Under the pieces are notes generated by a model, which saw nothing but the letters and a program-made list of their open reading frames with translations, made no database searches and was not told where the DNA came from. Positions 1 to 64,000 of a stretch of 64,000 bases of DNA are shown here, piece after piece; positions within the stretch are counted from its first letter, which is position 1, and the number at the start of each line of letters is the position of its first letter. Both the position numbers and the translations under genes were made by a program. The stretch is from Eledone cirrhosa (Eukaryota). The stretch lies in contig OZ024744.1 of assembly GCA_964016885.1 (NCBI GenBank), forward strand, positions 134,726,001 to 134,790,000. Reading direction: 5' to 3'.

Positions 1-2081
1 GTTGGGGTTAAATTAAGTTGGGGTTAAATTAAGTTGGGGTTAAGTTAAGTTGGGGGTAAGTTAAGTTGGGGGCAAGTTAAGTTGGGGTTAATTTAAGTTG
101 GGGTTAAATTAAGTTGGGGTTACGTTAAGTTGGTGTTAAGTTAAGTTGGGGTTAATTTAAGTTGGGGTTAATTAAGTTGGGGTTAAGTTAAGTTGGGGTT
201 AAGTTAAGTTGGGGTTAATTTAAGTTGGGGTTGAGTTAAGTTGGGGTTAAGTTAAGTTGGGGTTATATTAAGTTGGGGTTAAGTTAAGTTGGGGTTCAGT
301 TAAGTTGGGGTTAAGTTAAGTTGGGGTTAAGTTAAGTTGAGGTTAAGTTAAGTTGGGGTTAAGTTAAGTTGGTGTTAAGTTAAGTTGGGGCTAAGTTAAG
401 TTGGGGCTGAGTTAAGTTGGGGCTGAGTTAAGTTGGGGCTAAGTTAAGTTGGGGTTGAGTTAAGTTGGGGTTAATTTGGGGTTAAGTTAAGTTAGGTTTA
501 AGTTAAGTTGGGGTTAAGTTAAGTTGGGGTTAAGTTAAGTTGGGGTTAAGTTAAGTTGGGGTTAAGTTAAGTTGGAGTTAAGTTAAGTTGGGGTTGAGTT
601 AATTTGTGGTTAAGTTAAGTTGTGGTTAAGTTAAGTTGGGGTTAAGTTAAGTTGGGGTTAAGTTAAGTCGGTGTTAAGTTAAGTTGGGGTTAAGTTAAGT
701 TGGGGTTAAGTTAAGTCGGGGTTAAGTTAAGTTGGGGTTAAGTTAAGTTGGGGTTAATTTAAGTTGGGGTTAAGTTAAGTTGGGGGTAAGTTAAGTTGGG
801 GTTAAGTTAAGTTGGGGATAATTTAAGTTGGGGTTAAGTTAAGTTTGGGTTTAAGTTAAGTTGGGGTTAAGTTAAGTTGGGGTTAAGTTAAGTTGGGGTT
901 AAGTTAATTTGTGGTTAAGTTAATTTGGGGTTAAGTTAAGTTGGGGTTGAGTTAAGTTGGGGCTGAGTTAATTTGGGGTTAAGTTGAGTTGGGGTTAAGT
1001 TGGGTTTAAGTTAAGTTGGGGTTAAATTAAGTTGGGGTTAAATTAAGTTGGGGTTAAGTTAAGTTGGGGGTAAGTTAAGTTGGGGGCAAGTTAAGTTGGG
1101 GTTAATTTAAGTTGGGGTTAAATTAAGTTGGGGTTACGTTAAGTTGGTGTTAAGTTAAGTTGGGGTTAATTTAAGTTGGGGTTAATTAAGTTGGGGTTAA
1201 GTTAAGTTGGGGTTAAGTTAAGTTGGGGTTAATTTAAGTTGGGGTTGAGTTAAGTTGGGGTTAAGTTAAGTTGGGGTTATATTAAGTTGGGGTTAAGTTA
1301 AGTTGGGGTTCAGTTAAGTTGGGGTTAAGTTAAGTTGGGGTTAAGTTAAGTTGAGGTTAAGTTAAGTTGGGGTTAAGTTAAGTTGGTGTTAAGTTAAGTT
1401 GGGGCTAAGTTAAGTTGGGGCTGAGTTAAGTTGGGGCTGAGTTAAGTTGGGGCTAAGTTAAGTTGGGGTTGAGTTAAGTTGGGGTTAATTTGGGGTTAAG
1501 TTAAGTTGGGGTTAAGTTAAGTTGGGGTTAAGTTAAGTTGTGGTTAAGTTAAGTTGGGGTTAAGTTAAGTTGGGGTTAAGTTAAGTTGGGGTTGAGTTAA
1601 TTTGTGGTTAAGTTAAGTTGTGGTTAAGTTAAGTTGGGGTTAAGTTAAGTTGGGGTTAAGTTAAGTCGGTGTTAAGTTAAGTTGGGGTTAAGTTAAGTTG
1701 GGGTTAATTTAAGTTGGGGTTAAGTTAAGTTGGGGTTAAGTTAAGTTGGGGTTAAGTTAAGTTGGGGTTAAGTTAAGTTGGGGTTAAGTTAAGTTGGGGT
1801 TAATTTAAGTTGGGGTTAAGTTAAGTTGGGGTTAAGTTAAGTTGGGGTTAAGTTAAGTTGGGGTTAAGTTAAGTTGGGGATAATTTAAGTTGGTTAGTTA
1901 AGTTGAGTTTAAGTTAAGTTGGGGTTAATTTAAGTTGGGGTTAAGTTAAGCTGGGGTTAAGTTGGGGTTAAGTTAAGTTGGGGTTAATTTAAGTTTGGGT
2001 TAATTTAAGTTGGGGTTAAGTTAAGTTGGGGTTAAGTTAAGTTGGGGTTAAGTTAAGTTGGGGTTAAGTTAAGTTGGGGTT

Positions 2082-2298
2082 AACCCCAACTTAACTTAAC
2101 CCCAACTTAACTTAACCCCAACTTCACTCAACCCCAACGTAACTCAACCCCAACTTAACTTAACCCCAACTTCACTCAACCCCAACTTAACTTAACCCCA
2201 ACTTCACTCAACCCCAACTTAAGTCAACCCCAACTTAACTTAACCCCAACTTGACTTATCCCCAACTTAACTTAGCCCCAACTTAACTTAAGCCCAAA
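2082..2298 (-). repeat. Inverted satellite block 1, lineage A (CTTATCCCC subtype), 217 bp
   Basis: AACTTAACTTAACCCC units starting at GGGGTT|AACCCC and ending AAGCCCAAA|GTCGGGGTTGAG. Confidence 0.96.
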
Positions 2299-5200
2299 GT
2301 CGGGGTTGAGTTAAGTTGGCGTTAAATTAAGTTAGGCTTAACTTAAGTTGGGGGTAAGTTAAGTTGGGGGTAAGTTAAGTTGGGGTTAAGTTAAGTTGCG
2401 GTTAAGTTGGGGTTAAGTTAAGTTAGGGTTAAGTTAAGTTGGCGTTGAGTTAAGTTGGGGTTAATTAAGTGGTGGTTATGTTAAGTTGGGGTTAATTTAA
2501 ATTGGGGTGAAGTTAACTTTGTGGTTAAGTTAAGTTGGGGTTAAGTTAAGTTGGGGTTAAGTTGGTGTTGAGTTAAGTTGGGGTTGAGTGAAGTTGGGGT
2601 TAAGTTAAGTTGGGGTAAAGTTAAGTTGGGGTTAAGTTAAGTCGGGGTTAAGTTAAGTTGTGGTTGAGTTAAGTTGGGGTTAATTTAAGTTGGGGCTAAG
2701 TTAATTTGTGGTTAAGTTAAGTTGGGGCTAAGTTAAGTTGGGGCTAAGTTAAGTTGGGGCTAAGTTAAGTTGGGGTTAAGTTAAGTTGGGGTTAAGTTAA
2801 GTTGGGGTTAAGTTAAGTTGGTGTTAAGTTAAGTTGGGGCTAAGTTAAGTTGGGGCTGAGTTAAGTTAGGGCTGAGTTAAGTTTGGGTTAAGTTAAGTTG
2901 GGGTTGAGTTAAGTTGGGGTTAAGTTAAGTTGGGGTCAAGTTAAGTTGGGGTTAAGTTGGGGTTAATTTAAGTTAGGTTTAAGTTAAGTTGGGGTTAAGT
3001 TAAGTTGGGGTTAAGTTAAGTTGGGGTTAAGTTAAGTTGGGGTTAAGTTAAGTTGGGGTTAAGTTAATTTGTGGTTAAGTTAAGTTGGGGTTAAGTTAAG
3101 TTGGGGTTAAGTTAAGTTGGGGTTAAGTTAAGTCGGGGTTAAGTTAAGTTGGGGTTAAGTTAAGTTGGGGTTAATTTAAGTTGGGGTTAAGTTAAGTTGG
3201 GGTTAAGTTAAGTTGGGGTTAAGTTAAGTTGGGGATAATTTAAGTTGGGGTTAAGTTAAGTTTGGGTTTAAGTTAAGTTGGGGTTAAGTTAAGTTGGGGT
3301 TAAGTTAAGTTGGGGTTAAGTTAATTTGTGGTTAAGTTAAGTTGGGGTTAAGTTAAGTTGGGGTTGAGTTAAGTTGGGGCTGAGTTAATTTGGGGTTAAG
3401 TTAAGTTGGGGTTAAGTTGGGTTTAAGTTAAGTTGGGGTTAAATTAAGTTGGGGTTAAATTAAGTTGGGGTTAAGTTAAGTTGGGGGTAAGTTAAGTTGG
3501 GGGCAAGTTAAGTTGGGGTTAATTTAAGTTGGGGTTAAATTAAGTTGGGGTTACGTTAAGTTGGTGTTAAGTTAAGTTGGGGTTAATTTAAGTTGGGGTT
3601 AATTAAGTTGGGGTTAAGTTAAGTTGGGGTTAAGTTAAGTTGGGGTTAATTTAAGTTGGGGTTGAGTTAAGTTGGGGTTAAGTTAAGTTGGGGTTATATT
3701 AAGTTGGGGTTAAGTTAAGTTGGGGTTCAGTTAAGTTGGGGTTAAGTTAAGTTGGGGTTAAGTTAAGTTGAGGTTAAGTTAAGTTGGGGTTAAGTTAAGT
3801 TGGTGTTAAGTTAAGTTGGGGCTAAGTTAAGTTGGGGCTGAGTTAAGTTGGGGCTGAGTTAAGTTGGGGCTAAGTTAAGTTGGGGTTGAGTTAAGTTGGG
3901 GTTAATTTGGGGTTAAGTTAAGTTAGGTTTAAGTTAAGTTGGGGTTAAGTTAAGTTGGGGTTAAGTTAAGTTGGGGTTAAGTTAAGTTGGGGTTAAGTTA
4001 AGTTGGAGTTAAGTTAAGTTGGGGTTGAGTTAATTTGTGGTTAAGTTAAGTTGTGGTTAAGTTAAGTTGGGGTTAAGTTAAGTTGGGGTTAAGTTAAGTC
4101 GGTGTTAAGTTAAGTTGGGGTTAAGTTAAGTTGGGGTTAATTTAAGTTGGGGTTAAGTTAAGTTGGGGTTAAGTTAAGTCGGGGTTAAGTTAAGTTGGGG
4201 TTAAGTTAAGTTGGGGTTAATTTAAGTTGGGGTTAAGTTAAGTTGGGGTTAAGTTAAGTTGGGGTTAAGTTAAGTTGGGGTTAAGTTAAGTTGGGGATAA
4301 TTTAAGTTGGGGTTAAGTTAAGTTTGAGTTTAAGTTAAGTTGGGGTTAAGTTAAGTTGGGGTTAAGTTAAGTTGGGGTTAATTTAAGTTGGTTAGTTAAG
4401 TTGAGTTTAAGTTAAGTTGGGGTTAATTTAAGTTGGGGTTAAGTTAAGCTGGGGTTAAGTTAAGTTGGGGTTAAGTTAAGTTGGGGTTAATTTAAGTTGG
4501 GGTTAATTTAAGTCGGGGTTAAGTTAAGTTGTGGTTGAGTTAAGTTTGGGTTAATTTAAGTTGGGGCTAAGTTAATTTGTGGTTAAGTTAAGTTTGGGTT
4601 AAGTTAAGTTGGGGTTAAGTTAAGTTGGGGTTGAGTTAAGTTGGGGTTGAGTTAATTTGGGGTTAAATTAAGTTGGCGTTAAGTTAAGTTGGGTTTAAGT
4701 TAAGTTGGGGTTAAATTAAGTTGGGGTTAAATTAAGTTGGGGTTAAGTTAAGTTGGGGGTAAGTTAAGTTGGGGGCAAGTTAAGTTGGGGTTAATTTAAG
4801 TTGGGGTTAAATTAAGTTGGGGTTACGTTAAGTTGGTGTTAAGTTAAGTTGGGGTTAATTTAAGTTGGGGTTGAGTTAAGTTGGGGTTCAGTTAAGTTGG
4901 GGATAAGTTAAGTTGGGGTTAAGTTAAGTTGGGGTTAATTAAGTTGGGGTTGAGTTAAGTTGGGGTTGAGTTAAATTGGGGTTGAGTTAAGTTGGGGTTG
5001 AGTTAAGTTGGTGTTGAGTTAAGTTGGGGTTAAGTTAAGTTGGGGTTAAGTTAAGTTGCAGTTAAGTTAAGTTGAGGTTAAGTTAAGGTGCGGTTAAGTT
5101 AAGTTGAGGTTAAGTTAAGTTGGGGCTAAGTTAAGTTGGGGCTAAGTTAAGTTGGGGCTAAGTTAAGTTGGGGTTAAGTTACGTTGGGGTTAAGTTAAGT

Positions 5201-5492
5201 CGGGGTTAAGTTAAGTTGGGGTTAAGTTAAGTTGGGGTTAATTTAAGTTGGGGTTAAGTTATGTTGGGTTTAAGTTTAGTAGGGGTTAAGTTAAGTTGGG
5301 GTTAAGTTAAGTTGGGTTTAAGTTAAGTTGGGGTTAAGTTAAGTTGGGGTCAAGTTAAGTTGGGGTTAAGTTAAGTTGGTTAGTTAAGTTGAGTTTAAGT
5401 TAAGTTGGGGTTAATTTAAGTTGGGGTTAAGTTAAGTTGGGGTTAAGTTAAGTTGGAGTTAAGTTAAGTTGGGGTTAAGTTAAGTTGGGGTT

Positions 5493-5708
5493 AACCCCAA
5501 CTTAACTTAACCCCAACTTAACTTAACCCCAACTTCACTCAACCCAACGTAACTCAACGCCAACTTAACTTAACCCCAACTTCACTCAACCCCAACTTAA
5601 CTTAACCCCAACTTCACTCAACCCCAACTTAAGTCAACCCCAACTTAACTTAACCCCAACTTGACTTAACCCCAACTTAACTTAGCCCCAACTTAACTTA
5701 AGCCCAAA
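5493..5708 (-). repeat. Inverted block 2, lineage A (AACCCAACGT + AACGCC subtype), 216 bp
   Basis: Same junctions as block 1, with a 3-C monomer and the CAACGCCAAC variant. Confidence 0.96.
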
Positions 5709-8700
5709 GTCGGGGTTGAGTTAAGTTGGCGTTAAGTTAGGCTTAACTTAAGTTGGGGGTAAGTTAAGTTGGGGGTAAGTTAAGTTGGGGTTAAGTTAAG
5801 TTGCGGTTAAGTTGGGGTTAAGTTAAGTTAGGGTTAAGTTAAGTTGGCGTTGAGTTAAGTTGGGGTTAATTAAGTGGTGGTTATGTTAAGTTGGGGTTAA
5901 TTTAAATTGGGGTGAAGTTAACTTTGTGGTTAAGTTAAGTTGGGGTTAAGTTAAGTTGGGGTTAAGTTGGTGTTGAGTTAAGTTGGGGTTGAGTGAAGTT
6001 GGGGTTAAGTTAAGTTGGGGTAAAGTTAAGTTGGGGTTAAGTTAAGTCGGGGTTAAGTTAAGTTGTGGTTGAGTTAAGTTGGGGTTAATTTAAGTTGGGG
6101 CTAAGTTAATTTGTGGTTAAGTTAAGTTGGGGCTAAGTTAAGTTGGGGCTAAGTTAAGTTGGGGCTAAGTTAAGTTGGGGTTAAGTTAAGTTGGGGTTAA
6201 GTTAAGTTGGGGTTAAGTTAAGTTGGTGTTAAGTTAAGTTGGGGCTAAGTTAAGTTGGGGCTGAGTTAAGTTAGGGCTGAGTTAAGTTTGGGTTAAGTTA
6301 AGTTGGGGTTGAGTTAAGTTGGGGTTAAGTTAAGTTGGGGTCAAGTTAAGTTGGGGTTAAGTTGGGGTTAATTTAAGTTAGGTTTAAGTTAAGTTGGGGT
6401 TAAGTTAAGTTGGGGTTAAGTTAAGTTGGGGTTAAGTTAAGTTGGGGTTAAGTTAAGTTGGGGTTAAGTTAATTTGTGGTTAAGTTAAGTTGGGGTTAAG
6501 TTAAGTTGGGGTTAAGTTAAGTTGGGGTTAAGTTAAGTCGGGGTTAAGTTAAGTTGGGGTTAAGTTAAGTTGGGGTTAATTTAAGTTGGGGTTAAGTTAA
6601 GTTGGGGTTAAGTTAAGTTGGGGTTAAGTTAAGTTGGGGATAATTTAAGTTGGGGTTAAGTTAAGTTTGGGTTTAAGTTAAGTTGGGGTTAAGTTAAGTT
6701 GGGGTTAAGTTAAGTTGGGGTTAAGTTAATTTGTGGTTAAGTTAAGTTGGGGTTAAGTTAAGTTGGGGTTGAGTTAAGTTGGGGCTGAGTTAATTTGGGG
6801 TTAAGTTAAGTTGGGGTTAAGTTGGGTTTAAGTTAAGTTGGGGTTAAATTAAGTTGGGGTTAAATTAAGTTGGGGTTAAGTTAAGTTGGGGGTAAGTTAA
6901 GTTGGGGGCAAGTTAAGTTGGGGTTAATTTAAGTTGGGGTTAAATTAAGTTGGGGTTACGTTAAGTTGGTGTTAAGTTAAGTTGGGGTTAATTTAAGTTG
7001 GGGTTAATTAAGTTGGGGTTAAGTTAAGTTGGGGTTAAGTTAAGTTGGGGTTAATTTAAGTTGGGGTTGAGTTAAGTTGGGGTTAAGTTAAGTTGGGGTT
7101 ATATTAAGTTGGGGTTAAGTTAAGTTGGGGTTCAGTTAAGTTGGGGTTAAGTTAAGTTGGGGTTAAGTTAAGTTGAGGTTAAGTTAAGTTGGGGTTAAGT
7201 TAAGTTGGTGTTAAGTTAAGTTGGGGCTAAGTTAAGTTGGGGCTGAGTTAAGTTGGGGCTGAGTTAAGTTGGGGCTAAGTTAAGTTGGGGTTGAGTTAAG
7301 TTGGGGTTAATTTGGGGTTAAGTTAAGTTAGGTTTAAGTTAAGTTGGGGTTAAGTTAAGTTGGGGTTAAGTTAAGTTGGGGTTAAGTTAAGTTGGGGTTA
7401 AGTTAAGTTGGAGTTAAGTTAAGTTGGGGTTGAGTTAATTTGTGGTTAAGTTAAGTTGTGGTTAAGTTAAGTTGGGGTTAAGTTAAGTTGGGGTTAAGTT
7501 AAGTCGGTGTTAAGTTAAGTTGGGGTTAAGTTAAGTTGGGGTTAATTTAAGTTGGGGTTAAGTTAAGTTGGGGTTAAGTTAAGTTGGGGTTAAGTTAAGT
7601 CGGGGTTAAGTTAAGTTGGGGTTAAGTTAAGTTGGGGTTAATTTAAGTTGGGGTTAAGTTAAGTTGGGGTTAAGTTAAGTTGGGGTTAAGTTAAGTTGGG
7701 GTTAAGTTAAGTTGGGGATAATTTAAGTTGGGGTTAAGTTAAGTTTGAGTTTAAGTTAAGTTGGGGTTAAGTTAAGTTGGGGTTAAGTTAAGTTGGGGTT
7801 AATTTAAGTTGGTTAGTTAAGTTGAGTTTAAGTTAAGTTGGGGTTAATTTAAGTTGGGGTTAAGTTAAGCTGGGGTTAAGTTAAGTTGGGGTTAAGTTAA
7901 GTTGGGGTTAATTTAAGTTGGGGTTAATTTAAGTCGGGGTTAAGTTAAGTTGTGGTTGAGTTAAGTTTGGGTTAATTTAAGTTGGGGCTAAGTTAATTTG
8001 TGGTTAAGTTAAGTTTGGGTTAAGTTAAGTTGGGGTTAAGTTAAGTTGGGGTTGAGTTAAGTTGGGGTTGAGTTAATTTGGGGTTAAATTAAGTTGGCGT
8101 TAAGTTAAGTTGGGTTTAAGTTAAGTTGGGGTTAAATTAAGTTGGGGTTAAATTAAGTTGGGGTTAAGTTAAGTTGGGGGTAAGTTAAGTTGGGGGCAAG
8201 TTAAGTTGGGGTTAATTTAAGTTGGGGTTAAATTAAGTTGGGGTTACGTTAAGTTGGTGTTAAGTTAAGTTGGGGTTAATTTAAGTTGGGGTTGAGTTAA
8301 GTTGGGGTTCAGTTAAGTTGGGGATAAGTTAAGTTGGGGTTAAGTTAAGTTGGGGTTAATTAAGTTGGGGTTGAGTTAAGTTGGGGTTGAGTTAAATTGG
8401 GGTTGAGTTAAGTTGGGGTTGAGTTAAGTTGGTGTTGAGTTAAGTTGGGGTTAAGTTAAGTTGGGGTTAAGTTAAGTTGCAGTTAAGTTAAGTTGAGGTT
8501 AAGTTAAGGTGCGGTTAAGTTAAGTTGAGGTTAAGTTAAGTTGGGGCTAAGTTAAGTTGGGGCTAAGTTAAGTTGGGGCTAAGTTAAGTTGGGGTTAAGT
8601 TACGTTGGGGTTAAGTTAAGTCGGGGTTAAGTTAAGTTGGGGTTAAGTTAAGTTGGGGTTAATTTAAGTTGGGGTTAAGTTATGTTGGGTTTAAGTTTAG

Positions 8701-8913
8701 TAGGGGTTAAGTTAAGTTGGGGTTAAGTTAAGTTGGGTTTAAGTTAAGTTGGGGTTAAGTTAAGTTGGGGTCAAGTTAAGTTGGGGTTAAGTTAAGTTGG
8801 TTAGTTAAGTTGAGTTTAAGTTAAGTTGGGGTTAATTTAAGTTGGGGTTAAGTTAAGTTGGGGTTAAGTTAAGTTGGAGTTAAGTTAAGTTGGGGTTAAG
8901 TTAAGTTGGGGTT

Positions 8914-9129
8914 AACCCCAACTTAACTTAACCCCAACTTAACTTAACCCCAACTTCACTCAACCCAACGTAACTCAACGCCAACTTAACTTAACCCCAA
9001 CTTCACTCAACCCCAACTTAACTTAACCCCAACTTCACTCAACCCCAACTTAAGTCAACCCCAACTTAACTTAACCCCAACTTGACTTAACCCCAACTTA
9101 ACTTAGCCCCAACTTAACTTAAGCCCAAA
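8914..9129 (-). repeat. Inverted block 3, lineage A (AACGCC subtype), 216 bp
   Basis: Carries the same diagnostic variants as block 2. Confidence 0.96.
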
Positions 9130-10959
9130 GTCGGGGTTGAGTTAAGTTGGCGTTAAGTTAGGCTTAACTTAAGTTGGGGGTAAGTTAAGTTGGGGGTAAG
9201 TTAAGTTGGGGTTAAGTTAAGTTGCGGTTAAGTTGGGGTTAAGTTAAGATAGGGTTAAGTTAAGTTGGCGTTGAGTTAAGTTGGGGTTAATTAAGTGGTG
9301 GTTATGTTAAGTTGGGGTTAATTTAAATTGGGGTGAAGTTAACTTTGTGGTTAAGTTAAGTTGGGGTTAAGTTAAGTTGGGGTTAAGTTGGGGTTGAGTT
9401 AAGTTGGGGTTGAGTGAAGTTGGGGTTAAGTTAAGTTGGGGTAAAGTTAAGTTGGGGTTAAGTTAAGTCGGGGTTAAGTTAAGTTGTGGTTGAGTTAAGT
9501 TGGGGTTAATTTAAGTTGGGGCTAAGTTAATTTGTGGTTAAGTTAAGTTGGGGTTAAGTTAAGTTGGGGTTAAGTTAAGTTGGGGTTAAGTTAAGTTGCA
9601 GTTAAGTTAAGTTGAGGTTAAGTTAAGTTGGGGCTAAGTTAAGTTGGGGCTAAGTTAAGTTGGGGCTAAGTTAAGTTGGGGTTAAGTTAAGTTGGGGTTA
9701 AGTTAAGTTGGGGTTAAGTTAAGTTGGTGTTAAGTTAAGTTGGGGCTAAGTTAAGTTGGGGTTAAGTTAAGTTGGGGTTAAGTTAAGTTGGGGTTAAGTT
9801 AATTTGTGGTTAAGTTAAGTTGGGGTTAAGTTAAGTTGGGGTTAAGTTAAGTTGGGGTTAAGTTAAGTCGGGGTTAAGTTAAGTTGGGGTTAAGTTAAGT
9901 TGGGGTTAATTTAAGTTGGGGTTAAGTTAAGTTGGGGTTAAGTTAAGTTGGGGTTAAGTTAAGTTGGGGATAATTTAAGTTGGGGTTAAGTTAAGTTTGG
10001 GTTTAAGTTAAGTTGGGGTTAAGTTAAGTTGGGGTTAAGTTAAGTTGGGGTTAAGTTAATTTGTGGTTAAGTTAAGTTGGGGTTAAGTTAAGTTGGGGTT
10101 GAGTTAAGTTGGGGCTGAGTTAATTTGGGGTTAAGTTAAGTTGGGGTTAAGTTAAGTTGGGTTTAAGTTAAGTTGGGGTTAAATTAAGTTGGGGTTAAAT
10201 TAAGTTGGGGTTAAGTTAAGTTGGGGGTAAGTTAAGTTGGGGGCAAGTTAAGTTGGGGTTAATTTAAGTTGGGGTTAAATTAAGTTGGGGTTACGTTAAG
10301 TTGGTGTTAAGTTAAGTTGGGGTTAATTTAAGTTGGGGTTGAGTTAAGTTGGGGTTCAGTTAAGTTGGGGATAAGTTAAGTTGGGGTTAAGTTAAGTTGG
10401 GGTTAATTAAGTTGGGGTTGAGTTAAGTTGGGGTTGAGTTAAATTGGGGTTGAGTTAAGTTGGGGTTGAGTTAAGTTGGTGTTGAGTTAAGTTGGGGTTA
10501 AGTTAAGTTGGGGTTAAGTTAAGTTGCAGTTAAGTTAAGTTGAGGTTAAGTTAAGGTGCGGTTAAGTTAAGTTGAGGTTAAGTTAAGTTGGGGCTAAGTT
10601 AAGTTGGGGCTAAGTTAAGTTGGGGCTAAGTTAAGTTGGGGTTAAGTTACGTTGGGGTTAAGTTAAGTCGGGGTTAAGTTAAGTTGGGGTTAAGTTAAGT
10701 TGGGGTTAATTTAAGTTGGGGTTAAGTTATGTTGGGTTTAAGTTTAGTAGGGGTTAAGTTAAGTTGGGGTTAAGTTAAGTTGGGTTTAAGTTAAGTTGGG
10801 GTTAAGTTAAGTTGGGGTCAAGTTAAGTTGGGGTTAAGTTAAGTTGGTTAGTTAAGTTGAGTTTAAGTTAAGTTGGGGTTAATTTAATTGGGGTTAAGTT
10901 AAGTTGGGGTTAAGTTAAGTTGGAGTTAAGTTAAGTTGGGGTTAAGTTAAGTTGGGGTT

Positions 10960-11175
10960 AACCCCAACTTAACTTAACCCCAACTTAACTTAACCCCAAC
11001 TTCACTCAACCCAACGTAACTCAACGCCAACTTAACTTAACCCCAACTTCACTCAACCCCAACTTAACTTAACCCCAACTTCACTCAACCCCAACTTAAG
11101 TCAACCCCAACTTAACTTAACCCCAACTTGACTTAACCCCAACTTAACTTAGCCCCAACTTAACTTAAGCCCAAA
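10960..11175 (-). repeat. Inverted block 4, lineage A (AACGCC subtype), 216 bp
   Basis: Carries the same diagnostic variants as blocks 2 and 3. Confidence 0.96.
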
Positions 11176-13300
11176 GTCGGGGTTGAGTTAAGTTGGCGTT
11201 AAGTTAGGCTTAACTTAAGTTGGGGGTAAGTTAAGTTGGGGGTAAGTTAAGTTGGGGTTAAGTTAAGTTGCGGTTAAGTTGGGGTTAAGTTAAGATAGGG
11301 TTAAGTTAAGTTGGCGTTGAGTTAAGTTGGGGTTAATTAAGTGGTGGTTATGTTAAGTTGGGGTTAATTTAAATTGGGGTGAAGTTAACTTTGTGGTTAA
11401 GTTAAGTTGGGGTTAAGTTAAGTTGGGGTTAAGTTGGGGTTGAGTTAAGTTGGGGTTGAGTGAAGTTGGGGTTAAGTTAAGTTGGGGTAAAGTTAAGTTG
11501 GGGTTAAGTTAAGTCGGGGTTAAGTTAAGTTGTGGTTGAGTTAAGTTGGGGTTAATTTAAGTTGGGGCTAAGTTAATTTGTGGTTAAGTTAAGTTGGGGT
11601 TAAGTTAAGTTGGGGTTAAGTTAAGTTGGGGTTAAGTTAAGTTGCAGTTAAGTTAAGTTGAGGTTAAGTTAAGTTGGGGCTAAGTTAAGTTGGGGCTAAG
11701 TTAAGTTGGGGCTAAGTTAAGTTGGGGTTAAGTTAAGTTGGGGTTAAGTTAAGTTGGGGTTAAGTTAAGTTGGTGTTAAGTTAAGTTGGGGCTAAGTTAA
11801 GTTGGGGTTAAGTTAAGTTGGGGTTAAGTTAAGTTGGGGTTAAGTTAATTTGTGGTTAAGTTAAGTTGGGGTTAAGTTAAGTTGGGGTTAAGTTAAGTTG
11901 GGGTTAAGTTAAGTCGGGGTTAAGTTAAGTTGGGGTTAAGTTAAGTTGGGGTTAATTTAAGTTGGGGTTAAGTTAAGTTGGGGTTAAGTTAAGTTGGGGT
12001 TAAGTTAAGTTGGGGATAATTTAAGTTGGGGTTAAGTTAAGTTTGGGTTTAAGTTAAGTTGGGGTTAAGTTAAGTTGGGGTTAAGTTAAGTTGGGGTTAA
12101 GTTAATTTGTGGTTAAGTTAAGTTGGGGTTAAGTTAAGTTGGGGTTGAGTTAAGTTGGGGCTGAGTTAATTTGGGGTTAAGTTAAGTTGGGGTTAAGTTA
12201 AGTTGGGTTTAAGTTAAGTTGGGGTTAAATTAAGTTGGGGTTAAATTAAGTTGGGGTTAAGTTAAGTTGGGGGTAAGTTAAGTTGGGGGCAAGTTAAGTT
12301 GGGGTTCAGTTAAGTTGGGGTTAAATTAAGTTGGGGTTACGTTAAGTTGGTGTTAAGTTAAGTTGGGGTTAATTTAAGTTGGGGCTAATTAAGTTGGGGT
12401 TAAGTTAAGTTGGGGTTAAGTTAAGTTGGGGTTAATTTAAGTTGGGGTTGAGTTAAGTTGGGGTTAAGTTAAGTTGGGGTTATATTAAGTTGGGGTTAAG
12501 TTAAGTTGGGGTTCAGTTAAGTTGGGGTTAAGTTAAGTTGGGGTTAAGTTAAGTTGAGGTTAAGTTAAGTTGGGGTTAAGTTAAGTTGGTGTTAAGTTAA
12601 GTTGGGGCTAAGTTAAGTTGGGGCTGAGTTAAGTTGGGGCTGAGTTAAGTTGGGGCTAAGTTAAGTTGGGGTTGAGTTAAGTTGGGGTTAAGTTGGGGTT
12701 AAGTTAAGTTAGGTTTAAGTTAAGTTGGGGTTAAGTTAAGTTGGGGTTAAGTTAAGTTGGGGTTAAGTTAAGTTGGGGTTAAGTTAAGTTGGGGTTAAGT
12801 TAAGTTGGGGTTGAGTTAATTTGGGGCTGAGTTAAGTTGGGGTTGAGTTAAGTTGGTGTTGAGTTAAGTTGGGGTTAAGTTAAGTTGGGGTTAAGTTAAG
12901 TTGCAGTTAAGTTAAGTTGAGGTTAGGTTAAGGTGCGGTTAAGTTAAGTTGGGGTTAAGTTAAGTTGGGGCTAAGTTAAGTTGGGGCTAAGTTAAGTTGG
13001 GGCTAAGTTAAGTTGGGGTTAAGTTACGTTGGGGTTAAGTTAAGTCGGGGTTAAGTTAAGTTGGGGTTAAGTTAAGTTGGGGTTAATTTAAGTTGGGGTT
13101 AAGTTAAGTTGGGGTTAAGTTAAGTTGGGGTTAAGTTAAGTTGGGGTTAAGTTGGGTTTAAGTTAAGTTGGGGTTAAGTTAAGTTGGGGTCAAGTTAAGT
13201 TGGGGTTAAGTTAAGTTGGTTAGTTAAGTTGAGTTTAAGTTAAGTTGGGGTTAATTTAAGTTGGGGTTAAGTTAAGTTGGGGTTAAGTTAAGTTGGGGTT

Positions 13301-13389
13301 AACCCCAACTTAAGTTAACCCCAACTTAACTTAATACCAACTTCACTCAACCCCAACGTAACTCAACCCCAACTTAACTTAAGCCAAAA
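13301..13389 (-). repeat. Inverted block 5, lineage B, short form, 89 bp
   Basis: Starts AACCCCAACTTAAGTTAACCCC...AATACCAAC and ends AAGCCAAAA|GTCGGGGTTAAG. It is 128 bp (8 monomers) shorter than the full block. Confidence 0.95.
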
Positions 13390-13913
13390 GTCGGGGTTAA
13401 GTTAAGTTGGCGTTAAGTTAAATTAGGCTTAACTTAAGTTGGGGGTAATTTAAGTTGGGGGTAAGTTAAGTTGGGGTTAAGTTAAGTTGCGGTTAAGTTG
13501 GGGTTAAGTTAAGTTAGGGTTAAGTTAAGTTGGCGTTGAGTTAAGTTGGGGTTAATTAAGTGGTGGTTATGTTAAGTTGGGGTTAATTTAAATTGGGGTG
13601 AAGTTAACTTTGTGGTTAAGTTAAGTTGGGGTTAAGTTAAGTTGGGGTTAAGTTGGGGTTGAGTTAAGTTGGGGTTGAGTGAAGTTGGGGTTAAGTTAAG
13701 TTGGGGTAAAGTTAAGTTGGGGTTAAGTTAAGTTGGGGTTAAGTTAAGTTGGGGTCAAGTTAAGTTGGGGTTAAGTTAAGTTGGTTAGTTAAGTTGAGTT
13801 TAAGTTAAGTTGGGGTTAATTTAAGTTGGGGTTAAGTTAAGTTGGGGTTAAGTTAAGTTGGGGTTAAGTTAAGTTGGGGTTAAGTTAAGTTGGGGTTAAG
13901 TTAAGTTGGGGTT

Positions 13914-14130
13914 AACCCCAACTTAACTTAACCCCAACTTAACTTAACCCCAACTTCACTCAACCCCAACGTAACTCAACCCCAACTTAACTTAACCCCA
14001 ACTTCACTCAACCCCAACTTAACTTAACCCCAACTTCACTCAACCCCAACTTAAGTCAACCCCAACTTAACTTAACCCCAACTTGACTTATCCCCAACTT
14101 AACTTAGCCCCAACTTAACTTAAGCCCAAA
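13914..14130 (-). repeat. Inverted block 6, lineage A (CTTATCCCC), 217 bp
   Basis: Matches block 1. Confidence 0.96.
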
Positions 14131-15420
14131 GTCGGGGTTGAGTTAAGTTGGCGTTAAGTTAAGTTAGGCTTAACTTAAGTTGGGGGTAAGTTAAGTTGGG
14201 GGTAAGTTAAGTTGGGGTTAAGTTAAGTTGCGGTTAAGTTGGGGTTAAGTTAAGTTAGGGTTAAGTTAAGTTGGCGTTGAGTTAAGTTGGGGTTAATTAA
14301 GTGGTGGTTATGTTAAGTTGGGGTTAATTTAAATTGGGGTGAAGTTAACTTTGTGGTTAAGTTAAGTTGGGGTTAAGTTAAGTTGGGGTTAAGTTGGGGT
14401 TGAGTTAAGTTGGGGTTGAGTGAAGTTGGGGTTAAGTTAAGTTGGGGTAAAGTTAAGTTGGGGTTAAGTTAAGTCGGGGTTAAGTTAAGTTGTGGTTGAG
14501 TTAAGTTGGGGTTAATTTAAGTTGGGGCTAAGTTAATTTGTGGTTAAGTTAAGTTGGGGTTAAGTTAAGTTGGGGTTAAGTTAAGTTGGGGTTAAGTTAA
14601 GTTGCAGTTAAGTTAAGTTGAGGTTAAGTTAAGTTGGGGTTAAGTTAAGTTGGGGTTAAGTTAAGTTGGGGCTAAGTTAAGTTGGGGCTAAGTTAAGTTG
14701 CGGCTAAGTTAAGTTGGGGTTAAGTTAAGTTGGGGTTAAGTTAAGTTGTGGTTAAGTTAAGTTGGTGTTAAGTTAAGTTGGGATTAATTTAAGTTGGGGT
14801 TGAGTTAAGTTGGGGTTCAGTTAAGTTGGGGATAAGTTAAGTTGGGGTTAAGTTAAGTTGGGGTTAATTAAGTTGGGGTTGAGTTAAGTTGGGGTTGAGT
14901 TAAATTGGGGTTGAGTTAAGTTGGGGTTGAGTTAAGTTGGTGTTGAGTTAAGTTGGGGTTAAGTTAAGTTGGGGTTAAGTTAAGTTGCAGTTAAGTTAAG
15001 TTGAGGTTAAGTTAAGGTGCGGTTAAGTTAAGTTGAGGTTAAGTTAAGTTGGGGCTAAGTTAAGTTGGGGCTAAGTTAAGTTGGGGCTAAGTTAAGTTGG
15101 GGTTAAGTTACGTTGGGGTTAAGTTAAGTCGGGGTTAAGTTAAGTTGGGGTTAAGTTAAGTTGGGGTTAATTTAAGTTGGGGTTAAGTTAAGTTGGGGTT
15201 AAGTTTAGTAGGGGTTAAGTTAAGTTGGGGTTAAATTAAGTTGGGTTTAAGTTAAGTTGGGGTTAAGTTAAGTTGGGGTCAAGTTAAGTTGGGGTTAAGT
15301 TAAGTTGGTTAGTTAAGTTGAGTTTAAGTTAAGTTGGGGTTAATTTAAGTTGGGGTTAAGTTAAGTTGGGGTTAAGTTAAGTTGGAGTTAAGTTAAGTTG
15401 GGGTTAAGTTAATTGGGGTT

Positions 15421-15636
15421 AACCCCAACTTAACTTAACCCCAACTTAACTTAACCCCAACTTCACTCAACCCAACGTAACTCAACCCCAACTTAACTTA
15501 ACCCCAACTTCACTCAACCCCAACTTAACTTAACCCCAACTTCACTCAACCCCAACTTAAGTCAACCCCAACTTAACTTAACCCCAACTTGACTTAACCC
15601 CAACTTAACTTAGCCCCAACTTAACTTAAGCCCAAA
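15421..15636 (-). repeat. Inverted block 7, lineage A (AACCCAACGT), 216 bp
   Basis: Has the 3-C monomer. Its downstream flank lacks the GTGGTGGTTATG pair of monomers. Confidence 0.96.
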
Positions 15637-17746
15637 GTCGGGGTTGAGTTAAGTTGGCGTTAAGTTAGGCTTAACTTAAGTTGGGGGTAAGTTAAGTTGG
15701 GGGTAAGTTAAGTTGGGGTTAAGTTAAGTTGCGGTTAAGTTGGGGTTAAGTTAAGATAGGGTTAAGTTAAGTTGGCGTTGAGTTAAGTTGGGGTTAAGTT
15801 AAATTGGGGTGAAGTTAACTTTGTGGTTAAGTTAAGTTGGGGTTAAGTTAAGTTGGGGTTAAGTTGGGGTTGAGTTAAGTTGGGGTTGAGTGAAGTTGGG
15901 GTTAAGTTAAGTTGGGGTAAAGTTAAGTTGGGGTTAAGTTAAGTCGGGGTTAAGTTAAGTTGTGGTTGAGTTAAGTTGGGGTTAATTTAAGTTGGGGCTA
16001 AGTTAATTTGTGGTTAAGTTAAGTTGGGGTTAAGTTAAGTTGGGGTTAAGTTAAGTTGGGGTTAAGTTAAGTTGCAGTTAAGTTAAGTTGAGGTTAAGTT
16101 AAGTTGGGGTTAAGTTAAGTTGGGGTTAAGTTAAGTTGGGGCTAAGTTAAGTTGGGGCTAAGTTAAGTTGGGGCTAAGTTAAGTTGGGGTTAAGTTAAGT
16201 TGGGGTTAAGTTAAGTTGGGGTTAAGTTAAGTTGGGGTTAAGTTAAGTTGGTGTTAAGTTAAGTTGGGGCTAAGTTAAGTTGGGGTTAAGTTAAGTTGGG
16301 GTTAAGTTAAGTTGGGGTTAAGTTAATTTGTGGTTAAGTTAAGTTGGGGTTAAGTTAAGTTGGGGTTAAGTTAAGTTGGGGTTAAGTTAAGTTGGGGTTA
16401 ATTTAAGTTGGGGTTAAGTTAAGTTGGGGTTAAGTTAAGTTGGGGTTAAGTTAAGTTGGGGATAATTTAAGTTGGGGTTAAGTTAAGTTTGGGTTTAAGT
16501 TAAGTTGGGGTTAAGTTAAGTTGGGGTTAAGTTAAGTTGGGGTTAAGTTAATTTGTGGTTAAGTTAAGTTGGGGTTAAGTTAAGTTGGGGTTGAGTTAAG
16601 TTGGGGCTGAGTTAATTTGGGGTTAAGTTAAGTTGGAGTTAAGTTAAGTTGGGTTTAAGTTAAGTTGGGGTTAAATTAAGTTGGGGTTAAATTAAGTTGG
16701 GGTTAAGTTAAGTTGGGGGTAAGTTAAGTTGGGGGCAAGTTAAGTTGGGGTTAATTTAAGTTGGGGTTAAATTAAGTTGGGGTTACGTTAAGTTGGTGTT
16801 AAGTTAAGTTGGGGTTAATTTAAGTTGGGGCTAATTAAGTTGGGGTTAAGTTAAGTTGGGGTTAAGTTAAGTTGGGGTTAATTTAAGTTGGGGTTGAGTT
16901 AAGTTGGGGTTAAGTTAAGTTGGGGTTATATTAAGTTGGGGTTAAGTTAAGTTGGGGTTCAGTTAAGTTGGGGTTAAGTTAAGTTGGGGTTAAATTAAGT
17001 TGAGGTTAAGTTAAGTTGGGGTTAAGTTAAGTTGGTGTTAAGTTAAGTTGGGGCTAAGTTAAGTTGGGGCTGAGTTAAGTTGGGGCTGAGTTAAGTTGGG
17101 GCTAAGTTAAGTTGGGGTTGAGTTAAGTTGGGGTTAAGTTGGGGTTAAGTTAAGTTAGGTTTAAGTTAAGTTGGGGTTAAGTTAAGTTGGGGTTAAGTTA
17201 AGTTGGGGTTAAGTTAAGTTGGGGTTAAGTTAAGTTGGGGTTAAGTTAAGTTGGGGTTGAGTTAATTTGGGGCTGAGTTAAGTTGGGGTTGAGTTAAGTT
17301 GGTGTTGAGTTAAGTTGGGGTTAAGTTAAGTTGGGGTTAAGTTAAGTTGCAGTTAAGTTAAGTTGAGGTTAAGTTAAGGTGCGGTTAAGTTAAGTTGGGG
17401 TTAAGTTAAGTTGGGGCTAAGTTAAGTTGGGGCTAAGTTAAGTTGGGGCTAAGTTAAGTTGGGGTTAAGTTACGTTGGGGTTAAGTTAAGTCGGGGTTAA
17501 GTTAAGTTGGGGTTAAGTTAAGTTGGGGTTAATTTAAGTTGGGGTTAAGTTAAGTTGGGGTTAAGTTAAGTTGGGGTTAAGTTAAGTTGGGGTTAAGTTG
17601 GGTTTAAGTTAAGTTGGGGTTAAGTTAAGTTGGGGTCAAGTTAAGTTGGGGTTAAGTTAAGTTGGTTAGTTAAGTTGAGTTTAAGTTAAGTTGGGGTTAA
17701 TTTAAGTTGGGGTTAAGTTAAGTTGGGGTTAAGTTAAGTTGGGGTT

Positions 17747-17835
17747 AACCCCAACTTAAGTTAACCCCAACTTAACTTAATACCAACTTCACTCAACCCC
17801 AACGTAACTCAACCCCAACTTAACTTAAGCCAAAA
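17747..17835 (-). repeat. Inverted block 8, lineage B short form, 89 bp
   Basis: Matches block 5. Confidence 0.95.
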
Positions 17836-18327
17836 GTCGGGGTTAAGTTAAGTTGGCGTTAAGTTAAGTTAGGCTTAACTTAAGTTGGGGGTAAGTTAAG
17901 TTGGGGGTAAGTTAAGTTGGGGTTAAGTTAAGTTGCGGTTAAGTTGGGGTTAAGTTAAGTTAGGGTTAAGTTAAGTTGGCGTTGAGTTAAGTTGGGGTTA
18001 ATTAAGTGGTGGTTATGTTAAGTTGGGGTTAATTTAAATTGGGGTGAAGTTAACTTTGTGGTTAAGTTAAGTTGGGGTTAAGTTAAGTTGGGGTTAAGTT
18101 GGGGTTGAGTTAAGTTGGGGTTGAGTGAAGTTGGGGTTAAGTTAAGTTGGGGTAAAGTTAAGTTGGGGTTAAGTTAAGTTGGGGTTAAGTTAAGTTGGGG
18201 TCAAGTTAAGTTGGGGTTAAGTTAAGTTGGTTAGTTAAGTTGAGTTTAAGTTAAGTTGGGGTTAAGTTAAGTTGGGGTTAAGTTAAGTTGGGGTTAAGTT
18301 AAGTTGGGGTTAAGTTAAGTTGGGGTT

Positions 18328-18544
18328 AACCCCAACTTAACTTAACCTCAACTTAACTTAACCCCAACTTCACTCAACCCCAACGTAACTCAACCCCAAC
18401 TTAACTTAACCCCAACTTCACTCAACCCCAACTTAACTTAACCCCAACTTCACTCAACCCCAACTTAAGTCAACCCCAACTTAACTTAACCCCAACTTGA
18501 CTTATCCCCAACTTAACTTAGCCCCAACTTAACTTAAGCCCAAA
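18328..18544 (-). repeat. Inverted block 9, lineage A (CTTATCCCC), 217 bp
   Basis: Like block 6, plus a private AACCTCAA variant. Confidence 0.96.
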
Positions 18545-21500
18545 GTCGGGGTTGAGTTAAGTTGGCGTTAAGTTAAGTTAGGCTTAACTTAAGTTGGGGG
18601 TAAGTTAAGTTGGGGGTAAGTTAAGTTGGGGTTAAGTTAAGTTGCGGTTAAGTTGGGGTTAAGTTAAGTTAGGGTTAAGTTAAGTTGGCGTTGAGTTAAG
18701 TTGGGGTTAATTAAGTGGTGGTTATGTTAAGTTGGGGTTAATTTAAATTGGGGTGAAGTTAACTTTGTGGTTAAGTTAAGTTGGGGTTAAGTTAAGTTGG
18801 GGTTAAGTTGGGGTTGAGTTAAGTTGGGGTTGAGTGAAGTTGGGGTTAAGTTAAGTTGGGGTAAAGTTAAGTTGGGGTTAAGTTAAGTCGGGGTTAAGTT
18901 AAGTTGTGGTTGAGTTAAGTTGGGGTTAATTTAAGTTGGGGCTAAGTTAATTTGTGGTTAAGTTAAGTTGGGGTTAAGTTAAGTTGGGGTTAAGTTAAGT
19001 TGGGGTTAAGTTAAGTTGCAGTTAAGTTAAGTTGAGGTTAAGTTAAGTTGGGGTTAAGTTAAGTTGGGGTTAAGTTAAGTTGGGGCTAAGTTAAGTTGGG
19101 GCTAAGTTAAGTTGCGGCTAAGTTAAGTTGGGGTTAAGTTAAGTTGGGGTTAAGTTAAGTTGTGGTTAAGTTAAGTTGGTGTTAAGTTAAGTTGGGGCTA
19201 AGTTAAGTTGGGGCTGAGTTAAGTTGGGGCTGAGTTAAGTTGGGGTTAAGTTAAGTTGGGGTTGAGTTAAGTTGGGGTTAAGTTAAGTTGGGGTCAAGTT
19301 AAGTTGGGGTTAAGTTGGGGTTAATTTAAGTTAGGTTTAAGTTAAGTTGGGGTTAAGTTAAGTTGGGGTTAAGTTAAGTTGGGGTTAAGTTAAGTTGGGG
19401 TTAAGTTAAGTTGGGGTTAAGTTAATTTGTGGTTAAGTTAAGTTGGGGTTAAGTTAAGTTGGGGTTAAGTTAAGTTGGGGTTAAGTTAAGTCGGGGTTAA
19501 GTTAAGTTGGGGTTAAGTTAAGTTGGGGTTAATTTAAGTTGGGGTTAAGTTAAGTTGGGGGTAAGTTAAGTTGGGGTTAAGTTAAGTTGGGGATAATTTA
19601 AGTTGGGGTTAAGTTAAGTTTGGGTTTAAGTTAAGTTGGGGTTAAGTTAAGTTGGGGTTAAGTTAAGTTGGGGTTAAGTTAATTTGTGGTTAAGTTAAGT
19701 TGGGGTTAAGTTAAGTTGGGGTTGAGTTAAGTTGGGGCTGAGTTAATTTGGGGTTAAGTTGAGTTGGGGTTAAGTTGGGTTTAAGTTAAGTTGGGGTTAA
19801 ATTAAGTTGGGGTTAAATTAAGTTGGGGTTAAGTTAAGTTGGGGGTAAGTTAAGTTGGGGGCAAGTTAAGTTGGGGTTAATTTAAGTTGGGGTTAAATTA
19901 AGTTGGGGTTACGTTAAGTTGGTGTTAAGTTAAGTTGGGGTTAATTTAAGTTGGGGTTAATTAAGTTGGGGTTAAGTTAAGTTGGGGTTAAGTTAAGTTG
20001 GGGTTAATTTAAGTTGGGGTTGAGTTAAGTTGGGGTTAAGTTAAGTTGGGGTTATATTAAGTTGGGGTTAAGTTAAGTTGGGGTTCAGTTAAGTTGGGGT
20101 TAAGTTAAGTTGGGGTTAAGTTAAGTTGGGGTTAAGTTAAGTTGAGGTTAAGTTAAGTTGGGGTTAAGTTAAGTTGGTGTTAAGTTAAGTTGGGGCTAAG
20201 TTAAGTTGGGGCTGAGTTAAGTTGGGGCTGAGTTAAGTTGGGGCTAAGTTAAGTTGGGGTTGAGTTAAGTTGGGGTTAATTTGGGGTTAAGTTAAGTTGG
20301 GGTTAAGTTAAGTTGGGGTTAAGTTAAGTTGTGGTTAAGTTAAGTTGGGGTTAAGTTAAGTTGGGGTTAAGTTAAGTTGGGGTTGAGTTAATTTGTGGTT
20401 AAGTTAAGTTGTGGTTAAGTTAAGTTGGGGTTAAGTTAAGTTGGGGTTAAGTTAAGTCGGTGTTAAGTTAAGTTGGGGTTAAGTTAAGTTGGGGTTAATT
20501 TAAGTTGGGGTTAAGTTAAGTTGGGGTTAAGTTAAGTTGGGGTTAAGTTAAGTTGGGGTTAAGTTAAGTTGGGGTTAAGTTAAGTTGGGGTTAATTTAAG
20601 TTGGGGTTAAGTTAAGTTGGGGTTAAGTTAAGTTGGGGTTAAGTTAAGTTGGGGTTAAGTTAAGTTGGGGATAATTTAAGTTGGTTAGTTAAGTTGAGTT
20701 TAAGTTAAGTTGGGGTTAATTTAAGTTGGGGTTAAGTTAAGCTGGGGTTAAGTTGGGGTTAAGTTAAGTTGGGGTTAATTTAAGTTTGGGTTAATTTAAG
20801 TTGGGGCTAAGTTAATTTGTGGTTAAGTTAAGTTTGGGTTAAGTTAAGTTGGGGTTAAGTTAAGTTGGGGTTGAGTTAAGTTGGGGTTGAGTTAATTTGG
20901 GGTTAAGTTAAGTTGGCGTTAAGTTAAGTTGGGTTTAAGTTAAGTTGGGGTTAAATTAAGTTGGGGTTAAATTAAGTTGGGGTTAAGTTAAGTTGGGGGT
21001 AAGTTAAGTTGGGGGCAAGTTAAGTTGGAGTTAATTTAAGTTGGGGTTAAATTAAGTTGGGGTTACGTTAAGTTGGTGTTAAATTAAGTTGGGGTTAATT
21101 TAAGTTGGGGTTGAGTTAAGTTGGAGTTCAGTTAAGTTGGGGATAAGTTAAGTTGGGGTTAAGTTAAGTTGGGGTTAATTAAGTTGGGGTTGAGTTAAGT
21201 TGGGGTTGAGTTAAATTGGGGTTGAGTTAAGTTGGGGTTGAGTTAAGTTGGTGTTGAGTTAAGTTGGGGTTGAGTTAAATTGGGGTTAAGTTAAGTTGCA
21301 GTTAAGTTAAGTTGAGGTTAAGTTAAGGTGCGGTTAAGTTAAGTTGAGGTTAAGTTAAGTTGGGGCTAAGTTAAGTTGGGGCTAAGTTAAGTTGGGGCTA
21401 AGTTAAGTTGGGGTTAAGTTACGTTGGGGTTAAGTTAAGTCGGGGTTAAGTTAAGTTGGGGTTAAGTTAAGTTGGGGTTAATTTAAGTTGGGGTTAAGTT

Positions 21501-21732
21501 AAGTTGGGGTTAAGTTTAGTAGGGGTTAAGTTAAGTTGGGGTTAAGTTAAGTTGGGTTTAAGTTAAGTTGGGGTTAAGTTAAGTTGGGGTCAAGTTAAGT
21601 TGGGGTTAAGTTAAGTTGGTTAGTTAAGTTGAGTTTAAGTTAAGTTGGGGTTAATTTAAGTTGGGGTTAAGTTAAGTTGGGGTTAAGTTAAGTTGGGGTT
21701 AAGTTAAGTTGGGGTTAAGTTAAGTTGGGGTT

Positions 21733-21948
21733 AACCCCAACTTAACTTAACCCCAACTTAACTTAACCCCAACTTCACTCAACCCAACGTAACTCAACCC
21801 CAACTTAACTTAACCCCAACTTCACTCAACCCCAACTTAACTTAACCCCAACTTCACTCAACCCCAACTTAAGTCAACCCCAACTTAACTTAACCCCAAC
21901 TTGACTTAACCCCAACTTAACTTAGCCCCAACTTAACTTAAGCCCAAA
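21733..21948 (-). repeat. Inverted block 10, lineage A (AACCCAACGT), 216 bp
   Basis: Standard junctions and the 3-C monomer. Confidence 0.96.
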
Positions 21949-24721
21949 GTCGGGGTTGAGTAAATTTGGCGTTAAGTTAAGTTAGGCTTAACTTAAGTTG
22001 GGGGTAAGTTAAGTTGGGGGTAAGTTAAGTTGGGGTTAAGTTAAGTTGCGGTTAAGTTGGGGTTAAGTTAAGATAGGGTTAAGTTAAGTTGGCGTTGAGT
22101 TAAGTTGGGGTTAATTAAGTGGTGGTTATGTTAAGTTGGGGTTAATTTAAATTGGGGTGAAGTTAACTTTGTGGTTAAGTTAAGTTGGGGTTAAGTTAAG
22201 TTGGGGTTAAGTTGGGGTTGAGTTAAGTTGGGGTTGAGTGAAGTTGGGGTTAAGTTAAGTTGGGGTAAAGTTAAGTTGGGGTTAAGTTAAGTCGGGGTTA
22301 AGTTAAGTTGTGGTTGAGTTAAGTTGGGGTTAATTTAAGTTGGGGCTAAGTTAATTTGTGGTTAAGTTAAGTTGGGGTTAAGTTAAGTTGGGGTTAAGTT
22401 AAGTTGGGGTTAAGTTAAGTTGCAGTTAAGTTAAGTTGAGGTTAAGTTAAGTTGGGGTTAAGTTAAGTTGGGGTTAAGTTAAGTTGGGGTTAAGTTAAGT
22501 TGGTGTTAAGTTAAGTTGGGGCTAAGTTAAGTTGGGGTTAAGTTAAGTTGGGGTTAAGTTAAGTTGGGGTTAAGTTAATTTGTGGTTAAGTTAAGTTGGG
22601 GTTAAGTTAAGTTGGGGTTAAGTTAAGTTGGGGTTAAGTTAAGTCGGGGTTAAGTTAAGTTGGGGTTAAGTTAAGTTGGGGTTAATTTAAGTTGGGGTTA
22701 AGTTAAGTTGGGGTTAAGTTAAGTTGGGGTTAAGTTAAGTTGGGGATAATTTAAGTTGGGGTTAAGTTAAGTTTGGGTTTAAGTTAAGTTGGGGTTAAGT
22801 TAAGTTGGGGTTAAGTTAAGTTGGGGTTAAGTTAATTTGTGGTTAAGTTAAGTTGGGGTTAAGTTAAGCTGGGGTTGAGTTAAGTTGGGGCTGAGTTAAT
22901 TTGGGGTTAAGTTAAGTTGGGGTTAAGTTGGGTTTAAGTTAAGTTGGGGTTAAATTAAGTTGGGGTTAAATTAAGTTGGGGTTAAGTTAAGTTGGGGGTA
23001 AGTTAAGTTGGGGGCAAGTTAAGTTGGGGTTAATTTAAGTTGGGGTTAAGTTAAGTTGGGGTTAAGTTAAGTTGGGGTTAAGTTAAGTTGAGGTTAAGTT
23101 AAGTTGGGGTTAAGTTAAGTTGGTGTTAAGTTAAGTTGGGGCTAAGTTAAGTTGGGGCTGAGTTAAGTTGGGGCTGAGTTAAGTTGGGGCTAAGTTAAGT
23201 TGGGGTTGAGTTAAGTTGGGGTTAATTTGGGGTTAAGTTAAGTTGGGGTTAAGTTAAGTTGGGGTTAAGTTAAGTTGGGGTTAAGTTAAGTTGGGGTTAA
23301 GTTAAGTTGGGGTTAAGTTAAGTTGGGGTTGAGTTAATTTGTGGTTAAGTTAAGTTGTGGTTAAGTTAAGTTGGGGTTAAGTTAAGTTGGGGTTAAGTCG
23401 GTGTTAAGTTAAGTTGGGGTTAAGTTAAGTTGGGGTTAATTTAAGTTGGGGTTAAGTTAAGTTGGGGTTAAGTTAAGTTGGGGTTAAGTTAAGTTGGGGT
23501 TAAGTTAAGTTGGGGTTAAGTTAAGTTGGGGTTAATTTAAGTTGGGGTTAAGTTAAGTTGGGGTTAAGTTAAGTTGGGGTTAAGTTAAGTTGGGGTTAAG
23601 TTAAGTTGGGGATAATTTAAGTTGGTTAGTTAAGTTGAGTTTAAGTTAAGTTGGGGTTAATTTAAGTTGGGGTTAAGTTAAGCTGGGGTTAAGTTGGGGT
23701 TAAGTTAAGTTGGGGTTAATTTAAGTTGGGGTTAATTTAAGTCGGGGTTAAGTTAAGTTGTGGTTGAGTTAAGTTTGGGTTAATTTAAGTTGGGGCTAAG
23801 TTAATTTGTGGTTAAGTTAAGTTTGGGTTAAGTTAAGTTGGGGTTAAGTTAAGTTGGGGTTGAGTTAAGTTGGGGTTGAGTTAATTTGGGGTTAAGTTAA
23901 GTTGGCGTTAAGTTAAGTTGGGTTTAAGTTAAGTTGGGGTTAAATTAAGTTGGGGTTAAATTAAGTTGGGGTTAAGTTAAGTTGGGGGTAAGTTAAGTTG
24001 GGGGCAAGTTAAGTTGGAGTTAATTTAAGTTGGGGTTAAATTAAGTTGGGGTTACGTTAAGTTGGTGTTAAGTTAAGTTGGGGTTAATTTAAGTTGGGGT
24101 TGAGTTAAGTTGGGGTTCAGTTAAGTTGGGGATAAGTTAAGTTGGGGTTAAGTTAAGTTGGGGTTAATTAAGTTGGGGTTGAGTTAAGTTGGGGTTGAGT
24201 TAAATTGGGGTTGAGTTAAGTTGGGGTTGAGTTAAGTTGGTGTTGAGTTAAGTTGGGGTTGAGTTAAATTGGGGTTAAGTTAAGTTGCAGTTAAGTTAAG
24301 TTGAGGTTAAGTTAAGGTGCGGTTAAGTTAAGTTGAGGTTAAGTTAAGTTGGGGCTAAGTTAAGTTGGGGCTAAGTTAAGTTGGGGCTAAGTTAAGTTGG
24401 GGTTAAGTTACGTTGGGGTTAAGTTAAGTCGGGGTTAAGTTAAGTTGGGGTTAAGTTAAGTTGGGGTTAATTTAAGTTGGGGTTAAGTTAAGTTGGGGTT
24501 AAGTTTAGTAGGGGTTAAGTTAAGTTGGGGTTAAGTTAAGTTGGGTTTAAGTTAAGTTGGGGTTAAGTTAAGTTGGGGTCAAGTTAAGTTGGGGTTAAGT
24601 TAAGTTGGTTAGTTAAGTTGAGTTTAAGTTAAGTTGGGGTTAATTTAAGTTGGGGTTAAGTTAAGTTGGGGTTAAGTTAAGTTGGGGTTAAGTTAAGTTG
24701 GGGTTAAGTTAAGTTGGGGTT

Positions 24722-24937
24722 AACCCCAACTTAACTTAACCCCAACTTAACTTAACCCCAACTTCACTCAACCCAACGTAACTCAACCCCAACTTAACTT
24801 AACCCCAACTTCACTCAACCCCAACTTAACTCAACCCCAACTTCACTCAACCCCAACTTAAGTCAACCCCAACTTAACTTAACCCCAACTTGACTTAACC
24901 CCAACTTAACTTAGCCCCAACTTAACTTAAGCCCAAA
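24722..24937 (-). repeat. Inverted block 11, lineage A (AACCCAACGT), 216 bp
   Basis: Standard junctions and the 3-C monomer. Confidence 0.96.
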
Positions 24938-27099
24938 GTCGGGGTTGAGTTAAGTTGGCGTTAAGTTAAGTTAGGCTTAACTTAAGTTGGGGGTAAGTTA
25001 AGTTGGGGGTAAGTTAAGTTGGGGTTAAGTTAAGTTGCGGTTAAGTTGGGGTTAAGTTAAGGTAGGGTTAAGTTAAGTTGGCGTTGAGTTAAGTTGGGGT
25101 TAATTAAGTGGTGGTTATGTTAAGTTGGGGTTAATTTAAATTGGGGTGAAGTTAACTTTGTGGTTAAGTTAAGTTGGGGTTAAGTTAAGTTGGGGTTAAG
25201 TTGGGGTTGAGTTAAGTTGGGGTTGAGTGAAGTTGGGGTTAAGTTAAGTTGGGGTAAAGTTAAGTTGGGGTTAAGTTAAGTCGGGGTTAAGTTAAGTTGT
25301 GGTTGAGTTAAGTTGGGGTTAATTTAAGTTGGGGCTAAGTTAATTTGTGGTTAAGTTAAGTTGGGGTTAAGTTAAGTTGGGGTTAAGTTAAGTTGGGGTT
25401 AAGTTAAGTTGCAGTTAAGTTAAGTTGAGGTTAAGTTAAGTTGGGGTTAAGTTAAGTTGGGGTTAAGTTAAGTTGGGGCTAAGTTAAGTTGGGGCTAAGT
25501 TAAGTTGGGGCTAAGTTAAGTTGGGGTTAAGTTAAGTTGGGGTTAAGTTAAGTTGGGGTTAAGTTAAGTTGGGGTTAAGTTAAGTTGGTGTTAAGTTAAG
25601 TTGGGGCTAAGTTAAGTTGGGGTTAATTTAAGTTGGGGTTAAGTTAAGTTGGGGTTAAGTTAATTTGTGGTTAAGTTAAGTTGGGGTTAAGTTAAGTTGG
25701 GGTTAAGTTAAGTTGGGGTTAAGTTAAGTCGGGGTTAAGTTAAGTTGGGGTTAAGTTAAGTTGGGGTTAATTTAAGTTGGGGTTAAGTTAAGTTGGGGTT
25801 AAGTTAAGTTGGGGTTAAGTTAAGTTGGGGATAATTTAAGTTGGGGTTAAGTTAAGTTTGGGTTTAAGTTAAGTTGGGGTTAAGTTAAGTTGGGGTTAAG
25901 TTAAGTTGGGGTTAAGTTAATTTGTGGTTAAGTTAAGTTGGGGTTAAGTTAAGTTGGGGTTGAGTTAAGTTGGGGCTGAGTTAATTTGGGGTTAAGTTAA
26001 GTTGGGGTTAAGTTAAGTTGGGTTTAAGTTAAGTTGGGGTTAAATGAAGTTGGGGTTAAATTAAGTTGGGGTTAAGTTAAGTTGGGGGTAAGTTAAGTTG
26101 GGGGCAAGTTAAGTTGGGGTTAATTTAAGTTGGGGTTAAATTAAGTTGGGGTTACGTTAAGTTGGTGTTAAGTTAAGTTGGGGTTAATTTAAGTTGGGGT
26201 TAATTAAGTTGGGGTTAAGTTAAGTTGGGGTTAAGTTAAGTTGGGGTTAATTTAAGTTGGGGTTGAGTTAAGTTGGGGTTAAGTTAAGTTGGGGTTATAT
26301 TAAGTTGGGGTTAAGTTAAGTTGGGGTTCAGTTAAGTTGGGGTTAAGTTAAGTTGGGGTTAAGTTAAGTTGAGGTTAAGTTAAGTTGGGGTTAAGTTAAG
26401 TTGGTGTTAAGTTAAGTTGGGGCTAAGTTAAGTTGGGGCTGAGTTAAGTTGGGGCTGAGTTAAGTTGGGGCTAAGTTAAGTTGGGGTTGAGTTAAGTTGG
26501 GGTTAAGTTGGGGTTAAGTTAAGTTAGGTTTAAGTTAAGTTGGGGTTAAGTTAAGTTGGGGTTAAGTTAAGTTGGGGTTAAGTTAAGTTTGGGTTAAGTT
26601 AAGTTGGGGTTGAGTTAATTTGGGGCTGAGTTAAGTTGGGGTTGAGTTAAGTTGGTGTTGAGTTAAGTTGGGGTTAAGTTAAGTTGGGGTTAAGTTAAGT
26701 TGCAGTTAAGTTAAGTTGAGGTTAAGTTAAGGTGCGGTTAAGTTAAGTTGGGGTTAAGTTAAGTTGGGGCTAAGTTAAGTTGGGGCTAAGTTAAGTTGGG
26801 GCTAAGTTAAGTTGGGGTTAAGTTACGTTGGGGTTAAGTTAGGTCGGGGTTAAGTTAAGTTGGGGTTAAGTTAAGTTGGGGTTAATTTAAGTTGGGGTTA
26901 AGTTAAGTTGGGGTTAAGTTAAGTTGGGGTTAAGTTAAGTTGGGGTTAAGTTGGGTTTAAGTTAAGTTGGGGTTAAGTTAAGTTGGGGTCAAGTTAAGTT
27001 GGGGTTAAGTTAAGTTGGTTAGTTGAGTTGAGTTTAAGTTAAGTTGGGGTTAATTTAAGTTGGGGTTAAGTTAAGTTGGGGTTAAGTTAAGTTGGGGTT

Positions 27100-27316
27100 A
27101 ACCCCAACTTAAGTTAACCCCAACTTAACTTAATACCAACTTCACTCAACCCCAACGTAACTCAACCCCAACTTAACTTAACCCCAACTTCACTCAACCC
27201 CAACTTAACTTAACCCCAACTTCACTCAATCCCAACTTAAGTCAACCCCAACTTAACTTAACCCCAACTTGACTTAACCCCAACTTAACTTAGCCCCAAC
27301 TTAACTTAAGCCAAAA
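27100..27316 (-). repeat. Inverted block 12, lineage B full length, 217 bp
   Basis: Carries the AACTTAAGTT, AATACC, CAATCCC and GCCAAAA markers. Confidence 0.96.
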
Positions 27317-28555
27317 GTCGGGGTTAAGTTAAGTTGGCGTTAAGTTAAGTTAGGCTTAACTTAAGTTGGGGGTAAGTTAAGTTGGGGGTAAGTTAAGTTG
27401 GGGTTAAGTTAAGTTGCGGTTAAGTTGGGGTTAAGTTAAGTTAGGGTTAAGTTAAGTTGGCGTTGAGTTAAGTTGGGGTTAATTAAGTGGTGGTTATGTT
27501 AAGTTGGGGTTAATTTAAATTGGGGTGAAGTTAACTTTGTGGTTAAGTTAAGTTGGGGTTAAGTTAAGTTGGGGTTAAGTTGGGGTTGAGTTAAGTTGGG
27601 GTTGAGTGAAGTTGGGGTTAAGTTAAGTTGGGGTAAAGTTAAGTTGGGGTTAAGTTAAGTCGGGGTTAAGTTAAGTTGTGGTTGAGTTAAGTTGGGGTTA
27701 ATTTAAGTTGGGGCTAAGATAATTTGTGGTTAAGTTAAGTTGGGGTTAAGTTAAGTTGGGGTTAAGTTAAGTTGGGGTTAAGTTAAGTTGCAGTTAAGTT
27801 AAGTTGAGGTTAAGTTAAGTTGGGGTTAAGTTAAGTTGGGGTTAAGTTAAGTTGGGGTTCAGTTAAGTTGGGGTTAAGTTAAGTTGGGGTTAAGATGGGG
27901 TTAAATTAAGTTGGGGTTAAGTTAAGTTGGGGTTAAGTTAAGTTGGGGTTAAGTTAAGTTGGGGTTAATTTAAGACGGGGTTAAGTTAAGTCGGGGTTAA
28001 GTTAAGTTAGGGTTCAGTTAAGTTGGGGTTAAGTTAAGTTGGGGTTGATTTAAGTTGGGGTTGAGTTAAATTGGGGTTGAGTTAAGTTGGGGTTGAGTTA
28101 AGTTGGTGTTGAGTTAAGTTGGGGTTAAGTTAAGTTGGGGTTAAGTTAAGTTGCAGTTAAGTTAAGTTGAGGTTAAGTTAAGGTGCGGTTAAGTTAAGTT
28201 GGGGTTAAGTTAAGTTGGGGCTAAGTTAAGTTGGGGCTAAGTTAAGTTGGGGCTAAGTTAAGTTGGGGTTAAGTTACGTTTGGGTTAATTTAAGTCGGGG
28301 TTAAGTTAAGTTGGGGTTAAGTTAAGTTGGGGTTAATTTAAGTTGGGGTTAAGTTAAGTTGGGGTTAAGTTTAGTTGGGGTTAAGTTAAGTTGGGGTTAA
28401 GTTAAGTTGGGTTTAAGTTAAGTTGGGGTTAAGTTAAGTTGGGGTCAAGTTAAGTTGGGGTTAAGTTAAGTTGGTTAGTTAAGTTGAGTTTAAGTTAAGT
28501 TGGGGTTAATTTAAGTTGGGGTTTAGTTAAGTTGGGGTTAAGTTAAGTTGGGGTT

Positions 28556-28756
28556 AACCCCAACTTAACTTAACCCCAACTTCACTCAACCCCAACGTAA
28601 CTCAACCCCAACTTAACTTAACCCCAACTTCACTCAACCCCAACTTAACTTAACCCCAACTTCACTCAACCCCAACTTAAGTCAACCCCAACTTAACTTA
28701 ACCCCAACTTGACTTAACCCCAACTTAACTTAGCCCCAACTTAACTTAAGCCCAAA
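28556..28756 (-). repeat. Inverted block 13, lineage A, 201 bp (one monomer short)
   Basis: Only one canonical inverted monomer precedes AACTTCACTC. Confidence 0.95.
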
Positions 28757-31700
28757 GTCGGGGTTGAGTTAAGTTGGCGTTAAGTTAAGTTAGGCTTAAC
28801 TTAAGTTGGGGGTAAGTTTAGTTGGGGGTAAGTTAAGTTGGGGTTCAGTTAAGTTGCGGTTAAGTTGGGGTTAAGTTAAGTTAGGGTTAAGTTAAGTTGG
28901 CGTTGAGTTAAGTTGGGGTTAATTAAGTGGTGGTTATGTTAAGTTGGGGTTAATTTAAATTGGGGTGAAGTTAACTTTGTGGTTAAGTTAAGTTGGGGTT
29001 AAGTTAAGTTGGGGTTAAGTTGGGGTTGAGTTAAGTTGGGGTTGAGTGAAGTTGGGGTTAAGTTAAGTTGGGGTAAAGTTAAGTTGGGGTTAAGTTAAGT
29101 CGGGGTTAAGTTAAGTTGTGGTTGAGTTAAGTTGGGGTTAATTTAAGTTGGGGCTAAGTTAATTTGTGGTTAAGTTAAGTTGGGGTTAAGTTAAGTTGGG
29201 GTTAAGTTAAGTTGGGGTTAAGTTAAGTTGCAGTTAAGTTAAGTTGAGGTTAAGTTAAGTTGGGGTTAAGTTAAGTTGGGGTTAAGTTAAGTTGGGGCTA
29301 AGTTAAGTTGGGGCTAAGTTAAGTTGGGGCTAAGTTAAGTTGGGGTTAAGTTAAGTTGGGGTTAAGTTAAGTTGGGGTTAAGTTAAGTTGGTGTTAAGTT
29401 AAGTTGGGGCTAAGTTAAGTTGGGGCTGAGTTAAGTTGGGGCTGAGTTAAGTTGGGGTTAAGTTAATTTGTGGTTAAGTTAAGTTGGGGTTAAGTTAAGT
29501 TGGGGTTGCGTTAAGTTGGGGCTGAGTTAATTTGGGGTTAAGTTAAGTTGGGGTTAAGTTGGGTTTAAGTTAAGTTGGGGTTAAATTAAGTTGGGGTTAA
29601 ATTAAGTTGGGGTTAAGTTAAGTTGGGGGTAAGTTAAGTTGGGGGCAAGTTAAGTTGGGGTTAATTTAAGTTGGGGTTAAATTAAGTTGGGGTTACGTTA
29701 CGTTGGTGTTAAGTTAAGTTGGGGTTAATTTAAGTTGGGGTTAAGTTAAGTTGGGGTCAAGTTAAGTTGGGGTTAAGTTGGGGTTAATTTAAGTTAGGTT
29801 TAAGTTAAGTTGGGGTTAAGTTAAGTTGGGGTTAAGTTAAGTTGGGGTTAAGTTAAGTTGGGGTTAAGTTGGGGTTAAGTTAATTGGTGGTTAAGTTAAG
29901 TTGGGGTTAAGTTAAGTTGGGGTTAAGTTAAGTTGGGGTTAAGTTAAGTCGGGGTTAAGTTAAGTTGGGGTTAAGTTAAGTTGGGGTTAATTTAAGTTGG
30001 GGTTAAGTTAAGTTGGGGTTAAGTTAAGTTGGGGTTAAGTTAAGTTGGGGATAATTTAAGTTGGGGTTAAGTTAAGTTTGGGTTTAAGTTAAGTTGGGGT
30101 TAAGTTAAGTTGGGGTTAAGTTAAGTTGGGGTTAAGTTAATTTGTGGTTAAGTTAAGTTGGGGTTAAGTTAAGTTGGGGTTGAGTTAAGTTGGGGCTGAG
30201 TTAATTTGGGGTTAAGTTAAGTTGGGGTTAAGTTAAGTTGGGTTTAAGTTAAGTTGGGGTTAAATTAAGTTGGGGTTAAATTAAGTTGGGGTTAAGTTAA
30301 GTTGGGGGTAAGTTAAGTTGGGGGCAAGTTAAGTTGGGGTTAATTTAAGTTGGGGTTAAATTAAGTTGGGGTTACGTTAAGTTGGTGTTAAGTTAAGTTG
30401 GGGTTAATTTAAGTTGGGGTTAATTAAGTTGGGGTTAAGTTAAGTTGGGGTTAAGTTAAGTTGGGGTTAATTTAAGTTGGGGTTGAGTTAAGTTGGGGTT
30501 AAGTTAAGTTGGGTTTATATTAAGTTGGGGTTAAGTTAAGTTGGGGTTCAGTTAAGTTGGGGTTAAGTTAAGTTGGGGTTAAGTTAAGTTGAGGTTAAGT
30601 TAAGTTGGGGTTAAGTTAAGTTGGTGTTAAGTTAAGTTGGGGCTAAGTTAAGTTGGGGCTGAGTTAAGTTGGGGCTGAGTTAAGTTGGGGCTAAGTTAAG
30701 TTGGGGTTGAGTTAAGTTGGGGTTAAGTTGGGGTTAAGTTAAGTTAGGTTTAAGTTAAGTTGGGGTTAAGTTAAGTTGGGGTTAAGTTAAGTTGGGGTTA
30801 AGTTAAGTTGGGGTTAAGTTAAGTTGGGGTTAAGTTAAGTTGGGGTTGAGTTAATTTGTGGTTAAGTTAAGTTGTGGTTAAGTTAAGTTGGGGTTAAGTT
30901 AAGTTGGGGTTAAGTTAAGTCGGGGTTAAGTTAAGTTGGGGTTAAGTTAAGTTGGGGTTAATTTAAGTTGGGGTTAAGTTAAGTTGGGGTTAAGTTAAGT
31001 TGGGGTTAAGTTAAGTCGGGGTTAAGTTAAGTTGGGGTTAAGTTAAGTTGGGGTTAATTTAAGTTGGCGTTAAGTTAAGTTGGGGTTAAGTTAAGTTGGG
31101 GTTAAGTTAAGTTGGGGTTAAGTTAAGTTGGGGATAATTTAAGTTGGGGTTAAGTTAAGTTTGAGTTTAAGTTAAGTTGGGGTTAAGTTAAGTTGGGGTT
31201 AAGTTAAGTTGGGGTTAATTTAAGTTGGTTAGTTAAGTTGAGTTTAAGTTAAGTTGGGGTTAATTTAAGTTGGGGTTAAGTTAAGCTGGGGTTAAGTTAA
31301 GTTGGGGTTAAGTTAAGTTGGGGTTAATTTAAGTTGGGGTTAATTTAAGTCGGGGTTAAGTTAAGTTGTGGTTGAGTTAAGTTTGGGTTAATTTAAGTTG
31401 GGGCTAAGTTAATTTGTGGTTAAGTTAAGTTTGGGTTAAGTTAAGTTTGGGTTAAGTTAAGTTGGGGTTGAGTTAAGTTGGGGTTGAGTTAATTTGGGGT
31501 TAAGTTAAGTTGGGGTTAAGTTAAGTTGGGTTTAAGTTAAGTTGGGGTTAAATTAAGTTGGGGTTAAATTAAGTTGGGGTTAAGTTAAGTTGGGGGTAAG
31601 TTAAGTTGGGGGCAAGTTAAGTTGGGGTTAATTTAATTTGGGGTTAAATTAAGTTGGGGTTACGTTAAGTTGGTGTTAAGTTAAGTTCGGGTTAATTTAA

Positions 31701-34573
31701 GTTGGGGTTGAGTTAAGTTGGGGTTCAGTTAAGTTGGGGATAAGTTAAGTTGGGGTTAAGTTAAGTTGGGGTTAATTAAGTTGGGGTTAAGTTAAGTTGG
31801 GGTTAAGTTAAGTTGGGGCTAAGTTAAGTTGGGGCTGAGTTAAGTTGGGGCTGAGTTAAGTTGGGGTTAAGTTAAGTTGGGGTTGAGTTAAGTTGGGGTT
31901 AAGTTAAGTTGGGGTCAAGTTAAGTTGGGGTTAAGTTGGGGTTAAGTTAAGTTAGGTTTAAGTTAAGTTGGGGTTAAGTTAAGTTGGGGTTAAGTTAATT
32001 TGTGGTTTATTTAAGTTGGGGTTAATTTAAGTTGGGGTTAAGTTAAGTTGGGGTTAAGTTAAGTCGGGGTTAAGTTAAGTTGGGGTTAAGTTAAGTTGGG
32101 GTTAAGTTAAGTTGGGGTTAAGTTAAGTTGGGGTTAAGTTAAGTTGGGGTTAAGTTAAGTTGGGGTTAAGTTAAGTTGAGGTTAAGTTAAGTTGGGGTTA
32201 AATTAAGTTGGGGTTAAGTTAAGTTGGGGTTAAGTTAAGTTGGGGTTAAGTTAAGTTGGGGATAAGTTAAGTTGGGGATAATTTAAGTTGGGGTTAAGTT
32301 AAGTTGGGTTTAAGTTAAGTTGGGGTTAAGTTAAGTTGGGGATAAGTTAAGTTGGGGTTAAGTTAAGTTGGGGTTAAGTTAAGTTGGGGCTAAGTTAAGT
32401 TGGGGCTGAGTTAAGTTGGGGTTAAGTTAAGTTGGGGTTAAGTTAAGTTGGGGTTAATTTAAGTTGGGGTTTATTTAAGTTGGGGTTAAGTTAAGTTGGG
32501 GTTCAGTTAAGTTGGGGTTAAGTTAAGTTGGGGTTAAGATGGGGTTAAATTAAGTTGGGGTTAAGTTAAGTTTGAGTTTAAGTTAAGTTGGGGTTAAGTT
32601 AAGTTGGGGTTAAGTTAAGTTGCGATTAAGTTAAGTTGGTTAGTTAAGTTGAGTTTAAGTTAAGTTGGGGTTAATTTAAGTTGGGGTTAAGTTAAGCTGG
32701 GGTTAAGTTAAGTTGGGGTTAAGTTAAGTTGGGGTTAATTTAAGTTGGGGTTAATTTAAGTCGGGGTTAAGTTAAGTTGTGGTTGAGTTAAGTTGGGGTT
32801 AATTTAAGTTGGGGCTAAGTTAATTTGTGGTTAAGTTAAGTTGGGGTTAAGTTAAGTTGGAGTTAAGTTAAGTTGGGGTTGAGTTAAGTTGGGGTTGAGT
32901 TAATTTGGGGTTAAGTTAAGTTGGGGTTAAGTTAAGTTGGGTTTAAGTTAAGTTGGGGTTAAATTAAGTTGGGGTTAAATTAAGTTGGGGTTAAGTTAAG
33001 TTGGGGGTAAGTTAAGTTGGGGGCAAGTTAAGTTGGGGTTAATTTAAGTTGGGGTTAAATTAAGTTGGGGTTACGTTAAGTTGGTGTTAAGTTAAGTTGG
33101 GGTTAATTTAAGTTGGGGTTGAGTTAAGTTGGGGTTCAGTTAAGTTGGGGATAAGTTAAGTTGGGGTTAAGTTAAGTTGGGGTTAATTAAGTTGGGGTTA
33201 AGTTAAGTTGGGGTTAAGTTAAGTTGGGGCTAAATTAAGTTGGGGCTGAGTTAAGTTGGGGCTGAGTTAAGTTGGGGTTAAGTTAAGTTGGGGTTGAGTT
33301 AAGTTGGGGTTAAGATAAGTTGGGGTCAAGTTAAGTTGGGTTTAAGTTGGGGTTAAGTTAAGTTAGGTTTAAGTTAAGTTGGGGTTAAGTTAAGTTGGGG
33401 TTAAGTTAATTTGTGGTTTAGTTAAGTTTGGGTTAAGTTAAGTTGGGGTTAAGTTAAGTTGGGGTTAAGTTAAGTCGTGGTTAAGTTAAGTTGGGGTTAA
33501 GTTAAGTTGGAGTTAAGTTAAGTTGGGGTTAAGTTAAGTTGTGGTTAAGTTAAGTTGGGGTTAAGTTAAGTTGGGGTTAAGTTAAGTTGAGGTTAAGTTA
33601 AGTTGGGGTTAAATTAAGTTGGGGTTAAGTTAAGTTGGGGTTAAGTTAAGTTGGGGATAAGTTAAGTTGGGGATAATTTAAGTTGGGGTTAAGTTAAGTT
33701 GGGGTTAAGTTAAGTTGGGGTTAAGTTAAGTTGGGGTTAAGTTAAGTTGGGGTTAAGTTAAGTTGGGGTTAAGTTAAGTTGGGGCTAAGTTAAGTTGGAG
33801 CTGAGTTAAGTTGGGGTTAAGTTAAGTTGGGGGTTAAGTTAAGTTGGGGTTAATTTAAGTTGGGGTTTATTTAAGTTGGGGTTAAGTTAAGTTGGGGTTC
33901 AGTTAAGTTGGGGTTAAGTTAAGTTGGGGTTAAGATGGGGTTAAATTAAGTTGGGGTTAAGTTAAGTTGGGGTTAAGTTAAGTTGGGGTTAAGTTAAGTT
34001 GGGGTTAAGTTAAGTCGGGGTTAAGTTAAGTCGGGGTTAAGTTAAGTTAGGGTTCAGTTAAGTTGGGGTTAAGTTAAGTTGGGGTTGAGTTAAGTTGGGG
34101 TTGAGTTAAATTGGGGTTGAGTTAAGTTGGGGTTGAGTTAAGTTGGTGTTGAGTTAAGTTGGGGTTAAGTTAAGTTGGGGTTAAGTTAAGTTGCAGTTAA
34201 GTTAAGTTGAGGTTAAGTTAAGGTGCGGTTAAGTTAAGTTGGGGTTAAGTTAAGTTGGGGCTAAGTTAAGTTGGGGCTAAGTTAAGTTGGGGCTAAGTTA
34301 AGTTGGGGTTAAGTTACGTTGGGGTTAAGTGAAGTCGGGGTTAAGTTAAGTTGGGGTTAAGTTAAGTTGGGGTTAATTTAAGTTGGGGTTAAGTTAAGTT
34401 GGGGTTAAGTTAAGTTGGGGTTAAGTTAAGTTGGGGTTAAGTTGGGTTTAAGTTAAGTTGGGGTTAAGTTAAGTTGGGGTCAAGTTAAGTTGGGGTTAAG
34501 TTAAGTTGGTTAGTTAAGTTGAGTTTAAGTTAAGTTGGGGTTAATTTAAGTTGGGGTTAAGTTAAGTTGGGGT

Positions 34574-34763
34574 AACTTAATACCAACTTCACTCAACCCC
34601 AACGTAACTCAACCCCAACTTAACTTAACCCCAACTTCACTCAACCCCAACTTAACTTAACCCCAACTTTACTCAATCCCAACTTAAGTCAACCCCAACT
34701 TAACTTAACCCCAACTTGACTTAACCCCAACTTAACTTAGCCCCAACTTAACTTAAGCCCAAA
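34574..34763 (-). repeat. Inverted block 14, lineage B with deleted palindrome centre, 190 bp
   Basis: The left junction reads GGGGT|AACTTAATACC instead of GGGGTT|AACCCC. Confidence 0.95.
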
Positions 34764-35986
34764 GTCGGGGTTAAGTTAAGTTGGCGTTAAGTTAAGTTAG
34801 GCTTAACTTAAGTTGGGGGTAAGTTAAGTTGGGGGTAAGTTAAGTTGGGGTTAAGTTAAGTTGCGGTTAAGTTGGGGTTAAGTTAAGTTAGGGTTAAGTT
34901 AAGTTGGCGTTGAGTTAAGTTGGGGTTAATTAAGTGGTGGTTATGTTAAGTTGGGGTTAATTTAAATTGGGGTGAAGTTAACTTTGTGGTTAAGTTAAGT
35001 TGGGGTTAAGTTGGGGTTGAGTTAAGTTGGGGTTGAGTGAAGTTGGGGTTAAGTTAAGTTGGGGTAAAGTTAAGTTGGGGTTAAGTTAAGTTGTGGTTGA
35101 GTTAAGTTGGGGTTAATTTAAGTTGGGGCTAAGTTAATTTGTGGTTAAGTTAAGTTGGGGTTAAGTTAAGTTGGGGTTAAGTTAAGTTGGGGTTAAGTTA
35201 AGTTGCAGTTAAGTTAAGTTGAGGTTAAGTTAAGTTGGGGTTAAGTTAAGTTGGGGTTAAGTTAAGTTGGGGTTCAGTTAAGTTGGGGTTAAGTTAAGTT
35301 GGGGTTAAGATGGGGTTAAATTAAGTTGGGGTTAAGTTAAGTTGGGGTTAATTTAAGTCGGGGTTAAGTTAAGTCGGGGTTAAGTTAAGTTAGGGTTCAG
35401 TTAAGTTGGGGTTAAGTTAAGTTGGGGTTGAGTTAAGTTGGGGTTGAGTTAAATTGGGGTTGAGTTAAGTTGGGGTTGAGTTAAGTTGGTGTTGAGTTAA
35501 GTTGGGGTTAAGTTAAGTTGGGGTTAAGTTAAGTTGCAGTTAAGTTAAGTTGAGGTTAAGTTAAGGTGCGGTTAAGTTAAGTTGGGGTTAAGTTAAGTTG
35601 GGGCTAAGTTAAGTTGGGGCTAAGTTAAGTTGGGGCTAAGTTAAGTTGGGGTTAAGTTACGTTGGGGTTAATTTAAGTCGGGGTTAAGTTAAGTTGGGGT
35701 TAAGTTAAGTTGGGGTTAATTTAAGTTGGGGTTAAGTTAAGTTGGGGTTAAGTTTAGTTGGGGTTAAGTTAAGTTGGGGTTAAGTTAAGTTGGGTTTAAG
35801 TTAAGTTGGGGTTAAGTTAAGTTGGGGTTAAGTTAAGTTGGGGTTAAGTTAAGTTGGGGTTAAGTTAAGTTGGGGTTAAGTTAAGTTGGTTAGTTAAGTT
35901 GAGTTTAAGTTAAGTTGGGGTTAATTTAAGTTGGGGTTAAGTTAAGTTGGGGTTAAGTTAAGTTGGGGTTAAGTTAAGTTGGGGTT

Positions 35987-36203
35987 AACCCCAACTTAAC
36001 TTAACCCCAACTTAACTTAACCCCAACTTCACTCAACCCCAACGTAACTCAACCCCAACTTAACTTAACCCCAACTTCACTCAACCCCAACTTAACTTAA
36101 CCCCAACTTCACTCAACCCCAACTTAAGTCAACCCCAACTTAACTTAACCCCAACTTGACTTAACCCCAACTTAACTTAGCCCCAACTTAACTTAAGCCC
36201 AAA
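35987..36203 (-). repeat. Inverted block 15, lineage A, 217 bp
   Basis: Standard junctions. Confidence 0.96.
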
Positions 36204-37125
36204 GTCGGGGTTGAGTTAAGTTGGCGTTAAGTTAAGTTAGGCTTAACTTAAGTTGGGGGTAAGTTAAGTTGGGGGTAAGTTAAGTTGGGGTTAAGTTAAG
36301 TTGCGGTTAAGTTGGGGTTAAGTTAAGTTAGGGTTAAGTTAAGTTGGCGTTGAGTTAAGTTGGGGTTAATTAAGTGGTGGTTATGTTAAGTTGGGGTTAA
36401 TTTAAATTGGGGTGAAGTTAACTTTGTGGTTAAGTTAAGTTGGGGTTAAGTTAAGTTGGGGTTAAGTTCGGGTTGAGTTAAGTTGGGGTTGAGTGAAGTT
36501 GGGGTTAAGTTAAGTTGGGGTAAAGTTAAGTTGGGGTTAAGTTAAGTCGGTGTTAAGTTAAGTTGTGGTTGAGTTAAGTTGGGGTTAATTTAAGTTGGGG
36601 CTAAGTTAATTTGTGGTTAAGTTAAGTTGGGGTTAAGTTAAGTTGGGGTTAAGTTAAGTTGGGGTTAAGTTAAGTTGCAGTTAAGTTAAGTTGAGGTTCA
36701 GTTAAGTTGGGGTTAAGTTAAGTTGGGGTTAAGTTAAGTTGGGGTTCAGTTAAGTTGGGGTTAAGTTAAGTTGGGGTTAAGATGGGGTTAAATTAAGTTG
36801 GGGTTAAGTTAAGTTGGGGTTAAGTTAAGTTGGGGTTAAGTTAAGTTGGGGTTAATTTAAGTCGGGGTTAAGTTAAGTCGGGGTTAAGTTAAGTTAGGGT
36901 TCAGTTAAGTTGGGGTTAAGTTAAGTTGGGGTTGAGTTAAGTTGGGGTTGAGTTAAATTGGGGTTGAGTTAAGTTGGGGTTGAGTTAAGTTGGTGTTGAG
37001 TTAAGTTGGGGTTAAGTTAAGTTGGGGTTAAGTTAAGTTGCAGTTAAGTTAAGTTGAGGTTAAGTTAAGGTGCGGTTAAGTTAAGTTGGGGTTAAGTTAA
37101 GTTGGGGCTAAGTTAAGTTGGGGTT

Positions 37126-37342
37126 AACCCCAACTTAACTTAACCACAACTTAACTTAACCCCAACTTCACTCAACCCCAACGTAACTCAACCCCAACTT
37201 AACTTAACCCCAACTTCACTCAACCCCAACTTAACTTAACCCCAACTTCACTCAACCCCAACTTAAGTCAACCCCAACTTAACTTAACCCCAACTTGACT
37301 TAACCCCAACTTAACTTAGCCCCAACTTAACTTAAGCCCAAA
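37126..37342 (-). repeat. Inverted block 16, lineage A, 217 bp
   Basis: Standard junctions, with a private AACCACAA variant. Confidence 0.96.
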
Positions 37343-38787
37343 GTCGGGGTTGAGTTAAGTTGGCGTTAAGTTAAGTTAGGCTTAACTTAAGTTGGGGGTA
37401 AGTTAAGTTGGGGGTAAGTTAAGTTGGGGTTAAGTTAAGTTGCGGTTAAGTTGGGGTTAAGTTAAGTTAGGGTTAAGTTAAGTTGGCGTTGAGTTAAGTT
37501 GGGGTTAATTAAGTGGTGGTTATGTTAAGTTGGGGTTAATTTAAATTGGGGTGAAGTTAACTTTGTGGTTAAGTTAAGTTGGGGTTAAGTTAAGTTGGGG
37601 TTAAGTTGGGGTTGAGTTAAGTTGGGGTTGAGTGAAGTTGGGGTTAAGTTAAGTTGGGGTAAAGTTAAGTTGGGGTTAAGTTAAGTCGGGGTTAAGTTAA
37701 GTTGTGGTTGAGTTAAGTTGGGGTTAATTTAAGTTGGGGCTAAGTTAATTTGTGGTTAAGTTAAGTTGGGGTTAAGTTAAGTTGGGGTTAAGTTAAGTTG
37801 GGGTTAATTTAAGTTGCAGTTAAGTTAAGTTGAGGTTAAGTTAAGTTGGGGTTAAGTTAAGTTGGGGTTAAGTTAAGTTGGGGCTAAGTTAAGTTGGGGC
37901 TAAGTTAAGTTGGGGTTAATTTAAGTTGGGGTTAAGTTAAGTTGGGGTTAAGTTAAGTTGGGGTTAAGTTAAGTTGGTGTTAAGTTAAGTTGGGGCTAAG
38001 TTAAGTTGAGGCTGAGTTAAGTTGGGGCTGAGTTAAGTTGGGGTTAAGTTAAGTTGGGGTTGAGTTAAGTTGGGGTTAAGTTAAGTTGGGGTCAAGTTAA
38101 GTTGGGGTTAAGTTGGGGTTAATTTAAGTTAGGTTTAAGTTAAGTTGGGGTTAAGTTAAGTTGGGGTTAAGTTAAGTTGGGGTTAAGTTAAGTTGGGGTT
38201 AAGTTAAGTTGGGGTTAAGTTAATTTGTGGTTAAGTTAAGTTGGGGTTAAGTTAAGTTGGGGTTAAGTTAAGTTGGGGTTAAGTTAAGTCGGGGTTAAGT
38301 TAAGTTGGGGTTAAGTTAAGTTGGGGTTAATTTAAGTTGGGGTTAAGTTAAGTTGGGGTTAAGTTAAGTTGGGGTTAATTTAAGTTGGGGATAATTTAAG
38401 TTGGGGTTAAGTTAAGTTTGGGTTTAAGTTAAGTTGGGGTTAAGTTAAGTTGGGGTTAAGTTAAGTTGGGGTTAAGTTAATTTGTGGTTAAGTTAAGTTG
38501 GGGTTAAGTTAAGTTGGGGTTGAGTTAAGTTGGGGCTGAGTTAATTTGGGGTTAAGTTAAGTTGGGGTTAAGTTGGGTTTAAGTTAAGTTGGGGTTAAAT
38601 TAAGTTGGGGTTAAATTAAGTTGGGGTTAAGTTAAGTTGGGGGTAAGTTAAGTTGGGGTTAATTTAAGTTGGGGTTAATTAAGTTGGGGTTAAGTTAAGT
38701 TGGGGTTAAGTTAAGTTGGGGTTAAGTTAAGTTGGGGTCAAGTTAAGTTGGGGTTAAGTTAAGTTGGGGTTAAGTTAAGTTGGGGTT

Positions 38788-39004
38788 AACCCCAACTTAA
38801 GTTAACCCCAACTTAACTTAATACCAACTTCACTCAACCCCAACGTAACTCAAACCCAACTTAACTTAACCCCAACTTCACTCAACCCCAACTTAACTTA
38901 ACCCCAACTTCACTCAATCCCAACTTAAGTCAACCCCAACTTAACTTAACCCCAACTTGACTTAACCCCAACTTAACTTAGCCACAACTTAACTTAAGCC
39001 CAAA
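38788..39004 (-). repeat. Inverted block 17, lineage B, 217 bp
   Basis: Carries the AACTTAAGTT, AATACC, CAATCCC and AGCCACAA markers. Confidence 0.96.
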
Positions 39005-39638
39005 GTCGGGGTTAAGTTAAGTTGGCGTTAAGTTAAGTTAGGCTTAACTTAAGTTGGGGGTAAGTTAAGTTGGGGGTAAGTTAAGTTGGGGTTAAGTTAA
39101 GTTGCGGTTAAGTTTGGGTTAAGTTAAGTTAGGGTTAAGTTAAGTTGGCGTTGAGTTAAGTTGGGGTTAATTAAGTGGTGGTTATGTTAAGTTGGGGTTA
39201 ATTTAAATTGGGGTGAAGTTAACTTTGTGGTTAAGTTAAGTTGGGGTTAAGTTGGGGTTGAGTTAAGTTGGGGTTGAGTGAAGTTGGGCTTAAGTTAAGT
39301 TGGGGTAAAGTTAAGTTGGGGTTAAGTTAAGTCGGGGTTAAGTTAAGTTGTGGTTGAGTTAAGTTGGGGTTAATTTAAGTTGGGGCTAAGTTAATTTGTG
39401 GTAAAGTTAAGTTGGGGTTAAGTTAAGTTGGGGTTAAGTTAAGTTGGGGTTAAGTTAAGTTGCAGTTAAGTTAAGTTGAGGTTAAGTTAAGTTGGGGTTA
39501 AGTTAAGTTGGGGTTAAGTTAAGTTGGGGTTCAGTTAAGTTGGGGTTAAGTTAAGTTGGGGTTAAGATGGGGTTAAATTAAGTTGGGGTTAAGTTAAGTT
39601 GGGGTTAAGTTAAGTTGGGGTTAAGTTAAGTTGGGGTT

Positions 39639-39855
39639 AACCCCAACTTAACTTAACCCCAACTTAACTTAACCCCAACTTCACTCAACCCCAACGTAAC
39701 TCAACCCCAACTTAACTTAACCCCAACTTCACTCAACCCCAACTTAACTTAACCCCAACTTCACTCAACCCCAACTTAAGTCAACCCCAACTTAACTTAA
39801 CCCCAACTTGACTTAACCCCAACTTAACTTAGCCCCAACTTAACTTAAGCCCAAA
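39639..39855 (-). repeat. Inverted block 18, lineage A, 217 bp
   Basis: Standard junctions. Confidence 0.96.
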
Positions 39856-42800
39856 GTCGGGGTTGAGTTAAGTTGGCGTTAAGTTAAGTTAGGCTTAACT
39901 TAAGTTGGGGGTAAGTTAAGTTGGGGGTAAGTTAAGTTGGGGTTAAGTTAAGTTGCGGTTAAGTTGGGGTTAAGTTAAGTTAGGGTTAAGTTAAGTTGGC
40001 GTTGAGTTAAGTTGGGGTTAATTAAGTGGTGGTTATGTTAAGTTGGGGTTAATTTAAATTGGGGTGAAGTTAACTTTGTGGTTAAGTTAAGTTGGGGTTA
40101 AGTTAAGTTGGGGTTAAGTTGGGGTTGAGTTAAGTTGGGGTTGAGTGAAGTTGGGGTTAAGTTAAGTTGGGGTAAAGTTAAGTTGGGGTTAAGTTAAGTC
40201 GGGGTTAAGTTAAGTTGTGGTTGAGTTAAGTTGGGGTTAATTTAAGTTGGGGCTAAGTTAATTTGTGGTTAAGTTAAGTTGGGGTTAAGTTAAGTTGGGG
40301 TTAAGTTAAGTTGGGGTTAAGTTAAGTTGCAGTTAACTTAAGTTGAGGTTCAGTTAAGTTGGGGTTAAGTTAAGTTGGGGTTAAGTTAAGTTGGGGTTAA
40401 GTTAAGTTGGGGTTAAGTTAAGTTGGGGTTAAGATGGGGTTAAATTAAGTTGGGGTTAATTTAAGTTGGGGATAAGTTAAGTTGGGGATAATTTAAGTTG
40501 GGGTTAAGTTAAGTTGGGGTTAAGTTAAGTTGGGGTTAAGTTAAGTTGGGGATAAGTTAAGTTGGGGTTAAGTTAAGTTGGGGTTCAGTTAAGTTGGGGT
40601 TAAGTTAAGTTGGGGTTAAGATGGGGTTAAATTAAGTTGGGGTTAAGTTAAGTTGGGGTTAAGTTAAGTTGGGGTTAAGTTAAGTTGGGGTTAAGTTAAG
40701 TCGGGGTTAAGTTAAGTCGGGGTTAAGTTAAGTTGGGGCTAAGTTAAGTTGGGGTTAAGTTAAGTTGTGGTTGAGTTAAGTTGGGGTTAATTTAAGTTGG
40801 GGCTAAGTTAATTTGTGGTTAAGTTAAGTTGGGGTTAAGTTAAGTTGGGGTTAAGTTAAGTTGGTGTTAAGTTAAGTTGCAGTTAAGTTAAGTTGAGGTT
40901 AAGTTAAGTTGGGGTTAAGTTAAGTTGGGGTTAAGTTAAGTTGGGGCTAAGTTAAGTTGGGGCTAAGTTAAGTTGGGGCTAAGTTAAGTTGGGGTTAAGT
41001 TAAGTTGGGGTTAAGTTAAGTTGGGGTTAAGTTAAGTTGGGGTTAAGTTAAGTTGGTGTTGAGTTAAGTTGGGGCTAAGTTAAGTTGGGGCTGAGTTAAG
41101 TTGGGGCTGAGTTAAGTTGGGGTTAAGTTAAGTTGGGGTTGAGTTAAGTTGGGGTTAAGTTAAGTTGGGGTCAAGTTAAGTTGGGGTTAAGTTGGGGTTA
41201 ATTTAAGTTAGGTTTAAGTTAAGTTGGGGTTAAGTTAAGTTGGGGTTAAGTTAAGTTGGGGTTAAGTTAAGTTGGGGTTAAGTTAAGTTGGGGTTAAGTT
41301 AATTTGTGGTTAAGTTAAGTTGGGGTTAAGTTAAGTTGGGGTTAAGTTAAGTTGGGGTTAAGTTAAGTCGGGGTTAAGTTAAGTTGGGGTTAAGTTAAGT
41401 TGGGGTTAATTTAAGTTGGGGTTATGTTAAGTTGGGGTTAATTTAAGTTGGGGTTAAGTTAAGCTGGGGTTAAGTTAAGTTGGGGTTAAGTTAAGTTGGG
41501 GTTAATTTAAGTTGGGGTTAATTTAAGTCGGGGTTAAGTTAAGTTGTGGTTGAGTTAAGTTGGGGTTAATTTAAGTTGGGGCTAAGTTAATTTGTGGTTA
41601 AGTTAAGTTGGGGTTAAGTTAAGTTGGGGTTAAGTTAAGTTGGGGTTGAGTTAAGTTGGGGTTGAGTTAATTTGGGGTTAAGTTAAGTTGGGGTTAAGTT
41701 AAGTTGGGTTTAAGTTAAGTTGGGGTTAAATTAAGTTGGGGTTAAATTAAGTTGGGGTTAAGTTAAGTTGGGGTTAAGTTAAGTTGGGGGCAAGTTAAGT
41801 TGGGGTTAATTTAAGTTGGGGTTAAATTAAGTTGGGGTTACGTTAAGTTGGTGTTAAGTTAAGTTGGGGTTAATTTAAGTTGGGTTGAGTTAAGTTGGGG
41901 TTCAGTTAAGTTGGGGATAAGTTAAGTTGGGGTTAAGTTAAGTTGGGGTTAATTAAGTTGGGGTTAAGTTAAGTTGGGGTTAAGTTAAGTTGGGGCTAAG
42001 TTAAGTTGGGGCTGAGTTAAGTTGGGGCTGAGTTAAGTTGGGGTTAAGTTAAGTTGGGGTTGAGTTAAGTTGGGGTTAAGTTAAGTTGGGGTCAAGTTAA
42101 GTTGGGGTTAAGTTGGGGTTAAGTTAAGTTAGGTTTAAGTTAAGTTGGGGTTAAGTTAAGTTCGGGTTAAGTTAATTTGTGGTTTAGTTAAGTTTGGGTT
42201 AAGTTAAGTTGGGGTTAAGTTAAGTTGGGGTTAAGTTAAGTCGTGGTTAAGTTAAGTTGGGGTTAAGTTAAGTTGGAGTTAAGTTAAGTTGGGGTTAAGT
42301 TAAGTTGGGGTTAAGTTAAGTTGGGGTTAAGTTAAGTTGGGGTTAAGTTAAGTTGAGGTTAAGTTAAGTTGGGGTCAAATTAAGTTGGGGTTAAGTTAAG
42401 TTGGGGTTAAGTTAAGTTGGGGATAAGTTAAGTTGGGAATAATTTAAGTTGGGGTTAAGTTAAGTTGGGGTTAAGTTAAGTTGGGGTTAAGTTAAGTTGG
42501 GGATAAGTTAAGTTGGGGTTAAGTTAAGTTGGGGTTAAGTTAAGTTGGGGTTAAGTTAAGTTGGGGCTAAGTTAAGTTGGGGCTGAGTTAAGTTGGGGTT
42601 AAGTTAAGTTGGGGTTAAGTTAAGTTGGGGTTAAGTTAAGTTGGGGTTAATTTAAGTTGGGGTTTATTTAAGTTGGGGTTAAGTTAAGTTGGGGTTCAGT
42701 TAAGTTGGGGTTAAGTTAAGTTGGGGTTAAATGGGGTTAAATTAAGTTGGGGTTAAGTTAAGTTGGGGTTAAGTTAACTTGGGGTTAAGTTAAGTCGGGG

Positions 42801-43370
42801 TTAAGTTAAGTCGGGGTTAAGTTAAGTTAGGGTTCAGTTAAGTTGGGGTTAAGTTAAGTTGGGGTTGAGTTAAGTTGGGGTTGAGTTAAATTGGGGTTGA
42901 GTTAAGTTGGGGTTGAGTTAAGTTGGTGTTGAGTTAAGTTGGGGTTAAGTTAAGTTGGGGTTAAGTTAAGTTGCAGTTAAGTTAAGTTGAGGTTAAGTTA
43001 AGGTGCGGTTAAGTTAAGTTGGGGTTAAGTTAAGTTGGGGCTAAGTTAAGTTGGGGCTAAGTTAAGTTGGGGCTAAGTTAAGTTGGGGTTAAGTTACGTT
43101 GGGGTTAAGTTAAGTCGGGGTTAAGTTAAGTTGGGGTTAAGTTAAGTTGGGGTTAATTTAAGTTGGGGTTATGTTAAGTTGTGGTTAAGTTAAGTTGGGG
43201 TTAAGTTAAGTTGGGGTTAAGTTGGGTTTAAGTTAAGTTGGGGTTAAGTTAAGTTGGGGTCAAGTTAAGTTGAGGTTAAGTTAAGTTGGTTAGTTAAGTT
43301 GAGTTTAAGTTAAGTTGGGGTTAATTTAAGTTGGGGTTAAGTTAAGTTGGGGTTAAGTTAAGTTGGGTTT

Positions 43371-43539
43371 AACCCCAACTTAAGTTAACCCCAACTTAAC
43401 TTAATACCAACTTCACTCAACCCCAACGTAACTCAACCCCAACTTAACTTAACCCCAACTTCACTCAACCCCAACTTAACTTAACCCCAACTTGACTTAA
43501 CCCCAACTTAACTTAGCCACAACTTAACTTAAGCCCAAA
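43371..43539 (-). repeat. Inverted block 19, lineage B, 169 bp (three monomers short)
   Basis: Has B markers, shares AGCCACAA with block 17, and the junction reads GGGTTT|AACCCC. Confidence 0.95.
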
Positions 43540-44794
43540 GTCGGGGTTAAGTTAAGTTGGCGTTAAGTTAAGTTAGGCTTAACTTAAGTTGGGGGTAAGT
43601 TAAGTTGGGGGTAAGTTAAGTTGGGGTTAAGTTAAGTTGCGGTTAAGTTGGGGTTAAGTTAAGTTAGGGTTAAGTTAAGTTGGCGTTGAGTTAAGTTGGG
43701 GTTAATTAAGTGGTGGTTATGTTAAGTTGGGGTTAATTTAAATTGGGGTGAAGTTAACTTTGTGGTTAAGTTAAGTTGGGGTTAAGTTGGGGTTGAGTTA
43801 TGTTGGGGTTGAGTGAAGTTGGGGTTAAGTTAAGTTGGGGTAAAGTTAAGTTGGGGTTAAGTTAAGTCGGGGTTAAGTTAAGTTGTGGTTGAGTTAAGTT
43901 GGGGTTAATTTAAGTTGGGGCTAAGTTAATTTGTGGTTAAGTTAAGTTGGGGTTAAGTTAAGTTGGGGTTAAGTTAAGTTGGGGTTAAGTTAAGTTGCAG
44001 TTAAGTTAAGTTGAGGTTAAGTTAAGTTGGGGTTAAGTTAAGTTGGGGTTAAGTTAAGTTGGGGTTCAGTTAAGTTGGGGTTAAGTTAAGTTGGGGTTAA
44101 GATGGGGTTAAATTAAGTTGGGGTTAAGTTAAGTTGGGGTTAAGTTAAGTTGGGGTTAAGTTAAGTTGGGGTTAATTTAAGTCGGGGTTAAGTTAAGTCG
44201 GGGTTAAGTTAAGTTAGGGTTCAGTTACGTTGGGGTTAAGTTAAGTTGGGGTTGAGTTAAGTTGGGGTTGAGTTAAATTGGGGTTGAGTTAAGTTGGGGT
44301 TGAGTTAAGTTGGTGTTGAGTTAAGTTGGGGTTAAGTTAAGTTGGGGTTAAGTTAAGTTGCAGTTAAGTTAAGTTTAGGTTAAGTTAAGGTGCGGTTAAG
44401 TTAAGTTGGGGTTAAGTTAAGTTGGGGCTAAGTTAAGTTGGGGCTAAGTTAAGTTGGGGCTAAGTTAAGTTGGGGTTAAGTTACGTTGGGGTTAAGTTAA
44501 GTCGGGGTTAAGTTAAGTTGGGGTTAAGTTAAGTTGGGGTTAATTTAAGTTGGGGTTAAGTTAAGTTGGGGTTAAGTTTAGTTGGGGTTAAGTTAAGTTG
44601 GGGTTAAGTTAAGTTGGGTTTAAGTTAAGTTGGGGTTAAGTTAAGTTGGGGTCAAGTTAAGTTGGGGTTAAGTTAAGTTGGTTAGTTAAGTTGAGTTTAA
44701 GTTAAGTTGGGGTTAATTTAAGTTGGGGTTAAGTTAAGTTGGGGTTAAGTTAAGTTGGGGTTAAGTTAAGTTGGGGTTAAGTTAAGTTGGGGTT

Positions 44795-45011
44795 AACCCC
44801 AACTTAACTTAACCCCAACTTAACTTAACCCCAACTTCACTCAACCCCAACGTAACTCAACCCCAACTTAACTTAACCCCAACTTCACTCAACCCCAACT
44901 TAACTTAACCCCAACTTCACTCAACCCCAACTTAAGTCAACCCCAACTTAACTTAACCCCAACTTGACTTATCCCCAAATTAACTTAGCCCCAACTTAAC
45001 TTAAGCCCAAA
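44795..45011 (-). repeat. Inverted block 20, lineage A (CTTATCCCC), 217 bp
   Basis: Standard junctions. Confidence 0.96.
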
Positions 45012-47914
45012 GTCGGGGTTGAGTTAAGTTGGCGTTAAGTTAAGTTAGGCTTAACTTAAGTTGGGGGTAAGTTAAGTTGGGGGTAAGTTAAGTTGGGGTT
45101 AAGTTAAGTTGCGGTTAAGTTGGGGTTAAGTTAAGTTAGGGTTAAGTTAAGTTGGCGTTGAGTTAAGTTGGGGTTAATTAAGTGGTGGTTACGTTAAGTT
45201 GGGGTTAATTTAAATTGGGGTGAAGTTAACTTTGTGGTTAAGTTAAGTTGGGGTTAAGTTAAGTTGGGGTTAAGTTGGGGTTGAGTTAAGTTGGGGTTGA
45301 GTGAAGTTGGGGTTAAGTTAAGTTGGGGTAAAGTTAAGTTGGGGTTAAGTTAAGTCGGGGTTAAGTTAAGTTGTGGTTGAGTTAAGTTGGGGTTAATTTA
45401 AGTTGGGGCTAAGTTAATTTGTGGTTAAGTTAAGTTGGGGTTAAGTTAAGTTGGGGTTAAGTTAAGTTGGGGTTAAGTTAAGTTGCAGTTAAGTTAAGTT
45501 GAGGTTAAGTTAAGTTGGGGTTAAGTTAAGTTGGGGCTAAGTTAAGTTGGGGCTAAGTTAAGTTGGGGCTAAGTTAAGTTGGGGTTAAGTTAAGATGGGG
45601 TTAAGTTAAGTTGGGGTTAAGTTAAGTTGGGGTTAAGTTAAGTTGGTGTTAAGTTAAGTTGGGGCTAAGTTAAGTTGGGGCTGAGTTAAGTTGGGGCTGA
45701 GTTAAGTTGGGGTTAAGTTAAGTTGGGGTTGAGTTAAGTTGGGGTTAAGTTAAGTTGGGGTCAAGTTAAGTTGGGGTTAAGTTGGGGTTAATTTAAGTTA
45801 GGTTTAAGTTAAGTTGGGGTTAAGTTAAGTTGGGGATAAGTTAAGTTGGGGTTAAGTTAAGTTGGGGTTAAGTTAAGTTGGGGTTAATTTAAGTTGGGGT
45901 TAATTTAAGTCGGGGTTAATTTAAGTTGTGGTTGAGTTAAGTTGGGGTTAATTTAAGTTGGGGCTAAGTTAATTTGTGGTTAAGTTAAGTTGGGGTTAAG
46001 TTAAGTTGGGGTTAAGTTAAGTTGGGGTTGAGTTAAGTTGGGGTTGAGTTAATTTGGGGTTAAGTTAAGTTGGGGTTAAGTTAAGTTGGGTTTAAGTTAA
46101 GTTGGGGTTAAATTAAGTTGGGGTTAAATTAAGTTGGGGTTAAGTTAAGTTGGGGGTAAGTTAAGTTGGGGGCAAGTTAAGTTGGGGTTAATTTAAGTTG
46201 GGGTTAAATTAAGTTGGGGTTACGTTAAGTTGGTGTTAAGTTAAGTTGGGGTTAATTTAAGTTGGGGTTAAGTTAAGTTGGGGTTAATTAAGTTGGGGTT
46301 AAGTTAAGTTGGGGTTAAGTTAAGTTGGGGCTAAGTTAAGTTGGGGCTGAGTTAAGTTGGGGCTGAGTTAAGTTGGGGTTAAGTTAAGTTGGGGTTGAGT
46401 TAAGTTGGGGTTAAGTTAAGTTGGGGATAAGTTAAGTTGGGGTTAAGTTAAGTTGGGGTTAATTAAGTTGGGGTTAAGTTAAGTTGGGGTTAAGTTAAGT
46501 TGGGGCTAAGTTAAGTTGGGGCTGAGTTAAGTTGGGGCTGAGTTAAGTTGGGGTTAAGTTAAGTTGGGGTTGAGTTAAGTTGGGGTTAAGTTAAGTTGGG
46601 GTCAAGTTAAGTTGGGGTTAAGTTGGGGTTAAGTTAAGTTAGGTTTAAGTTAAGTTGGGGTTAAGTTAAGTTGGGGTTAAGTTAATTTGTGGTTTAGTTA
46701 AGTTTGGGTTAAGTTAAGTTGGGGTTAAGTTAAGTTGGGGTTAAGTTAAGTCGTGGTTAAGTTAAGTTGGGGTTAAGTTAAGTTGGAGTTAAGTTAAGTT
46801 GGGGTTAAGTTAAGTTGGGGTTAAGTTAAGTTGGGGTTAAGTTAAGTTGGGGTTAAGTTAAGTTGAGGTTAAGTTAAGTTGGGGTTAAATTAAGTTGGGG
46901 TTAAGTTAAGTTGGGGTTAAGTTAAGTTGGGGATAAGTTAAGTTGGGGATAATTTAAGTTGGGGTTAAGTTAAGTTGGGGTTAAGTTAAGTTGGGGTTAA
47001 GTTAAGTTGGGGATAAGTTAAGTTGGGGTTAAGTTAAGTTGGGGTTAAGTTAAGTTGGGGTTAAGTTAAGTTGGGGCTGAGTTAAGTTGGGGTTAAGTTA
47101 AGTTGGGGGTTAAGTTAAGTTGGGGTTAAGTTAAGTTGGGGATAAGTTAAGTTGGGGATAATTTAAGTTGGGGTTAAGTTAAGTTGGGGTTAAGTTAAGT
47201 TGGGGTTAAGTTAAGTTGGGGATAAGTTAAGTTGGGGTTAAGTTAAGTTGGGGTTCAGTTAAGTTGGGGTTAAGTTAAGTTGGGGTTAAGATGGGGTTAA
47301 ATTAAGTTGGGGTTAAGTTAAGTTGGGGTTAAGTTAAGTTGGGGTTAAGTTAAGTTGGGGTTAAGTTAAGTCGGGGTTAAGTTAAGTCGGGGTTAAGTTA
47401 AGTTAGGGTTCAATTAAGTTGGGGTTAAGTTAAGTTGGGGTTGAGTTAAGTTGGGGTTGAGTTAAATTGGGGTTGAGTTAAGTTGGGGTTGAGTTAAGTT
47501 GGTGTTGAGTTAAGTTGCAGTTAAGTTAAGTTGAGGTTAAGTTAAGGTGCGGTTAAGTTAAGTTGGGGTTAAGTTAAGTTGGGGCTAAGTTAAGTTGGGG
47601 CTAAGTTAAGTTGGGGCTAAGTTAAATTGGGGTTAAGTTACGTTGGGGTTAAGTTAAGTCGGGGTTAAGTTAAGTTGGGGTTAAGTTAAGTTGGGGTTAA
47701 TTTAAGTTGGGGTTAAGTTAAGTTGGGGTTAAGTTAAGTTGGGGTTAAGTTAAGTTGGGGTTAAGTTGGGTTTAAGTTAAGTTGGGGTTAAGTTAAGTTG
47801 GGGTCAAGTTAAGTTGGGGTTAAGTTAAGTTGGTTAGTTAAGTTGAGTTTAAGTTAAGTTGGGGTTAATTTAAGTTGGGGTTAAGTTAAGTTGGGGTTAA
47901 GTTAAGTTGGGGTT

Positions 47915-48131
47915 AACCCCAACTTAAGTTAACCCCAACTTAACTTAATACCAACTTCACTCAACCCCAACGTAACTCAACCCCAACTTAACTTAACCCC
48001 AACTTCACTCAACCCCAACTTAACTTAACCCCAACTTCACTCAATTCCAACTTAAGTCAACCCCAATTTAACTTAACCCCAACTTGACTTAACCCCAACT
48101 TAACTTAGCCCCAACTTAACTTAAGCCCAAA
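47915..48131 (-). repeat. Inverted block 21, lineage B, 217 bp
   Basis: Has B markers and a CAATTCC variant. Confidence 0.96.
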
Positions 48132-49370
48132 GTCGGGGTTAAGTTAAGTTGGCGTTAAGTTAAGTTAGGCTTAACTTAAGTTGAGGGTAAGTTAAGTTGG
48201 GGGTAAGTTAAGTTGGGGTTAAGTTAAGTTGCGGTTAAGTTGGGGTTAAGTTAAGTTAGGGTTAAGTTAAGTTGGCGTTGAGTTAAGTTGGGGTTAATTA
48301 AGTGGTGGTTATGTTAAGTTGGGGTTAATTTAAATTGGGGTGAAGTTAACTTTGTGGTTAAGTTAAGTTGGGGTTAAGTTGGGGTTGAGTTAAGTTGGGG
48401 TTGAGTGAAGTTGGGGTTAAGTTAAGTTGGGGTAAAGTTAAGTTGGGGTTAAGTTAAGTCGGGGTTAAGTTAAGTTGTGGTTGAGTTAAGTTGGGGTTAA
48501 TTTAAGTTGGGGCTAAGTTAATTTGTGGTTAAGTTAAGTTGGGGTTAAGTTAAGTTGGGGTTAAGTTAAGTTGGGGTTAAGTTAAGTTGCAGTTAAGTTA
48601 AGTTGAGGTTAAGTTAAGTTGGGGTTAAGTTAAGTTGGGGTTAAGTTAAGTTGGGGTTCAGTTAAGTTGGGGTTAAGTTAAGTTGGGGTTAAGATGGGGT
48701 TAAATTAAGTTGGGGTTAAGTTAAGTTGGGGTTAAGTTAAGTTGGGGTTAAGTTAAGTTGGGGTTAATTTAAGTCGGGGTTAAGTTAAGTCGGGGTTAAG
48801 TTAAGTTAGGGTTCAGTTAAGTTGGGGTTAAGTTAAGTTGGGGTTGAGTTAAGTTGGGGTTGAGTTAAATTGGGGTTGAGTTAAGTTGGGGTTGAGTTAA
48901 ATTGGTGTTGAGTTAAGTTGGGGTTAAGTTAAGTTGGGGTTAAGTTAAGTTGCAGTTAAGTTAAGTTGAGGTTAAGTTAAGGTGCGGTTAAGTTAAGTTG
49001 GGGTTAAGTTAAGTTGGGGCTAAGTTAAGTTGGGGCTAAGTTAAGTTGGGGCTAAGTTAAGTTGGGGTTAAGTTACGTTGGGGTTAAGTTAAGTCGGGGT
49101 TAAGTTAAGTTGGGGTTAAGTTAAGTTGGGGTTAATTTAAGTTGGGGTTAAGTTAAGTTGGGGTTAAGTTTAGTTGGGGTTAAGTTAAGTTGGGGTTAAG
49201 TTAAGTTGGGTTTAAGTTAAGTTGGGGTTAAGTTAAGTTGGGGTCAAGTTAAGTTGGGGTTAAGTTAAGTTGGTTAGTTAAGTTGAGTTTAAGTTAAGTT
49301 GGGGTTAATTTAAGTTGGGGTTAAGTTAAGTTGGGGTTAAGTTAAGTTGGGGTTAAGTTAAGTTGGGGTT

Positions 49371-49587
49371 AACCCCAACTTAACTTAACCCCAACTTAAC
49401 TTAACCCCAACTTCACTCAACCCCAACGTAACTCAACCCCAACTTAACTTAACCCCAACTTCACTCAACCCCAACTTAACTTAACCCCAACTTCACTCAA
49501 CCCCAACTTAAGTCAACCCCAACTTAACTTAACCCCAACTTGACTTATCCCCAACTTAACTTAGCCCCAACTTAACTTAAGCCCAAA
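49371..49587 (-). repeat. Inverted block 22, lineage A (CTTATCCCC), 217 bp
   Basis: Standard junctions. Confidence 0.96.
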
Positions 49588-52500
49588 GTCGGGGTTGAGT
49601 TAAGTTGGCGTTAAGTTAAGTTAGGCTTAACTTAAGTTGGGGGTAAGTTAAGTTGGGGGTAAGTTAAGTTGGGGTTAAGGTAAGTTGCGGTTAAGTTGGG
49701 GTTAAGTTAAGTTAGGGTTAAGTTAAGTTGGCGTTGAGTTAAGTTGGGGTTAATTAAGTGGTGGTTATGTTAAGTTGGGGTTAATTTAAATTGGGGTGAA
49801 GTTAACTTTGTGGTTAAGTTAAGTTGGGGTTAAGTTAAGTTGGGGTTAAGTTGGGGTTGAGTTAAGTTGGGGTTGAGTGAAGTTGGGGTTAAGTTAAGTT
49901 GGGGTTAAGTTAAGTCGGGGTTAAGTTAAGTTGTGGTTGAGGTAAGTTGGGGTTAATTTAAGTTGGGGCTAAGTTAATTTGTGGTTAAGTTAAGTTGGGG
50001 TTAAGTTAAGTTGGGGTTAAGTTAAGTTGGGGCTAAGTTAAGTTGGGGCTAAGTTAAGTTGGGGCTAAGTTAAGTTGGGGTTAAGTTAAGTTGGGGTTAA
50101 GTTAAGTTGGGGTTAAGTTAAGTTGGGGTTAAGTTAAGTTGGTGTTAAGTTAAGTTGGGGCTAAGTTAAGTTGGGGCTGAGTTAAGTTGGGGCTGAGTTA
50201 AGTTGGGGTTAAGTTAAGTTGGGGTTGAGTTAAGTTGGGGTTAAGTTAAGTTGGGGTCAAGTTAAGTTGGGGTTAAGTTGGGGTTAATTTAAGTTAGGTT
50301 TAAGTTAAGTTGGGGTTAAGTTAAGTTGGGGTTAAGTTAAGTTGGGGTTAAGTTAAGTTGGGGTTAAGTTAAGTTGGGGTTAAGTTAATTTGTGGTTAAG
50401 TTAAGTTGGGGTTAAGTTAAGTTGGGGTTAAGTTAAGTTGGGGTTAAGTTAAGTCGGGGTTAAGTTAAGTTGGGGTTAAGTTAAGTTGGGGTTAATTTAA
50501 GTTGGGGTTAAGTTAAGTTGGGGTTAAGTTAAGTTGGGGTTAAGTTAAGTTGGGGATAATTTAAGTTGGGGTTAAGTTAAGTTTGGGTTTAAGTTAAGTT
50601 GGGGTTAAGTTAAGTTGGGGTTAAGTTAAGTTGGGGTTAAGTTAATTTGTGGTTAAGTTAAGTTGGGGTTAAGTTAAGTTGGGGTTGAGTTAAGTTGGGG
50701 CTGAGTTAATTTGGGGTTAAGTTGGGGTTAAGTTGGGTTTAAGTTAAGTTGGGGTTAAATTAAGTTGGGGTTAAATTAAGTTGGGGTTAAGTTAAGTTGG
50801 GGGTAAGTTAAGTTGGGGGCAAGTTAAGTTGGGGTTAATTTAAGTTGGGGTTAAATTAAGTTGGGGTTACGTTAAGTTGGTGTTAAGTTAAGTTGGGGTT
50901 AATTTAAGTTGGGGTTAATTAAGTTGGGGTTAAGTTAAGTTGGGGTTAAGTTAAGTTGGGGTTAATTTAAGTTGGGGTTGAGTTAAGTTGGGGTTAAGTT
51001 AAGTTGGGGTTATATTAAGTTGGGGTTAAGTTAAGTTGGGGTTCAGTTAAGTTGGGGTTAAGTTAAGTTGGGGTTAAGTTAAGTTGAGGTTAAGTTAAGT
51101 TGGGGTTAAGTTAAGTTGGTGTTAAGTTAAGTTGGGGCTAAGTTAAGTTGGGGCTGAGTTAAGTTGGGGCTGAGTTAAGTTGGGGCTAAGTTAAGTTGGG
51201 GTTGAGTTAAGTTGGGGTTAATTTGGGGTTAAGTTAAGTTAGGTTTAAGTTAAGTTGGGGTTAAGTTAAGTTGGGGTTAAGTTAAGTTGGGGTTAAGTTA
51301 AGTTGGGGTTAAGTTAACTTGGGGTTGAGTTAATTTGTGGTTAAGTTAAGTTGTGGTTAAGTTAAGTTGGGGTTAAGTTAAGTTGGGGTTAAGTTAAGTC
51401 GGTGTTAAGTTAAGTTGGGGTTAAGTTAAGTTGGGGATAATTTAAGTTGGGGTTAAGTTAAGTTTGGGTTTAAGTTAAGTTGGGGTTAAGTTAAGTTGGG
51501 GTTAAGTTAAGTTGGGGTTAAGTTAAGTAGGGGTTAAGTTAAGTTGGGGTTAAGTTAAGTTGGGGTTGAGTTAATTTGTGGTTAAGTTAAGTTGTGGTTA
51601 AGTTAAGTTGGGGTTAAGTTAAGTTGGGGTTAAGTTAAGTCGGTGTTAAGTTAAGTTGGGGTTAAGTTAAGTTGGGGTTAATTTAAGTTGGGGTTAAGTT
51701 AAGTTGGGGTTAAGTTAAGTTGGGGTTAAGTTAAGTCGGGGTTAAGTTAAGTTGGGGTTAAGTTAAGTTGGGGTTAATTTAAGTTAGGGTTAAGTTAAGT
51801 TGGGGTTAAGTTAAGTTGGGGTTAAGTTAAGTTGGGGTTAAGTTAAGTTGGGGATAATTTAAGTTGGGGTTAAGTTAAGTTTGAGTTTAAGTTAAGTTGG
51901 GGTTAAGTTAAGTTGGGGTTAAGTTAAGTTGGGGTTAATTTAAGTTGGTTAGTTAAGTTGAGTTTAAGTTAAGTTGGGGTTAATTTAAGTTGGGGTTAAG
52001 TTAAGCTGGGGTTAAGTTAAGTTGGGGTTAAGTTAAGTTGGGGTTAATTTAAGTTGGGGTTAATTTAAGTCGGGGTTAAGTTAAGTTGTGGTTGAGTTAA
52101 GTTTGGGTTAATTTAAGTTGGGGCTAAGTTAATTTGTGGTTAAGTTAAGTTTGGGTTAAGTTAAGTTGGGGTTAAGTTAAGTTTGGGTTGAGTTAAGTTG
52201 GGGTTGAGTTAATTTGGGGTTAAGTTAAGTTGGCGTTAAGTTAAGTTGGGTTTAAGTTAAGTTGGGGTTAAATTAAGTTGGGGTTAAATTAAGTTGGGGT
52301 TAAGTTAAGTTGGGGGTAAGTTAAGTTGGGGGCAAGTTAAGTTGGGGTTAATTTAAGTTGGGGTTAAATTAAGTTGGGGTTACGTTAAGTTGGTGTTAAG
52401 TTAAGTTGGGGTTAATTTAAGTTGGGGTTGAGTTAAGTTGGGGTTCAGTTAAGTTGGGGATAAGTTAAGTTGGGGTTAAGTTAAGTTGGGGTTAATTAAG

Positions 52501-53049
52501 TTGGGGTTGAGTTAAGTTGGGGTTCAGTTAAATTGGGGTTGAATTAAGTTGGGGTTGAGTTAAGATGGTGTTGAGTTAAGTTGGGGTTAAGTTAAGTTGG
52601 GGTTAAGTTAAGTTGCAGTTAAGTTAAGTTGAGGTTAAGTTAAGGTGCGGTTAAGTTAAGTTGAGGTTAAGTTAAGTTGGGGCTAACTTAAGTTGGGGCT
52701 AAGTTAAGTTGGGGCTAAGTTAAGTTGGGGTTAAGTTACGTTGGGGTTAAGTTAAGTCGGGGTTAAGTTAAGTTGGGGTTAAGTTAAGTTGGGGTTAATT
52801 TAAGTTGGGGTTAAGTTAAGTTGGGGTTAAGTTTAGTAGGGGTTAAGTTAAGTTGGGGTTAAGTTAAGTTGGGTTTAAGTTAAGTTGGGGTTAAGTTAAG
52901 TTGGGGTCAAGTTAAGTTGGGGTTAAGTTAAGTTGGTTAGTTAAGTTCAGTTTAAGTTAAGTTGGGGTTAATTTAAGTTGGGGTTAAGTTAAGTTGGGGT
53001 TAAGTTAAGTTGGAGTTAAGTTAAGTTGGGGTTAAGTTAAGTTGGGGTT

Positions 53050-53265
53050 AACCCCAACTTAACTTAACCCCAACTTAACTTAACCCCAACTTCACTCAAC
53101 CCAACGTAACTCAACCCCAACTTAACTTAACCCCAACTTCACTCAACCCCAACTTAACTTAACCCCAACTTCACTCAACCCCAACTTAAGTCAACCCCAA
53201 CTTAACTTAACCCCAACTTGACTTAACCCCAACTTAACTTAGCCCCAACTTAACTTAAGCCCAAA
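53050..53265 (-). repeat. Inverted block 23, lineage A (AACCCAACGT), 216 bp
   Basis: Standard junctions and the 3-C monomer. Confidence 0.96.
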
Positions 53266-55491
53266 GTCGGGGTTGAGTTAAGTTGGCGTTAAGTTAAGTT
53301 AGGCTTAACTTAAGTTGGGGGTAAGTTAAGTTGGGGGTAAGTTAAGTTGGGGTTAAGTTAAGTTGCGGTTAAGTTGGGGTTAAGTTAAGATAGGGTTAAG
53401 TTAAGTTGGCGTTGAGTTAAGTTGGGGTTAATTAAGTGGTGGTTATGTTAAGTTGGGGTTAATTTAAATTGGGGTGAAGTTAACTTTGTGGTTAAGTTAA
53501 GTTGGGGTTAAGTTAAGTTGGGGTTAAGTTGGGGTTGAGTTAAGTTGGGGTTGAGTGAAGTTGGGGTTAAGTTAAGTTGGGGTAAAGTTAAGTTGGGGTT
53601 AAGTTAAGTCGGGGTTAAGTTAAGTTGTGGTTGAGTTAAGTTGGGGTTAATTTAAGTTGGGGCTAAGTTAATTTGTGGTTAAGTTAAGTTGGGGTTAAGT
53701 TAAGTTGGGGTTAAGTTAAGTTGGGGTTAAGTTAAGTTGCAGTTAAGTTAAGTTGAGGTTAAGTTAAGTTGGGGTTAAGTTAAGTTGGGGTTAAGTTAAG
53801 TTGGGGCTAAGTTAAGTTGGGGCTAAGTTAAGTTGGGGCTAAGTTAAGTTGGGGTTAAGTTAAGTTGGGGTTAAGTTAAGTTGGGGTTAAGTTAAGTTGG
53901 TGTTAAGTTAAGTTGGGGCTAAGTTAAGTTGGGGTTAAGTTAAGTTGGGGTTAAGTTAAGTTGGGGTTAATTTAATTTGTGGTTAAGTTAAGTTGGGGTT
54001 AAGTTAAGTTGGGGTTAAGTTAAGTTGGGGTTAAGTTAAGTCGGGGTTAAGTTAAGTTGGGGTTAAGTTAAGTTGGGGTTAATTTAAGTTAGGGTTAAGT
54101 TAATTTGGGGTTAGGTTAAGTTGGGGTTAAGTTAAGTTGGGGATAATTTAAGTTGGGGTTAAGTTAAGTTTGGGTTTAAGTTAAGTTGGGGTTAAGTTAA
54201 GTTGGGGTTAAGTTAAGTTGGGGTTAAGTTAATTTGTGGTTAAGTTAAGTTGGGGTTAAGTTAAGTTGGGGTTGAGTTAAGTTGGGGTTAAGTTAAGTTG
54301 GGGTTAAGTTAAGTTGGGGTTAAGTTAAGTTGGGGTTAAGTTAATTTGTGGTTAAGTTAAGTTGGGGTTAAGTTAAGTTGGGGTTAAGTTTAGTTGGGTT
54401 TAAGTTAAGTTGGGGTTAAATTAAGTTGGGGTTAAATTAAGTTGGGGTTAAGTTAAGTTGGGGGTAAGTTAAGTTGGGGGCAAGTTAAGTTGGGGTTAAT
54501 TTAAGTTGGGGTTAAATTAAGTTGGGGTTACGTTAAGTTGGTGTTAAGTTAAGTTGGGGTTAATTTAAGTTGGGGTTAATTAAGTTGGGGTTAAGTTAAG
54601 TTGGGGTTAAGTTAAGTTGGGGTTAATTTAAGTTGGGGTTGAGTTAAGTTGGGGTTAAGTTAAGTTGGGGTTATATTAAGTTGGGGTTAAGTTAAGTTGG
54701 GGTTCAGTTAAGTTGGGGTTAAGTTAAGTTGGGGTTAAGTTAAGTTGAGGTTAAGTTAAGTTGGGGTTAAGTTAAGTTGGTGTTAAGTTAAGTTGGGGCT
54801 AAGTTAAGTTGGGGCTGAGTTAAGTTGGGGCTGAGTTAAGTTGGGGCTAAGTTAAGTTGGGGTTGAGTTAAGTTGGGGTTAAGTTGGGGTTAAGTTAAGT
54901 TAGGTTTAAGTTAAGTTGGGGTTAAGTTAAGTTGGGGTTAAGTTAAGTTGGGGTTAAGTTAAGTTGGGGTTAAGTTAAGTTGGGGTTAAGTTAAGTTGGG
55001 GTTGAGTTAATTTGGGGCTGAGTTAAGTTGGGGTTGAGTTAAGTTGGTGTTGAGTTAAGTTGGGGTTAAGTTAAGTTGGGGTTAAGTTAAGTTGCAGTTA
55101 AGTTAAGTTGAGGTTAAGTTAAGGTGCGGTTAAGTTAAGTTGGGGTTAAGTTAAGTTGGGGCTAAGTTAAGTTGGGGCTAAGTTAAGTTGGGGCTAAGTT
55201 AAGTTGGGGTTAAGTTACGTTGGGGTTAAGTTAAGTCGGGGTTAAGTTAAGTTGGGGTTAAGTTAAGTTGGGGTTAATTTAAGTTGGGGTTAAGTTAAGT
55301 TGGGGTTAAGTTAAGTTGGGGTTAAGTTAAGTTGGGGTTAAGTTGGGTTTAAGTTAAGTTGGGGTTAAGTTAAGTTGGGGTCAAGTTAAGTTGGGGTTAA
55401 GTTAAGTTGGTTAGTTAAGTTGAGTTTAAGTTAAGTTGGGGTTAATTTAAGTTGGGGTTAAGTTAAGTTGGGGTTAAGTTAAGTTGGGGTT

Positions 55492-55708
55492 AACCCCAAC
55501 TTAAGTTAACCCCAACTTAACTTAATACCAACTTCATTCAACCCCAACGTAACTCAACCCCAACTTAACTTAACCCCAACTTCACTCAACCCCAACTTAA
55601 CTTAACCCCAACTTCACTCAATCCCAACTTAAGTCAACCCCAACTTAACTTAACCCCAACTTGACTTAACCCCAACTTAACTTAGCCCCAACTTAACTTA
55701 AGCCAAAA
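55492..55708 (-). repeat. Inverted block 24, lineage B, 217 bp
   Basis: Matches block 12, including CAATCCC and GCCAAAA. Confidence 0.96.
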
Positions 55709-58700
55709 GTCGGGGTTAAGTTAAGTTGGCGTTAAGTTAAGTTAGGCTTAACTTAAGTTGGGGGTAAGTTAAGTTGGGGGTAAGTTAAGTTGGGGTTAAG
55801 TTAAGTTGCGGTTAAGTTGGGGTTAAGTTAAGTTAGGGTTAAGTTAAGTTGGCGTTGAGTTAAGTTGGGGTTAATTAAGTGGTGGTTATGTTAAGTTGGG
55901 GTTAATTTAAATTGGGGTGAAGTTAACTTTGTGGTTAAGTTAAGTTGGGGTTAAGTTAAGTTGGGGTTAAGTTGGGGTTGAGTTAAGTTGGGGTTGAGTG
56001 AAGTTGGGGTTAAGTTAAGTTGGGGTAAAGTTAAATTGGGGTTAAGTTAAGTCGGGGTTAAGTTAAGTTGTGGTTGAGTTAAGTTGGGGTTAATTTAAGT
56101 TGGGGCTAAGTTAATTTGTGGTTAAGTTAAGTTGGGGTTAAGTTAAGTTGGGGTTAAGTTAAGTTGGGGTTAAGTTAAGTTGCAGTTAAGTTAAGTTGAG
56201 GTTAAGTTAAGTTGGGGTTAAGTTAAGTTGGGGTTAAGTTAAGTTGGGGCTAAGTTAAGTTGGGGCTAAGTTAAGTTGGGGCTAAGTTAAGTTGGGGTTA
56301 AGTTAAGTTGGGGTTAAGTTAAGTTGGGGTTAAGTTAAGTTGGTGTTAAGTTAAGTTGGGGCTAAGTTAAGTTGGGGCTGAGTTAAGTTGGGGCTGAGTT
56401 AAGTTGGGGTTAAGTTAATTTGTGGTTAAGTTAAGTTGGGGTTAAGTTAAGTTGGGGTTGCGTTAAGTTGGGGCTGAGTTAATTTGGGGTTAAGTTAAGT
56501 TGGGGTTAAGTTGGGTTTAAGTTAAGTTGGGGTTAAATTAAGTTGGGGTTAAATTAAGTTGGGGTTAAGTTAAGTTGGGGGTAAGTTAAGTTGGGGGCAA
56601 GTTAAGTTGGGGTTAATTTAAGTTGGGGTTAAATTAAGTTGGGGTTACGTTACGTTGGTGTTAAGTTAAGTTGGGGTTAATTTAAGTTGGGGTTAAGTTA
56701 AGTTGGGGTCAAGTTAAGTTGGGGTTAAGTTGGGGTTAATTTAAGTTAGGTTTAAGTTAAGTTGGGGTTAAGTTAAGTTGGGGTTAAGTTAAGTTGGGGT
56801 TAAGTTAAGTTGGGGTTAAGTTGGGGTTAAGTTAATTGGTGGTTAAGTTAAGTTGGGGTTAAGTTAAGTTGGGGTTAAGTTAAGTTGGGGTTAAGTTAAG
56901 TCGGGGTTAAGTTAAGTTGGGGTTAAGTTAAGTTGGGGTTAATTTAAGTTGGGGTTAAGTTAAGTTGGGGTTAAGTTAAGTTGGGGTTAAGTTAAGTTGG
57001 GGATAATTTAAGTTGGGGTTAAGTTAAGTTTGGGTTTAAGTTAAGTTGGGGTTAAGTTAAGTTGGGGTTAAGTTAAGTTGGGGTTAAGTTAATTTGTGGT
57101 TAAGTTAAGTTGGGGTTAAGTTAAGTTGGGGTTGAGTTAAGTTGGGGCTGAGTTAATTTGGGGTTAAGTTAAGTTGGGGTTAAGTTAAGTTGGGTTTAAG
57201 TTAAGTTGGGGTTAAATTAAGTTGGGGTTAAATTAAGTTGGGGTTAAGTTAAGTTGGGGGTAAGTTAAGTTGGGGGCAAGTTAAGTTGGGGTTAATTTAA
57301 GTTGGGGTTAAATTAAGTTGGGGTTACGTTAAGTTGGTGTTAAGTTAAGTTGGGGTTAATTTAAGTTGGGGTTAATTAAGTTGGGGTTAAGTTAAGTTGG
57401 GGTTAAGTTAAGTTGGGGTTAATTTAAGTTGGGGTTGAGTTAAGTTGGGGTTAAGTTAAGTTGGGTTTATATTAAGTTGGGGTTAAGTTAAGTTGGGGTT
57501 CAGTTAAGTTGGGGTTAAGTTAAGTTGGGGTTAAGTTAAGTTGAGGTTAAGTTAAGTTGGGGTTAAGTTAAGTTGGTGTTAAGTTAAGTTGGGGCTAAGT
57601 TAAGTTGGGGCTGAGTTAAGTTGGGGCTGAGTTAAGTTGGGGCTAAGTTAAGTTGGGTTTGAGTTAAGTTGGGGTTAAGTTGGGGTTAAGTTAAGTTAGG
57701 TTTAAGTTAAGTTGGGGTTAAGTTAAGTTGGGGTTAAGTTAAGTTGGGGTTAAGTTAAGTTGGGGTTAAGTTAAGTTGGGGTTAAGTTAAGTTGGGGTTG
57801 AGTTAATTTGTGGTTAAGTTAAGTTGTGCTTAAGTTAAGTTGGGGTTAAGTTAAGTTGGGGTTAAGTTAAGTCGGGGTTAAGTTAAGTTGGGGTTAAGTT
57901 AAGTTGGGGTTAATTTAAGTTGGGGTTAAGTTAAGTTGGGGTTAAGTTAAGTTGGGGTTAAGTTAAGTCGGGGTTAAGTTAAGTTGGGGTTAAGTTAAGT
58001 TGGGGTTAATTTAAGTTGGCGTTAAGTTAAGTTGGGGTTAAGTTAAGTTGGGGTTAAGTTAAGTTGGGGTTAAGTTAAGTTGGGGATAATTTAAGTTGGG
58101 GTTAAGTTAAGTTTGAGTTTAAGTTAAGTTGGGGTTAAGTTAAGTTGGGGTTAAGTTAAGTTGGGGTTAATTTAAGTTGGTTAGTTAAGTTGAGTTTAAG
58201 TTAAGTTGGGGTTAATTTAAGTTGGGGTTAAGTTAAGCTGGGGTTAAGTTAAGTTGGGGTTAAGTTAAGTTGGGGTTAATTTAAGTTGGGGTTAATTTAA
58301 GTCGGGGTTAAGTTAAGTTGTGGTTGAGTTAAGTTTGGGTTAATTTAAGTTGGGGCTAAGTTAATTTGTGGTTAAGTTAAGTTTGGGTTAAGTTAAGTTT
58401 GGGTTAAGTTAAGTTGGGGTTGAGTTAAGTTGGGGTTGAGTTAATTTGGGGTTAAGTTAAGTTGGGGTTAAGTTAAGTTGGGTTTAAGTTAAGTTGGGGT
58501 TAAATTAAGTTGGGGTTAAATTAAGTTGGGGTTAAGTTAAGTTGGGGGTAAGTTAAGTTGGGGGCAAGTTAAGTTGGGGTTAATTTAATTTGGGGTTAAA
58601 TTAAGTTGGGGTTACGTTAAGTTGGTGTTAAGTTAAGTTCGGGTTAATTTAAGTTGGGGTTGAGTTAAGTTGGGGTTCAGTTAAGTTGGGGATAAGTTAA

Positions 58701-61573
58701 GTTGGGGTTAAGTTAAGTTGGGGTTAATTAAGTTGGGGTTAAGTTAAGTTGGGGTTAAGTTAAGTTGGGGCTAAGTTAAGTTGGGGCTGAGTTAAGTTGG
58801 GGCTGAGTTAAGTTGGGGTTAAGTTAAGTTGGGGTTGAGTTAAGTTGGGGTTAAGTTAAGTTGGGGTCAAGTTAAGTTGGGGTTAAGTTGGGGTTAAGTT
58901 AAGTTAGGTTTAAGTTAAGTTGGGGTTAAGTTAAGTTGGGGTTAAGTTAAGTTGGGGTTAAGTTAAGTTGGGGTTAAGTTAAGTTGGGGTTAAGTTAATT
59001 TGTGGTTTATTTAAGTTGGGGTTAATTTAAGTTGGGGTTAAGTTAAGTTGGGGTTAAGTTAAGTCGGGGTTAAGTTAAGTTGGGGTTAAGTTAAGTTGGG
59101 GTTAAGTTAAGTTGGGGTTAAGTTAAGTTGGGGTTAAGTTAAGTTGGGGTTAAGTTAAGTTGGGGTTAAGTTAAGTTGAGGTTAAGTTAAGTTGGGGTTA
59201 AATTAAGTTGGGGTTAAGTTAAGTTGGGGTTAAGTTAAGTTGGGGTTAAGTTAAGTTGGGGATAAGTTAAGTTGGGGATAATTTAAGTTGGGGTTAAGTT
59301 AAGTTGGGTTTAAGTTAAGTTGGGGTTAAGTTAAGTTGGGGATAAGTTAAGTTGGGGTTAAGTTAAGTTGGGGTTAAGTTAAGTTGGGGCTAAGTTAAGT
59401 TGGGGCTGAGTTAAGTTGGGGTTAAGTTAAGTTGGGGTTAAGTTAAGTTGGGGTTAATTTAAGTTGGGGTTTATTTAAGTTGGGGTTAAGTTAAGTTGGG
59501 GTTCAGTTAAGTTGGGGTTAAGTTAAGTTGGGGTTAAGATGGGGTTAAATTAAGTTGGGGTTAAGTTAAGTTTGAGTTTAAGTTAAGTTGGGGTTAAGTT
59601 AAGTTGGGGTTAAGTTAAGTTGCGATTAAGTTAAGTTGGTTAGTTAAGTTGAGTTTAAGTTAAGTTGGGGTTAATTTAAGTTGGGGTTAAGTTAAGCTGG
59701 GGTTAAGTTAAGTTGGGGTTAAGTTAAGTTGGGGTTAATTTAAGTTGGGGTTAATTTAAGTCGGGGTTAAGTTAAGTTGTGGTTGAGTTAAGTTGGGGTT
59801 AATTTAAGTTGGGGCTAAGTTAATTTGTGGTTAAGTTAAGTTGGGGTTAAGTTAAGTTGGGGTTAAGTTAAGTTGGGGTTGAGTTAAGTTGGGGTTGAGT
59901 TAATTTGGGGTTAAGTTAAGTTGGGGTTAAGTTAAGTTGGGTTTAAGTTAAGTTGGGGTTAAATTAAGTTGGGGTTAAATTAAGTTGGGGTTAAGTTAAG
60001 TTGGGGGTAAGTTAAGTTGGGGGCAAGTTAAGTTGGGGTTAATTTAAGTTGGGGTTAAATTAAGTTGGGGTTACGTTAAGTTGGTGTTAAGTTAAGTTGG
60101 GGTTAATTTAAGTTGGGGTTGAGTTAAGTTGGGGTTCAGTTAAGTTGGGGATAAGTTAAGTTGGGGTTAAGTTAAGTTGGGGTTAATTAAGTTGGGGTTA
60201 AGTTAAGTTGGGGTTAAGTTAAGTTGGGGCTAAATTAAGTTGGGGCTGAGTTAAGTTGGGGCTGAGTTAAGTTGGGGTTAAGTTAAGTTGGGGTTGAGTT
60301 AAGTTGGGGTTAAGATAAGTTGGGGTCAAGTTAAGTTGGGTTTAAGTTGGGGTTAAGTTAAGTTAGGTTTAAGTTAAGTTGGGGTTAAGTTAAGTTGGGG
60401 TTAAGTTAATTTGTGGTTTAGTTAAGTTTGGGTTAAGTTAAGTTGGGGTTAAGTTAAGTTGGGGTTAAGTTAAGTCGTGGTTAAGTTAAGTTGGGGTTAA
60501 GTTAAGTTGGAGTTAAGTTAAGTTGGGGTTAAGTTAAGTTGTGGTTAAGTTAAGTTGGGGTTAAGTTAAGTTGGGGTTAAGTTAAGTTGAGGTTAAGTTA
60601 AGTTGGGGTTAAATTAAGTTGGGGTTAAGTTAAGTTGGGGTTAAGTTAAGTTGGGGATAAGTTAAGTTGGGGATAATTTAAGTTGGGGTTAAGTTAAGTT
60701 GGGGTTAAGTTAAGTTGGGGTTAAGTTAAGTTGGGGTTAAGTTAAGTTGGGGTTAAGTTAAGTTGGGGTTAAGTTAAGTTGGGGCTAAGTTAAGTTGGAG
60801 CTGAGTTAAGTTGGGGTTAAGTTAAGTTGGGGGTTAAGTTAAGTTGGGGTTAATTTAAGTTGGGGTTTATTTAAGTTGGGGTTAAGTTAAGTTGGGGTTC
60901 AGTTAAGTTGGGGTTAAGTTAAGTTGGGGTTAAGATGGGGTTAAATTAAGTTGGGGTTAAGTTAAGTTGGGGTTAAGTTAAGTTGGGGTTAAGTTAAGTT
61001 GGGGTTAAGTTAAGTCGGGGTTAAGTTAAGTCGGGGTTAAGTTAAGTTAGGGTTCAGTTAAGTTGGGGTTAAGTTAAGTTGGGGTTGAGTTAAGTTGGGG
61101 TTGAGTTAAATTGGGGTTGAGTTAAGTTGGGGTTGAGTTAAGTTGGTGTTGAGTTAAGTTGGGGTTAAGTTAAGTTGGGGTTAAGTTAAGTTGCAGTTAA
61201 GTTAAGTTGAGGTTAAGTTAAGGTGCGGTTAAGTTAAGTTGGGGTTAAGTTAAGTTGGGGCTAAGTTAAGTTGGGGCTAAGTTAAGTTGGGGCTAAGTTA
61301 AGTTGGGGTTAAGTTACGTTGGGGTTAAGTGAAGTCGGGGTTAAGTTAAGTTGGGGTTAAGTTAAGTTGGGGTTAATTTAAGTTGGGGTTAAGTTAAGTT
61401 GGGGTTAAGTTAAGTTGGGGTTAAGTTAAGTTGGGGTTAAGTTGGGTTTAAGTTAAGTTGGGGTTAAGTTAAGTTGGGGTCAAGTTAAGTTGGGGTTAAG
61501 TTAAGTTGGTTAGTTAAGTTGAGTTTAAGTTAAGTTGGGGTTAATTTAAGTTGGGGTTAAGTTAAGTTGGGGT

Positions 61574-61763
61574 AACTTAATACCAACTTCACTCAACCCC
61601 AACGTAACTCAACCCCAACTTAACTTAACCCCAACTTCACTCAACCCCAACTTAACTTAACCCCAACTTCACTCAATCCCAACTTAAGTCAACCCCAACT
61701 TAACTTAACCCCAACTTGACTTAACCCCAACTTAACTTAGCCCCAACTTAACTTAAGCCCAAA
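61574..61763 (-). repeat. Inverted block 25, lineage B with deleted centre, 190 bp
   Basis: Same GGGGT|AACTTAATACC junction as block 14, 27,000 bp away. Confidence 0.95.
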
Positions 61764-62985
61764 GTCGGGGTTAAGTTAAGTTGGCGTTAAGTTAAGTTAG
61801 GCTTAACTTAATTTGGGGGTAAGTTAAGTTGGGGGTAAGTTAAGTTGGGGTTAAGTTAAGTTGCGGTTAAGTTGGGGTTAAGTTAAGTTAGGGTTAAGTT
61901 AAGTTGGCGTTGAGTTAAGTTGGGGTTAATTAAGTGGTGGTTATGTTAAGTTGGGGTTAATTTAAATTGGGGTGAAGTTAACTTTGTGGTTAAGTTAAGT
62001 TGGGGTTAAGTTGGGGTTGAGTTAAGTTGGGGTTGAGTGAAGTTGGGGTTAAGTTAAGTTGGGGTAAAGTTAAGTTGGGGTTAAGTTAAGTTGTGGTTGA
62101 GTTAAGTTGGGGTTAATTTAAGTTGGGGCTAAGTTAATTTGTGGTTAAGTTAAGTTGGGGTTAAGTTAAGTTGGGGTTAAGTTAAGTTGGGGTTAAGTTA
62201 AGTTGCAGTTAAGTTAAGTTGAGGTTAAGTTAAGTTGGGGTTAAGTTAAGTTGGGGTTAAGTTAAGTTGGGGTTCAGTTAAGTTGGGGTTAAGTTAAGTT
62301 GGGGTTAAGATGGGGTTAAATTAAGTTGGGGTTAAGTTAAGTTGGGGTTAATTTAAGTCGGGGTTAAGTTAAGTCGGGGTTAAGTTAAGTTAGGGTTCAG
62401 TTAAGTTGGGGTTAAGTTAAGTTGGGGTTGAGTTAAGTTGGGGTTGAGTTAAATTGGGGTTGAGTTAAGTTGGGGTTGAGTTAAGTTGGTGTTGAGTTAA
62501 TTGGGGTTAAGTTAAGTTGGGGTTAAGTTAAGTTGCAGTTAAGTTAAGTTGAGGTTAAGTTAAGGTGCGGTTAAGTTAAGTTGGGGTTAAGTTAAGTTGG
62601 GGCTAAGTTAAGTTGGGGCTAAGTTAAGTTGGGGCTAAGTTAAGTTGGGGTTAAGTTACGTTGGGGTTAATTTAAGTCGGGGTTAAGTTAAGTTGGGGTT
62701 AAGTTAAGTTGGGGTTAATTTAAGTTGGGGTTAAGTTAAGTTGGGGTTAAGTTTAGTTGGGGTTAAGTTAAGTTGGGGTTAAGTTAAGTTGGGTTTAAGT
62801 TAAGTTGGGGTTAAGTTAAGTTGGGGTTAAGTTAAGTTGGGGTTAAGTTAAGTTGGGGTTAAGTTAAGTTGGGGTTAAGTTAAGTTGGTTAGTTAAGTTG
62901 AGTTTAAGTTAAGTTGGGGTTAATTTAAGTTGGGGTTAAGTTAAGTTGGGGTTAAGTTAAGTTGGGGTTAAGTTAAGTTGGGGTT

Positions 62986-63202
62986 AACCCCAACTTAACT
63001 TAACCCCAACTTAACTTAACCCCAACTTCACTCAACCCCAACGTAACTCAACCCCAACTTAACTTAACCCCAACTTCACTCAACCCCAACTTAACTTAAC
63101 CCCAACTTCACTCAACCCCAACTTAAGTCAACCCCAACTTAACTTAACCCCAACTTGACTTAACCCCAACTTAACTTAGCCCCAACTTAACTTAAGCCCA
63201 AA
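62986..63202 (-). repeat. Inverted block 26, lineage A, 217 bp
   Basis: Counterpart of block 15. Confidence 0.96.
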
Positions 63203-64000
63203 GTCGGGGTTGAGTTAAGTTGGCGTTAAGTTAAGTTAGGCTTAACTTAAGTTGGGGGTAAGTTAAGTTGGGGGTAAGTTAAGTTGGGGTTAAGTTAAGT
63301 TGCGGTTAAGTTGGGGTTAAGTTAAGTTAGGGTTAAGTTAAGTTGGCGTTGAGTTAAGTTGGGGTTAATTAAGTGGTGGTTATGTTAAGTTGGGGTTAAT
63401 TTAAATTGGGGTGAAGTTAACTTTGTGGTTAAGTTAAGTTGGGGTTAAGTTAAGTTGGGGTTAAGTTCGGGTTGAGTTAAGTTGGGGTTGAGTGAAGTTG
63501 GGGTTAAGTTAAGTTGGGGTAAAGTTAAGTTGGGGTTAAGTTAAGTCGGTGTTAAGTTAAGTTGTGGTTGAGTTAAGTTGGGGTTAATTTAAGTTGGGGC
63601 TAAGTTAATTTGTGGTTAAGTTAAGTTGGGGTTAAGTTAAGTTGGGGTTAAGTTAAGTTGGGGTTAAGTTAAGTTGCAGTTAAGTTAAGTTGAGGTTCAG
63701 TTAAGTTGGGGTTAAGTTAAGTTGGGGTTAAGTTAAGTTGGGGTTCAGTTAAGTTGGGGTTAAGTTAAGTTGGGGTTAAGATGGGGTTAAATTAAGTTGG
63801 GGTTAAGTTAAGTTGGGGTTAAGTTAAGTTGGGGTTAAGTTAAGTTGGGGTTAATTTAAGTCGGGGTTAAGTTAAGTCGGGGTTAAGTTAAGTTAGGGTT
63901 CAGTTAAGTTGGGGTTAAGTTAAGTTGGGGTTGAGTTAAGTTGGGGTTGAGTTAAATTGGGGTTGAGTTAAGTTGGGGTTGAGTTAAGTTGGTGTTGAGT

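What the first reader, a model, noticed from the sequence alone, without database searches (positions are those of the whole stretch)
2082..63202. Satellite punctuated by 26 copies of one stereotyped ~217-bp inverted block
Seen: every 0.6-6.1 kb the array flips strand for about 13.5 monomers and flips back. All 26 blocks share the right junction and 24 share the left one. They also share an internal order of variant monomers (CTTCACTC, CGTAACTC, ..., AAGTCAACC, TTGACTT, TTAGCCCC). Inference: a single ancestral micro-inversion was built into the higher-order repeat and amplified, rather than 26 independent events. Established: satellites are normally head-to-tail with sparse polarity switches, and long palindromes tend to be unstable. 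Retention at about one per 2.5 kb is therefore unusual. The block may drive amplification or be functional, for example as a cruciform platform of the kind proposed for dyad-rich centromeric satellites. Passive hitch-hiking is the null model.
Basis: partly seen in the sequence, partly recalled or inferred. Interest (0 to 1): 0.8.

Follow-up and report, generated by a model that had tools for sequence, protein, structure and literature searches.

The report
Inverted cassette hitch-hiking in a satellite
A short back-to-front stretch of a 16-base satellite repeat occurs at least 833 times in this genome, while large parts of the same array lack it, so it is likely a passenger copied along with its neighbours rather than a working element.

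Summary
The window has 26 inverted blocks in a 16-bp satellite; 26 share the right junction and 24 the left; 20 are 215-216 bp and six are shorter. They descend from one inversion. The right junction occurs at least 833 times in the genome, all 100 listed hits on contig C28, and longer 250-450-bp forms elsewhere in the ~8.4-Mb array share the same junction type. The passenger model fits best. The family is missing from 31 of 62 array samples. Its right-flank module was amplified without it at similar density, and sister repeat lineages beside the window are block-free. Block-bearing samples are not more recently duplicated (p=0.11). Two other, independent micro-inversions (30 and 3 copies) are inverted copies of their own left flanks, so inversions likely arise repeatedly by template switching at the monomer's TTAA dyads and drift to different copy numbers. 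Against this: the block module is the most intact one locally, and 9 of 24 left junctions are perfect 86-bp palindromes. Chromatin was not testable. Closest known: Tribolium satellites with inverted subunits and conserved inversion sites. The scan's notes held no matching earlier finding.

The parts
1..64000 (+). 16-bp satellite array (monomer GTTGGGGTTAAGTTAA) organised as an irregular, modular higher-order repeat
2082..2297 (-). inverted block 1, 216 bp
2039..2124 (.). perfect 86-bp palindrome (43-bp arms) centred on the left junction of block 1; predicted DNA hairpin -48.5 kcal/mol for the 90 bases around it
2298..2600 (+). conserved forward right-flank module (K, F, B, C marker monomers) that follows every block; its K marker also occurs without a block elsewhere in the array
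5493..5707 (-). inverted block 2, 215 bp
8914..9128 (-). inverted block 3, 215 bp
10960..11174 (-). inverted block 4, 215 bp
13301..13388 (-). inverted block 5, 88 bp (internal deletion)
13914..14129 (-). inverted block 6, 216 bp
15421..15635 (-). inverted block 7, 215 bp
17747..17834 (-). inverted block 8, 88 bp (internal deletion)
18328..18543 (-). inverted block 9, 216 bp
21733..21947 (-). inverted block 10, 215 bp
24722..24936 (-). inverted block 11, 215 bp
27100..27315 (-). inverted block 12, 216 bp
28556..28755 (-). inverted block 13, 200 bp
34573..34762 (-). inverted block 14, 190 bp, palindrome centre deleted
35987..36202 (-). inverted block 15, 216 bp
37126..37341 (-). inverted block 16, 216 bp
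38788..39003 (-). inverted block 17, 216 bp
39639..39854 (-). inverted block 18, 216 bp
43371..43538 (-). inverted block 19, 168 bp
44795..45010 (-). inverted block 20, 216 bp
47915..48130 (-). inverted block 21, 216 bp
49371..49586 (-). inverted block 22, 216 bp
53050..53264 (-). inverted block 23, 215 bp
55492..55707 (-). inverted block 24, 216 bp
61573..61762 (-). inverted block 25, 190 bp, duplicate of block 14
62986..63201 (-). inverted block 26, 216 bp
27548..37001 (+). first copy of a recent ~9.4-kb (or longer) segmental duplication, offset ~26.95 kb
54501..64000 (+). second copy of that duplication (99.4% identical; both ends touch the limits of the stretch aligned)

Best explanation
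The block is one old micro-inversion, likely made by replication template switching at the monomer's TTAA dyad, that is embedded in a module of an irregular higher-order repeat and was likely copied passively with that module. Shown: all copies share junctions and variant order; longer 250-450-bp forms exist; the family fills some megabase domains and is absent from others; two further independent micro-inversions exist at 30 and 3 copies. Inferred: (1) origin by template switch or fold-back, argued from the palindromic left junction and from families 2 and 3 being inverted copies of their own left flanks; (2) spread by ordinary unequal exchange and segmental duplication; (3) stereotypy because inverted monomers cannot pair in register with forward ones, so exchanges carry or drop the block whole, and it shortens only by internal block-to-block deletion.
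For: Junction count 806+/27- genome-wide. The family is absent from 31 of 62 C28 array samples (sampling was uneven and denser in block-rich parts). It is absent from all 17 samples at 127.0-130.24 Mb, from 133.8-134.53 Mb (6 samples) and from 135.05-135.31 Mb (4 samples). The K right-flank marker is listed about every 3.5 kb at 128.87-129.02 Mb with no block of either family (L001, L069). Block-free neighbours L013, L014, L074, L094 and L095 share 20-24% of exact 100-mers with the window, as much as some block-bearing samples. Local redundancy is not higher with blocks: median 0.35 (n=22) vs 0.47 (n=21), p=0.11. Forward marker monomers reach the same 24-30 copies in the window. Singleton substitutions in 160-bp stretches over 84 kb: block 7, right flank 10, four other usable modules 3-8. 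Family 2 (30 copies, 128.57-129.60 Mb) and family 3 (3 copies, C18) have their best forward match in their own left flank.
Against: Within 84 kb the block module is the most intact: left-to-right junction 36 of 36 and right junction-to-C marker 35 of 36, against 19 of 23 and 13 of 33 for two forward intervals of similar size. It is also the most abundant single-context module (36 copies vs 13-33). Perfect palindrome arms average 28 bp against 19 for random flanks (0 of 1000 shuffles reached it), though inherited flanks make that control lenient. The forward source of the main block is only weakly traced (best score 24.0 vs 13.2-21.0 in 8 shuffles each for two long forms). The redundancy samples are not independent and the test has low power. 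No chromatin data.
Confidence: 0.76

Rival explanations
1. The palindromic left junction stalls forks or is cleaved as a cruciform, and repair duplicates or retains block-bearing units, so the block biases its own amplification.
For: The block module is the most intact and most abundant single-context module in 84 kb. Homology between copies ends a median 8 monomers left of the left junction. 9 of 24 junctions have 43-bp perfect arms.
Against: Block-free sister lineages expanded over about 0.75 Mb and are at least as redundant (0.61-0.71 for L013, L014, L074, L078). Other markers show equally short extensions of 0-8 monomers. Families 2 and 3 also have dyad junctions but only 30 and 3 copies.
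Confidence: 0.13
2. The blocks are selected structural elements, for example cruciform platforms for centromeric or heterochromatin proteins.
For: A predicted hairpin of -85.7 kcal/mol over 200 bases at the left junction vs -13.0 for forward-only array. Junction type kept across forms of 88-450 bp. The densest domain (130.25-132.79 Mb) includes AT-rich satellite islands. Tribolium papers propose such a role for conserved inversion sites.
Against: All 100 listed junction hits are on one contig, none on C1-C27. An estimated 84% of the genome's 57,644 exact 39-mer hits fall in the C28 array, so this is not a repeat shared by all chromosomes. Arms are freely eroded (2-43 bp) and one lineage lost the palindrome centre. 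The block is not more conserved than its flank.
Confidence: 0.08
3. The blocks are assembly or read fold-back artefacts.
For: No long read was examined. Raw RAD-seq reads from another study covered the right junction thinly (about 2-8x at 2288-2335).
Against: The blocks carry variant monomers absent from their flanks, subfamily-specific substitutions and deletions that vary by domain over megabases, and are inherited through a 9.4-kb duplication. A contig of run X6 bridges the right junction at word depth 950.
Confidence: 0.03

Closest known systems
Tribolium satellites with inverted subunits inside the repeat unit (T. madens TmSat2/MAD2, T. brevicornis major satellite, T. audax TAUD2; passages read in PMC13081366 and PMC12581902)
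   Same: Inverted copies of the basic subunit are built into a higher-order unit and amplified with it, giving many identical dyad junctions.
   Different: Those units have fixed length (704 bp, 1061 bp) with inverted segments of 300-700 bp, and span the centromeric regions of all chromosomes. Here the monomer is 16 bp, the unit is irregular (0.6-6.1 kb), about 8% of it is inverted, and the family was seen on one contig only.
Tribolium macro-dyad symmetries with conserved inversion sites (TmSat1 INV_1a/1b, 2044 and 3486 copies; TfSat01, six inversion types; same papers)
   Same: Hundreds to thousands of near-identical polarity-switch junctions in a satellite, with predicted long-stem hairpins and no demonstrated function.
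   Different: There the inverted subarrays are kilobases long, tend to symmetry and occur on several chromosomes. Here each switch is reversed after about 216 bp, and half of the array has none.
Template-switch inverted duplications (ODIRA model, PMC10766183, abstract read)
   Same: Inverted segments with junctions at short pre-existing inverted repeats; families 2 and 3 copy their adjacent flank.
   Different: ODIRA describes kilobase-scale triplications around an origin, through an extrachromosomal intermediate. Here the segments are 150-450 bp, origin dependence is untested, and the main block's right junction has only about 1 base of overlap.
Dyad-rich centromeric satellites (Kasinathan and Henikoff 2018, PMC5889037, abstract read)
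   Same: Dyad symmetry predicted to form non-B DNA.
   Different: That model concerns <10-bp dyads in functional centromeric repeats. No centromere evidence exists here, and the satellite is concentrated on one contig.

Membership tests
Higher-order satellite with inverted subunits (TmSat2 type) | inverted part derives from the same basic repeat and is amplified inside a larger unit | tested here: met
Higher-order satellite with inverted subunits (TmSat2 type) | fixed-length unit that is largely one long dyad | tested here: not met
   spacing 581-6081 bp; blocks of at most 216 bp
Tribolium macro-dyad symmetry | highly conserved inversion sites in many copies | tested here: met
   833 right-junction and about 760 left-junction hits
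Tribolium macro-dyad symmetry | kilobase-long, roughly symmetric inverted subarrays | tested here: not met
   inverted islands of 88-450 bp between kilobases of forward array
Tribolium macro-dyad symmetry | same inversion sites on several non-homologous chromosomes | tested here: inconclusive
   no hit on C1-C27 and none in the C18 or C2 samples, but only the first 100 of 833 hits were listed, so later contigs were not seen
Template-switch inverted duplication (ODIRA-like) | junction at a short pre-existing inverted repeat | tested here: met
   left junction centred on the palindromic TTAA; families 2 and 3 switch at TTAA dyads at both ends; the main right junction has about 1 base of overlap
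Template-switch inverted duplication (ODIRA-like) | inverted segment is a copy of adjacent sequence | tested here: inconclusive
   met by position for families 2 and 3 (best hits among 31,849 monomers are their own left flanks, though order shuffles reached equal scores); weak and non-adjacent for the main family
Template-switch inverted duplication (ODIRA-like) | origin dependence and hairpin-capped intermediate | not testable with these tools
   needs experiments
Dyad-rich centromeric satellite | predicted stable non-B structure | tested here: met
   -85.7 vs -13.0 kcal/mol for 200-base strands; single-strand folding only
Dyad-rich centromeric satellite | CENP-A occupancy | not testable with these tools
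   no chromatin data available
Dyad-rich centromeric satellite | repeat present on most chromosomes | tested here: inconclusive
   seen on C2, C18 and C28; C28 is estimated to hold about 48,000 of 57,644 exact 39-mer hits; the other contigs were not listed

The most novel reading that the evidence does not exclude
The block-dense domain (C28 130.25-132.79 Mb, about one long palindrome per 3 kb around AT-rich satellite islands) is this chromosome's centromere core. A single micro-inversion was selected, or drove its own spread, as a periodic cruciform platform, and block-free sister domains of the same satellite serve as a built-in control.
Probability: 0.08. Interest if true: 0.75.

Novelty: new variant of a known kind. 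Interest (0 to 1): 0.3.

Why it matters
As a passenger it is a clean record of satellite turnover. Three independent micro-inversions in one satellite stand at 3, 30 and at least 833 copies, and perfect palindromes up to 86 bp persist through repeated duplication. It also warns that conserved inversion junctions in satellites, read as a hint of function in Tribolium, can arise from descent alone. The array offers matched domains with and without the dyad, so one CENP-A or ssDNA experiment could test the dyad-centromere idea directly.

Tried and rejected
Literature search for six rotations of the monomer found one irrelevant paper. Searches on inverted blocks in satellites found the Tribolium work as the only close case; no supplements were read. 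Twenty-six independent inversions: rejected, since junctions and variant order are shared. Clean reciprocal in-place inversion: the two junctions do not restore in-register monomers when read back (inference from the sequence). Main block as an inverted copy of its present flanks: not seen in the monomer strings. Overall substitution rate of the block (0.041): discarded, because short deletion forms misalign; only singleton counts were used, and the Z-module row was dropped because its pattern was not specific. Junction in other individuals or species: RAD-seq runs X9-X11 and contigs of organisms A-C were laid; they hold the satellite, but no listed piece from them crosses a junction, so this is inconclusive. 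The idea that the 0.56-Mb reversed domain is a crossover between a block and a forward monomer: the right end fits, but the left end is a 200-N gap, so it is unresolved; it is not a mirror duplication. The organism was not determined.
Full report
Observation. The window is a single array of a 16-bp monomer, 4041 copies. It contains 26 reverse-strand blocks at spacings of 581-6081 bp. All 26 share the right junction. Twenty-four share a left junction centred on the palindromic TTAA, and two share a version with that centre deleted. Twenty blocks are 215-216 bp; six are 88, 88, 168, 190, 190 and 200 bp. The two 190-bp copies lie in a 99.4%-identical duplication, window 27548-37001 and 54501-64000, so they are one event. 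The C-rich heptamer CCCCAAC occurs 282 times inside blocks and never outside, so chance is excluded.

Reality of the sequence. A 68-bp contig of run X6 covers window 2263-2330 across the right junction with 2 differences at word depth 950; X6 may be the assembly's own sample. RAD-seq reads of another study covered the junction too thinly to judge. No long read was examined. The blocks carry variant monomers that are absent from their flanks, and subfamily changes that sort by domain over megabases; fold-back artefacts would not produce that.

Context in the window. Written as monomer strings, the array is an irregular higher-order repeat of recurring modules. Many forward marker monomers occur 24-30 times, as often as the block. 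Every block is followed by the same forward module of about 300 bp.

Context in the genome. The window lies at G000:C28:134.726-134.790 Mb. Sampling places the array at about 126.95-135.35 Mb of a 136.5-Mb contig. A degenerate right-junction pattern has 806 forward and 27 reverse hits; the 100 listed are all on C28. The left-junction pattern gives about 760 sites. Longer forms with the same junction type exist: about 400-440 bp at 131.2-131.8 Mb and 250-360 bp (one of 450) at 132.0-132.8 Mb. The window's form is therefore likely a shortened descendant (inference).

Where the family is missing. It was found in 31 of 62 array samples; one further sample with no satellite was dropped, and sampling was denser in block-rich parts. 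It was absent from all samples at 127.0-130.24, 133.8-134.53 and 135.05-135.31 Mb. It was also absent from the C18 and C2 samples. From sample densities, C28 holds roughly 48,000 of the genome's 57,644 exact 39-mer hits, so the satellite is not spread evenly over the chromosomes.

Tests of passenger against drive or function. (1) The K marker of the right-flank module is listed about every 3.5 kb at 128.87-129.02 Mb, where neither block family has a junction; L001 shows the module in purely forward context. (2) Block-free neighbours share 20-24% of exact 100-mers with the window and are at least as redundant. (3) Local redundancy in 6-kb samples was 0.35 with blocks (n=22, one of them family 2) and 0.47 without (n=21), p=0.11. 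Samples with under 5.7 kb of satellite, the C18 and 124.6-Mb samples and the window's own chunks were left out, and the samples are not independent. (4) Singleton substitutions per 160 bp were 7 in the block, 10 in the right flank and 3-8 in other modules.

Results against the passenger reading. In 84 kb the block module is the most intact (36 of 36; right junction to C marker 35 of 36) compared with 19 of 23 and 13 of 33 for two forward intervals. It is also the most abundant single-context module. The forward-only half of the module is just as intact, so the inversion itself need not be the cause. Perfect palindrome arms are longer than random flanks would give (mean 28 vs 19 bp; 9 of 24 at 43 bp), and the left junction can fold into a strong hairpin in silico. 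Shared descent from a fold-back explains this, but arm-to-arm correction or selection is not excluded.

Origin. A search for reverse-to-forward switches at natural dyads found two further families. Family 2 has 30 copies at 128.57-129.60 Mb and family 3 has three on C18. In both, the best forward match among 31,849 monomers is the block's own left flank, with rare variants in mirrored order; order shuffles reached equal scores, so the evidence is position, not score. [quoted passage not shown] For the main family the forward source is only weakly traced, to a module that survives in the array (score 24.0 vs 13.2-21.0 in shuffles). Stereotyped retention follows from geometry (inference): inverted monomers cannot align with forward ones, so unequal exchange moves the block whole and shortens it only internally.

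Comparison with what is known. Tribolium satellites have inverted subunits within units, and thousands of conserved inversion sites on many chromosomes. The authors state that function is untested and that conservation could reflect how the repeats spread (passages read in PMC13081366 and PMC12581902). The dyad-centromere model concerns short dyads in functional centromeric repeats (PMC5889037, abstract read). PMC5932611 (passages read) notes that unequal exchange can organise structural variants into higher-order repeats. Eight searches found no description of this monomer or of short inverted islands in a 16-bp satellite; supplements were not read. The scan's notes held nothing on this genome and nothing matching elsewhere.

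Verdict. The feature is real and has a single origin, and it most likely rides as a neutral passenger (0.76). It is a variant of a known kind. Interest is 0.3, mainly because the array gives matched domains with and without the dyad for a direct chromatin test.

Noticed in passing
G000:C28:128.57-129.60 Mb (L002, L067, L070): A second, independent ~230-bp inverted family with 30 copies; it is an inverted copy of its own left flank.
   Followed up: yes
G000:C18:10.129-10.189 Mb (L060, L061): A third, ~150-bp inverted family with 3 copies in a separate array of the same 16-mer on C18 (satellite sampled at 9.90-10.31 Mb); also an inverted copy of its left flank.
   Followed up: yes
G000:C28:132.795-133.355 Mb (L058, L059, L011, L076, L092, L108): A 0.56-Mb reversed domain. 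Its right end passes through a block's right junction and two block monomers before running on forward; its left end is a 200-N gap with degenerate sequence. It may be a block-mediated large inversion or an assembly switch.
   Followed up: partly
G000:C2:209.196-209.61 Mb (L040-L044): A composite satellite with a ~520-bp unit: about 250 bp of the 16-mer plus about 270 bp of unrelated sequence, near the middle of a 416-Mb contig and next to an AT-rich satellite.
   Followed up: partly
L065:7839-7883 and L083:2845-2889 (C28 ~124.69 and 124.80 Mb): Histone 3' stem-loops (Rfam RF00032) lie about 1 kb from short tracts of the 16-mer, which adjoin sequence resembling by eye the C2 270-bp insert. The satellite may have been seeded from such a spacer tract; no histone ORF was identified in L083 or L065.
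   Followed up: partly
G000:C28:124.60-124.69 Mb (L064, L065, L085): A ~90-kb reversed patch of the block-bearing array, of the 132.0-132.8-Mb subfamily, bounded on one side by a 200-N gap; possibly a misplaced contig.
   Followed up: partly
G000:C28:132.1-132.8 Mb (L010, L053-L057): Islands of an AT-rich satellite interrupt the array; a similar repeat flanks the C2 composite array. GC-poor gaps in L067, L068 and L070 were not inspected.
   Followed up: no
G000:C28:124.56-124.60 Mb (L084, L085): A diverged G-rich satellite with longer units (TCTAAG-containing) abuts the 16-mer patch; it may be a relative of the 16-mer.
   Followed up: no
G000:C28:130.4747-130.4748 Mb (L066): One block has lost its normal right junction and rejoins the forward array at a TTAA dyad inside the K monomer.
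   Followed up: partly
G000:C28:135.6 Mb and 124.0 Mb (L018, L023): An unrelated ~41-bp satellite at 135.6 Mb; a reverse-strand 16-mer of it is the commonest word in the 124.0-Mb sample.
   Followed up: no
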